A stretch of DNA of 40,325 nucleotides from Acidobacteriota bacterium (lineage in GTDB: Bacteria > Acidobacteriota > Thermoanaerobaculia > Multivoradales > JAGPDF01), in the NCBI GenBank assembly GCA_050258075.1, contig JBLMYC010000163.1:1-40325 (forward strand), written 5' to 3'. The position numbers and the translations under genes were made by a program. The notes under the pieces were generated by a model. It was not told the DNA's origin. It ran no database searches and saw only the letters and a list, made by a program, of their open reading frames with translations. This document shows, piece by piece, positions 1 through 40,325 of the stretch. The stretch's first letter is position 1. Every line of letters begins with the position of its first letter.

Positions 1-792
1 GGCGAGCGCCAGGTTGCGCGCCTGGTGCGCCCCGAGCAGGCGCAGCGCGAGCTCGCCGTCGAGCTCGCGCCCGCGCAGTCGTACCTGCTGGCCGGCGAGC
101 CCGTTCGGCAGGGCACACAGCTCGGTCGTGTCGAGATTCGCGAAGCGCAGCGGTGTGCCGAGCCCGGCGGCGACCGCGCGCACCGTCTCCGCCGCCTCCG
201 GCGCCTCCTGCCAGACGACCGCCGGGCGGCCGGCACGCAGAATCCCCGCCTTCTCGCGCGCGATCGCGGCCAGCGTCGAGCCCAGGTGCTCGCGATGGTC
301 GAACGCGATCGGCGCGATGACCGAGAGCAGCAGCTCGGCGGCGTTGGTGGCGTCGAGCCGCCCGCCGAGACCGACCTCGAGCACCGCGAGGTCCAGTCGG
401 TCCTCGGCGAAGAGCAGGAACGCGGCGGCGGTCAACGCTTCGAAGTAGGTCGGCGGCGAGGGCAGGGTCCGCGCCGCCGCGAGCACCGCCTCGACCGCCG
501 CGCCGAGGCGCTCGCCGTCGACCGCGACGCCGTCGATCCGGCAGCGCTCCTCGACGTCCTCGAGATGCGGCGAGGTGTAGAGGCCGGTCCGATAGCCGGC
601 CGCGCCGAGCATCGAAGCGAGCAGCGCCGAGGTCGAGCCTTTCCCATTGGTGCCCGCGACGAGGACAGCGGGAAATCGGCGCTGCGGCTCGCCGAGCTCC
701 GTGAGCAGCCGGCGGATCGTCTCCAGGCCGAGCCGTACGCCGAAACGCTCGAGGGCGCCGAGCGCCGCCGCGGTGGGCGCGGGCAGAGACAT
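1..792 (-). CDS. folC: Folylpolyglutamate synthase/dihydrofolate synthase FolC, N-terminal 264 codons; the gene runs off the left edge of the window
   Basis: My own minus-strand translation from ATG at 792: MSLPAPTAAALGALERFGVRLGLETIRRLLTELGEPQRRFPAVLVAGTNGKGSTSALLASMLGAAGYRTGLYTSPHLEDVEERCRIDG... It has the Mur-ligase P-loop GTNGKGST. The frame is open to position 1, so it is absent from the ORF track (no stop in window). It shows the classical accD-folC synteny. Confidence 0.85.
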   Translation of the reverse strand, partial: MSLPAPTAAALGALERFGVRLGLETIRRLLTELGEPQRRFPAVLVAGTNGKGSTSALLASMLGAAGYRTGLYTSPHLEDVEERCRIDGVAVDGERLGAAVEAVLAAARTLPSPPTYFEALTAAAFLLFAEDRLDLAVLEVGLGGRLDATNAAELLLSVIAPIAFDHREHLGSTLAAIAREKAGILRAGRPAVVWQEAPEAAETVRAVAAGLGTPLRFANLDTTELCALPNGLAGQQVRLRGRELDGELALRLLGAHQARNLALA

Positions 793-810
793 GCCGTGCG
801 ACGCGGCCGG

Positions 811-1659
811 CTACTGCGCCAACAGGCGCAGGCAGCGCGCCACCGTCTCCTTGAGCTCGGTGCGCTTGACGACCAGGTCGAGGAAGCCCTTCTGCAGCAG
901 GAACTCGCTGGTTTGAAACCCTTCCGGCAGGCTCTGGCGGATCGTCTGCTCGATCACCCGCGGCCCGGCGAAGCCGATCAGCGCACCGGGCTCGGCGATG
1001 TTGAGGTCGCCGAGCATGGCGAAGGATGCGGTCACGCCGCCGGTCGTGGGATCGGTCAGGATCGAGAGGTACGGCAGCCGCGCTTCGCGCAGGCGGGCGA
1101 GGGCGGCGGAGATCTTCGCCATCTGCATCAGCGACAGGATCCCCTCCTGCATGCGTGCCCCACCCGAGGCCGACACCACCAGCAGCGGCCAGCGCCGCTC
1201 GAGTGCGCGCTCGGCGGCGCGGGTGATCTTCTCGCCCACCACCGAACCCATCGAGCCGCCCATGAAACGGTAGTCCATGACCGCCAGGACGACCGGGATC
1301 TCCTCGACGTGGCCCTCGACGACGATCAACGCGTCGGGCTCGCCGACGGCCTGTTGGTACACGCGCAGGCGATCGAGGTAGGGCTTGGAGTCCTTGAAGC
1401 CGAGCGGGTCGGTGGGCTTGACCGAGCGGTAGAGCTCGGGCGGCTGCGGCTCATCGAGCAGGAGCTGGATGCGGGCCCGGGCGTCGATGCGGAAGTGGTG
1501 GCCGCACTTCGGGCAGATGCGGAGATTTCGCTCCAGCTCCTTGGCGTAGATGATCTCCTTGCAGCCGTCGCACTTCGTCCACAGACCCTCGGGGACGCCG
1601 CTCGGCCGTTGATCCTGACGGATCGCCTTCGGCTTCTTGTCTTTCGTGAACCACGCCAT
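811..1659 (-). CDS. accD: Acetyl-CoA carboxylase carboxyltransferase beta subunit
   Basis: The 282 aa ORF has the N-terminal Zn-ribbon [26 protein letters not shown], followed by a carboxyltransferase domain ([27 protein letters not shown]). Confidence 0.95.
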
Positions 1660-1775
1660 GCGCAGCCTCGCGGGGGCCCGAGCGCGGGCCCCCCGCGAAC
1701 GGACTCGATCTGCCGGTGCGATGAGGCGGCGGGGGAGCCGCGTCGAGCCGACAGTGCCGCGGATCCGCTCCGCGG

Positions 1776-2006
1776 CTAGACCTCTGCCGCTTCCTCTTCC
1801 TCGGCGAGGTCGTTGGCGATGCCCAGGCGCAAGCAGGCGGCGTCGTACATCTGGCGCGCGGCCTTCTTGGCGTTCTGGAGCTCGGCAAGGCGGTCCTTGA
1901 CCTTGGCCAACTCCTCCTCGATCTGGCGATCGAGATCGCTGATCTCCTGCTTGGTGACCTGCAGCGAGTTCTCGTAGAACTTTCTTTGCTGCTCCGTCAG
2001 CGGCAT
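1776..2006 (-). CDS. Small (76 aa) acidic coiled-coil protein, function unknown
   Basis: Belongs to ORF 1776..2018. I prefer the ATG at 2006 because it is preceded by GGAGGA (minus strand) with 4 nt spacing; the GTG at 2018 is an alternative. The sequence [55 protein letters not shown] is heptad-like. It is co-oriented with the kinase gene and 53 nt downstream of it. Confidence 0.55.
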
Positions 2007-2058
2007 GCGTTCCTCCACATAGATCCGATTCCGAACCCCCGCGACGATCCGCGCCGCG

Positions 2059-4986
<2,928 letters not shown>

Positions 4987-5018
4987 GGCACTCCTCTCGG
5001 CACCAAATGCGTCTGACG

Positions 5019-5047
5019 TTTTTAGCACCGCCTCACCGCGGAGTCAA
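5019..5047 (-). promoter_or_regulatory. Sigma70-like promoter for the kinase gene (TTGACT-N17-TAAAAA)
   Basis: The minus strand reads TTGACT (5047..5042), a 17 nt spacer, then TAAAAA (5024..5019). This is about 26 nt upstream of ATG 4986, which carries the GAGAGGAG SD. Confidence 0.45.
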
Positions 5048-5104
5048 ATGAAGGACCTCGAATAGGAGGCTTATTTTGCATGCAGTTAGCCGTCACCCGT
5101 CCGC

Positions 5105-5110
5105 TACAAT
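5105..5110 (+). promoter_or_regulatory. -10-like box TACAAT (within CCGCTACAAT), 9 nt upstream of the ruvC TTG start
   Basis: Sequence read directly. The same CCGCTACAAT decamer recurs at 23591-23600, and GCTACAAT recurs at 12511-12518. Confidence 0.4.
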
Positions 5111-5119
5111 GGCAACTGC

Positions 5120-5611
5120 TTGCGCATCCTCGGCCTCGACCCTGGAAGCCTCCATACCGGCTACGGTCTGATCGACCGGCAGGGCTCGACGCTGCGCGTC
5201 ATCGAGGCCGGCCGCATCTCCTGCCCGCGCGACCAGCCGTTGGCCGAGCGCCTCGCGCTCCTGGTGCGCGAGCTCGGCGACCTGCTCGATCGACTGGGTC
5301 CGGAGGCAGCGGCGGTCGAATCGCCGTTCCTCGGCCGCAGCTCCCGATCGCTGATCGTCCTCGCGCAGGCGCGCGGCGCATTGCTCGCGGCCCTCGCCAG
5401 CCGCGGCGTGCCGGCCCGCGAGTACTCGCCGGCCGAGGTCAAGGTCGCGGTGACCGGCAACGGCCGCGCCGACAAGACCCAGGTCGCGCGAATGGTGCGC
5501 CTGCTGCTCGCCCTGCCGGCCCGGGCGGCGAGCGCCGATACGACCGACGCCCTGGCGATCGCCATCTGCTGCGCCCAGCGCCAGCAGATGGAGCGGGTGC
5601 TGGCACGCTAG
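5120..5611 (+). CDS. ruvC: Crossover junction endodeoxyribonuclease RuvC (Holliday junction resolvase)
   Basis: 163 aa: (M)RILGLDPGSLHTGYGLID ... ESPF ... AEVKVAVTGNGRADKTQV ... DTTDALAIAICCA. These are the canonical RuvC catalytic acidic motifs. The start codon is TTG. No ruvA/ruvB is adjacent. Confidence 0.93.
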   Translation: MRILGLDPGSLHTGYGLIDRQGSTLRVIEAGRISCPRDQPLAERLALLVRELGDLLDRLGPEAAAVESPFLGRSSRSLIVLAQARGALLAALASRGVPAREYSPAEVKVAVTGNGRADKTQVARMVRLLLALPARAASADTTDALAIAICCAQRQQMERVLAR

Positions 5612-5618
5612 CGTTCCT

Positions 5619-5648
5619 TGACCCCTTTTTTTTCCGCGTGTTAGCATG
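5619..5648 (+). promoter_or_regulatory. Sigma70-like promoter (TTGACC-N18-TAGCAT) upstream of the DUF4388 gene
   Basis: TTGACC at 5619-5624 and TAGCAT at 5643-5648. The spacer contains an unusual T8 run (5627-5634). Confidence 0.4.
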
Positions 5649-5729
5649 CGATCCGACCTAATTCAGGCGGCGCATCGACGCGCGGATCCGCGACTTTCGG
5701 CCCGCCGGCGAGGTCCGCCCGAGGAGTTC

Positions 5730-6554
5730 ATGGCTTTTCAAGGATCACTGCGCGAGCTTCCCCTCCCGGACATCATCCAGCTCGTGTCGGTTTCGGGTAA
5801 GACCGGCGTCTTCACGCTGAAGAACGGATCCTCCAGCGGCGACATCTACCTGCGCAAGGGCCAGATCGTGCACGCCGAAGCCGGCGACCTGCGCGGCGAG
5901 GAAGCGGTCTACGAGCTGGCGATCTGGCGCGAGGGCGAGTTCGTGTTCACGCCGGGCAAGGAGACCGACACGGTTTCCATCCAGAAGTCCAACACCAACC
6001 TGCTGATGGAAGCGGCGCGGCGCATCGACGAGTGGCAGGTGCTCTCGAAGCGCATCCCGTCGACCCGGCTGGTGCCGGTCTTCACCGACCAAGGCGTGAA
6101 CACCTCGGTTTCGCTGACCCCCCAGGAATGGGCGGTGATCTGCAAGATCGACGAACGCCGGTCGATCGACGAGATCGCGACCGGCCTCGGCAGCAGCCCG
6201 TTCGAGGTCTGCAAGCTGCTGTACGGACTGATCACCTCCGGCCTGGTCACTCTCAAGGAGGACCTGGCGCAGATCAATCCGGAGCGGCTGCGCCGCCTGA
6301 CGACCCCCGAGCTGACGCAGACGATCGATCGTCTGCACCGCCTGGCGACCGGCCTGCTCGCCAACCATGAGCGCGCCGGCGAGCTCGATCACGCGCTGCG
6401 CTCGAGCCGGGTGGCGCTCGAGGCCGGGCGTGGCGTCGACGCGGTGCTCGACCTGGTGCGGGCGCAGGAGAAGGCGGTCTCGGCGGCGCTCGGCCCCAAC
6501 CAGTCCAAGGCGTTCCTCGACCGGGTCGGGCAGCTCCTCGCCGTCAACGCCTGA
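5730..6554 (+). CDS. DUF4388 (PATAN-type) domain protein
   Basis: Belongs to ORF 5646..6554. I place the start at ATG 5730, which has GAGGAG 4 nt upstream. The N-terminus MAFQGSLRELPLPDIIQLVSVSGKTGVFTLKNGSSSGDIYLRKGQIVHAEAGDLRGEEAVYELAIWREGEFVF is the characteristic DUF4388 signature. Confidence 0.8.
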   Translation: MAFQGSLRELPLPDIIQLVSVSGKTGVFTLKNGSSSGDIYLRKGQIVHAEAGDLRGEEAVYELAIWREGEFVFTPGKETDTVSIQKSNTNLLMEAARRIDEWQVLSKRIPSTRLVPVFTDQGVNTSVSLTPQEWAVICKIDERRSIDEIATGLGSSPFEVCKLLYGLITSGLVTLKEDLAQINPERLRRLTTPELTQTIDRLHRLATGLLANHERAGELDHALRSSRVALEAGRGVDAVLDLVRAQEKAVSAALGPNQSKAFLDRVGQLLAVNA

Positions 6555-6585
6555 CCGTCCCGGCGCGTTGATAGGATCGCGCGCC

Positions 6586-7800
6586 GTGCCCCCCTGGTTG
6601 TCGCGCGCTCTCGTTCTTGCCGCGCTCGGTCTCGTGGTCGCAGTGTCCGTGCCGGCGTGGGCGGAAGCCGCGGACGACGCCACCTCGGCACCGTCACCCA
6701 CCACCTCATCCGGATCGAAGGGCGAGCCCGGAACGAAGTCGGCGCAGCCGCGCGTCGACATCCTGCTTCCCGACGGCGACTTCGACTTCCGCCTCGGCCG
6801 GCTGATCAAGAGCGCGCTCGTCGAGGGCCAGTTCCGCTACAACTTCGCGCGCGGCGACATCAACGCCTATCTGCGCTATCGCTACTACGGCCGCGACCGC
6901 ACCTATCAGCTCAGCCTGTTCGACACCGTCTCGTTCGAGCAGATCCAGAAGCTCTCCAACGATTTCACGCGGGTGCGCGGCACTTCCTTCCTGATCACCT
7001 GGCCGCAGGACTTCTACCGCCGCCTGTCGCTGCTGACCGAGCTCGACAGCATCAACTCCAACCGCCTGTCGGAGCGCTTCACGACCGACAAGAGCAACAC
7101 ATTCGTCCGCCTCGGCTATCAGTACGGCACGCCCAACGACGAGCGCTCGAACGCGATCGTCGGCGAGAGCCGACCGCGAGTGCAGCGCCTGTTCACGGCC
7201 TACCAGGAGATCGGTCCGCAAGGCTTCGGTCTCACCGGCGCGCTGACCTCCAGCTTCGAGGTGCTGGGCAGCTCGTTCAGCTATCTGCGCGGCGAGCTCG
7301 AGGGGTTGAAACGCTTCAACTTCGGCAGCGGCCGCACGTTTCTGATCGCCCGTCTGCACGGCGGCACCTTCTTCGCGAAGAAGGTCGTGCGCAGCGGGCC
7401 GGACGTCGCTCCGGCCGACCGCTACGCGATCCCGATCGGCGATCTCTTCGCGCTCGGCGGCGCCGACAACCTGCGCGGCGTCAGCAGCGCAGTCTCCGGC
7501 ACCGACGAGCTGCACGCGACGGCCGAGTTCTTCCTGCCCTGGTTCGTCGATCAGGACCGGCGCGCCCTGTGGCTCGACTGGCACAGCTGGTACTGGGTCG
7601 CGTACGCCGGCTACGGCGCCGCGGTGTTCTCCCGCCGGGACCTGGGCGAGCTCACCAACTACATCCCCGACGTGGGCATCGGCGTCGAAACCCATTTCAC
7701 GCTCAAGCAGTTCAACTTCTTCCTCTCCGCCATCGTCGCTCAGCCGCTGAAGGGCTCCTTCGGCCCCAAGGCGCGGGTCTCTATCAAGTCCTTCCGCTGA
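6586..7800 (+). CDS. Secreted outer-membrane beta-barrel protein, Omp85/surface-antigen-like barrel with no visible POTRA domain
   Basis: In-frame GTG at 6586 within ORF 6367..7800, giving the signal peptide VPPWLSRALVLAALGLVVAVSVPAWA. The body has alternating aromatic/hydrophilic beta-strand periodicity. An Omp85-type motif LGGADNLRG is present. The start position is inferred. Confidence 0.6.
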   Translation: MPPWLSRALVLAALGLVVAVSVPAWAEAADDATSAPSPTTSSGSKGEPGTKSAQPRVDILLPDGDFDFRLGRLIKSALVEGQFRYNFARGDINAYLRYRYYGRDRTYQLSLFDTVSFEQIQKLSNDFTRVRGTSFLITWPQDFYRRLSLLTELDSINSNRLSERFTTDKSNTFVRLGYQYGTPNDERSNAIVGESRPRVQRLFTAYQEIGPQGFGLTGALTSSFEVLGSSFSYLRGELEGLKRFNFGSGRTFLIARLHGGTFFAKKVVRSGPDVAPADRYAIPIGDLFALGGADNLRGVSSAVSGTDELHATAEFFLPWFVDQDRRALWLDWHSWYWVAYAGYGAAVFSRRDLGELTNYIPDVGIGVETHFTLKQFNFFLSAIVAQPLKGSFGPKARVSIKSFR

Positions 7801-7826
7801 GGCCACCCGGCTCGCGGCGGGCGGTA

Positions 7827-7832
7827 TAGAAT
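7827..7832 (+). promoter_or_regulatory. -10-like TAGAAT (within TATAGAAT) upstream of the OmpA-family gene
   Basis: Read directly. It lies about 70 nt upstream of ATG 7904, which has a GGAGGGG SD. Confidence 0.3.
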
Positions 7833-7903
7833 CTGCATATACCGGCGGACCGCGGGGCGAGAGAGGGTGACCCCGCCGGCCCCGCCAAGGTCTGGAGGGG
7901 ACA

Positions 7904-9271
7904 ATGAAAAAGACATGGTTGCTCCTGATCGCCGGCTGCCTGGCGCTGGCGCCAGCCGCCGTCGCCGGCGGCGAGGACGCGAACGCCGCGAGCTCGACCG
8001 GCGAGACGGGTTACTTCGATCTACTCTCGGCCGACACGGTGCCGCAAGGCGCCTGGTCGCTCGGTCTGTATGGCAACAACTGGGACCGGCTGTCGCAGAA
8101 GAAGCTGCCCGCGATCCGCGGCGGCAGCGACTATCTCGACTGGGACTGGACGCGCTTCTCGGCGAGCGTCGGCTACGGCATCACGGATCGCTGGGAGGTC
8201 AGCCTGATGGTGCCGTACGACGACTTCCGGCGCACCTACCAGCTGAGCGACGTGAGCGGCCTCGGCAACGCGCGGATCGCCACCAAGTTCCGCCTGTTTG
8301 GCGAAGCTGGTGACAACTCGCGCCTTGCGATCCACCTGTTCGTCGAGCCGCGCACCAGCGACAGCGGCTTGAACGACATCCCGGCGCCGGCGAACTTCCC
8401 GAGCGGGGTCGACAACCTCGCGGTCGCCGGACACGACACCGGTTTCGGCGGCGGCCTCGACTGGAACATCGGCAAGTGGGTGCTCAACGCCGCGTATCAC
8501 GACCCCGGCAAGCCGCTGCCCAAGGCAACGATCGGCGGCATCGGCTACATCGGCAATGTCACCGATCGCTTCAACTGGATCACCGAGCTCGTCGCCACCT
8601 CCTACAACGGCGGCGACATCAAGACGCGCACCAGCGTCGATCTGACCTCGGGTGGCCGGTTGTGGCTCGGCGAGGCCCAGAACTGGGCGCTGTCCTTCGG
8701 TCTGCGCATGGATCTCAACCAGGTGCACGACATCGACCAGCACTGCCCGATCGGCGGCGTCGTGGGCCTGTCCTTCTTCCCGCGCCTGGCCAAGCACGTG
8801 GCTCCGCCACCGCCACCGCCGGCCCCGGCTCCGGTGACGACTCCGCCGCCCGCTCCGGCCCCGCCGCCGGCCCCGGCCCCGGAGGCCGCTCCCGCGCCCG
8901 CGCCGCCACCGCCGGCTCCGGCCCCCAAGCCCGAGCAGCGTGAGGTCGTGAACTTCGGCTCCGGCGGCGCCCGCCTGTCGAACATCGCCAAGGCGAAGCT
9001 CGACGAGGTGGCGCTCAAGATGAAGCAGGACCCGGCGCTGCGCGCCACGGTGCTCGGCTACTCCGACAGTCAGGGGAGCGAGGCCGCCAACCTGAAGATC
9101 AGCCAGCAGCGCGCCGAAGCGGTGAAGGACTACCTGGTGAAGCGCCACGGCATCGACGCGGCGCGCATCACCACCGAGGGCAAGGGCTCGGCGGACCCGG
9201 TGGGCGACAACGCGACCGCCGCCGGACGCCAGGAGAACCGCCGCGCGGTGATCATCCTGAAGGCCGAGTAG
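7904..9271 (+). CDS. OmpA-family outer membrane protein (N-terminal barrel, Pro/Ala linker, C-terminal OmpA peptidoglycan-binding domain)
   Basis: Signal peptide MKKTWLLLIAGCLALAPAAVA. Linker PPPPPPAPAPVTTPPPAPAPPPAPAPEAAPAPAPPPPAPAPKPE. OmpA_C motifs: LGYSDSQGSEAANLKISQQRAEAVKDYL ... NRRAVIIL. Confidence 0.9.
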   Translation: MKKTWLLLIAGCLALAPAAVAGGEDANAASSTGETGYFDLLSADTVPQGAWSLGLYGNNWDRLSQKKLPAIRGGSDYLDWDWTRFSASVGYGITDRWEVSLMVPYDDFRRTYQLSDVSGLGNARIATKFRLFGEAGDNSRLAIHLFVEPRTSDSGLNDIPAPANFPSGVDNLAVAGHDTGFGGGLDWNIGKWVLNAAYHDPGKPLPKATIGGIGYIGNVTDRFNWITELVATSYNGGDIKTRTSVDLTSGGRLWLGEAQNWALSFGLRMDLNQVHDIDQHCPIGGVVGLSFFPRLAKHVAPPPPPPAPAPVTTPPPAPAPPPAPAPEAAPAPAPPPPAPAPKPEQREVVNFGSGGARLSNIAKAKLDEVALKMKQDPALRATVLGYSDSQGSEAANLKISQQRAEAVKDYLVKRHGIDAARITTEGKGSADPVGDNATAAGRQENRRAVIILKAE

Positions 9272-9294
9272 GTCGAGTCGGCCTCTGGCACTCC

Positions 9295-9331
9295 GCCCCG
9301 TCCGGCCTGCGCCGGGCGGGGCGTTCGTTTT
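9295..9331 (+). terminator. Rho-independent terminator after the OmpA-family gene
   Basis: An 11-bp GC-rich stem, GCCCCGTCCGG (9295-9305) with CCGGGCGGGGC (9312-9322, one G-U pair), a CCTGCG loop, then GTTCGTTTT. Confidence 0.7.
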
Positions 9332-9343
9332 CATTCAGCTAGC

Positions 9344-10258
9344 TCAGTTTTCCGGCGCCGGCGCGCCGAGGTTCTCGCGGCGCAGCGAGAGGATGGCGCC
9401 GACCAACCCGGCGGCTGCGCCGAGCGCCAGCAGGCCGACGATCTGCTGCCAGGGCAGGAAGTCGCCGGCCAGCATCCACGCGACCAGCGACTCCGTGGCG
9501 CGCGGACGCAGGACGCTGTGGGCCGCGAACAGGCTACCGACCGCCAGACCCGAGCCGAGAAGACCCTCGAGCAGACCCTCGGCATAGAACGGCCCGCGGA
9601 TGAAGAACTCGGTGCCGCCGACCAGGCGCAGGATCGCGATCTCCTCGGCGTACAGGTACGCGGTCAGCCGGATCACGCTGCCGATCGTGAACACCGCCGC
9701 GCCGAGCAGCACCGCGCCGAGCGCCAGGCCGATGCCGCGCACGATGGCGACCGCGGTCTCGAGCTGACGCAGCCAGTCGCGATCGTCGTCGACCATGGCC
9801 ACCGCGGGCAGCGCCCGCAACTGCGCCGTCCAGGCCGCGAAGGCCGCGGGATCCGCGCGCTCGGCGTCGAACGCGACCTCGAAGGACGGCGGCAGCGGAT
9901 CCTCGGTCCAGCCTTCGACGAGGTCCGCCATGCTGGGGAACAGGCTGCGGAAGCGCTGCTTGGCTTCCTCCGCGGCGATCTCGCGCACGCTCTTCACCCA
10001 GGGCCTGGGCGCGATCGCATCGCGCACCGCCTGCACCGCTTCGGGGGCCGGCGCGGCGCGCAGATAGACGACCAGCCGCGCCTCTTCGCGCCAGGTGGAA
10101 ACGACCCGCGCCATGTTGCCGCTGATCAGCAGGAAGGTGCCACCGACGAACAGGCTGACCGCGATCGTCAGCACCGCCAGGACGCTGACCCGCCAGCCGC
10201 GCAGCACGTTGAGGACCGCTTCGCGCAGAAAGTAGGAGATCGCGCGCCACAGGGTCAC
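9344..10258 (-). CDS. ftsX: Cell division ABC transporter permease FtsX
   Basis: 304 aa with a GTG start overlapping the ftsE stop (GTGA). It has N-terminal LREAVLNVLRGWRVSVLAVLTIAVSLFV, a periplasmic loop and three C-terminal TM helices, which is the typical FtsX topology. Confidence 0.9.
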   Translation of the reverse strand: MTLWRAISYFLREAVLNVLRGWRVSVLAVLTIAVSLFVGGTFLLISGNMARVVSTWREEARLVVYLRAAPAPEAVQAVRDAIAPRPWVKSVREIAAEEAKQRFRSLFPSMADLVEGWTEDPLPPSFEVAFDAERADPAAFAAWTAQLRALPAVAMVDDDRDWLRQLETAVAIVRGIGLALGAVLLGAAVFTIGSVIRLTAYLYAEEIAILRLVGGTEFFIRGPFYAEGLLEGLLGSGLAVGSLFAAHSVLRPRATESLVAWMLAGDFLPWQQIVGLLALGAAAGLVGAILSLRRENLGAPAPEN

Positions 10259-11004
10259 GTCGGCCCAGCCTCCGCGTCCGGCGCCGCCTCGACCGCGGCC
10301 TCGTCGAGGGTCGGTGCCGGCGGCAGGGACGCGGCGGGGCTCGCCGGCTGGTCGGCGACCAGATGCCCCTGTGCCAGGGTCAGCACCCGCCGACCCATCC
10401 GCTGAATGGTGTCGCGGTCGTGGGTGGCGAGAATCACGGTCGTTCCCCGCAGATTGACCTCGACCAGAAGGCGCAGGATCTCCTGCGAAAGGTCGGGATC
10501 GAGATTGCCGGTCGGCTCGTCGGCGAGCAGGATTTCCGGCTCGTTGATCAGCGCCCGCGCGATCGCCACTCGCTGCTTCTCACCGCCCGAGAGCTCGAGG
10601 GGAAAAGCGTTCATGCGGTGCGCGAGGCCGACCCGACGCAGGGTCTCGTAGGCCAGCTTGCGCTGGCGCTCCTTGTCCATCCCCAGGATGCGCGGCAGGT
10701 AGGAGACGTTCTCGAAAACCGTCTTACGGGCGATCAGGCGGAAGTCCTGGAAGACCACGCCGATCGCGCGCCGCAGGTAGGGCACCTTGCGGCGCGGCAG
10801 CGAGGAGACGTTGCGCCCGTTGACCAGGATCTGTCCGGTCGTCGGCACGTCTTCGCGGAAGATGAGCCGCAAGAGGCTGGTTTTGCCGGCGCCGCTCGGT
10901 CCGGTCAGGAACACCATCTCGCCGCGCGCGATCTCGAACGTGACGTCGTCGAGCGCGGTCTGGCCGCCCGGGAAGCGTTTGCCGACGTGGAAGAACTGGA
11001 TCAC
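10255..11004 (-). CDS. ftsE: Cell division ATP-binding protein FtsE
   Basis: Start taken at GTG 11004 ([11 protein letters not shown]), downstream of the gatB stop. Walker [10 protein letters not shown], signature [15 protein letters not shown], Walker [13 protein letters not shown]. Confidence 0.92.
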
Positions 11005-11029
11005 CGCAGGTTCGCTGGGGGTGGAGGCT

Positions 11030-12475
11030 CTAGGCCGGAGCCGCGAGCTTGCGCTTGAGCGCCCCCTGCACCGCCGCCGGCTGCGCCCGCCCACCCGAGC
11101 GCTTCATCACCTGTCCGACCAGGAAGCCGAGCAGCTGCGCCTTGCCGGCCCGGTACTGCTCGACCTGACCGGAGAACTCGGCGATCACCTCGTCGGCCCA
11201 GGCCTCGATCTGGCCGCTGTCGCTGACCTGCCGCAGGCCCAGGCGCGCGACCGCCGCGTCGGGCTCTTCGCCGCTCGCCCAGATCGCCGCCAGCACCTCC
11301 TTGGCGGCGCTGTTCGAGATCTCGCCGCGATCGACCAGGGCGACGAGCCGCGCCAGGCGCTCGGGCTGGAGCGCCGCGTCAAGCCCGGTGCGGCGCTCGT
11401 TGAGCTCGCGCCGCACCTCGTTCGCCACCCAGTTCGCCACGCCCTTGGGATTGGAGCGATGGGCGGCGGCGGCGGCCTCGAAGTAATCCGCGAGAGCGCG
11501 GTCGCTGGTCAGCTCGCGGGCGTCGATCTCCGACAGCCCGTACTCCCCGACCAGGCGGACACGGCGGGCCCAGGGCAGCTCCGGCAAGCTCTCGCGCAGC
11601 CGCTCGAGGCGCTCCGCCGACAGCACCAGCGGCCGCAGATCAGGCTCGGGGAAATAGCGGTAGTCGTGCGCCTCCTCCTTGCTGCGCAAGGTGCGGGTCA
11701 CGCCTTCGCCGGCGTCGAAGCTGCGGGTGTCCTGGGCGACGCGCTGGCCTGCCTCGAGCAGCGCGCGCTGGCGTTCGAACTCGTACTCCAGCGCGCGCCC
11801 GACGTTGCGGAAGGAGTTGAGGTTCTTCACCTCCGCCTTGGTGCCGAAGCGCGCCTCGCCGGTCCGGCGCAGCGAGATGTTGGCGTCGCAGCGCAGGCTG
11901 CCCTCTTCCATGTTGCCGTCGCTCGTGCCGGTATACAGCAGCACGCGATGCAAGGTCTGCAGGTAGTCGACCGCCTCCTCGGCGCTGCGCAGGTCGGGCT
12001 CGGACACGATCTCGACCAGAGGAACCCCGCAGCGGTTGAAATCGACCAGGCTCTGGCCCGGCAACGCGACTCCGCCCGGGGCCTCGTGCAGCAGCTTGCC
12101 GGCGTCCTCCTCGAGGTGCAGGCGATGGATCCGCACCCGCTTCTCGCTCAGGGTCAGCGGCAGGCTGCCGCCCTCGGCGAGCGGCTTGTCGTACTGGCTG
12201 ATCTGGTAGCCCTTGGGCAGGTCGGGATAGAAGTAATTCTTGCGCGCGAAGACCGACGTCTCGCGCACCGCGCAGCCGAGCGCCAGGGCGAGCGTGACCG
12301 CCAGGTCGACGGCCTCGCGATTCGGCACCGGAAGAGTGCCGGGATAGCCCAGACAAACCGGGCACACCAGGGTGTTGGGCTCGGCCCCGAAGCGGTTCGG
12401 GCAGCGACAGAACATCTTCGTCGCCGTCTTGAGCTGGACGTGCACCTCGAGCCCGACCACCACCTCCCACGACAT
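11030..12475 (-). CDS. gatB: Asp-tRNA(Asn)/Glu-tRNA(Gln) amidotransferase subunit B
   Basis: MSWEVVVGLEVHVQLKTATKMFCRCPNRFGAEPNTLVCPVCLGYPGTLPV ... with a C-terminal GatB/YqeY domain. The start ATG at 12475 lies inside ORF 11030..12505. Confidence 0.95.
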   Translation of the reverse strand: MSWEVVVGLEVHVQLKTATKMFCRCPNRFGAEPNTLVCPVCLGYPGTLPVPNREAVDLAVTLALALGCAVRETSVFARKNYFYPDLPKGYQISQYDKPLAEGGSLPLTLSEKRVRIHRLHLEEDAGKLLHEAPGGVALPGQSLVDFNRCGVPLVEIVSEPDLRSAEEAVDYLQTLHRVLLYTGTSDGNMEEGSLRCDANISLRRTGEARFGTKAEVKNLNSFRNVGRALEYEFERQRALLEAGQRVAQDTRSFDAGEGVTRTLRSKEEAHDYRYFPEPDLRPLVLSAERLERLRESLPELPWARRVRLVGEYGLSEIDARELTSDRALADYFEAAAAAHRSNPKGVANWVANEVRRELNERRTGLDAALQPERLARLVALVDRGEISNSAAKEVLAAIWASGEEPDAAVARLGLRQVSDSGQIEAWADEVIAEFSGQVEQYRAGKAQLLGFLVGQVMKRSGGRAQPAAVQGALKRKLAAPA

Positions 12476-12512
12476 GCGCGGGAGTCTATCGCAGCGCAGC
12501 GGCACGCCCGGC

Positions 12513-12518
12513 TACAAT
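12513..12518 (+). promoter_or_regulatory. -10-like TACAAT (GCTACAAT), 6 nt upstream of the pgeF ATG; candidate leaderless promoter
   Basis: Read directly: GGCTACAATGCCGCCATG. Confidence 0.4.
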
Positions 12519-12524
12519 GCCGCC

Positions 12525-13253
12525 ATGCCTTCACCGCGGCCGACCCGGATCGAGGCGATGAGCGCCGCACCCGAGCTGCGCCACGGCTTCGCGGTCTGGG
12601 CGCTCCACTCGCACAGGGTGCGCACCGCTTTCGTCGGCCGCGGACCGAGCGCCGATCGCAGCGTCGCCCTCGCCGCCGCCAGCCCCGACGGCGAGCTCCC
12701 GCGTCTCGCCTGGCCCCGTCAGGTTCACTCGGCGCACGTGCTGATCGCGCGGCCCGGCGAGTGCGGCGAAGGAGATGCGCTGGTCACCTCCGAGACCGGC
12801 CTGGCGGTCGCCGTCGCCACCGCCGACTGCGTGCCGATCCTGATCGCCGGAGAGCACCGGCTGGCCGCCGTCCACGCCGGCTGGCGTGGCCTCGCCGACG
12901 AGGTGCTGGCCGCCGCAGTCGCGGCGCTCGGCGAACCCGCCACGAGCCTCCACGCCGTCATCGGACCGGCGATCGGTCCCTGCTGCTACGAGGTAGGCGA
13001 GGACGTAGCAGCGAGGGTCGCGGCGGTGAGCGACGCCGCGATCATCGTGCCGGGCCGCGGTGCCCGACCGCACCTCGACCTCCAGGCGGCGGCGGGGCGA
13101 CAGCTCTGCCGGCTCGGCGTCGAGGTCGACTCGATCGCGCGCTGCACGCGCTGCCATCCGCGGGAGCTGTGGAGCTACCGGCGCGACGGCGCCGCCGCCG
13201 GGCGCAATCTGGCTTTCCTGTGGCGGACCGTCGAAAGCGACGTCAGAAGCTGA
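12525..13253 (+). CDS. pgeF: Peptidoglycan editing factor PgeF / YfiH-family (DUF152, laccase-domain) protein
   Basis: Start at ATG 12525 within ORF 12372..13253. Motifs: QVHSAHV, ALVTSETGLAVAVATADCVPIL, AAVHAGWRG, IGPAIGPCCYEVG, CTRCHPRELWSYRRDG. Confidence 0.88.
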   Translation: MPSPRPTRIEAMSAAPELRHGFAVWALHSHRVRTAFVGRGPSADRSVALAAASPDGELPRLAWPRQVHSAHVLIARPGECGEGDALVTSETGLAVAVATADCVPILIAGEHRLAAVHAGWRGLADEVLAAAVAALGEPATSLHAVIGPAIGPCCYEVGEDVAARVAAVSDAAIIVPGRGARPHLDLQAAAGRQLCRLGVEVDSIARCTRCHPRELWSYRRDGAAAGRNLAFLWRTVESDVRS

Positions 13254-14346
13254 GGTTGCTGCGCCGGAAGCCACGCGGCGCGCGAGCGAAGGCGCGCAGC
13301 TGTCCACACGCGGCAGCGACGTCGTCGCCGCGGCGACGGCGCACCGTGGCGACGTAGCCGGCGGTCTCGAGCGAGCTGCGGAACGCCTCGATCGCGAGCT
13401 CCTCCGGCGGCGCGATGCGGTCTCCGAGCACCGGGTCGGGATTGGCCGGGATGAGATTCACCTTTGCGGGCAGCCCGCGCAACAGGCGAGCCACGGCCCG
13501 CGCATCGGCCGGAGCGTCGTTGAAGCCGCGGATCAGGATGTACTCGAAAGTGATCCGGCGGCCGCGTTCGAGCGGATAGCGGCGCAGAGTCGCCAGCAGA
13601 TCGGCGAGCGGGTACGTGCGATTGATCGGCATCAACTCGCTGCGCCGCTCGTCGTCCGGCGCGTGCAGCGAGACGGCGAGATTGGGGCGGCGCAGCCAGA
13701 GCGCCAGCGCCTCGATCCCCGGAATCACCCCCGCCGTCGATACCGTCGTGCGGCGCGGTGAGACGATGCCCTGCAGGATCGTCAGGGCGTCGCCCAGCGC
13801 CTCGAGGTTGAGCAGCGGCTCACCCATGCCCATGAAGACCAGGTTCAGGGCCGGCCCGGTTGGCGGCTCGCCGAAACGGACCGCGTCAACCTGCGCCAGG
13901 ATCTCCCCGGCGGTCAGGTTGCGGCCGGCTCCCCAGTAGCCGGTGACGCAGAAGGCGCAGGCCAGGGCGCAGCCGGCCTGCGAGGACAGGCACAGAGTGT
14001 GGCGCCCGCGGTCGGGGATATCGACCGTCTCGACGCTCGCCCCGTCGGCGAGGCGGAACAGGAACTTGCGCGTCCCGTCCGCCGAATCGCTGCGCGACTC
14101 GAGCACCAGGCGCTCCACGCGGTAGCTCGCCGCCAACCGCTGGCGCAGATCCTTGCCCAGCTCGGTGACCGCGGAAAGATCGGTGACACCTCGATCGTGG
14201 AGCGCGGCGAAGATCTGGCGAACGCGAAACGGCCGATCGACGACCGGGCCGAGCGCCGCGGCGAGGCGGTCGAGCGGCAACCCAAGCAGGTCGAGCTGGC
14301 GGGTCGGAACCGTATCCGCTGATTGCATGGTCTTCGAGCTTCGCAA
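13243..14346 (-). CDS. rlmN: 23S rRNA/tRNA m2A methyltransferase RlmN (radical SAM)
   Basis: Radical-SAM cluster motif CLSSQAGCALACAFCVTG, plus GMGEPLLN and the C-terminal AACGQL. The start may be ATG 14346 or ATG 14328. The 3' end overlaps pgeF by 11 nt (convergent). Confidence 0.92.
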   Translation of the reverse strand: MRSSKTMQSADTVPTRQLDLLGLPLDRLAAALGPVVDRPFRVRQIFAALHDRGVTDLSAVTELGKDLRQRLAASYRVERLVLESRSDSADGTRKFLFRLADGASVETVDIPDRGRHTLCLSSQAGCALACAFCVTGYWGAGRNLTAGEILAQVDAVRFGEPPTGPALNLVFMGMGEPLLNLEALGDALTILQGIVSPRRTTVSTAGVIPGIEALALWLRRPNLAVSLHAPDDERRSELMPINRTYPLADLLATLRRYPLERGRRITFEYILIRGFNDAPADARAVARLLRGLPAKVNLIPANPDPVLGDRIAPPEELAIEAFRSSLETAGYVATVRRRRGDDVAAACGQLRAFARAPRGFRRSNLSF

Positions 14347-14366
14347 CGCGACGGGGCGAGGCGGAC

Positions 14367-14678
14367 TCAGCCCGAGCGCCGCCGAACGCGCCGGGTCGGA
14401 TCGATGCCGATCGAGCGCAGGAAGACGAGATCGTCGCCGTGAATGCGGAACGCCGGCGATCCCACCTTGATCGCGCGCCGGGTCGGCTCCGGTGTCGCCG
14501 CGCCGCGGCTGCCGTCGAGCACCAGATACAGGCTGTAGCCCTCTTCGCGCAGCAGACGCAGCTGCTCTCCGGCATCGGGCCGCGCCGCCACCGCCTCGGC
14601 GATGGCCTCGCTGATCTCGCGCAGCACCTGCCGCAGGCGCTCCTCGCTCAGGGTCCGATCTGGTTCGTTGCCGCTCAA
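14367..14678 (-). CDS. Hypothetical 103 aa protein
   Basis: The ORF has protein-like composition: SGNEPDRTLSEERLRQVLREISEAIAEAVAARPDAGEQLRLLREEGYSLYLVLDG... It has a TTG start, and I recognise no family. It is co-oriented with rlmN and directly upstream of it. Confidence 0.4.
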   Translation of the reverse strand: MSGNEPDRTLSEERLRQVLREISEAIAEAVAARPDAGEQLRLLREEGYSLYLVLDGSRGAATPEPTRRAIKVGSPAFRIHGDDLVFLRSIGIDPTRRVRRRSG

Positions 14679-14756
14679 GGCGCGGTCAAACTAGCGCGCC
14701 GCGGCGGGGGTGTCAACGCGGCGTCGCCGATCCGCCGTGCTAGCGTTCGGCCCCTG

Positions 14757-15722
14757 GTGTCCGGATCCCCCGAGCCCCTCGACCTCGATCGCCTGGCGAC
14801 CTGGCTCGCCGCACACGATCGCGCCGCGCAACGCATCGAGCTGCTGCGCGGCGACGTGTCGCCGCGCCGCTACCTTCGCGTCCATGGCGACGGCTGGACG
14901 GCGATCGTCGCCTTCTACCCGCCGGAGGTGCGCGACGCCTGCGTCCGCTTCCGGGCCTCGACTGCGCTCCTCGCCGCGCGCGGCATCCGGGTGCCGCGAC
15001 TGCTGGCGAGCGACTGCGACGCCGGCTGGATGCTGATCGAGGACGTTGGCCTGCGCACCCTCTACGAGCACCCGGCGATGGCCTGGCCGGAACGCGAGCG
15101 CTGGCTCGCCGCCGCGCTCGAAGTGCCGGACCGGCTGCGCGGTCTCGACCGTGAGACGGTCGCGGCGCTGAACCCGCCACTCGATGCGGCGCTGCTGCGG
15201 CGCGAGCTCGAGCAGACGACCGAGCTCGTGCTGCGGCCACGCGGCCTGGGCCCCGACGATCCTCTGGGGCGCCAGGTCCAGACGTTCTTCGATCGGACGA
15301 CGGCAGAGCTCGGACGCGGGCCGCTGGTGCCCGCGCACCGCGACCTCATGGTGCGCAACCTGGTGCCGATCCCCTCCGGCGAGTTGGCGGTGCTGGACCA
15401 CCAGGATCTGCGCCTGGCTCCTCCCGCCTATGACGTCGCCTCGCTGCTCAACGACAGCTGGTTCCTGCCGCCGGAGATGGAGGAGCGGCTTCTGCTGCGC
15501 TGTGCCGGGCTCGGATTCGGACGCCGGGACTACCGGCTGGCTGCCGTCCAGCGCACGCTCAAGGCAGCCGGAACATACGCCGCCTTCGCCCGGCGCGGCG
15601 CTGACCGCCACCTGCCGCTGCTGCGACCGACGCTCGAGCGCGGGCTCGCCCACTGGCGCGAGCTGGAGTCGGAGAGCGCACTGGCCGAAAGGGTGGCCGA
15701 GCGCTTGCTCGAAAACTGCTAG
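14757..15722 (+). CDS. Phosphotransferase-family (APH/choline-kinase-like) small-molecule kinase
   Basis: In the frame of ORF 14439..15722. Motifs: LRGDVSPRRYLRV, WMLIEDVG, Brenner motif HRDLMVRNLV, LAVLDHQDL. The start is uncertain; GTG 14757 is the first plausible start clear of the divergent 103 aa ORF. Confidence 0.7.
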   Translation: MSGSPEPLDLDRLATWLAAHDRAAQRIELLRGDVSPRRYLRVHGDGWTAIVAFYPPEVRDACVRFRASTALLAARGIRVPRLLASDCDAGWMLIEDVGLRTLYEHPAMAWPERERWLAAALEVPDRLRGLDRETVAALNPPLDAALLRRELEQTTELVLRPRGLGPDDPLGRQVQTFFDRTTAELGRGPLVPAHRDLMVRNLVPIPSGELAVLDHQDLRLAPPAYDVASLLNDSWFLPPEMEERLLLRCAGLGFGRRDYRLAAVQRTLKAAGTYAAFARRGADRHLPLLRPTLERGLAHWRELESESALAERVAERLLENC

Positions 15723-15776
15723 ACTGCAAGCGCAGCGGGCGCCGTGTCCCCAGGCGCGTCCCCGCAGGAGGCAAAG

Positions 15777-15965
15777 ATGTTCAACCTTGGTTTCCCGGAG
15801 CTGGTCTTCCTGCTGGTGATCATCCTCGTGCTGTTCGGCGGCTCCCGCCTCCCGGCACTAGGGAAGGGGCTCGGCGAAGGTATCAAGAATTTCCGCCAAG
15901 GCCTGCGCAGCGGCGACGACGAAGGCCCCGCCGCGCCGTCCGGACCGCAGAACAAGCAGAGCTAG
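15777..15965 (+). CDS. tatA: Twin-arginine translocase subunit TatA/E
   Basis: [43 protein letters not shown]. The ATG at 15777 is preceded by GCAGGAGG. Confidence 0.92.
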
Positions 15966-16669
15966 CGCGCCGCCAGGATCTCGCTGGGCTTCGGCCCCGC
16001 CGCCTGGACATGGCTGCCGTATCGCGCCAGCACGCGCCGGACGAAGGCGCGCGTCTCGCGGTAAGGGGGCACTGCGCCGTAGCGCTCCACCACGGCAGGA
16101 CCGGCGTTGTAGGCCGCCAGGGCCAGCTCCACGTTGCCACTGAACTGCTGGAGCAGAGAGCTGAAGTACCGCGCTCCGGCGTCGAGGTTGGCGGCGGGGT
16201 CGAAGGGGTCCTTCACGCCGTAGTCGGCGAGCGTCTCGGGCATCATCTGCATCAGCCCCTTGGCGCCGGCCGGCGACACGACGCGAGCGTTGAAACCCGA
16301 TTCAGCCTCGACCAGCGCGGCCAGCAGCGCGCTGTCGAGCCGGTAGCGTTCGGCGATCTGCGTGATCACCAACCCATAGCGACCGCCGAGCAGCACCTGG
16401 CGGCGGGCCGCTTCCGGAAAGAGCTGAAACCGGTCAACCCGTGGAGCCTGCGCCTCGCTCCACAGTGGCCGATACCCCGAGCGGGTATTCGGGCTGCCGC
16501 TCGCCAGCCAGCTCGAAAGAGCCCGTTCGGCCGCAACGTCCCTCGGGCTGGGGACCACAATGGGCCTTTCTGGCACCGACGGGTCGGACGCCTTTGGCAC
16601 GAGTGCCAAAGCGACCGCGGCCGCTACCGTTAACCATAGGCGAATTCCTAGAAATCGCAGTCGTCTCAT
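15962..16669 (-). CDS. Secreted lytic murein transglycosylase (SLT domain)
   Basis: Start at ATG 16669, giving the signal [30 protein letters not shown] motifs: [27 protein letters not shown]. Its stop overlaps the tatA stop within a CTAG tetramer. Confidence 0.85.
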
Positions 16670-16738
16670 ACAACTCTCAAGTGGTTCCAAGGGATCCCCG
16701 AGGGACGGGGCACGAGAACTACGTAGGCACAGACCTAC

Positions 16739-16754
16739 TGCGAGCACCGTGCCA
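16739..16754 (-). promoter_or_regulatory. Sigma54-like -24/-12 element TGGCAC-GGTGC-TCGCA upstream of the transglycosylase gene
   Basis: The minus strand reads GTGGCACGGTGCTCGCAG. GG and GC are at the canonical spacing, with one mismatch to TTGCA. It lies about 70 nt upstream of ATG 16669. Confidence 0.3.
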
Positions 16755-16757
16755 CGA

Positions 16758-16778
16758 GAATCAAGAAAAACTTGATTC
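16758..16778. repeat. Perfect palindrome GAATCAAG-AAAAA-CTTGATTC
   Basis: Read directly. It sits in the AT-richer 197-bp intergenic region, immediately upstream (on the minus strand) of the sigma54-like element. Confidence 0.6.
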
Positions 16779-16866
16779 ACAAGATATGCGACTTGACCTG
16801 GGACTCTCCCCTCGCAGCCGAGCAGCGCCCGGCGGGGGCCCGTCGAGCGATCCTTCTGAGTCCTGG

Positions 16867-17124
16867 CTAGCGGCGGATGCGACGTCCGGCCTCGCGCAGC
16901 AGATACTCCTCGCTGCCGATGCCGAGATCGGAGACCTTGTTGCGCAGCGTGTTGCGGTGTACACCGAGGGACCGCGCGGAACGGCAGAGATTGCCCAGGT
17001 TGGAGCGCAGCGAAGCGACGATGAACTGGCGCTCGAACTCCCGTCGCGCCTGCTCCAGCGTCACTCCCCGCTCGACCAGCTCGTCCACGATCTGCAGCAA
17101 TTTGCCGTTGAGGTTCTGTTTCAT
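16867..17124 (-). CDS. Small Fis-family helix-turn-helix DNA-binding protein (85 aa)
   Basis: Start at ATG 17124 within ORF 16867..17181. MKQNLNGKLLQIVDELVERGVTLEQARREFERQFIVASLRSNLGNLCRSARSLGVHRNTLRNKVSDLGI is the HTH_8/Fis signature (GNxxxAAxxLGxxRxTLxxKl). Confidence 0.8.
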   Translation of the reverse strand: MKQNLNGKLLQIVDELVERGVTLEQARREFERQFIVASLRSNLGNLCRSARSLGVHRNTLRNKVSDLGIGSEEYLLREAGRRIRR

Positions 17125-17163
17125 CACCGGCCTTCTCCCCAGCTGTACGTTGCGAAGGAACGC

Positions 17164-17192
17164 AGCATACACGACGCCCAACGACCCCGCAA
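17164..17192 (-). promoter_or_regulatory. Sigma70-like promoter TTGCGG-N17-TATGCT upstream of the Fis-type gene
   Basis: Minus strand: TTGCGG (17192..17187), a 17 nt spacer, TATGCT (17169..17164). Confidence 0.3.
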
Positions 17193-17223
17193 TCGCGGCG
17201 CGTCTCGGTGCGCGACTTGCCGC

Positions 17224-17247
17224 GGTGCGACTTGCAATCGTCGCACC
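17224..17247. repeat. Perfect 8-bp inverted repeat GGTGCGAC-N8-GTCGCACC. It could be a hairpin downstream of the LysM gene, or it overlaps a sigma54-like TGGTGC-N5-TTGCA element on the minus strand.
   Basis: Read directly. A near-copy of the left arm (GGTGCGCGACTTGC) sits at 17207-17220. Confidence 0.5.
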
Positions 17248-17272
17248 ACGGCGGCTGAGAGGAGGCTGCTCT

Positions 17273-18523
17273 CTACTTGAGCTGCAGCCGGTCGCCGACG
17301 TAGACCGGCGCCCGTGACTGCGTGACGCGGGCGACCGCGCTGTGCGGCCGCACCGCCAGCACCGCGAGCTCGCCGATCGGCACCGGCGGGAAGCCTTCGC
17401 GGTTCATGCGGTAGATCGTGAACGAGTCGCCGGGGCTCACCTGATCGTCGGCGCCGCGGTCGATGAAGACGACGTGGTCCTGACCGATCGTGATCTCGTC
17501 GCGGCTCGAGGCCAGGATCACCGGTGCGTTGGCGAGCGCCGCCGCGGGCGCCGGATCGCTGACCGGGCGCGGCAGGGTGCGGCGACCGAGCGGCACCGGC
17601 TCTTCTTCATACAGCTTGAGCGCCGCCCCGACATTGATCGGCTCGCAGGAGTGCACGATCTCGCCGATCGCCGTCTTGTCCTGCACCGACAGCACGCGGA
17701 CGCGACCGAGATAGTGATACATCCGGCCGGCGATGGCACCGGTGACCGGATGCTTGACCAGCGCCCCCGGCTCGACGGCCACCAGCACCGTACCGGCGGT
17801 GAGCCCGCCCGCCTGTCCCCCATCGACATACACCACGTCGCCGGTGTCGAGGCCGAACTTGACACTGTCCGCCGCGCCATAGATGCCCTGCACGTTGCCG
17901 CGCGAGGCGGTGCCGCTCAGCTGCGGCGACTGCACCTGGTACTCGGAGCCCGTGAGGTGGTAGCCGAACGTCTCGACCGGGTCGCCGATGTAGCCCGAGC
18001 AGTCGATGTCACTCGTCGCACCGAGCTGCACCGGTGGGCCGGCGGCGGCCGCCGCGGTGAGCACTCCCGCCGGGCCTTCGGACGGCGACGGCTCGGCCGC
18101 CGGCTGCTCGCCCGCACCTGCACCCTGGGCTCCAGACCCCTCGGTCGTCGCCGCCCCCGGCCCTTCGCCGACCTGCTGCGCCGGGGCGACCTGGACTCCG
18201 CTCACCAGCGGGTCACCGGGGTAGATCCAGTGTGCGTCCTTGATGTACTGGTTCTTCTCCCAGAGCTGCGGCCACAGATACGGGTTGCCGTTGAACTTCT
18301 TCGCCAGGTCCCAAAGGGTGTCGCCCTTCTGGATGATGTAGATCTGGGCGTCGGCGGCCGGTGTGGGCGGCTCCCAGGCGGTCCAGTGATCGCCGACTTT
18401 GTGCAGCGGGTGGGGCGGTCGGTCGGACGCCGTCGCCATTCCGGCCGACGACGCAGCGACCACGGCGCCGGCGAGCACCAGCCGAGCGAGACCCGGGAGC
18501 AAGCGGAAAAAGCGAGGGTTCAT
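17273..18523 (-). CDS. Secreted LysM domain protein
   Basis: Start at ATG 18523 (AGGAGG upstream) within ORF 17273..18823. Signal MNPRFFRLLPGLARLVLAGAVVAASSAGMATA. LysM: YIIQKGDTLWDLAKKFNGNPYLWPQLWEKNQYIKDAHWIYPGDPL. Confidence 0.85.
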   Translation of the reverse strand: MNPRFFRLLPGLARLVLAGAVVAASSAGMATASDRPPHPLHKVGDHWTAWEPPTPAADAQIYIIQKGDTLWDLAKKFNGNPYLWPQLWEKNQYIKDAHWIYPGDPLVSGVQVAPAQQVGEGPGAATTEGSGAQGAGAGEQPAAEPSPSEGPAGVLTAAAAAGPPVQLGATSDIDCSGYIGDPVETFGYHLTGSEYQVQSPQLSGTASRGNVQGIYGAADSVKFGLDTGDVVYVDGGQAGGLTAGTVLVAVEPGALVKHPVTGAIAGRMYHYLGRVRVLSVQDKTAIGEIVHSCEPINVGAALKLYEEEPVPLGRRTLPRPVSDPAPAAALANAPVILASSRDEITIGQDHVVFIDRGADDQVSPGDSFTIYRMNREGFPPVPIGELAVLAVRPHSAVARVTQSRAPVYVGDRLQLK

Positions 18524-18575
18524 ACCGGAACCTCCTGCGCTGGACGCACTCTGGACAGAACGAACTCTCTCGGAG

Positions 18576-18603
18576 ATGGTACCGGTTTCCCTTGCGTTGT
18601 CAA
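18576..18603 (-). promoter_or_regulatory. Sigma70-like promoter TTGACA-N16-TACCAT for the LysM gene
   Basis: Minus strand: TTGACA (18603..18598), a 16 nt spacer, TACCAT (18581..18576). It lies about 50 nt upstream of ATG 18523. Confidence 0.4.
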
Positions 18604-18618
18604 GAGTTAGCCTGCAAC

Positions 18619-18639
18619 GCCTCAAGTATCGCTTGAGGC
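18619..18639 (-). terminator. Hairpin GCCTCAAG-N5-CTTGAGGC, 12 nt after the ybgF stop (no U tract)
   Basis: Perfect 8-bp inverted repeat, read directly. Confidence 0.35.
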
Positions 18640-18650
18640 TCTGGACCCGC

Positions 18651-19442
18651 CTACCGAAGGGCGGCCAGCTTCTCCCGCGCCGTCTCGGCGGCCGCGCTCT
18701 GCGGGAATCGTCGGACCACGTCCCGGTAGCTCGCGCGCGCGCCATCCAGATCCCCCAGCCCCTGCAGACACTGGCCCGCCTCGAGCAAAGCATCGGGCAC
18801 CTTGTTGCCGTCCGGGTAGGCATCCAGGACCTGGCGAAAGGCCGCCAGGGCCCCCTTCAGATCGCCGCGCGCGGAGCGGCACTCGCCGATCCAGAACACC
18901 GCGTTGTCGGAGAGATCACTCTGCGGATAGGCCTGCAGGAAGCGCTGGAAGGCCGCTTCGGCGTCGACGTAGCGACCCTGGTGGTACTGCGTGTAGGCCT
19001 CGTCGTACAGCGCCTGCGCCGCCGCGGGGACAGGTTGGTCGGGGCGCGCTCCTGGAGCTGGGGCAGGCGCTGGCGCGGCAGCCGGCGGCGCGGCGGCCGG
19101 CGGCAGGCCGGCGGGCTCGTCGAGGTCGCGGATCTCGATCGCCGGCGCCGGCGCGGCGGGCGGCACCACGGCCTCGCCCGGAGCCGGTGCGCTCGGCCGG
19201 GCGGCCGGTGCGCCCGCCGCCGGCGACTCGGCTGGGCGGCTGCTCTCGAGCGCGCCCACCTGCTGGCGCAAGCGCGCGATCTCGACCTCCGCCACGGCCG
19301 CCTTCCTCTGCAGTTCCAGGACCCGCGTCTTGAGAGCCTCGATCTCCGCTGCCGGATCGGCGGCGCCGGTCCCGGTCGAGGCACAGCCGGCCACCAGCAG
19401 TGGCAGCAACACGACGAGTGCCAACCCGCGCCGGCCGCTCAT
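18651..19442 (-). CDS. ybgF: Tol-Pal system protein YbgF/CpoB (lipoprotein form)
   Basis: Lipobox LLVAGC, N-terminal coiled coil (EIEALKTRVLELQRKAAVAEVEIARLRQQV), Pro/Ala linker, and C-terminal TPR block YDEAYTQYHQGRYVDAEAAFQRFLQAYPQSDLSDNAVFWIGEC. ATGA overlap with bamD. Confidence 0.85.
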   Translation of the reverse strand: MSGRRGLALVVLLPLLVAGCASTGTGAADPAAEIEALKTRVLELQRKAAVAEVEIARLRQQVGALESSRPAESPAAGAPAARPSAPAPGEAVVPPAAPAPAIEIRDLDEPAGLPPAAAPPAAAPAPAPAPGARPDQPVPAAAQALYDEAYTQYHQGRYVDAEAAFQRFLQAYPQSDLSDNAVFWIGECRSARGDLKGALAAFRQVLDAYPDGNKVPDALLEAGQCLQGLGDLDGARASYRDVVRRFPQSAAAETAREKLAALR

Positions 19443-20200
19443 CCCTGCTTCCCCTGCGGCACCTTCTTCAGGAACTCGCTGTGCGGAAACTCGCTGCGCA
19501 GCTTGGCGAAGGTCGCGGTCGCCTGGTCCGGCTGTCGGGTGCGCTCGTAGGCCACCCCGAGCCAGTACAGGGCCTTGTCACGCTGCTGGTACTCCGGGTA
19601 CTGCTGGAGGAGGTAGTCGAAGCGGTTGACCGAGGCCATCGGCAGGCCGTAGCGCAAGTAGAAGAAGCCGACGATGAACTCGTGCTCGGCCAGGTTCTGC
19701 TTGACGGCGCGGATCTCGGCGTCGGCCTGCGCCGCGTACTCGCTGGTCGGATACAGCCGTTTCAGGTCGCGGAAAGCGTCGAGCGCCTTCTGTGCCACGG
19801 ACTGGTCGCGGTCGGGCCGTTCGATGCGCTGGGCCAGCGACCTGGCGATCTGAAACTGCACGTAGGCGGCGCGGTCGCTGGTCGGGAAGCGGTTCTGGAA
19901 ATCGCGGTACTTCGCCTCGGCCTGGATCAGCTCGGTGCTGGCACCGTCGAGATACAGCGTATCGGCCGCGAGCAGCAGGCCCTCGCGCCCGGCGGAGGAG
20001 TTGGGCTCGGCCTCGAAGGCGTGGGTGAAGTACTTGCGCGCCTGGCTGTACTTCTTCTTGGCGAGGTACTGCTTGCCCTGGACAAGTGACTCGGTGGCCG
20101 ACAGGTTGAGCAGCGGGTCCTTCGCCGGACTGCTCTTGCAGCTGGCGAGCAGGCTGGCGACGAGAAGGGCACCGCAGATGGCGGCAAGGCGGCGGGTCAT
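19439..20200 (-). CDS. bamD: Outer membrane protein assembly factor BamD
   Basis: Start at ATG 20200 (ATGA overlap with the rpe stop) inside ORF 19439..20797. Lipobox LLASC. TPR-like repeats with the YfiO pattern (YPTSEYAAQADAEIRAVKQNLAEHEFIVGFFYLRYG). Confidence 0.9.
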   Translation of the reverse strand: MTRRLAAICGALLVASLLASCKSSPAKDPLLNLSATESLVQGKQYLAKKKYSQARKYFTHAFEAEPNSSAGREGLLLAADTLYLDGASTELIQAEAKYRDFQNRFPTSDRAAYVQFQIARSLAQRIERPDRDQSVAQKALDAFRDLKRLYPTSEYAAQADAEIRAVKQNLAEHEFIVGFFYLRYGLPMASVNRFDYLLQQYPEYQQRDKALYWLGVAYERTRQPDQATATFAKLRSEFPHSEFLKKVPQGKQG

Positions 20201-20865
20201 GCGATCTCCTGGTTGGCGAGCTGGCGCAGCACCCGGAGCTCGGTGACCGGGTCGGCGGCGCCGAAAACAGCCGAGCCGATGACGCAGATTTCCACGCCAG
20301 CCTCGACCGCCCGGCGGATTGTATCGCGCCCCAGTCCGCCATCCATGGCGATCGAGGCCGACGCACGCCGCGCCGCGATCATCCCTCGCAAACGCCGTGC
20401 CTTCTCGAGCGCCTGCGGCAGGAAGCTCTGCCCGGAGAAGCCGGGGTTGACCGACATGACGAGCACCGAGTCCACCCCGTCGAGGACGTCGCTCAGGAAT
20501 TCGACCGGGGTGGCCGGGTTCACCGCCACGCCGGCTCGCGCCCCCTTGCGGCGCACTTCCCGCAGCACGCGGTCGAGGTGGGTGGTCACCTCCCAGTGCA
20601 CGGTCACCGCCGCGGCCCCGGCGTCGACGTAGGCCTCGGCCCAGGTGTCGGGATTGGAGATCATCAGGTGGACGTCGAGCGGCAGCCGGGTGCGGCGCGC
20701 GATCGCCGCGACGACCGGCAGGCCAAAGGTCAGATTCGGCACGAAGTGGCCGTCCATGACGTCGACGTGCAGCGCGTCGGCGCCGGCCTGCTCGCACAGC
20801 CGGACCGCACCGGCGAGGTCGGCGAGGTCAGCGGCGAGGATCGAGGGCGCCAGGCGGATGCTCAC
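20197..20865 (-). CDS. rpe: Ribulose-phosphate 3-epimerase
   Basis: SIRLAPSILAADLADLAGAV ... ADALHVDVMDGHFVPNLTFG ... LDVHLM ... VMSVNPGFSGQSF. GTG start overlapping the PASTA gene stop. Confidence 0.95.
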   Translation of the reverse strand: MSIRLAPSILAADLADLAGAVRLCEQAGADALHVDVMDGHFVPNLTFGLPVVAAIARRTRLPLDVHLMISNPDTWAEAYVDAGAAAVTVHWEVTTHLDRVLREVRRKGARAGVAVNPATPVEFLSDVLDGVDSVLVMSVNPGFSGQSFLPQALEKARRLRGMIAARRASASIAMDGGLGRDTIRRAVEAGVEICVIGSAVFGAADPVTELRVLRQLANQEIA

Positions 20866-21599
20866 GTCCCCGCTCCTGCCACGACCAGCGCGATCGCATC
20901 GCGGCGGTGCAGCGGATGGCCCGGCAGCGGGAACTGACGCAGCACGACGCCGTCCGCGATCCCCTCGTAGGGCTCGAACTTCACGTTGCCGAGCTTGAAC
21001 CCCCGCGGCTCGAAGAACTTCTTCACCTCGTCGTAGCCGCGATACACGAGATCGGGCATCACGAAGGTCTGGGCAGGGTCGTCGATCGACAGGTACAGGT
21101 CGACGGGCGCGGCGCGCGACACCAGGCTGCCGGCCGGCGGATTCTGCATCGCCACCAGGCCGGCGCCCTGACCGCTCGTGTACACCGACAGCGTCTGGCC
21201 GGGTTGCAGGCCGGCCGCGGCGAGTGCGAGCTGGGCCGCTTGCGCGGCCTGGCCGACCACGTCAGGGACGGCGACCCGCTGGGGGCCGCGCGACAGCACG
21301 ACCTCGACGATCGCGCCGCGCTTCACCAGGCTCCCGGCGCCCGGGCGCTGGCGCAGGATCTTGCCCGGCGCGATGCGGTCGTCGTACGCGTTGTCTTCCT
21401 GGCGCACGCGCAGCGCCAGCCCCTGGTCGGAAGCGAGCGCCGTCGCTTCCTGATCGGTGAGACCGGCAAGATCCGGCACGTGGGTCACGCCGCTGCGGAC
21501 GAACAGGCTGAAGGCGAAGTACGCGGTGAGCATGAAGACCACCAGCACCAGGCCGGCGTAGGCCACGGACCCGAGCAGGCGCAGCAGGCGGTTCGCCAT
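20862..21599 (-). CDS. Membrane-anchored protein with three PASTA repeats and no kinase or PBP domain
   Basis: N-terminal TM helix LLGSVAYAGLVLVVFMLTAYFAFSLF, then three units of about 65 aa beginning VPDLAGLTDQEA, VPDVVGQAAQAA and MPDLVYRGYDEV, each ending in a V(V/Y)LS-type strand. Confidence 0.78.
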   Translation of the reverse strand: MANRLLRLLGSVAYAGLVLVVFMLTAYFAFSLFVRSGVTHVPDLAGLTDQEATALASDQGLALRVRQEDNAYDDRIAPGKILRQRPGAGSLVKRGAIVEVVLSRGPQRVAVPDVVGQAAQAAQLALAAAGLQPGQTLSVYTSGQGAGLVAMQNPPAGSLVSRAAPVDLYLSIDDPAQTFVMPDLVYRGYDEVKKFFEPRGFKLGNVKFEPYEGIADGVVLRQFPLPGHPLHRRDAIALVVAGAGT

Positions 21600-21656
21600 C
21601 GCGCGCAGTCTAACAAAGCGGGGCCGCCGGACCGGGCGTCCAGCGGCGGGTGCGGA

Positions 21657-22184
21657 TCAGTTCACCCAGCGATCGATCCAGCGATTGACGATGCCCTTGG
21701 GATAGCGCGCGGTCGGCCTTCCCTGCGCCCGCAGCATCGCCTCGATCGTGGGCAGCACGGCGGCGACGTCGCCCGCCGGATGAGCGATGTAGAAGAGCTT
21801 CTGGTCGCGTCCGACCGCGAACAAGCCGGGCGCGGTAGGAATCGCCGGCTGCCCTTCCACGGCGGCGGGCGCGACTACGCCGTACGCGGCCGCGAAATCC
21901 CGGTCATCGTGGAGCAGCGGAAACGGCAGCTTCTGCTCACGCTGGGCCTGCTTGAGCGCCGCGAGCGGCACCGGCGAGACGACCAGGACCTTGGCCCGCA
22001 GCTCGCAGAGCGCGGCGTGGCGCGCCGCCAGGGCGGCGAGGTCGCGCTGCGCCGGCGGCGCGGCGGGGTCCGCGGTGAAGTACAGCAGCACCGCGGTGCG
22101 CGGCACCTCGTCGCGCAGCTGGAGGACCACGTCCTCGGTCGAGGTGAGGTCGAAGTTCGGGGCTTCCTGGCCTACCTCAATCAT
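21657..22184 (-). CDS. Thioredoxin-fold, peroxiredoxin (AhpC/TSA/Bcp)-like protein lacking the peroxidatic Cys
   Basis: MIEVGQEAPNFDLTSTEDVVLQLRDEV..AVLLYFTADPAAPPAQRDLAAL... Canonical Bcp proteins have FYPxDxTPGCTxE at this position. The downstream LPFPLLHDDRDFAAAYGV is conserved. Confidence 0.65.
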   Translation of the reverse strand: MIEVGQEAPNFDLTSTEDVVLQLRDEVPRTAVLLYFTADPAAPPAQRDLAALAARHAALCELRAKVLVVSPVPLAALKQAQREQKLPFPLLHDDRDFAAAYGVVAPAAVEGQPAIPTAPGLFAVGRDQKLFYIAHPAGDVAAVLPTIEAMLRAQGRPTARYPKGIVNRWIDRWVN

Positions 22185-22215
22185 CGCGCCGCTCCGTTCC
22201 GGCCGCCGGCCGGCA

Positions 22216-23544
22216 TCAGGGTTTCCCCGACAGCCCCGGCAGAGTCTTCACCAGGTCGAAGTACAGGACCATCACCATCAGCATCACCAGCAGCAGGAAG
22301 CCGACCTGCGCGATGCGCTCCTTGACGCGCAGCGACAGGTCGCGGCGCAGCACGCCCTCGATCGCCAGGATGAAGATGTTGCCGCCGTCGAGGATGGGCA
22401 GCGGCAGCAGGTTCAAGACCGCGATCGACATGCTGAGGAAGCCCATCAGAAAGGCCAGGCTCTTCCAGCCGCTGCGCGCCGCGGCCCCTGACATCGCGGC
22501 GATCTCGATCGGCCCGGAGAGCGCCGTCTTGGCGGCGAGCTGGCGCGACAGGATCTTCTCGATCACCGCGAAGGTCTGGGTGACGATGCCCCAGTTGTAG
22601 CGCACGCTCTGCACCACTGCCTCGGCCGGGCCGTAGCGCTGGTAGACGCCGATCGAAACGCCGATCTTGCCCTTGCCGCCGGCGCGCGCCTCCGCCGCCG
22701 GCACCACCGTGATCACCTGGTTGCGGCCGCCGCGGGCAACCTCGACGCGGGTCTCCTGGCCGGCGCGAGACTCGATCGCGGCCACGAAGTCGGCAGCATC
22801 GGTGATCGGCTTGCCGTCGACCGCGCGCAGCTCGTCACCGCGCTGGAATCCGGCCTTCTCGGCCGGGCCGCCGGCCACCACCTGCGCCACCCGCGGCAGC
22901 ACGATCGGGAACATGCCGGCGGTGTCGCCGTACTCGTAGCGCGGCACCTTGCCCGGCGTGACGGTGGCGGCGAAGCGCTCCTTGCCGCGCTCGACCCGCA
23001 CCACCACCGGACGGTCCGGCGCCGCCATCAGCTCGAAGCCGACGTCCTGCCAGCGGGCGACCGGCTTGCCATTCACCTCGACGATGCGGTCGCCCGGCTT
23101 CAAGCCCGCCGCCGCCGCCGACGAGCCAGCCTCGACCGTGCCGAGAACCGGCGGGATGCTCTGCAGGTCGGGGACCTCGATGCCGATCATGAACAGCACC
23201 GCGATCAGGGCCACCGAGAAGACGATGTTGGTTAGCGGCCCGGCGAAGAACACCACGGCGCGCTGCCAGCGCGGCCGGCCGAGGAACTCGCCGGGATCGC
23301 CGGTCGACTCGTCGGGGTTCTCGCCGAACAGCTTCACGTAGCCGCCGAGCGGCAGCGCCGAAACCCGGTAGTCGGTGCCGCCGCGCTCGAAGCCCCACAG
23401 CCGCTTGCCGAAGCCGAGCGAGAAGGTCAGCACCCGCATGCCGAATGCCTTCGCCATCATCAGATGGCCGCCCTCGTGGACGAAGATGATCAGTCCCAGG
23501 GCGACGACAAAGGCGAGAGTGTTGGTCAGCAGGTCCAGCATCAT
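22216..23544 (-). CDS. rseP: RIP site-2 zinc metalloprotease RseP (M50 family, PDZ domains)
   Basis: HEGGHLMMAKAFGMRV (HExxH), two PDZ-like segments (GLKPGDRIVEVNG; GFQRGDELRAVDG), and C-terminal LNLLPLPILDGG. Confidence 0.93.
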   Translation of the reverse strand: MMLDLLTNTLAFVVALGLIIFVHEGGHLMMAKAFGMRVLTFSLGFGKRLWGFERGGTDYRVSALPLGGYVKLFGENPDESTGDPGEFLGRPRWQRAVVFFAGPLTNIVFSVALIAVLFMIGIEVPDLQSIPPVLGTVEAGSSAAAAGLKPGDRIVEVNGKPVARWQDVGFELMAAPDRPVVVRVERGKERFAATVTPGKVPRYEYGDTAGMFPIVLPRVAQVVAGGPAEKAGFQRGDELRAVDGKPITDAADFVAAIESRAGQETRVEVARGGRNQVITVVPAAEARAGGKGKIGVSIGVYQRYGPAEAVVQSVRYNWGIVTQTFAVIEKILSRQLAAKTALSGPIEIAAMSGAAARSGWKSLAFLMGFLSMSIAVLNLLPLPILDGGNIFILAIEGVLRRDLSLRVKERIAQVGFLLLVMLMVMVLYFDLVKTLPGLSGKP

Positions 23545-23594
23545 CCGCCCACTTTACTCGAAAGCCGGCTGGCGCCGCACCGCGCGTCGACCGC

Positions 23595-23600
23595 TACAAT
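23595..23600 (+). promoter_or_regulatory. -10-like TACAAT (CCGCTACAAT), 8 nt upstream of the ThrE-like ATG; candidate leaderless promoter
   Basis: Read directly: CCGCTACAATCCCGCCTCATG. Confidence 0.4.
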
Positions 23601-23608
23601 CCCGCCTC

Positions 23609-24844
23609 ATGCTCGACCGCGCCGAGGATGCCGCTGCCGCAGGCCCCACCCTGGCGCTCCTCCTCCGCCTGGGGCGGGCGCTGCACCGCTACGGCTATCC
23701 GGCGCCGCATCTCGAGGCGGCGCTGACCCGCGTCGCCGACCGCTTCGCGATCGCGTCGCAGTTCTTCTCCACCCCGACCTCGCTGTTCTGCGCGTTCGGC
23801 CCCGACGACCGCCAGCACACCTACATGCTGCGGGTCGAGCCCGGCGAGGTGAACCTGGGCAAGCTGGCGGCGCTGCAGCGCGAGATCGAGACCGTGCAGG
23901 CCGACGCGTCCCAGGCCGCCGCGGCGGCGCGCCGCGTCGAGGCGATCGACGCCGCGGGCTCACCGTACCCGCCGCTGCTGGTGCTGCTCGCGGCCGGCCT
24001 CGGCTCCGGCGGCGCCGCGCTGTTCCTCGGCGGCGGTCTGCGCGAGCTTCTGATCGCGACGGGCATCGGCCTCGCGCTCGGCGTGCTCGGCGTCGCGTTC
24101 CAGCGCCAGGCGGCGCGGCTGCGCGGCCTGCTCGAGCCGGTGGCGGCGGCGCTCGCCGCGTTCCTGGCCGGCGCCGGGGCACACTGGATCGGCCCGGCCT
24201 CGATCTACATCGCAACCCTCGCCGGGCTGATCGTGCTGCTCCCCGGCTTCACGCTCACCGTGGCGCTGACCGAGCTCGCCACCCGCCATCTGGTCTCGGG
24301 GACGGCGCGGCTGATGGGGGCGCTCACCACCTTCCTCACCCTGGGCTTCGGAGTCGCGGTCGGCAAAGGCCTGGCGCTCGCCCTGTTCGGCGCCAGCGAC
24401 GCCGCGCCGCCCTGGGAACCGCTCGGCGCGGTACGGGCCCTGGCACTGGTCGTCGCGCCGCTCTCGTTCTGCGTATTGCTGCGCGCCGCGCCGCGCGACG
24501 CACCCTGGATCCTGCTGGTCAGCGTGATCGCGATCGAGGGCGGACAGCTGGGCAGCGATCTCTTCGGGGTCGAGCTCGGCGCCTTCGTCGGCGCCTTGGC
24601 GGTGGGGATCGCGAGCGATCTCTACGCGCACTTCCTGCGCCGGCCGGCTCTCGTCACCCTGGTGCCCGGCATCCTGCTCCTGGTGCCGGGCTCGATCGGC
24701 TTCAGAAGCGTCGCCTCTCTGCTCGACAAGGACGTCGTGTTCGGGGTCGAGACCGGCTTCCGCATGGCCTTCGTCGCGATCTCTCTGGTCGCCGGCCTGC
24801 TGATGGCGAACGTGGTCGCGCCGCGTCGGCGGCCCGCCGCCTGA
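23609..24844 (+). CDS. ThrE-family (threonine/serine exporter-like; DUF1212 + DUF3815) membrane protein
   Basis: Start at ATG 23609 within ORF 23375..24844. MLDRAEDAAAAGPTLALLLRLGRALHRYGYPAPHLEAALTRVADRFAIASQFFSTPTSLFCAF, followed by about 10 TM helices. Confidence 0.78.
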   Translation: MLDRAEDAAAAGPTLALLLRLGRALHRYGYPAPHLEAALTRVADRFAIASQFFSTPTSLFCAFGPDDRQHTYMLRVEPGEVNLGKLAALQREIETVQADASQAAAAARRVEAIDAAGSPYPPLLVLLAAGLGSGGAALFLGGGLRELLIATGIGLALGVLGVAFQRQAARLRGLLEPVAAALAAFLAGAGAHWIGPASIYIATLAGLIVLLPGFTLTVALTELATRHLVSGTARLMGALTTFLTLGFGVAVGKGLALALFGASDAAPPWEPLGAVRALALVVAPLSFCVLLRAAPRDAPWILLVSVIAIEGGQLGSDLFGVELGAFVGALAVGIASDLYAHFLRRPALVTLVPGILLLVPGSIGFRSVASLLDKDVVFGVETGFRMAFVAISLVAGLLMANVVAPRRRPAA

Positions 24845-24847
24845 GGC

Positions 24848-25360
24848 CTAAGCAAGCTCGAACAGCGGGTCGCCGCCGTCGACCGCCTGGCCGGGGCGGA
24901 CGAAGACGCGACCCACCACGCCGGCGCGCTCGGACTGGATCTCGTTCTGCATCTTCATCGCCTCGAGGACGACGACGCCCTGGCCGGGCTGCACCTCGTC
25001 GCCCGCGGCGACCAGGACCGAGACGACACGGCCCGGCATGTACGCGGTGACGCGCTGCGGCCCGTCCGCGGCGTCGCGCCCGGCGCCCTGCTGCGCCAGG
25101 CGGGCGAGCGGGTCGAGCACCTCGACGCCCAGGATCTCGCCGTTGGCGGTGACTCGATAGCGGCCGTCGCCGTCGGCGTAAACGGCCACCTCGCGCTGCC
25201 TCCCGCCCACCAGCAAGCTGCGCAGCAGCGCCGTACCCACCGCCGCCGACTCGACCAGGTGCTCGACGCTGCCGATGCGCACGCTGTAATGGCCGCCGTC
25301 GCCGCGGCGCTCCACCACCACGCGCTCCTCGCGCTCGCCGATCCGGACGACCAGCTCCAT
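24848..25360 (-). CDS. Biotin carboxyl carrier (biotinyl-domain) protein with an N-terminal BT-like segment
   Basis: Start at ATG 25360 (ATGA overlap with the accC stop). The C-terminus VVVLEAMKMQNEIQSERAGVV carries the biotinylation motif EAMKM. Confidence 0.85.
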   Translation of the reverse strand: MELVVRIGEREERVVVERRGDGGHYSVRIGSVEHLVESAAVGTALLRSLLVGGRQREVAVYADGDGRYRVTANGEILGVEVLDPLARLAQQGAGRDAADGPQRVTAYMPGRVVSVLVAAGDEVQPGQGVVVLEAMKMQNEIQSERAGVVGRVFVRPGQAVDGGDPLFELA

Positions 25361-26907
25361 CAGCTCCTCCGCAGCCCTTCGCTGCGGCCGGTCGCGCGCC
25401 ACACCGCGCGCCGCGCGCCTTGCGCGATCGGCGCCGCAGCGCGGCGATGGCTGCGCTCGTAGTGCTCGATCGCCGCCGCCAGAATCGGCAAGTCGTCGTC
25501 GGCCACCGCGCCCTCGGGCCTCGCCGGCCGCAGCTCACCCGCCGCCAGGCGGCGGTCGAGCCAGCCGATATCGAAGCGCCCGGCCAGGAAATCGGGGTCG
25601 GCGAGCAGCGCCTTGTACAGCGGCTGGGTGGTGCGGATGCCCTCCACCCGCAGCTCCTCCATGCCGCGCGCCGCACGGCGCAGAGCGTGAGCGCGGTCGC
25701 TGCCCCAGAAGATGAGCTTGGCGAGCATCGGGTCGTAGTGCACCGTCACCTCGCCGCCCTCGTACACGCCGCCGTCCACCCGCACCCCCGGCCCCTGCGG
25801 CCAGCGCAGGAAGCGGATGCGCCCCGGCGAGGGCTGGAACTTCTGGTAGGGGTCCTCGGCGTAGAGGCGGAACTCGATCGCGTGGCCGCGCGGCTCGATG
25901 CCCTCGAGCTCGGGCCCGACCGGCTCGCCCATCGCGACGCGCAGCTGGGCGATGACCAGATCGACTCCGGTCACCTGCTCGGTGATCGGATGCTCGACCT
26001 GGAGGCGGGTGTTCATCTCGAGGAAGTAGAACTCGCCATTCGGCGCGAGCAGGAACTCGCAGGTCCCGGCGTTGCTGTAACCGACCGCCGACGCGGCGCG
26101 GACCGCGGCCTCGCCCATGCGGCGGCGCAGCTGCGGCGTGACGACCGGCGACGGCGCCTCCTCGATCACCTTCTGGTGGCGGCGCTGGATCGAGCACTCG
26201 CGCTCGTTCAGCGAGACGACCTTGCCGTAAAGGTCGCCGAGCACCTGGATCTCGACGTGGCGCGGGTTCTCGATGTACTTCTCGAGATACACCGCGTCGT
26301 CGCCGAAGCTCGCCTGGGCCTCCGAACGGGCGGCGCGGAAGGCGGCGGCGAGGTCGGCCTCGCCGGGCACCATGCGCATGCCCTTGCCGCCGCCGCCGGC
26401 GGCTGCCTTGATCATCACCGGGTAGCCGATCTCGCGCGCGAACGCCTTCGCCGCCTCCAGGTCGGGCAGCGGATCGCGCCCGCCGGGGACGACCGGCACC
26501 CCGGCGTCGATCATCCGCCGGCGGCACTCGACCTTGGAGCCCATCGCCGCGATCGCCTCCGGGCGCGGGCCGATGAAGGTCACTCCGGCGTCCCGGCACA
26601 GCGCCGCGAACTTCTCGTTCTCGGACAGGAAGCCGTAGCCCGGATGGATGGCGTCGGCGCCGATCTCGCGCGCCAGGCGCACCAGCTCGTCGCCGCGCAG
26701 GTAACTCTCGCGCGACGGCGCCGGGCCGATCCGGTACGCCTCGTCGGCGAGCAGCACCGGCAGGCTGAGGCGGTCGGGATCGGAGTACACGACGGCGCCG
26801 CTGATGCCCATCTCACGCAGGGCGCGCAGCACGCGCACCGCGATCTCGCCGCGGTTGGCGATCAGCACCTTGCGGATGGGCCGGGCCGGCACGTCGACGG
26901 GGCTCAA
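25360..26907 (-). CDS. accC: Biotin carboxylase subunit of an acyl-CoA carboxylase (AccC-like, extended C-terminus)
   Basis: KVLIANRGEIAVRVLRALREMGI, HPGYGFLSEN, GGGGKGMR, EMNTRLQVEHPITE. The start is TTG 26907 or GTG 26892. Confidence 0.92.
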   Translation of the reverse strand: MSPVDVPARPIRKVLIANRGEIAVRVLRALREMGISGAVVYSDPDRLSLPVLLADEAYRIGPAPSRESYLRGDELVRLAREIGADAIHPGYGFLSENEKFAALCRDAGVTFIGPRPEAIAAMGSKVECRRRMIDAGVPVVPGGRDPLPDLEAAKAFAREIGYPVMIKAAAGGGGKGMRMVPGEADLAAAFRAARSEAQASFGDDAVYLEKYIENPRHVEIQVLGDLYGKVVSLNERECSIQRRHQKVIEEAPSPVVTPQLRRRMGEAAVRAASAVGYSNAGTCEFLLAPNGEFYFLEMNTRLQVEHPITEQVTGVDLVIAQLRVAMGEPVGPELEGIEPRGHAIEFRLYAEDPYQKFQPSPGRIRFLRWPQGPGVRVDGGVYEGGEVTVHYDPMLAKLIFWGSDRAHALRRAARGMEELRVEGIRTTQPLYKALLADPDFLAGRFDIGWLDRRLAAGELRPARPEGAVADDDLPILAAAIEHYERSHRRAAAPIAQGARRAVWRATGRSEGLRRS

Positions 26908-26930
26908 GACCTGCCCAGTCTAGCAGTCCC

Positions 26931-29258
26931 TCAGGGCCCTTCGGGCCGGGCGCGGGCGACGAAGAGCAGCCCGAGAGCGCCGAGGGCCGCGAGAGCGAAG
27001 CCCCAGCGAAGCGGCGTCCGGTCGACTGCGAGGGTCACCCGATGGCTGCCGGGCGGCACCTCGACCCCCATCCGGTAGAGGTTCGCGGCGAGCAGCGGGA
27101 CCTCGGCGCCGTCGAGACGGGCCCGCCACAGCGGCAGGTGGGAGCGCTGCACGACGAGCACGCCGCCGGCGGGCGCTTCGACCTGCGCGACGAAGGACTC
27201 GGCGTCCTGCCGCTCGACCACGACCGTCCCGGGCGCGACGTCGCGCGGCGCGCCGGACCCGGGGAGGACGGCGAGCGGCCCGGCGGCGGGATCCCGGCGG
27301 GTGAGCGCCGCCACCGCGGCGTTGATGTCCGGCGCGTAGCGCACCCGTGTCGCCAGGAAGGCCGCGGGCCAGGGCGACTCGACCGCGTAGACGTAGAGCT
27401 CGCGCCCGTAGCTCGGCAGCCCGCGCACCAGGCGCGCATGCCCGTCGGCCGGCGGTTCGAGCGGTCGATCGAGGAGCAGCCGCCCGACCCCCCAGGCCTG
27501 GAGGAGCAGCATCCGGCGCTCGTCATCGAGCTGCGCGACCGCGCCCTGGGCAACTCGGGCGAGGAACGAGTCGAGGCCCTCCGCCGAGCAGTCGAGCTCG
27601 TAACGGCGACCCCACAGCGTGCCGGCGGCCGGGTAGAGCTCGGCGAACGCCCGGCGCTCGACGAAGCGCAGGTCGGGCTCGGCGAAGCTGCCATCGGTGA
27701 TGCGGTTCTCGCCGAAGAGATCGAGGAAGCTGCCCTGGACGACCGGCGCGTCGCCTGGCACGTCGGCGAGGAGCGCCGGCGGCTCACGGTACGGCGCCGC
27801 GTCGTCCATCGGGTAAAGCGGGCGCAGCAGCCAGAGCTGCGCAGCGGCGTGCGCGGCGAGGAGCAGGCCCGCCCAGGCGGGACGGTGACGCGCGAGACGC
27901 AACAGGCCGAACAGCGCCGCGAGAACGACGAGCGAGATCAGGCACAGCCCCGCCCAGCGCAGACGCTCGTGGGCAACGAAGGCATCGGGGAAGGACGCAG
28001 GCACGACGCGGCGCAGCAGCGCCTGCATCGCCTCCGGACGCAGGGCCAGGGCCAGCCAGAGGAGCGCCAGGAAACCCGCCACGGTCGCCAGAGCCACGTT
28101 CTGCCGACGCCGCGCACCCGCATCGTCCGGCGCCGCGGTGCGCTCGTAGCCGATCCCGCACAGGACCGAGCCGCCGATCGCGACCAGCAGCCAGAGCTTG
28201 ATCGGATAGCGCAGCGCGCCGGCCCGGAACGCGAACGCAGCCAGCGGATTGAACCGGCCGAGGGCGAAGAAGACGCCGACCGCGACACTCGCCCACGCCC
28301 ACAGCGCCAACCGCCGGCCGGCCGGCCGCCCCGCCGCCGCCAGCCAGCCGAACACCAGCAGCCCGGGGTAGAGCGCCAGGTAGTACGGCGGCCGGCCGGT
28401 GTAGAACTGGCTGCCCCAGAACATGCCGGCGCCCAGCGAGTCCAGGCGCCCGAACGGCAACGGCAGCAGCCACTCGAGGACCTGGCGCGGATCGAACGAC
28501 TCGACCGTGCTGCTCGCGGCGCTGTAGCCGAAGTGGCCCCGGAACGAGAGCGGCAGGATGCGGAGCAGCTCCACCCACTGCGGCGCGGCGAGCAGGGTGC
28601 CGGCGAGAATCGCCAGCGCGAGCCCGCCGAGCGCCCGCCATTCGACCGGCCGGATCCAGAGCGCCCCGAGCGCCAGGAGCAGCGCCAGCCCGGCGAGCAG
28701 CGGCTCGCCGGCGAGGAGCAGCAGCGCCCACAGCAGGCCGGTCAGGATCAGGCCGCGGCGCGGGCGCTCGCCGGTCGCCTCGAGCGCCGCGGCGATGAGC
28801 GCCGGGGCGAGCGCCACGCCGGCGATCAGGTTGTAGAAGTTTAGGTTCGACAGCACGTAGCCGCTCGTCCCGTACACGATCCCGGCGGCCCACGCCGCCT
28901 CGCGGGCGAGACCGAGGCGGCGCGCCAGCCAGGCCATCGCGAACGGCGCGATCAGCAGGTGGAGCCAGAAGTGCGCGTTGAGCGCCCACAGGTCGCTGGC
29001 AAGGAGGTAAAGCACGTTGTCCGGGTAGAGCGGCACCGCGTTCGGGTTGCCGAGCAGGGGTTGACCGCCGGCGCGGTAGGGGTCGACGAGCGGCAGCCGC
29101 CCGGCGCGCAACGCCTCGGCCTCGGCGTGCTTCATCGGCAGGTGAGTGTTGAAGACGTCGCGCAGGAAGAGCGTCCTCCCGCCGCCGACGAGCGGCGCGA
29201 TCGCCAGCGTCAGGACGAGCGCGCCGGGGAGGACGAAGAGGAGGACGAAGCGTCTCAT
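26931..29258 (-). CDS. YfhO-family-like polytopic membrane protein (GT-C-type glycosyltransferase candidate), paralog 1
   Basis: 775 aa. The N-terminal pattern LFLRDVFNTHLP...GRLPLVDPYRAGGQPLLGNPNAVPLYPDNVLYLL matches the YfhO signature as I recall it. It has more than 10 TM helices. The C-terminal soluble region ends in ...GVEVPPGSHRVTLAV plus a final TM helix. Confidence 0.72.
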   Translation of the reverse strand: MRRFVLLFVLPGALVLTLAIAPLVGGGRTLFLRDVFNTHLPMKHAEAEALRAGRLPLVDPYRAGGQPLLGNPNAVPLYPDNVLYLLASDLWALNAHFWLHLLIAPFAMAWLARRLGLAREAAWAAGIVYGTSGYVLSNLNFYNLIAGVALAPALIAAALEATGERPRRGLILTGLLWALLLLAGEPLLAGLALLLALGALWIRPVEWRALGGLALAILAGTLLAAPQWVELLRILPLSFRGHFGYSAASSTVESFDPRQVLEWLLPLPFGRLDSLGAGMFWGSQFYTGRPPYYLALYPGLLVFGWLAAAGRPAGRRLALWAWASVAVGVFFALGRFNPLAAFAFRAGALRYPIKLWLLVAIGGSVLCGIGYERTAAPDDAGARRRQNVALATVAGFLALLWLALALRPEAMQALLRRVVPASFPDAFVAHERLRWAGLCLISLVVLAALFGLLRLARHRPAWAGLLLAAHAAAQLWLLRPLYPMDDAAPYREPPALLADVPGDAPVVQGSFLDLFGENRITDGSFAEPDLRFVERRAFAELYPAAGTLWGRRYELDCSAEGLDSFLARVAQGAVAQLDDERRMLLLQAWGVGRLLLDRPLEPPADGHARLVRGLPSYGRELYVYAVESPWPAAFLATRVRYAPDINAAVAALTRRDPAAGPLAVLPGSGAPRDVAPGTVVVERQDAESFVAQVEAPAGGVLVVQRSHLPLWRARLDGAEVPLLAANLYRMGVEVPPGSHRVTLAVDRTPLRWGFALAALGALGLLFVARARPEGP

Positions 29259-31477
29259 CGTCGCGCCGCCAGCAACGCCGCGCCCACCAGGCCGAGCGCC
29301 GCCAGGAGCGACGCCACTTGCTCGGGCCGATCACCGACCCGCAGCTCCACCCGGTGCTCGCCGGCCGGCACCTCGACCGCGAGCAGCGCCATGTCGGCGA
29401 TTCGAGTCGGGAGCGTCTGGCCCTCGGCGCTCGCCCGCCACAGTCGGTGGTAGGCCCGGCGCACGACGACGACACCACCCGGTCCACGGGTCTCGAGATC
29501 GATCGCGTCGGGCTCCATGCGCAGGACCTTGACCACCCCTCCCGGACGTTGCTCGACCGGAGCCGAGAGTGCCGGGCTCGCAATCGGGTCCGGTCCCTGC
29601 TCGACGACCGCCGCAGCAGCGCTCGGATCGGCGGCGAAGACGACTCGCTCCGGCCACCACGCGGCGGGGGCGGGGTGCTCGACCGCGAGCAGATGCGAGG
29701 TCACGCCCAGCCGTTCGGCCTGGGCGATCTCTTTCAGGCCATCGACCGCCACCTCCTCGTGGGTGACGATCGCGTCCACCCCGAGAGCCCGCAGCCAGCG
29801 CACTCGCGCCGCCCACGACGCATTGGAGACGCGGGCCATGACCAGGGCCTGCAGCGGCGTGCCCATGCCCTCGCTGTCCGGGCGCAGCGGATCCGCAAGC
29901 CCGAAGCGCACGCCCGGCGTCGGTGCGAGATCGGCGGCCTGCGCCCGCAGCAGCAGACTGCGCGGTCCGGCGACGCGGTAAGCCGGCACCGGGCCCCACG
30001 GCGGCTGCGACAGCGCGACGTCATGCACCGCAAACCCCGGCAGCAGCTTCACCCACTCCGCCGGCTCGCGGTACGGCCCGACCTCGTCGCGCAGCAGCAG
30101 CGGCCCGAGCTGCAACAGCCCCACAACCTGCAGCGCGACCAGCGCGGCGCCGCTGCGCCGCCGCGCCGCCAGCGCCGCCAGCGCGAGCAGCAGCGCGGCC
30201 AGTCCGAGCGCCAGGGCCGCCCCGCCGGCCTGGACGCCGAGCATCGTCCGCGCCGCCGCGTCGCGGGCCTGGTCGAGCAGGATGGCGCGCAGCAGCACGG
30301 CGGCGGCGGCCGCCGCCAGACAGAGGCCGGCGGCCAGCCCGGGGCCGAGGCCGCGCCGGCGCTCGCCGCCGAGCACCTCCTCGGTTCCCGCCGCGACCAG
30401 CAGCGCGGCGCCGAGCGCGGTCCAGAACAGCGCCTTCTCCGGATAGCGCAGCAGCCCGGCCGAGAACGTCACGAGCGCCGGCCCCGCCCAGCCGCCGGCG
30501 ACCCCGATCACGATCCCGCCGAGCGTCAGGGCGGTGGCGCCCCGCGTCCGGCGCGCGCCGACCGCCGCCAGATACAGCCCGACGATTCCGAAATAGAGGC
30601 TGAGGAAGAGCGGGCCGCGCGGCGCCAGCGCCGTGCCCCAGAAGCCGTACGGCCCGACCCAGGTCGGGCGTCCGAGGGGCAGCGGCACGACCAGCTCGAC
30701 CAGCCGCCCTAGGTGGAGCGCGTAGGAGCCCGGGACAATCTCGCCGGCCCGCGCGGCGAAGCCCACGATGCGCGCCGTCGCGACGATCTGCGGCAAGGCG
30801 ACGACGAGCCCGAGGCCGACGATCGTGCCGCCCACGACGAGCGCCTGCCGAACCCCGTGCCGGTGCAAGATGAGCGCGAGCGGCACCACGCCGAGCAGCG
30901 CCGTCACCGGCTCGCCGCCGAGCAGGGCGAGCCCGAGCGCGACTCCGCCGAGCGCCATGCCGCGGCGATCGCCGCGTTCGGCGCCGAGCAGCACCCACGG
31001 CCACCACGCCGCGACCGTGACCAGGTTGTAGAAGGTCAGCGCGCCGAGGAACCAGCCGCAGCCGGCGTAGGTGATCGCCCCGGCGAGCGCCGCGGCGGGC
31101 GAGCGGCCGCGGGCGCGCAGCAGCGCCAGCATGCCGAGCCCCGCGAGCCCCCAGTGCAACACGAAATGCAGATTGAAGGCCCGCCAGAACGGCAGCAGGC
31201 GATACAGCAGGTTGTCCGGGTAGTACGCCAGCGCGGCGGGATTGCCGCGGAACGGCTGGCCGAGGCCCGCGGTCGGGTCGAAAGCCGGCACCCGACCGGC
31301 TGCGAGCTCCGCCGCGCCAAAGGCCTTGACCGGGAAGTTGTTGCCGAAGACGTCGCGGAAGCAGAGCGTCTCGCGCCCCAGCGCCAGCGGCACCGCGATC
31401 CACAGCCAGAGGGCCGCGATCGCAGTCACCACCGCCCACAGCCTCAACCCCTCGCCATCCCGTCTCGCGTCGATCAC
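29255..31477 (-). CDS. YfhO-family-like polytopic membrane protein, paralog 2
   Basis: Inside ORF 29255..31732. Clear paralogy to 26931..29258: LCFRDVFGNNFP...GRVPAFDPTAGLGQPFRGNPAALAYYPDNLLYRLL and the C-terminal AVEVPAGEHRVELRV plus TM. ATGA overlap with paralog 1. The start is uncertain (GTG 31477, TTG 31447 or GTG 31432); the upstream part of the ORF is shadow sequence opposite the UbiA gene. Confidence 0.7.
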   Translation of the reverse strand: MIDARRDGEGLRLWAVVTAIAALWLWIAVPLALGRETLCFRDVFGNNFPVKAFGAAELAAGRVPAFDPTAGLGQPFRGNPAALAYYPDNLLYRLLPFWRAFNLHFVLHWGLAGLGMLALLRARGRSPAAALAGAITYAGCGWFLGALTFYNLVTVAAWWPWVLLGAERGDRRGMALGGVALGLALLGGEPVTALLGVVPLALILHRHGVRQALVVGGTIVGLGLVVALPQIVATARIVGFAARAGEIVPGSYALHLGRLVELVVPLPLGRPTWVGPYGFWGTALAPRGPLFLSLYFGIVGLYLAAVGARRTRGATALTLGGIVIGVAGGWAGPALVTFSAGLLRYPEKALFWTALGAALLVAAGTEEVLGGERRRGLGPGLAAGLCLAAAAAAVLLRAILLDQARDAAARTMLGVQAGGAALALGLAALLLALAALAARRRSGAALVALQVVGLLQLGPLLLRDEVGPYREPAEWVKLLPGFAVHDVALSQPPWGPVPAYRVAGPRSLLLRAQAADLAPTPGVRFGLADPLRPDSEGMGTPLQALVMARVSNASWAARVRWLRALGVDAIVTHEEVAVDGLKEIAQAERLGVTSHLLAVEHPAPAAWWPERVVFAADPSAAAAVVEQGPDPIASPALSAPVEQRPGGVVKVLRMEPDAIDLETRGPGGVVVVRRAYHRLWRASAEGQTLPTRIADMALLAVEVPAGEHRVELRVGDRPEQVASLLAALGLVGAALLAARR

Positions 31478-31500
31478 GTGCTCCCGGCTCTCCAGCCCCG

Positions 31501-31506
31501 TAGAAT
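31501..31506 (+). promoter_or_regulatory. -10-like TAGAAT, 7 nt upstream of GTG 31514 (UbiA-family gene). The reverse complement TATTCT faces the YfhO-like genes.
   Basis: Read directly: CCCCGTAGAATACCCGCCGTG. Confidence 0.35.
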
Positions 31507-31513
31507 ACCCGCC

Positions 31514-32386
31514 GTGCTCGTGCCCCTCGTCCGCTCGCTGCGTCCCGCCCAGTGGTCGAAGAACGTCTTCGTCTTCGCGCCCCTCGTCTTCGCACAGAAG
31601 CTCCAGGACCCCCACGCCCTGCTGCGCGCAACGCTCGCCTTCGCCGCCTTCTGCAGCGCGGCGAGCGCCGTGTACCTGGTCAACGACGTGCGCGACCGCG
31701 ACGAGGACCGCCGCCATCCGCTGAAGCGTCACCGCGCGATCGCCGCCGGCACGCTCGGGGTCGGCCCGGCGCTCGTCGCGGCAACGCTGCTCGCCGTCGC
31801 GGCGGGCGTCGCCGCCTGGCGCCTGGGCCCAGCGTTCACGGCGCTGCTCGGCGGCTACGTGCTGCTCAATCTGACCTATTCACTCTACTTGAAGCAGCGC
31901 GTGATCCTCGACGTGATGGCGATCGCCGCCGGCTTCGTGCTGCGCGTCGTCGCCGGCGCGGTCGCGGTGCCGGCGCCGGTGTCGAGCTGGCTGCTCCTGT
32001 GCACGATCTTCCTGGCGCTGTTCCTCGCCTTCTCCAAGCGCCGCCATGAGCTGACCCTGCTGCAGGACGGCGCGGCCGACCAGCGCCGGGTGCTCGAGCA
32101 CTACTCGCCCGCCTTCCTCGACCAGATGATCAACGTGGTGACGGCGTCGGCGGTTGTCTCCTACGCCCTGTACGCGGTGGCACCGGAGACGGTGCAGAAG
32201 TTCCACACCGAGCACCTGGTCTACACCGTGCCACTGGTGCTGTTCGGGATCTTCCGCTACCTGTACCTCGTGTACCAGAGCCCGGGGGCGCGCAACCCGA
32301 CCGAGGCGATCCTGCACGACCCGCCGTTCCTGCTCAACATCGCGCTGTGGGGCCTGGCGGTGCTGTGGATCGTGTATGGCCTCTGA
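31514..32386 (+). CDS. UbiA-family decaprenyl-phosphate phosphoribosyltransferase-like enzyme (DPPR synthase type)
   Basis: In the frame of ORF 30713..32386. LRPAQWSKNVFVFAPLVFA, the Asp-rich motif YLVNDVRDRDEDRRHPLKRHRAIAAG, and a second motif region with about 8 TM helices. The start is GTG 31514, or alternatively GTG 31478. Confidence 0.82.
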   Translation: MLVPLVRSLRPAQWSKNVFVFAPLVFAQKLQDPHALLRATLAFAAFCSAASAVYLVNDVRDRDEDRRHPLKRHRAIAAGTLGVGPALVAATLLAVAAGVAAWRLGPAFTALLGGYVLLNLTYSLYLKQRVILDVMAIAAGFVLRVVAGAVAVPAPVSSWLLLCTIFLALFLAFSKRRHELTLLQDGAADQRRVLEHYSPAFLDQMINVVTASAVVSYALYAVAPETVQKFHTEHLVYTVPLVLFGIFRYLYLVYQSPGARNPTEAILHDPPFLLNIALWGLAVLWIVYGL

Positions 32387-33431
32387 GGCCGCGGCCCGCG
32401 CCTCGACTTGGCGCCGCATCTATCCGTTCGAGATCGCCGCTGCGCTGGTGGTCGCGAGCGCCGTCATCTTTCTGCGCGCCCAGGGCCTGCGCATCGACTG
32501 GCACACGGTCGGCTACACCATCCCGCCGATGCTGCCGATCACCGGCAAGGCGCTGCTCGCTGGAATCCCGCTGGTGCTCCTGTACCGCGCGCTCAGCCGC
32601 CAGTCGCTGCGCGGCTACCTGCGCGAGGTCGCGAGCTTCTCGTGGCTCCAGCTCTGGGCCCGGCTGTGGATCTCCTACATGGCGATCACCTACGCCTACT
32701 TCTGGCTCAAGGTCTCGGTGCCGCTCGTTCACTGGCGGGTGTTCGATCCAGAGGCCTGGCGACTGGACACCCTGCTCCACCTCGGCGTCTCGCCGAGCGT
32801 GTTCATGGTCAACCTGCTCGCCGGCACCCCGCTGCTCCGCTGGCTCGACGTCTGGTACGGGCTGTGGCTGAAGACGGTGTTCTACTCGATCGCCTTCTTC
32901 TCGGCGTTCCCCGATCCGGTGCTGCGCCGCCGCCTGATGCTCTCCTCGGTGCTGATCTGGGGCCTCGGGGCGTGGATCTACACCGCGTTTCCGGTGCTCG
33001 GGCCGATCTACGCCTACCGCCAGCAATGGGCGGCGGTCGAGGGGCAGATGCCGATCGCCGAGGGGACCCAGGCGATGCTGGCCGAGAACTACGCGCGAGT
33101 CGTCGCCGGGCGCGACGGCACGCTGCGCGCCTTCAACCCGACCCGCGGCGTCGCGGCGATGCCGAGCCTGCACGTCGGCGTCCTCTGGCTGCTGATGCTC
33201 TTCGCGCTGCGCTACGCGCGACCGCTGTTCCTGTTCTTCGCGCTGGCGACCGCCGCGACCTTCGTGGGGGCGCTGGCGACCGGCTGGCACTACGCGATCG
33301 ACATCTACGTGGGGATTGCCCTCGCCCAGCTCTGCTACTGGCTGGCCTGCCGGCTGGAGGTCGAGCCCGAGGCGGGGGGCGAAGCGACCGGCGTGGCGGC
33401 CGGCGGCAGCGCGCCGCCGAGCTCGCTCTGA
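32376..33431 (+). CDS. PAP2-superfamily integral membrane lipid phosphatase/phosphotransferase (PAP2_3/AUR1-like)
   Basis: ATG 32376 overlaps the UbiA-family stop by 11 nt. It has multiple TM helices. C-terminal catalytic motifs: AAMPSLHVG and GWHYAIDIYVG (SxH ... HxxxD). Confidence 0.75.
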   Translation: MASEAAARASTWRRIYPFEIAAALVVASAVIFLRAQGLRIDWHTVGYTIPPMLPITGKALLAGIPLVLLYRALSRQSLRGYLREVASFSWLQLWARLWISYMAITYAYFWLKVSVPLVHWRVFDPEAWRLDTLLHLGVSPSVFMVNLLAGTPLLRWLDVWYGLWLKTVFYSIAFFSAFPDPVLRRRLMLSSVLIWGLGAWIYTAFPVLGPIYAYRQQWAAVEGQMPIAEGTQAMLAENYARVVAGRDGTLRAFNPTRGVAAMPSLHVGVLWLLMLFALRYARPLFLFFALATAATFVGALATGWHYAIDIYVGIALAQLCYWLACRLEVEPEAGGEATGVAAGGSAPPSSL

Positions 33432-34930
33432 CGGCGGGCGCGCAGCGCCTCCGGCACCCGGTACAGGCGCCAGCGCGTGCCGCTGGTGACCGGCACCAGA
33501 CCGGCGCGCTCCACCAGATGGCGATGAATGGCCTCGTCGCCGCTCGCGATCACCCAGTCGAAGTAGGCGAAGTCGGAGATGCGCACCCGGTTCGGCAGCC
33601 ATTCGAGGCCCAGGGTCCAGGGGCCGCTGCGCGGGGTGCGATAGACGACCAGCGAGGGGGCGAAGTCGGCGAACGAGAAGTTCAACTCGCCGCCCTTCAT
33701 CACCTGGGCGTACGCAAAATCCTGGATGAACGGGTTGCCCCGGATGATCAGGCTCTCCGGGTAGTAGCTGAGCCCGAGAACCCGCGGCTTCTCGGGCAGG
33801 GCGGCGACCGCCGGCGCCAGTCCGTCCAGCTCCACGCTGGAGAACGCGATCCAGTAGACGCTGGTGCCGGCAACGAACAGCGTCAGCGCCGCGACGGGCA
33901 GCCAACGCACGAGCGCCGCTGGCAAGCGCGGCGCCGGCGCCGCGAGCAGCAGCGCCACGACCGCACAGGGCATCCAGCGCTCGGCGAGGTGAATCGTGTT
34001 CTGCGCCTCCATCGGCAGCACGGCGGCCGGCAGGAAGAGGACCCCGGCGAGCAGCAGCAGGCGCGGCGACCAGGCCGCCCGTCCTTCGGCGCGGTGCTGC
34101 CAGGCGGCGAGGAGCAGCCAACCGAGCACCACCAGCAGAAACACCGGCTCGAGATTGCCGCGCAGCCCGCCGAGCACCGCGTCTTTCAATCCCGACGGGC
34201 CGAAACGCGCCCAGACGCTCGCCGGCCAGTAGACCGGCGAGTCGAAGCCGCGGCGCCCCAGGGTCGGATACCACCACAGCGCCAGCAGGCCGACCGGCGA
34301 AACCGCAAGGCCACGCAGGAACTGCTCGCGCCACGGCAGACGTGCTCGCCACCCGTCGACGACCAGCCACAGACAGCCCATCGCGAACCACAGGACATGG
34401 CTGAAGTAGAGCAGCGCGGCGCCGCCGAGGAGGCGCGCCGCCGCGCGCCAGTCGCAGCGCGCGTCCGGCTCGACCTCGGTCAGCCGCAGCCAGACGACGA
34501 AGACCACCCAGCCAAAGAGGAAGCTCAGGAATCCCCAGTACAGGGTGTGATTGAACACCAGCGCCGACGCGAGCACCGCCGCGCTCGCCGGGCGGCGCAG
34601 TCGGACGGCGAGCCAGTGCACGGCGCCGACCCACAGAGCGACGACCAGCAGGAAGCCCAGTCGCCCGGCCCACGCCGGACCGCCTAGGAGCCAGCCGACG
34701 GCGGGCAGGACGTAGGACAGGCCATACGGCGTCAGCCACTGGATGCGATAGAGATCGGCGTGCTCGCCGAGCGCCTCGCCGAACAGTCGGATCTGCGCCG
34801 CGTGCTGCGGCAGGTCGGTGATCGGCGGGAAGCGGACGAGCAGGAAGGGGACAACGACCAGGACGATCGCGACCGCGGCCAGGCCCAGCCGGCCGCGCTC
34901 GGAGGTGCTGGTCGACGGCTCGGCGCTCAT
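33335..34930 (-). CDS. Uncharacterised polytopic membrane protein (about 11 TM helices plus a C-terminal soluble domain); possible glycosyltransferase or polymerase
   Basis: 531 aa ORF with ATG 34930. It has hydrophobic helices throughout (LGLAAVAIVLVVVPFLLV, FLLVVALWVGAVHWLAV, ...), then a soluble region LGLSYYPESLIIRGNPFIQDFAYAQVMKGGELNFSFADF... I recognise no family. The last ~32 codons are antisense to the PAP2 gene end. Confidence 0.6.
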   Translation of the reverse strand: MSAEPSTSTSERGRLGLAAVAIVLVVVPFLLVRFPPITDLPQHAAQIRLFGEALGEHADLYRIQWLTPYGLSYVLPAVGWLLGGPAWAGRLGFLLVVALWVGAVHWLAVRLRRPASAAVLASALVFNHTLYWGFLSFLFGWVVFVVWLRLTEVEPDARCDWRAAARLLGGAALLYFSHVLWFAMGCLWLVVDGWRARLPWREQFLRGLAVSPVGLLALWWYPTLGRRGFDSPVYWPASVWARFGPSGLKDAVLGGLRGNLEPVFLLVVLGWLLLAAWQHRAEGRAAWSPRLLLLAGVLFLPAAVLPMEAQNTIHLAERWMPCAVVALLLAAPAPRLPAALVRWLPVAALTLFVAGTSVYWIAFSSVELDGLAPAVAALPEKPRVLGLSYYPESLIIRGNPFIQDFAYAQVMKGGELNFSFADFAPSLVVYRTPRSGPWTLGLEWLPNRVRISDFAYFDWVIASGDEAIHRHLVERAGLVPVTSGTRWRLYRVPEALRARRQSELGGALPPAATPVASPPASGSTSSRQASQ

Positions 34931-34938
34931 CGGGGCCC

Positions 34939-34945
34939 TAGAATA
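34939..34945. promoter_or_regulatory. TAGAATA box in the divergent intergenic region. TAGAAT lies 7 nt before ATG 34952 (+), and TATTCT lies 9 nt before ATG 34930 (-).
   Basis: Read directly: GGGGCCCTAGAATAGCCGACATG. It resembles the box at 31501-31507. Confidence 0.35.
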
Positions 34946-34989
34946 GCCGACATGTCGCGCCCGATTCGCCGCGCCCGGTGCTGTCGCCG

Positions 34990-36132
34990 ATGCGATTGAC
35001 CGAGGTCGTCGTCCGCTTCCACCCCTACGTCGGAGGGGTCGAGACCACGGTGTACGAGCTCGGCCGTCGGCTGGCGCGGCGCGGCCACGCGGTCGAGGTC
35101 GTCTGCGCCGACGTGCCGGCCGGAGCGCCGCCCGAGGTCGCGGGCATCGCGGTGCGCCGGCTGCCGGTCTTCGGCCGCATCGCCGACACTCCGCTGTCGC
35201 GCGGCGTGGCGCGCACCGTCCGCGCCACGCGGCCGGACGTCGTGCACGCCCACATGACGCCGCCGTGGTGGTGCGACGGCGCAGCGCGCGCCGCGCGGGG
35301 GCTGCGCGTACCGCTCCTCCTCACGTACAACAACGACGTGGTCGGGCGCGGTCTCGGGGCACTCGTCGCCGGGCTGTACAACCGGCTGTTCCTGCCGGGC
35401 CTGCTGCGCGGCGCCGAACGCGTCGTGCTGCCCAACCCGGCTTATCGCGATCTCTCGTCTTGGCTGCGCGCGTCCCCGGCCCGTTTCCTGAGCATCCCTT
35501 GGGGAGTCGACACCGAGCGCTTCGCTCCGGTGGCGCTGCCGAGCGAACCGGGCCTGGTCCTGACCTTTCTCGCCGTGCTCAAGGCTCAGCACGCCTACAA
35601 GGGCCTCAGCCCGCTCCTCGCGGCGCTGGCGGACGCACGCCACGCCGGAGCGACGGCACGGCTGCGGGTCGGCGGGGCCGGCGATCAGCTCCCGCGCTAC
35701 CGCGAGGAGGCGGCGCGGCTCGGTCTCGGCGACGCGGTCGAGTTCCTGGGCTTCGTCCCCGACGCCGAGCTGCCGGCGTTCTTCCACTCCGGGGACGTCT
35801 TCGTCCTGCCCTCGACGACCGCCGCGCAGGAAGGCTTCGGCCTGGTGCTGCTCGAGGCGATGGCGAGCGGCCGCGGCGTGCTGACGACCCCGGTGGTCGG
35901 CATGGCGGCAGAGATCCGCGAGGCCGGCGCGGGCGTCCTCGTCGCCCCCGGCGAGGTGGCCGCGCTCGCCGACGCGATCGTCGCCCTGGCCGCCGATCCG
36001 GCCCCGACCCGCGCCCGGCTCGCCGCGATGGGCGAGCGCGGACGGCGGCTGGTCGAGCGCCGCTTCGACTGGGAGCGCGTCACCGACGCCTACGAGCGCC
36101 TGCTCCAGGAGCTCGTCGCGGCGCGGGTCTGA
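34990..36132 (+). CDS. GT4-family (GT-B fold) glycosyltransferase
   Basis: MRLTEVVVRFHPYVGGVETTVYELGRRLARRGHAVEVV ... PSTTAAQEGFGLVLLEAMASGRGVLTTP (EX7E-type motif). The start is ATG 34990, or alternatively GTG 34978. Confidence 0.88.
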   Translation: MRLTEVVVRFHPYVGGVETTVYELGRRLARRGHAVEVVCADVPAGAPPEVAGIAVRRLPVFGRIADTPLSRGVARTVRATRPDVVHAHMTPPWWCDGAARAARGLRVPLLLTYNNDVVGRGLGALVAGLYNRLFLPGLLRGAERVVLPNPAYRDLSSWLRASPARFLSIPWGVDTERFAPVALPSEPGLVLTFLAVLKAQHAYKGLSPLLAALADARHAGATARLRVGGAGDQLPRYREEAARLGLGDAVEFLGFVPDAELPAFFHSGDVFVLPSTTAAQEGFGLVLLEAMASGRGVLTTPVVGMAAEIREAGAGVLVAPGEVAALADAIVALAADPAPTRARLAAMGERGRRLVERRFDWERVTDAYERLLQELVAARV

Positions 36133-36149
36133 TACCCTCCCGTTTCGAC

Positions 36150-37316
36150 TTGAGCGAGCCAGCGCGCCCCCGTTCGCCGGAGCCCGAGCTCGAGGTCTCG
36201 GTGGTGATGCCCTGCCTGAACGAGGCGGCGGGGGTCGGGGTCTGCGCGGAGAAGGCGCGCGCGGCGCTCGCGAAGATGGGTGTCGCAGGCGAGGTCGTAG
36301 TGGTCGACAACGGCTCGACCGACGGCTCGCCGGAGATCGCCGCGCGGGCCGGGGCGCGGGTCGTCCACGAGCGCCGGCGCGGCTACGGCTCGGCCTACCT
36401 GCGCGGCTTCGCCGAGGCGCGCGGCCGCTACCTGGTGATGGGCGATGCCGACGACACGTACGACTTCACCGCCATCCCGGCCTTCGTCGAGCCCCTGCGC
36501 CGCGGCTGCGACCTAGTGATGGGCACGCGCCTCAAGGGCGAGATCCTGCCCGGCGCGATGTCCTGGAGCCACCGCTGGATCGGCAATCCCATCCTGTCCG
36601 GCATGCTGAAGCTGTTCTTCAAGACCCGGATCTCCGATTCGCACTGCGGCATGCGCGCCCTCACCCGCGACGCGTTCGAGCGCATGGATCTGCGCACCAC
36701 CGGCATGGAGTTCGCCTCGGAGATGGTGGTCAACGCGCTGCGCGCCGGGCTGCGCATCGAGGAGATCCCGATCACCTACCGGCGCCGCATCGGCGAGTCG
36801 AAGCTGGCCGGCATGCGCGACGCCTGGCGGCACATCCGCTTCATGCTGCTCTTCTCGCCGGCCTGGCTCTTCCAGCTCCCCGGGGTGCTGTGCCTGCTGG
36901 TGGGTGGCGTGCTCAGCGCACTGTTCGCGACCGGGCCGCGCGTCGTCCTCGGGCGCACGTTCGACTACCACGTTCTGTGGCTGGGCGTGCTGCTGCTGAT
37001 CCTGGGCTACAACCTGGTGCTGTTCGACGCGCTGGCGAAGACCTTCTCGATGGGCGCCGGCTTCGCTCGCCCGCAACAGTGGCTGCGCCGGTTCCTGAAC
37101 GTGTTCACGCTCGAGCGCGGCCTGCTCTGGGGAGCGCTGCTCTTCCTCGCGGGCGTGGCGCTCGAGGCGAAGATCGCCTTCGACTGGGCGCACGCCGGCT
37201 ACGGCCCGCTCACCGCCCATCGCGGCTTCATCCTCGGGATGACCGCGATGGTCATGGGCGCGCAGACCGTCTTCGCCTCGTTCCTGATCGACCTGATGCT
37301 GATCCGGAGGCGTTGA
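36150..37316 (+). CDS. GT2-family glycosyltransferase with C-terminal TM helices (polyprenyl-phosphate sugar synthase, GtrB/CsbB/DPM1-like)
   Basis: In the frame of ORF 35265..37316, whose 5' two-thirds are shadow sequence across the GT4 gene. VSVVMPCLNEA, VVVVDNGSTDGS, MGDADDTYD, and four C-terminal hydrophobic helices. The start is uncertain (TTG 36150 or GTG 36201). Confidence 0.82.
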   Translation: MSEPARPRSPEPELEVSVVMPCLNEAAGVGVCAEKARAALAKMGVAGEVVVVDNGSTDGSPEIAARAGARVVHERRRGYGSAYLRGFAEARGRYLVMGDADDTYDFTAIPAFVEPLRRGCDLVMGTRLKGEILPGAMSWSHRWIGNPILSGMLKLFFKTRISDSHCGMRALTRDAFERMDLRTTGMEFASEMVVNALRAGLRIEEIPITYRRRIGESKLAGMRDAWRHIRFMLLFSPAWLFQLPGVLCLLVGGVLSALFATGPRVVLGRTFDYHVLWLGVLLLILGYNLVLFDALAKTFSMGAGFARPQQWLRRFLNVFTLERGLLWGALLFLAGVALEAKIAFDWAHAGYGPLTAHRGFILGMTAMVMGAQTVFASFLIDLMLIRRR

Positions 37317-37321
37317 GCCCG

Positions 37322-38053
37322 ATGCCCGGCATGCTGAGCCGCTTTCTCGAGCGCACATTCCGCTCGACCGAGGAGGCCAATCGCCGCGCGATCTTGGCGC
37401 TGGCGGATCCCCGCCCCGGCGGGCGCCTGCTCGACTGCGGCTGCGGCGACGGCAAGTTCTCGATGGCGCTCGCTGCGCGCCTCGAGGCGCGCGAGGTACA
37501 CGGCATCGAGGCCGTGCCGGATCGGGTGCGCTCCGCCGCCGGCCGCGGCATGATCGTCGCGCAGGCCGACCTCGAGGCCCATTGGCCGTATCCCGACGGA
37601 CATTTCGACGTGGTACACGCCAACCAGTTGCTCGAGCACCTGCGCCAGAGCGATCATTTCCTGCGCGAGCTTCGGCGCGTGCTCGCTCGCGGCGGCTACG
37701 CCTTGATCTCGACCAACAACCTGGCGAGCTGGCACAACGTCGTCTCGCTCATGCTCGGTTTTCAGCCGCCGCCGATGCACGTGTCGAACGAAGTCGTGCT
37801 CGGCAACCCGCTCGACCCCTTGCGCGGCCATCGCTTCGGGGCGCCCGAGGACAGCCACCTGCGCATCTACAGCTTTCGCGCCCTGCGCGACTTCGCCGAA
37901 TACCACGGGTTCCGGGTGGCAGCGTTGCGGACGGCCGGGTACTACCCGCTGCCGCCCGCGCTGGCCCGCATGATGACCAGGCTCGACCGCCAGCACGGCG
38001 TTTTCCTGATCGCCAAGCTCGCTCCGTCCGGACCGCCGGGCAGCGAGCCCTAG
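37322..38053 (+). CDS. Class I SAM-dependent methyltransferase
   Basis: ATG 37322 inside ORF 36890..38053. SAM motif I RLLDCGCGDGKF, plus DVVHANQLLEHL and RVLARGGYALIST. Confidence 0.85.
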   Translation: MPGMLSRFLERTFRSTEEANRRAILALADPRPGGRLLDCGCGDGKFSMALAARLEAREVHGIEAVPDRVRSAAGRGMIVAQADLEAHWPYPDGHFDVVHANQLLEHLRQSDHFLRELRRVLARGGYALISTNNLASWHNVVSLMLGFQPPPMHVSNEVVLGNPLDPLRGHRFGAPEDSHLRIYSFRALRDFAEYHGFRVAALRTAGYYPLPPALARMMTRLDRQHGVFLIAKLAPSGPPGSEP

Positions 38054-38628
38054 ACGGGCTTCAGTGGTTCGAGTTCGAAATACAGCTCGTTCGCGGGAAG
38101 CATCCAGCAGAGGAATCGCTCGTAGAACAGAGGGAAGCGATTGATCAACCAGGTGAGCAGTCGCCCTGGGACCTCGCGTTTCTCGTTCTTGATCCAGTAG
38201 AAGAGGATCTGGCGGCGCCGAATGCGGAAGCGTAGATCGGAGTAGAAGTTGTAGACGCCGTCCTCCGTGAAGTAGTCGAAGCTGTGGTAGCCGAAGAAGC
38301 GGCGGTGCGTCGGGTCGGTGTAGGCGCCGAAGAAGGACAGATGAGGAACGGTGATCCGGATCACCGCTCCGGCGCCCGCTATCCGCCAGAGCTCGCGCAG
38401 CAGCGGCAAGAGGTTCGTGACATGCTCCAACGTGTGTACCGCGATGACCTCGTCGAACGTAGCGCTGCGAAACGGCAGCGGTCTCTCGAGATCGGCGATC
38501 ACGTCGACTCCCGGCACCCGCACGACGTCCAGATTGACATAGCCGCTGCGGCGATCGCGGCCACATCCGAGATTGAGCCTCCTCACCGCGCTCGAATATA
38601 GCAGCCGGGTGAGACGCGTGACCGACAC
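38050..38628 (-). CDS. Class I SAM-dependent methyltransferase (Methyltransf_11-like), in a low-GC patch
   Basis: RRLNLGCGRDRRSGYVNLD, FDEVIAVHTLEHV, LRELWRIAGAGAVIRITVP. The start is GTG 38628 or ATG 38676. My hand count over 38051-38160 gives about 54% GC. Confidence 0.75.
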   Translation of the reverse strand: MSVTRLTRLLYSSAVRRLNLGCGRDRRSGYVNLDVVRVPGVDVIADLERPLPFRSATFDEVIAVHTLEHVTNLLPLLRELWRIAGAGAVIRITVPHLSFFGAYTDPTHRRFFGYHSFDYFTEDGVYNFYSDLRFRIRRRQILFYWIKNEKREVPGRLLTWLINRFPLFYERFLCWMLPANELYFELEPLKPV

Positions 38629-39529
38629 GAGACGCCTGATCGTGCGCTGGTTGCCGTGGTTGGTAGCTGGCGCCATCGTCGCCGCCCTCTTTTCGCGTGT
38701 CGATCCGCAAGGCCTCCGCCAGGCTTTTCGCGGTGCCCCTCTTCTGGTCCTGATCCCCTACGTAGTGCTGGAGATCCTCGCCGCCTGGCCGCTCGACTCC
38801 CTTGCCACCCAAGCCGCGTTTGCCGCGGCGCAGATCAGGCGGCCGTACGGTGAGATTCTGGCGATGCGGGGAGCGAGCTACATCCTCGGCCTGTTGAGCT
38901 ACGCCCTCGGCCAGGGGGGCACCGGCGTCTATCTGGTGCGCACCGGAGCGCGGGCCTCGCGCGCGGCGGCGGCCGTGGCGCTGCTGCTGGTCGTGAACGG
39001 CCTCGCGCTGGTCCTGTTCAGCGCCGCCGGCCAGTGGGCTCCGCAGGCGGGAAACTCGGCCTACCGGATGCTCGCAGCCGGCCTGACGATCGCCGCGCTG
39101 CTCTATCTGCTCCTGATCGCGGCCCTCCCGGCGCGTCACGTGCCCTTCCGCCTCCTCGTCCCGCTCTTCGACGCCGGTGTCATGGGGCACATTCGAGCCA
39201 CGGCGGCGCGCGCGCCGCACGTCGCTCTGCTCGTCCTCCTGCACTGGGGTGCGTTCAGGATCTGGGGGATCCAGCTGCCGTTGATCCAGGCCGTGATCTG
39301 GATCCCCTCGATGATCCTCGTCGGAGCCTTGCCGATCACTCCCTCCGGGCTCGGCACGGTCCAGGCACTGCAAGTCCTGCTCTTCTCGAGGTACGCGCCC
39401 GGTGCCACGGCGGCGGCCCGCGCCGCCGACGTGCTTGCCTTCAGTCTGGTGCACCAGCTGCTGGCGATCGTCGCGCAGGCCGCGCTCGGCCTCGCCTGCC
39501 TGGCCAGGCTGCAGCGCTCCGACAGATGA
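38618..39529 (+). CDS. UPF0104 / lysylphosphatidylglycerol-synthase-TM-like (flippase-like) membrane protein
   Basis: In the frame of ORF 38573..39529. RRLIVRWLPWLVAGAIVAALFSRVDPQGLRQAF, followed by about 8 TM helices. The start is uncertain (38573, GTG 38618 or GTG 38642). ATGA overlap with the next GT4 gene. Confidence 0.65.
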   Translation: MTDTRRLIVRWLPWLVAGAIVAALFSRVDPQGLRQAFRGAPLLVLIPYVVLEILAAWPLDSLATQAAFAAAQIRRPYGEILAMRGASYILGLLSYALGQGGTGVYLVRTGARASRAAAAVALLLVVNGLALVLFSAAGQWAPQAGNSAYRMLAAGLTIAALLYLLLIAALPARHVPFRLLVPLFDAGVMGHIRATAARAPHVALLVLLHWGAFRIWGIQLPLIQAVIWIPSMILVGALPITPSGLGTVQALQVLLFSRYAPGATAAARAADVLAFSLVHQLLAIVAQAALGLACLARLQRSDR

Positions 39530-40325
39530 GAATCGCTCTGCTCTACGACTGTGTCTACCCGGAGAGTCTCGGCGGAGTCGAACACCGCAACCACGAGCTG
39601 GCGGCCGCTCTGGGCGAGCTCGGGCACGAGGTCACGATCGCCGGCTTCACGGTGACGTCACGCGACGTCGCCAAGAACGCGCGAGTCCTGTCGCTCGGCC
39701 CACCGGGGAAGCTGTACGACCGGCAGGGCAAGCGGCGCGCCGCGGAAGCCCTGCGATTCGCCCGGGCCTGCTCGCGCCTGGACGTCACTGCGTACGATCT
39801 CGTCGAGACGGCGAACATCCCCTACGCTCACCTCCTGCCACTCGCCCGGCGCTGCCGCCGTGCGCACCGACCGCTGGTCGTCACCTGGCACGAGTACTGG
39901 GGATCGTACTGGCGCCGCTACGCCGGCCCACTGCGCGGCACCGCCTTCGCGCTCGTTGAGCGCGCCACCGCCCGGATCGGCGCGGCGATCGCAGTCAGTC
40001 GACTGACCGGCGAGCGTCTCGCCGCGCGCCGCGGTCGGCCGGTCGAGGTCGTGCCGAACGGCATCCCGGTCGCTCGCATCCGCGCCGCCGCCGCACGGGC
40101 AATTCCCGGCTCGCCGCTCTTTCTGGCCGGCCGCCTGGTGCGCGAGAAACGCGTCGATCTGCTGCTCGCGGCGGTCGATCGGCTGCGCCAGGAGTTCCCG
40201 GCGCCGCTTCTGGCGATCGCCGGCGACGGCCCCGATGCCGAGCGGCTGCACCGACTCGCCGCACCGCTCGGGCCGCACGTCCGCTTTCTCGGCCGTCTGC
40301 CGACGAGCGACGACGTCTGGCGCGC
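39526..40325 (+). CDS. GT4-family glycosyltransferase, N-terminal ~266 codons; runs off the right edge of the window
   Basis: My own translation from ATG 39526: MRIALLYDCVYPESLGGVEHRNHELAAALGELGHEVTIAGF ... VVPNGIPV ... LFLAGRLVREKRVDLLLAAVDRL...LAIAGDGPD...VRFLGRL. It is not in the ORF track because no stop falls in the window. Confidence 0.8.
   Translation, partial: MRIALLYDCVYPESLGGVEHRNHELAAALGELGHEVTIAGFTVTSRDVAKNARVLSLGPPGKLYDRQGKRRAAEALRFARACSRLDVTAYDLVETANIPYAHLLPLARRCRRAHRPLVVTWHEYWGSYWRRYAGPLRGTAFALVERATARIGAAIAVSRLTGERLAARRGRPVEVVPNGIPVARIRAAAARAIPGSPLFLAGRLVREKRVDLLLAAVDRLRQEFPAPLLAIAGDGPDAERLHRLAAPLGPHVRFLGRLPTSDDVWR

Follow-up and report, generated by a model that had tools for sequence, protein, structure and literature searches.

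Three-component pentofuranose systems of diderm bacteria were characterised in the O antigens of Citrobacter and called widespread by Kelly et al. (PNAS 2024; PMC11127046). The Citrobacter youngae O1/O2 system is encoded by ORF15-ORF14-ORF12, and the study also mentions "more elaborate systems containing multiple ... GT-Cs" (PMC11127046). An older case of polyprenyl-phosphoribose combined with a periplasmic GT-C, cited there, is the D-arabinofuranosylation of pilin in Pseudomonas (para)aeruginosa PA7/Pa5196, for which the summary given in PMC11127046 lists a PPPRS, a separate phosphatase, DprE1/E2 homologs and the GT-C TfpW. The mycobacterial decaprenyl-phospho-arabinose pathway is composed of the UbiA enzyme Rv3806c, the PAP2 phosphatase Rv3807c, DprE1/DprE2 and the Emb/Aft GT-C enzymes. 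In Firmicutes, YfhO works together with a CsbB/GtrB-type GT2.

Here we analyse a locus of twelve genes from a Thermoanaerobaculia genome (Acidobacteriota bacterium), located at positions 26931-40325 of a 40-kb window, that is, of the whole stretch of DNA considered (40,325 nt). In the explanation that we favour as the probable one, these genes make up a diderm's envelope-glycan locus, driven by polyprenyl-monophosphate-linked sugar donors, a three-component pentofuranose glycosylation system as in Kelly et al. 2024 but built from non-orthologous parts. Judging from the sequence, it would make a lipid-linked ribose-type donor and attach the sugar to an envelope glycan outside the cytoplasmic membrane. 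A first-pass annotation of this DNA had presented such a merger of polyprenyl-phosphoribose and periplasmic GT-C logics in a diderm as undescribed. However, the overall kind of system is already known (PMC11127046), and the locus is a new-looking version of a Gram-negative pathway described in 2024; what is new is the family of its GT-Cs and the proteins proposed as phosphatase and flippase.

Gene content of the locus

The gene content given in the first-pass annotation was recovered in full: all twelve genes are present at or very near the positions then reported, with support from codon-position GC and the independent gene calls of a 93.7% identical relative, L085, and with families assigned by Pfam and NCBIfam profiles (Table 1). 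It had also noted that no wzx/wzy/wzz, ABC exporter or DprE1/DprE2 genes were visible, and a check of the window's called genes likewise revealed no Wzx, Wzy, Wzz or glycan ABC exporter and no DprE1, DprE2 or SDR epimerase. The window encodes a single ABC pair, which is FtsE/FtsX-like. Unlike mycobacteria, the host is an LPS-type diderm, with BamD and OmpA-family genes inside the window and KdtA/LpxK-like genes recognised by eye in related loci.

Table 1. Features of the acidobacterial locus, in positions of the window.
Feature	Position	Strand	Length	Assignment	Profile matches
Yf1	26931..29258	-	775 aa	Candidate GT-C-fold membrane glycosyltransferase, YfhO-like family outside Pfam's coverage	
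Yf2	29255..31477	-	740 aa	Tandem paralog of Yf1	
UbiA	31514..32386	+		Putative polyprenyl-phosphate 5-phosphoribosyltransferase (PPPRS/DPPR-synthase homolog)	PF01040, NF008977
PAP2_3	32376..33431	+	351 aa	Membrane protein, candidate 5'-phosphatase of polyprenyl-P-5-phosphoribose	PF14378 84.8 bits
TM11	33335..34930	-	531 aa	Predicted GT-C fold (ArnT/AftB-like), C-terminal alpha/beta periplasmic domain	
GT4	34990..36132	+		Cytoplasmic Leloir-type glycosyltransferase	Glycos_transf_1 101.8 bits, Glyco_transf_4 87.5 bits
GT2	36150..37316	+		Membrane-anchored, polyprenyl-phosphate sugar synthase type (DPMS/ArnC/GtrB-like), C-terminal TM helices	PF00535 92 bits
MT1	37316..38053	+		Class I SAM methyltransferase	Methyltransf_23 79 bits, Methyltransf_11 64.8 bits
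MT2	38050..38676	-		Second SAM methyltransferase	Methyltransf_11 29.2 bits
LPG_synthase_TM (UPF0104)	38573..39529	+		Candidate flippase for polyprenyl-P-sugar donor(s)	PF03706 50.7 bits
Second GT4	39526..40325	+		Cut by window end	Glyco_transf_4 78.1 bits

At its right-hand end the locus continues in an overlapping contig, L001, where the second GT4 is 375 aa long and is followed by a convergent gene. The two methyltransferases reported initially are both present, the second requiring a correction of its strand; MT2 is missing from L085 by gene list and blastn, which together define positions 38026-39329 as a segment replaced relative to L085. LPG_synthase_TM is called as 254 aa in L001, and its real start is probably downstream of 38573.

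The predicted phosphoribosyltransferase and GT-C proteins

UbiA, initially labelled DPPR-synthase-like, is placed by its sequence with phosphoribosyltransferases and away from quinone and haem prenyltransferases. It scores 310.7 bits against NF008977, "decaprenyl-phosphate phosphoribosyltransferase" (equivalog cut-off 234), and 235.7 bits, also above cut-off, against a second phosphoribosyltransferase equivalog model. It also matches the solved structure 8j8j of the mycobacterial Rv3806c (E = 2.1e-37, 35% identical) and keeps the PRPP/Mg site, in which 11 of 14 residues are identical, R22, K28, Y70, N73, D77, K87, R90, Y138 and K143 among them, and three are conservatively changed (Q135N, Y157F, K208R). 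The PRPP-binding residues of Rv3806c are described in PMC10994848, according to which the phosphoribose-binding sites are not kept in ordinary UbiA prenyltransferases.

UbiA and Yf2 are divergent genes separated by a 36-bp gap. Yf1 has nothing above threshold in Pfam or NCBIfam, and the Pfam YfhO model scores 13.7 bits on Yf1 and 26.1 bits on Yf2, both below the threshold of 28.5, so that the kinship to YfhO is a remote one only. In profile-profile comparison (hhalign), Yf1 aligns over its whole length with a protein that does score as YfhO (probability 100%, E = 1.9e-42). With some 13 TM helices, a beta-sandwich-containing periplasmic domain and a TM helix at the C terminus, Yf1 also follows the layout of the YfhO of Firmicute YfhO/CsbB/GtcA teichoic-acid systems (N-terminal TM bundle, extracytoplasmic domain, C-terminal TM helix). 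We searched AlphaFold (AF2) models of Yf1 and TM11 against the PDB using Foldseek. For Yf1 (pLDDT 92.2, pTM 0.93) the nearest solved structure is AftD, a DPA-dependent arabinofuranosyltransferase (6w98, E = 4.9e-10), and all subsequent matches are GT-C enzymes (PglB, STT3, Emb, AftA). Yf1 is accordingly modelled inside the GT-C fold; of the earlier label "two YfhO-like GT-C candidates", the second half holds for the Yf1 model, whereas the first is qualified by the sub-threshold YfhO scores and by AftD as the nearest structure. Residues R33-D34, directly past TM1 of Yf1, are invariant. Yf2, also 740 aa as called in L085, shares 36% identity with Yf1 across the N-terminal 336 residues (E = 4e-31).

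TM11 had been set aside as an unclassifiable ~11-TM protein and has no match in Pfam, but its model (pLDDT 90.3) can be classified: it resembles ArnT (5ezm, E = 5.9e-5, probability 1.0) and AftB (9dlh, probability 0.99), which on the predicted structure places TM11 in the GT-C fold. Its invariant D39 lies in the motif FPPITDLPQH past TM1. Thus, like mycobacteria and the elaborate systems of PMC11127046, the locus has several GT-Cs, although at the sequence level these fall outside the Emb/Aft families. The YfhO-like partners also differ from the systems of Kelly et al.: when compared with the GT-C candidate of one system listed there, neither Yf nor TM11 shows detectable similarity in sequence.

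GT2, proposed to be of the GtrB/CsbB type, does belong to the polyprenyl-phosphate glycosyltransferases, as indicated by matches to the solved structures of DPMS (5mlz, E = 1.6e-17) and ArnC (E = 6e-11). Its best NCBIfam matches, AglJ and Dol-P-hexose transferase, are below cut-off, and its ortholog in L085 contains PF26629 (GT2_TM_C). A membrane GT2 of this type is a further likeness to the Firmicute systems, from which the locus differs in having no GtrA/GtcA flippase and a diderm host without teichoic acids.

Candidate phosphatase and flippase

As in mycobacteria, a PAP2-superfamily protein is encoded immediately downstream of UbiA, although it is of the PAP2_3 type and inconsistently linked to UbiA. 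Its start overlaps the UbiA stop by 11 nt, as is also the case in L085 and L088, and the catalytic His/His/Asp motifs are kept (invariant K112, S264-L265-H266, H305 and D309). This translationally coupled protein is a candidate for the phosphatase of the locus. Presumably it resembles phosphotransferase-type PAP2 enzymes, since it lacks the canonical KxxxxxxRP motif. The UbiA-PAP2 association pointed out in the first pass is present here but intermittent in relatives: the two adjoin in 4 of 80 related UbiA-anchored loci and at 2 of 5 PAP2-anchored places, one of them in the near-identical L085 (adjoining in L019, L022, L030, L059, L085 and L088; PAP2_3 without adjoining UbiA in L086, L087 and L089). 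Because of this sparse linkage, and because homologs at 43-54% identity occur in unrelated neighbourhoods, PAP2_3 may be a general lipid phosphatase or phosphotransferase.

LPG_synthase_TM is the sole candidate flippase. The suggestion comes from its family name and proximity: it lies beside GT2 and 6 kb from UbiA, and scores 21 bits, below cut-off, against TIGR00374 ("flippase-like domain"). In 20 of the 80 loci, some of them without Yf, such genes occur no more than 10 kb from UbiA, and one cluster of these genes, represented in 11 loci, usually adjoins UbiA directly. The equipment thus differs from that of Citrobacter, having a separate PAP2_3 candidate in place of a fused HAD phosphatase domain and no MATE or SMR transporter.

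Predicted pathway and the transferred sugar

In the pathway that we propose, UbiA would move 5-phosphoribose from PRPP onto polyprenyl phosphate at the cytoplasmic face, as its family and active site suggest. Removal of the 5'-phosphate, for which PAP2_3 is the candidate in this genome, would give polyprenyl-P-ribofuranose, and the lipid-linked pentose would then be flipped to the periplasmic face, possibly by LPG_synthase_TM. Yf1 and Yf2, YfhO-like/AftD-like GT-C proteins by fold and motif, would pass the pentofuranose to a periplasmic acceptor, with the invariant Asp just past TM1 as the likely catalytic base; their donor and acceptor are suggested by the conserved divergent gene pair. In a second donor branch, GT2 may make a polyprenyl-P-hexose or amino sugar for transfer by the ArnT-like TM11, while the two cytoplasmic GT4s and two methyltransferases may build or decorate the acceptor glycan. 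The sequence of phosphoribosyltransferase, 5'-phosphate removal, flippase and periplasmic GT-C is that of Citrobacter (PMC11127046); a DPPR-synthase homolog, a separate phosphatase and a GT-C in a diderm also recall the Pseudomonas pilin system as summarised there.

Ribofuranose is the most probable sugar to be transferred: neither DprE1/DprE2 nor an SDR epimerase is encoded nearby, and in the systems of Kelly et al. the presence or absence of epimerases sets the sugar (PMC11127046). An alternative that we consider unlikely is that the same machinery transfers arabinofuranose (or xylofuranose), polyprenyl-P-ribose being converted by epimerases of the DprE1/DprE2-like or SDR kind whose genes lie outside the locus, as in mycobacterial arabinan synthesis and Pseudomonas pilin arabinosylation. 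An epimerase could indeed be encoded elsewhere in the genome: in M. tuberculosis too, dprE1/E2 are not adjacent to ubiA. Epimerase add-ons occur in the UbiA clade, as in L076 UbiA is directly preceded by homologs of DprE2 and of DprE1 (the latter with 43% identity, E = 7e-103), and GalE-like SDR genes flank UbiA in L081 and L070 (Binatia and Zixibacteria loci). The likeness of Yf1 to AftD and of TM11 to AftB points the same way. However, fold likeness to AftD is silent on sugar specificity, Citrobacter ORF12 taking both Ribf and Xylf donors. Moreover, in 79 of the 80 loci neither DprE1/E2 nor another epimerase is encoded within 10 kb of UbiA, whereas in the survey of Kelly et al. epimerase genes lay inside the candidate modification systems (PMC11127046). 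The absence of DprE1/E2 nearby separates this locus from both the mycobacterial and the Pseudomonas pathways.

Conservation of the locus in related genomes

Sixty-seven of the 80 surveyed loci have enough flank for assessing Yf adjacency. In 44 of these, Yf is divergently adjacent to UbiA, in one to four tandem copies, the array always abutting UbiA whatever its copy number; the same neighbour was found when starting independently from the Yf homolog P0117 on an 8.4-Mb contig. The association of UbiA with YfhO-like genes anticipated in the first pass is therefore kept in relatives, but its 13.4 kb do not form a single conserved unit: Yf and UbiA are a core conserved across the class, and PAP2, GT2 and other genes form a variable cassette beside it. 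The Citrobacter system, in contrast, is a serotype-specific add-on of the O-antigen cluster. In the Candidatus Multivorans group, eleven loci keep UbiA with no Yf next to it, as do a few loci outside that group. Genes of another GT-C type (PMT_2) and more large membrane proteins that match nothing in Pfam are recurrent neighbours of UbiA.

A second alternative, ranked after arabinofuranose and likewise improbable, uncouples Yf1/Yf2 from UbiA: they would act like Firmicute YfhO on a GT2-made polyprenyl-P-hexose, leaving the phosphoribose lipid to a different GT-C (TM11, or one from elsewhere) or to a role other than glycan decoration. The end-to-end homology to a YfhO-scoring protein and the suitable GT2 in the locus fit this arrangement. 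In addition, Yf and UbiA sit in conserved housekeeping synteny, flanked by accC/BCCP at one end and by genes for M20 peptidases and pilins at the other; adjacency alone could therefore reflect inherited gene order. Yet the Yf array remains attached to UbiA as its copy number varies, while just 22 of 80 loci have GT2 within 10 kb, many loci have Yf and UbiA without GT2 (L004, L014, L020 and others), and no more than 5 of 80 contain TM11. Unlike in Firmicutes, it is the phosphoribosyltransferase, and not GT2, that stays linked to Yf across genomes, in line with the pentofuranose transfer by Yf1/Yf2 that we prefer. That UbiA is instead an ordinary aromatic or lipid prenyltransferase (quinone, haem O, ether lipid) beside conventional hexose glycosylation only is very improbable: it shares the PF01040 superfamily, but haem O synthase and UbiA models give 20-38 bits against cut-offs of ~180-390, compared with above-cut-off scores for both phosphoribosyltransferase models, the phosphoribose-specific K28 and Y70 are kept, and plasmid-borne homologs, labelled decaprenyl-phosphate phosphoribosyltransferase by PGAP, neighbour DprE1/E2-like or HAD and GtrA genes.

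Recalling the Pseudomonas pilin system, type IV pilin/prepilin-peptidase-like genes, named from their sequences, are found near UbiA, 5-8 kb downstream in ~18-24 related loci. This proximity belongs to the conserved gene order of the backbone and gives no evidence for pilin as the acceptor.

Gene content and boundaries of the glycan locus

The locus encodes two tandem large membrane proteins (Yf1 and Yf2, which define the Yf family), a homolog of polyprenyl-phosphate 5-phosphoribosyltransferases (PPPRS; hereafter UbiA), a candidate 5'-phosphatase (PAP2_3), a third large membrane protein (TM11), a GT2, two GT4s, two methyltransferases (MT1 and MT2) and a candidate flippase of the LPG_synthase_TM family (UPF0104). 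Coordinates were derived from an ORF listing and codon-position GC, and are consistent with independent gene calls on L085, a contig of a close relative with 93.7% identity; those of UbiA were set by tblastn. Together with Pfam and NCBIfam searches, which confirmed all soluble-domain assignments, these calls bear out the gene content proposed in the first-pass annotation. PAP2_3 and TM11 are convergent, with a 97-nt overlap of their 3' ends (33335-33431).

Predicted genes of the glycan locus
Gene	Coordinates	Strand	Product
Yf1	26931-29258	-	775 aa
Yf2	29255-31477	-	740 aa
UbiA	31514-32386	+	290 aa
PAP2_3	32376-33431	+	351 aa
TM11	33335-34930	-	531 aa
GT4 (first)	34990-36132	+	
GT2	36150-37316	+	
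MT1	37316-38053	+	
MT2	38050-38676	-	
LPG_synthase_TM	38573-39529	+	
GT4 (second)	39526 to window end	+	

Upstream, the locus is preceded by housekeeping genes (accC and a BCCP gene). At its other end, the contig breaks inside the second GT4 (40325), and the L085 contig ends about 260 nt further into the same gene. The short contig L001 alone reads through it, which suggests that strains differ here or that assemblies are broken by a repeat just downstream. In L001, which overlaps the window, the second GT4 is 375 aa long and a convergent gene comes next; the locus thus probably ends there. The gene calls of the window include no Wzx, Wzy, Wzz, glycan ABC exporter, DprE1, DprE2 or SDR epimerase; all but the last had already been reported as not visible in the initial reading.

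The G+C content of the window is 70-75%, and the nearest relatives of its proteins come from MAGs labelled Thermoanaerobaculia or Acidobacteriota. The window encodes BamD (YfiO), OmpA-family and TonB_C domains, and related loci contain genes identified by eye, not by profile, as KdtA- and LpxK-like; together these point to a diderm host with LPS-type machinery. Elsewhere in the window (2059-5028, minus strand), a 989-aa protein displays an unusual fusion of an N-terminal response-regulator receiver match, weak at 26.3 bits against a Pfam cut-off of 30.2, with a Ser/Thr protein kinase and a C-terminal TonB_C domain.

UbiA belongs to the phosphoribosyltransferase family

UbiA scores above both NCBIfam equivalog cut-offs for decaprenyl-phosphate phosphoribosyltransferases (NF008977, 310.7 bits, cut-off 234; NF008978, 235.7 bits, cut-off 207), and models of haem-O, quinone and chlorophyll prenyltransferases reach merely 17-38 bits. 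It also aligns with the solved structure of the M. tuberculosis counterpart, Rv3806c (8j8j; E = 2.1e-37, 35% identity over 263 columns). When the PRPP-site residues were mapped from the Rv3806c structure paper (PMC10994848), R22, K28, Y70, N73, D74, D77, D81, K87, R90, Y138 and K143 (Rv3806c numbering) turned out to be identical in UbiA, and Q135, Y157 and K208 to be conservatively replaced by N, F and R, respectively; the change of Tyr157 to Phe occurs in some mycobacteria as well (PMC10994848). The Mg2+/pyrophosphate motif N-D-x-x-D-x-x-x-D corresponds to N57, D58, D61 and D65 of UbiA, and the K/R cluster to R10, K71, R74 and K127, aligned with R22, K87, R90 and K143 of Rv3806c. The phosphoribose contacts of Rv3806c, which are absent from ordinary UbiA enzymes (PMC10994848), are represented by K16 and Y54 (K28 and Y70 in Rv3806c), N119 (Q135) and F141 (Y157). 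The equivalog scores and these phosphoribose-specific contacts make an ordinary prenyltransferase very unlikely. The scores and PRPP-site residues place UbiA, as first proposed, with phosphoribosyltransferases and not with quinone, haem or chlorophyll enzymes. Judged by its sequence, UbiA is a member of the Rv3806c/PPPRS family with predicted PRPP-dependent activity.

Epimerases were sought by tblastn in related loci. The queries were the DprE1- and DprE2-like proteins of a Flammeovirgaceae plasmid (L084), whose genes lie beside one for a DPPR-synthase homolog. Homologs were detected in only one of 80 loci (L076, 6110-8162), immediately upstream of UbiA, which predicts an arabinofuranose version there. 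GalE-like SDR genes flank UbiA in a few loci outside Thermoanaerobaculia (L081 and L070; Binatia and Zixibacteria), which may be xylofuranose versions. Given that neither DprE1/DprE2 nor an SDR epimerase was found in the window and that DprE1/DprE2 occur in 1 of 80 loci, ribofuranose is the parsimonious sugar, as far as this local search goes.

Yf1 and Yf2 represent a divergent branch of YfhO-like GT-C proteins

Yf1 and Yf2 are paralogs (36% identity over 336 residues, E = 4e-31). Homologs are numerous, and every one is an unnamed 'hypothetical protein' that carries no Pfam domain. The Pfam YfhO model (PF09586) yields 13.7 bits for Yf1 and 26.1 bits for Yf2, both under the gathering score of 28.5; it touches just six of 40 family members at E<0.1, and eight of the nine full-length representatives scanned have no Pfam match to YfhO. 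A direct search of the Yf2 sequence against solved structures gave nothing meaningful.

With a 40-sequence alignment as input, AlphaFold2 produced a confident model of Yf1 (pLDDT 92.2, pTM 0.93), which consists of an N-terminal TM bundle, a periplasmic domain including a beta-sandwich and a C-terminal TM helix. In a Foldseek search against the PDB, the best match was AftD (E = 4.9e-10), a decaprenyl-P-arabinose (DPA)-dependent arabinofuranosyltransferase, followed by PglB, STT3, EmbA/B, AftA and PMTs, all of them GT-C enzymes. Global TM-scores are modest (0.47), as expected of multi-domain membrane proteins at 14% identity. The catalytic acid of GT-C enzymes sits just after the first TM helix, and the invariant R33-D34 directly follow the first TM helix (2-24) of Yf1. 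The modelled structure thus has the GT-C fold, in agreement with the initial proposal, with a conserved acidic residue after TM1; catalysis is predicted.

A search with the Yf profile retrieved 5,499 cluster representatives at E<=1e-30 and 52,283 at E<=1e-3. The best 150 matches are all close family members; the approximately 52,000 matches at the looser threshold surely include YfhO proper. The relationship with YfhO was instead traced through P0346, a protein of 1,640 aa in which two YfhO-like GT-C modules are fused in tandem; its C-terminal half belongs to the Yf family. The Pfam YfhO score of P0346, 86.7 bits, covers two matched stretches of the whole protein, the best of them lying in the N-terminal half, so that part of the score may stem from the C-terminal half. 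Aligned by hhalign with the N-terminal half, the Yf profile matches at 100% probability (E = 1.9e-42, 721 columns). This full-length match to the half with the best YfhO stretch argues that Yf is a divergent, Pfam-uncovered branch of YfhO-like GT-C proteins. The 'YfhO-like' label of the first-pass annotation therefore holds through P0346, but assignment to YfhO proper does not, both proteins being under the 28.5-bit Pfam threshold.

TM11 and further candidate GT-C families

TM11, initially set down as an unclassifiable protein with about 11 TM helices, has no Pfam match. Its model (pLDDT 90.3; the last 19 residues are of low confidence and probably disordered) retrieved ArnT (E = 5.9e-5, probability 1.0) and AftB (probability 0.99) in Foldseek searches, and D39, within the FPPITDLPQH motif after TM1 (helix 11-31), is invariant. 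Based on the model, TM11 is a third GT-C of the locus by fold. Sequence kinship between the Yf family and TM11 can be dismissed, since neither BLASTP of Yf1 against TM11 nor hhalign of the two profiles revealed a relationship; they represent independent GT-C families. Compared by hhalign with the candidate GT-C from Rhizobium sp. CCGE531, which was taken from the SI list of PMC11127046 as a proxy for GT136 in place of the founding ORF12, neither profile shows a resemblance (probability 0.1% for Yf and 1.4% for TM11). The GT-C candidate on a Lactococcus plasmid, compared to the same end, showed no similarity either.

Two recurrent large multi-TM proteins without Pfam matches, one of about 519 aa (cluster c7, 21 related loci) and one of about 722 aa (cluster c28, eight related loci), occupy the variable slot adjoining UbiA and may be further unrecognised GT-C families. 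Cluster c7 is not similar to the TM11 profile.

Predicted functions of GT2, PAP2_3 and LPG_synthase_TM

GT2 matches PF00535 (92 bits) and the solved structures of dolichol-P-mannose synthase (DPMS; 5mlz, E = 1.6e-17) and ArnC (6e-11), and its ortholog in L085 carries the GT2_TM_C domain (PF26629). Its GT2 catalytic domain is followed by C-terminal TM helices. It stays under NCBIfam equivalog cut-offs (AglJ and others). By sequence similarity, GT2 is a predicted polyprenyl-phosphate sugar synthase of the DPMS/GtrB/ArnC type, in line with the membrane-anchored GtrB/CsbB type initially suggested. In PAP2_3, K112, S-L-H (264-266), H305 and D309 are invariant, which makes PAP2-type phospho-histidine chemistry plausible. 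PAP2_3 shows no evident canonical KxxxxxxRP motif, so both phosphatase and phosphotransferase are candidate roles. LPG_synthase_TM (PF03706, 50.7 bits) is a candidate flippase on account of its family (the MprF flippase domain; TIGR00374, 'flippase-like') and its proximity.

A conserved Yf-UbiA pair adjoins a variable cassette

To assess conservation, we mapped the window proteins and family HMMs onto 80 genome loci with close UbiA relatives (50-77% identity), taken with flanks of up to 10 kb in either direction. In Thermoanaerobaculia, the backbone order is BCCP, AccC, one to four Yf genes, UbiA, variable genes, M20 peptidase, pilin, M20 peptidase and prepilin peptidase. Among the 67 loci whose upstream sequence extends to 2.5 kb or more, 44 have Yf divergently adjoining UbiA, so the proposed association is kept in relatives; UbiA was likewise found next door when the search started from a Yf homolog, on a contig of 8.4 Mb. 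Other components occur within 10 kb of UbiA far less regularly: GT2 in 22, LPG_synthase_TM in 20, GT4 in 16, TM11 in five, and PAP2_3 and MT1 in four each of the 80 loci. One LPG_synthase_TM cluster (11 loci) usually directly adjoins UbiA. The variable slot also hosts DegT aminotransferases, sulfatase-family and spermine-synthase-like membrane proteins, PMT_2 GT-Cs and several large Pfam-less TM proteins. In the homologous glycan locus of an 8.4-Mb relative (L082, 6298-6926), a PIN/PhdYeFM toxin-antitoxin pair lies mid-locus.

The UbiA-PAP2 pairing, whose conservation the first-pass annotation suggested surveying, is confined to few loci. Besides the 4/80 UbiA-anchored loci, look-ups anchored on PAP2_3 homologs placed it next to UbiA in L085 and L088, where the stop and start codons overlap, but not in L086, L087 or L089.

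The window and L085 are collinear except for about 1.3 kb (38026-39329), where nucleotide similarity is not detectable and G+C falls to about 0.67. Here the window encodes MT2 and a divergent LPG_synthase_TM allele, and L085 encodes LPG_synthase_TM without MT2. It looks as though recombination has exchanged a cassette within the glycan locus, which fits a recombining variable cassette.

Type IV pilin-like and prepilin-peptidase-like genes, flanked by M20 genes, recur beyond the variable glycan slot in about 18-24 related loci, 5-8 kb downstream of UbiA (e.g. L004, L019, L027, L030, L058 and L073; labels read from the sequences rather than from profile searches). Their position recalls the arabinosylation of Pseudomonas pilin, but may be only backbone synteny; pilin as the acceptor was set aside, this synteny being uninformative.

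Comparison with known pentofuranose systems and a proposed mechanism

The Thermoanaerobaculia are a largely uncultured acidobacterial class whose envelope glycans, to our knowledge, have never been characterised by experiment. In the first-pass annotation, the merger of a periplasmic glycosylation system with a polyprenyl-phosphoribose branch was taken to suggest an undescribed envelope polymer or decoration. The phosphoribosyltransferase and the GT-C fold stand, but the novelty of the merger does not, the same logic having been reported for Citrobacter O antigens (PMC11127046). There, three components attach α-pentofuranose side chains in the periplasm: a polyprenyl-phosphoribose synthase, in which a UbiA-type domain homologous to Rv3806c is fused to a HAD phosphatase, a MATE flippase and a GT-C founding the family GT136; optional epimerases turn ribofuranose into xylofuranose or arabinofuranose (PMC11127046). 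The authors tie this system to mycobacterial arabinan synthesis and Gtr-type periplasmic glucosylation (PMC11127046).

The window differs from that system in several respects. The HAD (PRP) phosphatase is fused to or beside the synthase in the known system, whereas the 290-aa UbiA has no extra domain and no HAD match was found in the window, leaving PAP2_3 as the substitute candidate. Matches to MATE, SMR or GtrA families were not found in any window gene; LPG_synthase_TM is the only candidate flippase. The transferase, which is YfhO/AftD-like, is probably non-orthologous too. Finally, the Yf-UbiA pair is class-wide instead of serotype-specific, and Yf occurs as tandem paralogs. The mycobacterial DPA pathway employs the DprE1/DprE2 pair, absent from the window, and its PAP2 protein Rv3807c is linked to ubiA; the PAP2-superfamily protein of the window overlaps the UbiA stop and is of the PAP2_3 type. 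A full-text literature search found no paper linking YfhO-type proteins to phosphoribose lipids.

The likeliest mechanism, which we regard as reasonably probable, comprises four steps. UbiA would make polyprenyl-P-5-phosphoribose, the 5'-phosphate would be removed by a phosphatase, probably PAP2_3 in this genome, the lipid-linked ribose would be flipped to the periplasm, and Yf1 and Yf2 would move ribofuranose onto an envelope acceptor. The accessory cassette would provide a second polyprenyl-P-sugar branch (GT2 and the ArnT-like TM11), cytoplasmic GT4s and methyltransferases. A more far-reaching and rather unlikely alternative is that the pathway, class-wide and chromosomally fixed, uses one to four tandem AftD/YfhO-like GT-Cs of an unrecognised family and an LPG_synthase_TM-type flippase to polymerise or branch a periplasmic pentofuranose glycan (ribofuranan or arabinan-like) from polyprenyl-P-ribose. 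If so, this would be a Gram-negative counterpart of mycobacterial arabinan and not a single side-chain decoration.

The four-step mechanism would extend the three-component pentofuranose pathway to a new phylum, with predicted non-orthologous replacements for three parts, namely, a Pfam-uncovered large GT-C family, a PAP2_3 phosphatase candidate and an LPG_synthase_TM-type flippase candidate; no current concept is overturned. If confirmed, it would help to assign functions to many 'hypothetical' membrane proteins and make the divergent Yf-UbiA pair a genomic marker predicting ribofuranose-containing envelope structures.

Separately, an EPS cluster on the dairy Lactococcus cremoris plasmid pF27D (L083, 7599-10718) encodes, in this order, a 462-aa hypothetical membrane protein, a DPPR-synthase homolog, an HAD-IB phosphatase and GtrA, and looks like a Gram-positive three-component pentofuranose system.

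Follow-up and report, generated by a model that had tools for sequence, protein, structure and literature searches.

Results

Gene content of the locus

The window, by which we mean the whole stretch of 40,325 nucleotides analyzed here, is best read as a cell-envelope glycosylation island; in it, a UbiA-family gene is followed by an overlapping PAP2_3 gene. Its host appears to be a diderm member of the Thermoanaerobaculia (Acidobacteriota): the nearest relatives of both proteins are found in Thermoanaerobaculia/Acidobacteriota MAGs, and Pfam identifies the diderm markers BamD/YfiO, OmpA, TonB_C and RseP in the window, placing the pair outside the Actinobacteria as an earlier note on this DNA had claimed. 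The UbiA-family gene (31514..32386, forward strand, 290 aa) ends with a TGA at 32384-32386, and its usable starts are GTG 31478 (302 aa) and GTG 31514 (290 aa), the latter called independently by two gene finders on near-identical contigs; position 31475, where the earlier note begins its span, falls on a CAC codon and is not a start. The PAP2_3 gene (32376..33431, forward strand) encodes a 351-aa integral membrane protein of the AUR1-like PAP2 superfamily (PF14378), and its ATG lies inside the last UbiA codons. The reported 11-nt overlap is exact as read from the sequence (32376..32386) and is preserved in L169, a contig of a close relative with 93.7% identical DNA; the PAP2_3 gene is probably translationally coupled to UbiA. 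Since both genes have a GC3 of 0.85-0.89 and score above Pfam cutoffs (81 bits for UbiA, 85 bits for PAP2_3), they are not chance open reading frames, and they lie where they were first described.

Divergent from UbiA, on the reverse strand, are genes for two YfhO-like multi-pass membrane proteins that share 35% identity: protein B (29255..31477; 740 aa from GTG 31477 or 725 aa from GTG 31432) and protein A (26931..29258; 775 aa), which overlap by 4 nt. Protein B matches Pfam YfhO weakly (E=3.6e-6, under cutoff) and is a candidate GT-C glycosyltransferase using a lipid-linked pentose. YfhO is matched by eight of 40 members of the protein A family (33,154 representative clusters) and is the sole recurrent Pfam match, DUF2079 or PTPS_related being matched by single members. 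Of 27 related metagenome loci whose flanks are long enough to judge, about 24 have a GT-C-like gene divergently upstream of UbiA; the divergent pair is also present in L016, L022, L041 and L085-L087, and protein A orthologs (45-55% identity) lie divergently beside UbiA in L085-L087, L016, L041, L090, L093, L098, L100 and others. The constant partner of UbiA is this remotely YfhO-like, probable GT-C membrane protein. The assignment to GT-C draws on sub-threshold Pfam matches; a structure model reached a pLDDT of only 38. Beyond protein A, an AccC-like biotin carboxylase gene (25360-26907) and a BT-domain/biotinyl carrier protein gene (24848 to about 25400), both on the reverse strand, recognized by Pfam and NCBIfam and together spanning 24848..26907, resemble a split acyl-CoA carboxylase (ACC) alpha subunit; the order GT-C-like, AccC, biotinyl carrier (BCCP) recurs in L014, L016, L020, L022, L041, L085-L087, L093, L098, L100, L113 and L116.

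On the other side, the PAP2_3 gene converges with a reverse-strand gene (33335..34930) encoding a 531-aa multi-pass membrane protein with no match in Pfam or NCBIfam. The two overlap by 97 nt, again preserved in L169, and homologs of the 531-aa protein (44-48% identity) adjoin UbiA in L094, L103 and L113. Further downstream are a GT4 glycosyltransferase (34978..36132, forward; Pfam Glycos_transf_1 and Glyco_transf_4), a GT2 polyprenyl-phosphate hexose synthase-like protein (36207..37316, forward; AglJ/DPM-like, Glycos_transf_2, TIGR04182/NF041391) with C-terminal TM helices and an ortholog that carries GT2_TM_C, a methyltransferase gene (37322/37331-38053) whose L169 ortholog has methyltransferase Pfam domains, and an LPG_synthase_TM membrane protein (38573..39529, forward; PF03706, 50.7 bits) that resembles the MprF flippase domain and is a candidate flippase for lipid-linked sugars. 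In L087, L097 and L105, a gene related to the last immediately follows UbiA.

The UbiA-family protein is a phosphoribosyltransferase homolog

NCBIfam, Pfam and PDB comparisons identify the UbiA-family protein as a polyprenyl-phosphate 5-phosphoribosyltransferase (PPPRS/DPPRS-like). It passes the cutoffs of two DPPRS equivalog models, NF008977 (decaprenyl-phosphate phosphoribosyltransferase; 309.8 bits, cutoff 234) and NF008978 (236.9 bits, cutoff 207), and aligns to the UbiA half of the HAD-UbiA fusion model NF006088 (208.6 bits), with no fused HAD domain found in Pfam/NCBIfam scans. The only PDB sequence matches are 8j8j (the best, E=2e-37) and 8j8k, both entries for M. tuberculosis Rv3806c, which belongs to the same UbiA subfamily, is 36% identical to the window protein, and has all of its catalytic motifs represented there, with NDxxDxxxD, KRxxEL and RPxQWxKN aligned. 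The two motifs on which the earlier note had based this family assignment, LRPAQWSKN (31538-31564) and the Asp-rich NDVRDRDEDRRHPLKRHRAIAAG (31682-31750), are both present. That the protein is instead an ordinary quinone/heme/chlorophyll-type prenyltransferase, as might be supposed from the JGI automatic names that make many of its orthologs 4-hydroxybenzoate polyprenyltransferases, is scarcely credible and effectively refuted already, given that heme-o, UbiA, ChlG and other prenyltransferase models reach just 17-38 bits where their cutoffs are 180-390. The acidobacterial orthologs already go under the name decaprenyl-phosphate phosphoribosyltransferase at NCBI. The enzyme very probably attaches phosphoribose to a carrier lipid.

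The PAP2_3 protein resembles Aur1 and is not an Rv3807c ortholog

The PAP2_3 protein scores 84.8 bits against PF14378 (cutoff 27) and only 21 bits, under cutoff, against PF01569, and has no match among NCBIfam models. The previously noted PSLH and HYAID motifs lie at residues 263-266 and 305-309, and K112, D124, D131, H266, H305 and D309 are the positions that never vary across the family alignment. Of the PAP2 catalytic features the protein keeps the His-His-Asp triad only, spaced 39/4 exactly as in Aur1 (H255/H294/D298); neither of the phosphate-binding motifs, KX6RP and SR, is present. An AF2 model (pLDDT 92) finds the IPC synthases 9vj4 and 9ivc as top Foldseek matches (E ~5e-4 to 1e-3), at TM-scores of 0.45-0.55 and 16-17% identity, ahead of PgpB (E 1.6e-2). 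The resemblance to AUR1/SMS enzymes suggested in the earlier note is thus real, both in Pfam family and in fold. Like the window protein, Aur1/IPC synthase belongs to PF14378 and lacks the classical C1 motif; unlike Aur1, the window protein has the extra invariant K112, D124 and D131 in a periplasmic segment, its genomic partner is a phosphoribosyltransferase, and the window holds neither a Kei1-like partner nor a sphingolipid/inositol context. The positive-inside rule predicts a triad on the periplasmic side; a charged 5-phosphorylated lipid would then need to be flipped before the PAP2_3 protein could act on it.

The pair had also been said to mirror Rv3806c-Rv3807c, yet the second genes are not orthologous: the PAP2_3 protein and Rv3807c align with an insignificant hhalign probability of 1.9%. 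What they share is membership of the PAP2 superfamily, adjacency to the UbiA gene, and a C2 His and C3 His/Asp that align, so that these expected catalytic residues are indeed kept. Rv3807c, however, is a classical PAP2 protein (PF01569) of 165-177 aa with KRLVRRQRP, PSAH and SRILLGVHYPSD, conforming to the KX6RP and SRX5HX3D motifs, and lies upstream rather than downstream of ubiA.

Conservation of the pairing

Of 25 related UbiA loci whose sequence runs on for 1 kb or more downstream of the gene, only about 5 carry PAP2_3 there, a minority arrangement that does not bear out UbiA-PAP2_3 adjacency as a general pairing, and most related loci have no PAP2_3 gene within 7-10 kb. Where PAP2_3 does directly follow a UbiA ortholog in other species, all eight genes fall in one neighbor-joining clade, together with the window copy (L001) and L005, whose contig is too short to show gene context. 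A second PAP2_3 clade occupies the same block, right after BCCP, and both clades stay with the UbiA/GT-C-like/ACC block across species sharing ~45-65% protein identity. Close paralogs (51-59% identity) also occur in unrelated contexts, for example beside UvrB, peptidases and a cupin, and in tandem arrays of 3-5 copies.

Among the window ORFs with GC3 support, several of which had no Pfam match at all, Pfam scans found no FAD_binding_4/ALO protein, short-chain dehydrogenase or NAD-epimerase, in agreement with the earlier statement that DprE1/DprE2 are absent from view. Precomputed Pfam tables likewise hold no DprE1/DprE2-type domains within 10 kb on either side of four related UbiA loci. Apart from PAP2_3, Pfam/NCBIfam scans of the locus found no phosphatase, HAD or otherwise.

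Discussion

We think it reasonably likely that this locus encodes a system for periplasmic glycosylation from lipid-P-ribofuranose, a type that Kelly et al. 2024 (PMC11127046) established. In a strongly supported first step, the UbiA enzyme would work at the cytoplasmic face with PRPP as the donor of ribose-5-phosphate and a polyprenyl phosphate, probably undecaprenyl-P, as the acceptor, yielding polyprenyl-P-ribose-5-P. In a second step, whose chances we put at about even, the PAP2_3 protein would remove the 5-phosphate to give polyprenyl-P-ribofuranose, with a phospho-histidine intermediate on H305, activation by D309 and assistance from H266 in the predicted periplasmic triad. In a third step, which we judge somewhat probable since no epimerase is encoded nearby, the divergent YfhO-like, probable GT-C proteins would use the ribofuranosyl lipid directly for extracytoplasmic transfer of ribofuranose to a glycan or glycoconjugate of the envelope. 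The GT4 protein, the GT2 polyprenyl-P-hexose synthase, methyltransferases and the MprF-type flippase-like protein may construct or decorate the same envelope polymer. The near-constant divergent GT-C-like partner, together with the lack of epimerase genes in the window and in four related loci, argues for this pathway.

A role of the PAP2_3 protein as 5'-phosphatase for polyprenyl-P-ribose-5-P, for which we see roughly equal odds either way, is supported by the invariant triad, by the lack of another phosphatase at the locus, and by the link to UbiA that the conserved overlap and the UbiA-adjacent clade suggest. Against it stand its AUR1/IPC-synthase family, the absence of the C1 KX6RP and C3 Ser-Arg that bind a phosphomonoester, structural matches that are best to phosphotransferases, its presence at a minority of UbiA loci, its dispersed and tandem paralogs, and the flipping that a periplasmic triad would demand. 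The protein might instead be an AUR1-like periplasmic phosphotransferase and no hydrolase. Its substrate would be a lipid phosphodiester, for instance a phospholipid head group or the neighbor-made polyprenyl-P-ribose, whose phospho-linked group it would hand on to a hydroxyl on a glycan or lipid of the envelope, freeing the lipid alcohol. Family, fold matches and Aur1-like triad spacing favor this alternative, as do the absence of the C1/C3 Arg/Lys used by classical phosphomonoesterases such as Rv3807c and a tandem expansion expected of enzymes with diversified acceptors; we nevertheless consider it unlikely, given the modest TM-scores and identity, the lack of sphingolipid or inositol genes among the Pfam-scanned window ORFs, a PPPRS product that needs dephosphorylation with no other candidate at hand, and a monophyletic UbiA-adjacent clade whose retained adjacency suits a dedicated pathway step. 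The same conserved overlap, and the attachment of two clades to the UbiA/GT-C-like/ACC block, make it doubtful that PAP2_3 is a general periplasmic phosphatase of lipid A, undecaprenyl-PP or phospholipids merely housed in an envelope locus, with the true 5'-phosphatase gene elsewhere, even if the many UbiA loci that lack PAP2_3 nearby and the paralogs adjoining unrelated genes would fit such a role.

Direct use of ribofuranose could be questioned on other grounds: our view is limited to 40 kb of the genome, and epimerases (DprE1/DprE2-like or ORF13-like) beyond it could turn the lipid-linked ribose into lipid-P-arabinofuranose or -xylofuranose ahead of its transfer, the route followed in mycobacteria, P. 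aeruginosa PA7 and C. youngae O2. Known systems do supply Araf and Xylf from this PPPRS entry step, but the described ones keep their epimerase genes in the same cluster (PMC11127046), and the scans of the window and of 10 kb to either side of four related UbiA loci found none, which makes such a conversion improbable here.

Large polytopic YfhO-type proteins and a polyprenyl-P-sugar donor from a cytoplasmic synthase also serve the YfhO/CsbB/GtcA systems of Firmicutes, in which teichoic acids are glycosylated extracytoplasmically. The window likewise has a GT2 polyprenyl-P-hexose synthase-like gene, but its YfhO matches fall under the Pfam cutoff and the paired donor synthase is a PRPP-dependent UbiA enzyme, not a GT2. 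The DPPRS family extends to Proteobacteria, with rhizobial NoeC as a homolog that supplies pentofuranosylation outside the cytoplasm. In P. aeruginosa PA7 pilin arabinosylation, a DPPRS-type UbiA outside the Actinobacteria feeds extracytoplasmic pentofuranosylation (cited in PMC11127046). DprE1/DprE2 homologs are part of the PA7 and NoeC clusters, which make Araf, whereas none are seen in the window; compared with M. tuberculosis, the window lacks Emb/Aft arabinosyltransferases as well as DprE1/DprE2, and its host is a diderm acidobacterium.

The earlier note had suggested an epimerase-free polyprenyl-P-ribofuranose donor outside the Actinobacteria; this has already been shown experimentally: a PPPRS, a phosphatase, a flippase and a GT-C add Ribf from undP-Ribf without epimerases, as in the three-component Citrobacter youngae O1 system of ORF15 (PPPRS-PRP), ORF14 (MATE) and ORF12 (GT136) (Kelly et al. 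2024, PMC11127046). Like the C. youngae locus, the window would pair a UbiA-type PPPRS, making a polyprenyl-P-Ribf donor from PRPP, with a large polytopic extracytoplasmic glycosyltransferase and no epimerase. The two differ in the phosphatase, which in C. youngae is joined to UbiA as a cytoplasmic HAD domain where the window candidate is a separate PAP2_3 membrane protein whose triad is predicted to be periplasmic, in the MATE flippase, absent from the window, whose only flippase-like gene is of MprF type, and in the polytopic protein, GT136 in one and remotely YfhO-like in the other. Thus, the type of system is already described, and the acidobacterial locus represents a modest variation on it, with a PAP2_3 protein as the possible remover of the extra phosphate.

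Results

A predicted phosphoribosyltransferase of the DPPR synthase type

The UbiA-family protein (290 residues; gene at 31514-32386, plus strand) exceeds the cutoffs of two models of the decaprenyl-phosphate phosphoribosyltransferase equivalog class: it scores 309.8 bits with NF008977 (cutoff 234) and 236.9 bits with NF008978 (cutoff 207). The heme-o synthase, UbiA (4-hydroxybenzoate prenyltransferase) and ChlG (chlorophyll synthase) models give 17-38 bits, and an aromatic-prenyltransferase identity was rejected on these scores. An earlier note on this DNA had called the enzyme DPPR-synthase-like rather than an aromatic prenyltransferase; by model scores it indeed falls with the phosphoribosyltransferases and not in another clade. 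Among PDB sequences it matches only the two entries for M. tuberculosis Rv3806c, the mycobacterial DPPR synthase (8j8j, E=2e-37, and 8j8k), with which it shares 36% identity. Loop II (NDVRDRDED, residues 57-65) aligns with NDVRDVEAD of Rv3806c, and the loop IV R...E segment (KRRHEL, residues 175-180) aligns with KRYAEL; the NDxxDxxxD motif of loop II and the loop IV R/E residues matter both in Citrobacter ORF15 and in mycobacterial Rv3806c (PMC11127046). The HAD-UbiA fusion model NF006088 matches over its UbiA half only, the HAD domain being absent from the protein. Its predicted role as a PRPP-dependent polyprenyl-phosphate phosphoribosyltransferase is thus shown by homology. This assignment is already standard annotation and nothing new: among more than 7,000 UbiA relatives recovered, those from acidobacteria carry the NCBI name decaprenyl-phosphate phosphoribosyltransferase.

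An overlapping gene pair in a diderm acidobacterium

The window has a G+C content of about 70%, and codon-position G+C reveals a single clear coding frame on the plus strand from 31.5 to 33.4 kb. The UbiA frame ends with TGA at 32384-32386 and has two candidate starts, GTG 31478 and GTG 31514, of which gene callers chose the latter (290 residues) on two near-identical public contigs. The span proposed earlier, from 31475, is right at the end of the pair but not at its start, since 31475 is a CAC codon. The 11-nt overlap between UbiA and its PAP2 partner was read correctly from the sequence (PAP2 ATG at 32376) and is kept in a contig with 93.7% DNA identity, and every motif quoted with it is found: LRPAQWSKN at 31538-31564, the Asp-rich motif at 31682-31750, and PSLH and HYAID at residues 263-266 and 305-309 of the PAP2 partner. 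Scanning 31200-33700 revealed no sigma-70-like promoter, and terminator-like sites there occur at chance level, all within the PAP2_3 gene (32376-33431, plus strand). A CACGTG palindrome at 31475-31480 supplies a GTG on each strand (plus 31478, minus 31477); use of both would leave zero intergenic DNA between UbiA and the divergent YfhO-like gene. Gene callers differ on the minus-strand start (31477 or 31432), leaving a gap of 36 or 81 bp before GTG 31514.

The window is of diderm origin, because it encodes BamD/YfiO, OmpA, a TonB_C-bearing kinase and RseP. The closest relatives of both the UbiA and the PAP2_3 proteins are metagenome-assembled genomes of Thermoanaerobaculia, a class of Acidobacteriota, and the pair was correctly placed outside the Actinobacteria. 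At 2059-5028 (minus strand), the window encodes a 989-residue protein of unusual architecture, with an N-terminal receiver, a Ser/Thr protein kinase and a C-terminal TonB_C domain.

A constant partner: divergent YfhO-like membrane proteins

UbiA's most constant neighbor, a membrane protein of 725-900 residues encoded in the divergent direction, is nearly always beside it: in about 24 of the 27 metagenome loci that reach far enough upstream, and also in the related loci L016, L022, L041 and L085-L087. The window carries two such paralogs on the minus strand, at 26931-29258 (775 residues) and 29255-31477 (740 or 725 residues), which are 35% identical to each other. Neither has an above-threshold Pfam match. 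The sole recurrent weak match of the family is to YfhO (best E=3.6e-6; 5 of 10 and 8 of 40 members), and single members match DUF2079 and PTPS_related, both of which we take to belong to Pfam's GT-C clan. These sub-cutoff matches make it likely that the YfhO-like proteins are GT-C enzymes. With 33,154 representative clusters at E <= 1e-3, the YfhO-like family is a large one. Searches of family profiles against the PDB found nothing, and an AlphaFold model of the 775-residue protein from a two-sequence alignment is unusable (pLDDT 38, pTM 0.29).

The divergent partner is usually followed by biotin carboxylase and then a BT-domain biotinyl carrier protein. In the window, 24848-26907 (minus strand) encodes a biotin carboxylase and a separate PCC_BT-plus-biotinyl protein, resembling a split acyl-CoA carboxylase alpha subunit; this pair lies immediately 3' of the YfhO-like gene in many related genomes.

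The PAP2 partner is an AUR1-like superfamily member

The PAP2 partner (351 residues) belongs to PF14378, PAP2_3 (84.8 bits, cutoff 27), and fails the cutoff of the classical PAP2 family PF01569 (21.0 bits, cutoff 27.2); it matches no NCBIfam model. Across 25 family sequences, H266, H305 and D309 are invariant, as the earlier assignment of C2 and C3 catalytic residues had required, and K112, D124 and D131 are likewise invariant. With a family profile finding no meaningful match among PDB sequences, structural kinship was judged by fold comparison. The confident AlphaFold model (pLDDT 92) best matches inositol-phosphorylceramide (IPC) synthases in a Foldseek search of the PDB (9vj4, E=5.5e-4; Aur1-Kei1 9ivc, E=9.6e-4), followed by PgpB (1.6e-2), SMSr (3.9e-2) and then LpxE. 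The members of the His-His-Asp triad are 39 and 4 residues apart, exactly as in Aur1 (H255/H294/D298). The AUR1-type resemblance suspected for this enzyme is thereby borne out in family, fold and triad spacing. From the model helices and the positive-inside rule, we infer that the triad, like the other invariant polar residues, faces the periplasm.

The protein differs from Rv3807c, the M. tuberculosis DPPR phosphatase of the PAP2 type. Rv3807c has 165-177 residues, belongs to PF01569 and is encoded upstream of ubiA (locus order glf, glfT2, Rv3807c, ubiA, aftB), whereas the window protein has 351 residues, belongs to PF14378 and is encoded downstream. In C1, Rv3807c has KRLVRRQRP, whereas the window family lacks KX6RP: K112 is invariant, but the following Arg is variable and the spacing differs (WLKVxVPLVNxR). 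The C2 His is kept (PSAH versus PSLH, H266). In C3, SRILLGVHYPSD of Rv3807c corresponds to GWHYAID, which retains His and Asp (H305, D309) and is missing the Ser-Arg (GSxxTGWHYAxD). A profile comparison of the two proteins aligns C2-C3 only and is insignificant (probability 1.9%). The PAP2_3 partner is therefore an AUR1-like superfamily member and no ortholog of Rv3807c, and the proposal that the pair mirrors Rv3806c-Rv3807c is not supported, in the orthologous sense, for its PAP2 half.

At its 3' end, the PAP2_3 gene overlaps the convergent gene for a 531-residue membrane protein by 97 nt (33335-33431), an arrangement that L169, a close relative, shares. Since the C-terminal tails of both proteins are of low complexity, and that of PAP2_3 is modeled with low confidence, the overlap may be real or one stop may be mis-assigned.

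Lineage-specific association of PAP2_3 with UbiA

We mapped neighborhoods by tblastn of window proteins combined with precomputed gene tables. Among the best 80 genome loci on the PAP2_3 side, just three (L002, L016 and L041) have a UbiA ortholog immediately upstream. In L014, L022, L023 and L024 the PAP2_3 gene instead follows the biotin carboxyl carrier protein (BCCP) gene of the same neighborhood, L020 has five copies in a BCCP-containing block, and other close homologs (51-59% identity) lie beside unrelated genes. Seen from UbiA (orthologs of at least 60% identity in 80 metagenome loci), PAP2_3 is downstream in 5 loci (L091, L098, L101, L104 and L118) of the roughly 25 whose sequence continues for 1 kb or more past UbiA; in the remaining loci the gene 3' of UbiA encodes a GT2, a GT4, an MprF-type flippase-like protein, PMT_2, a DegT aminotransferase or others. 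All eight PAP2_3 proteins encoded next to UbiA in other species group together in a neighbor-joining tree, in one clade with the window copy and a near-identical sequence from a short contig; the copies beside BCCP make up a second clade, and those in unrelated contexts fall into further clades. The family is thus multi-paralogous, with two lineages stably tied to the UbiA block. This supports a functional link to UbiA for the window's lineage and specifies no reaction.

Some Thermoanaerobaculia carry tandem PAP2_3 arrays, with five copies around AccC/BCCP at L020:3308-10402 and three in a row at L006:8933-12045, which suggests diversification of substrate or acceptor. In L087:10918-12027, L097:2404-3321 and L105:5752-6120, an LPG_synthase_TM gene (MprF flippase-domain-like) lies directly 3' of UbiA in place of PAP2_3, overlapping UbiA by 4 nt in L087; its product is a candidate flippase for lipid-linked pentose. 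Three further metagenome loci have proteins of a fused MFS-like/spermidine-synthase-like type after UbiA: the fused form in L126:6222-8861, the synthase/methyltransferase part only in L111:2902-4464, and the MFS part only in the truncated L122:3580-4347.

The remainder of the cluster

The cluster also encodes the 531-residue polytopic protein, which has no family match, a GT4, a GT2 polyprenyl-P-hexose-synthase-like enzyme, an LPG_synthase_TM protein that is the sole flippase-like gene product of the window, and methyltransferases, one of which starts at 37322 or 37331 and ends at 38053 and has an L169 ortholog with methyltransferase domains. No MATE or GtrA family gene and no HAD domain or gene was found in the window, and PAP2_3 is the only phosphatase-like candidate in the locus. 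The reported lack of DprE1/DprE2, the mycobacterial epimerase pair, in view holds: no FAD_binding_4/ALO, SDR or NAD-epimerase protein occurs among ORFs scanned in the window, and none of these lies within 10 kb on either side of four related loci with precomputed annotation.

L169 is 93.7% identical to the window up to 38025 and then diverges for about 1.3 kb (window 38026-39329, L169:15663-16394), which looks like a small replaced or inserted cassette. An extra methyltransferase gene of lower GC3 at 38050-38676 (minus strand) is missing from L169; a 74%-identical copy lies elsewhere in the L086 cluster.

Discussion

Citrobacter youngae has a UbiA-type synthase that forms undecaprenyl-P-ribofuranose from PRPP, after which a flippase and a GT-C enzyme add ribofuranose in the periplasm (PMC11127046). 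This work makes polyprenyl-P-ribofuranose as a periplasmic donor an already established concept. Epimerases are optional add-ons in such systems, the phosphatase varies (a fused HAD domain, Rv3807c, or another family in P. aeruginosa), and the flippase is a MATE protein in the prototype and of SMR/GtrA type in others (Kelly et al. 2024, PMC11127046). Of the three components, the synthase (PPPRS) is likewise present in the window. The GT-C enzyme is linked to PPPRS in the Kelly system, and the corresponding linkage here is strong (about 24 of 27 loci), although the partner is only a putative GT-C. No MATE or GtrA flippase gene was found in the window, LPG_synthase_TM being the only flippase-like one. 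The mycobacterial decaprenyl-P-arabinose (DPA) pathway differs in having DprE1 (FAD oxidase) and DprE2 (SDR reductase) linked to ubiA.

We propose that the 5-phosphate of the UbiA product is removed, most simply by the coupled PAP2_3 protein via a phospho-histidine on H305. The resulting polyprenyl-P-ribofuranose would be used without epimerization by the YfhO-like proteins, which would glycosylate an envelope polymer outside the cytoplasm. The Citrobacter phosphatase is described as a soluble HAD domain acting before export, whereas the triad of PAP2_3 is predicted to face the periplasm; transfer of the phosphorylated lipid across the membrane would thus have to come first.

The chief alternative is suggested by the family (PF14378) and the IPC-synthase-like fold of PAP2_3: the protein would be a phosphotransferase. 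It would then be a bacterial AUR1-like enzyme of the periplasmic face that draws on UbiA-made lipid-linked phosphoribose, or on a phospholipid, and attaches a phosphodiester-linked group to a glycan or lipid of the acidobacterial envelope, and the tandem paralog arrays would reflect diversified acceptors. Residues specific to the UbiA-adjacent clade are all uncharged and give no hint of phosphomonoester versus phosphodiester binding, and we know of no described precedent for phospho-sugar transfer by a PAP2_3 protein. We consider this full scenario rather improbable. If PAP2_3 is a transferase, AUR1-type chemistry would extend to bacterial glycan modification.

The earlier observation is confirmed overall, and its interpretation is partly supported. 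Kelly et al. (PMC11127046) make no mention of PAP2, YfhO or Acidobacteria, whether in the paper or in its supplement, and a literature search on PF14378/PAP2_3 returned only irrelevant 'PAP23' matches. Three aspects appear to be undescribed: the acidobacterial setting of a lipid-P-ribose system, a candidate phosphatase of the PAP2_3 type, and a YfhO-like family as the tightly linked partner, in place of GT136, the glycosyltransferase of the Citrobacter system, or Emb/Aft enzymes.

Acidobacteriota are abundant in soil and sediment, and to our knowledge their envelope glycans are almost unstudied. Our analysis predicts that in Thermoanaerobaculia a lipid-linked donor supplies a pentofuranose, probably ribofuranose, for the decoration of an envelope polymer. 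It identifies a large, uncharacterized family of YfhO-like membrane proteins as conserved partners of the phosphoribosyltransferase, and nominates PAP2_3 as a third, structurally different kind of phosphoribose phosphatase beside HAD and classical PAP2 enzymes. The established concept stands as it was, and its reach grows by a new phylum and new partner families.
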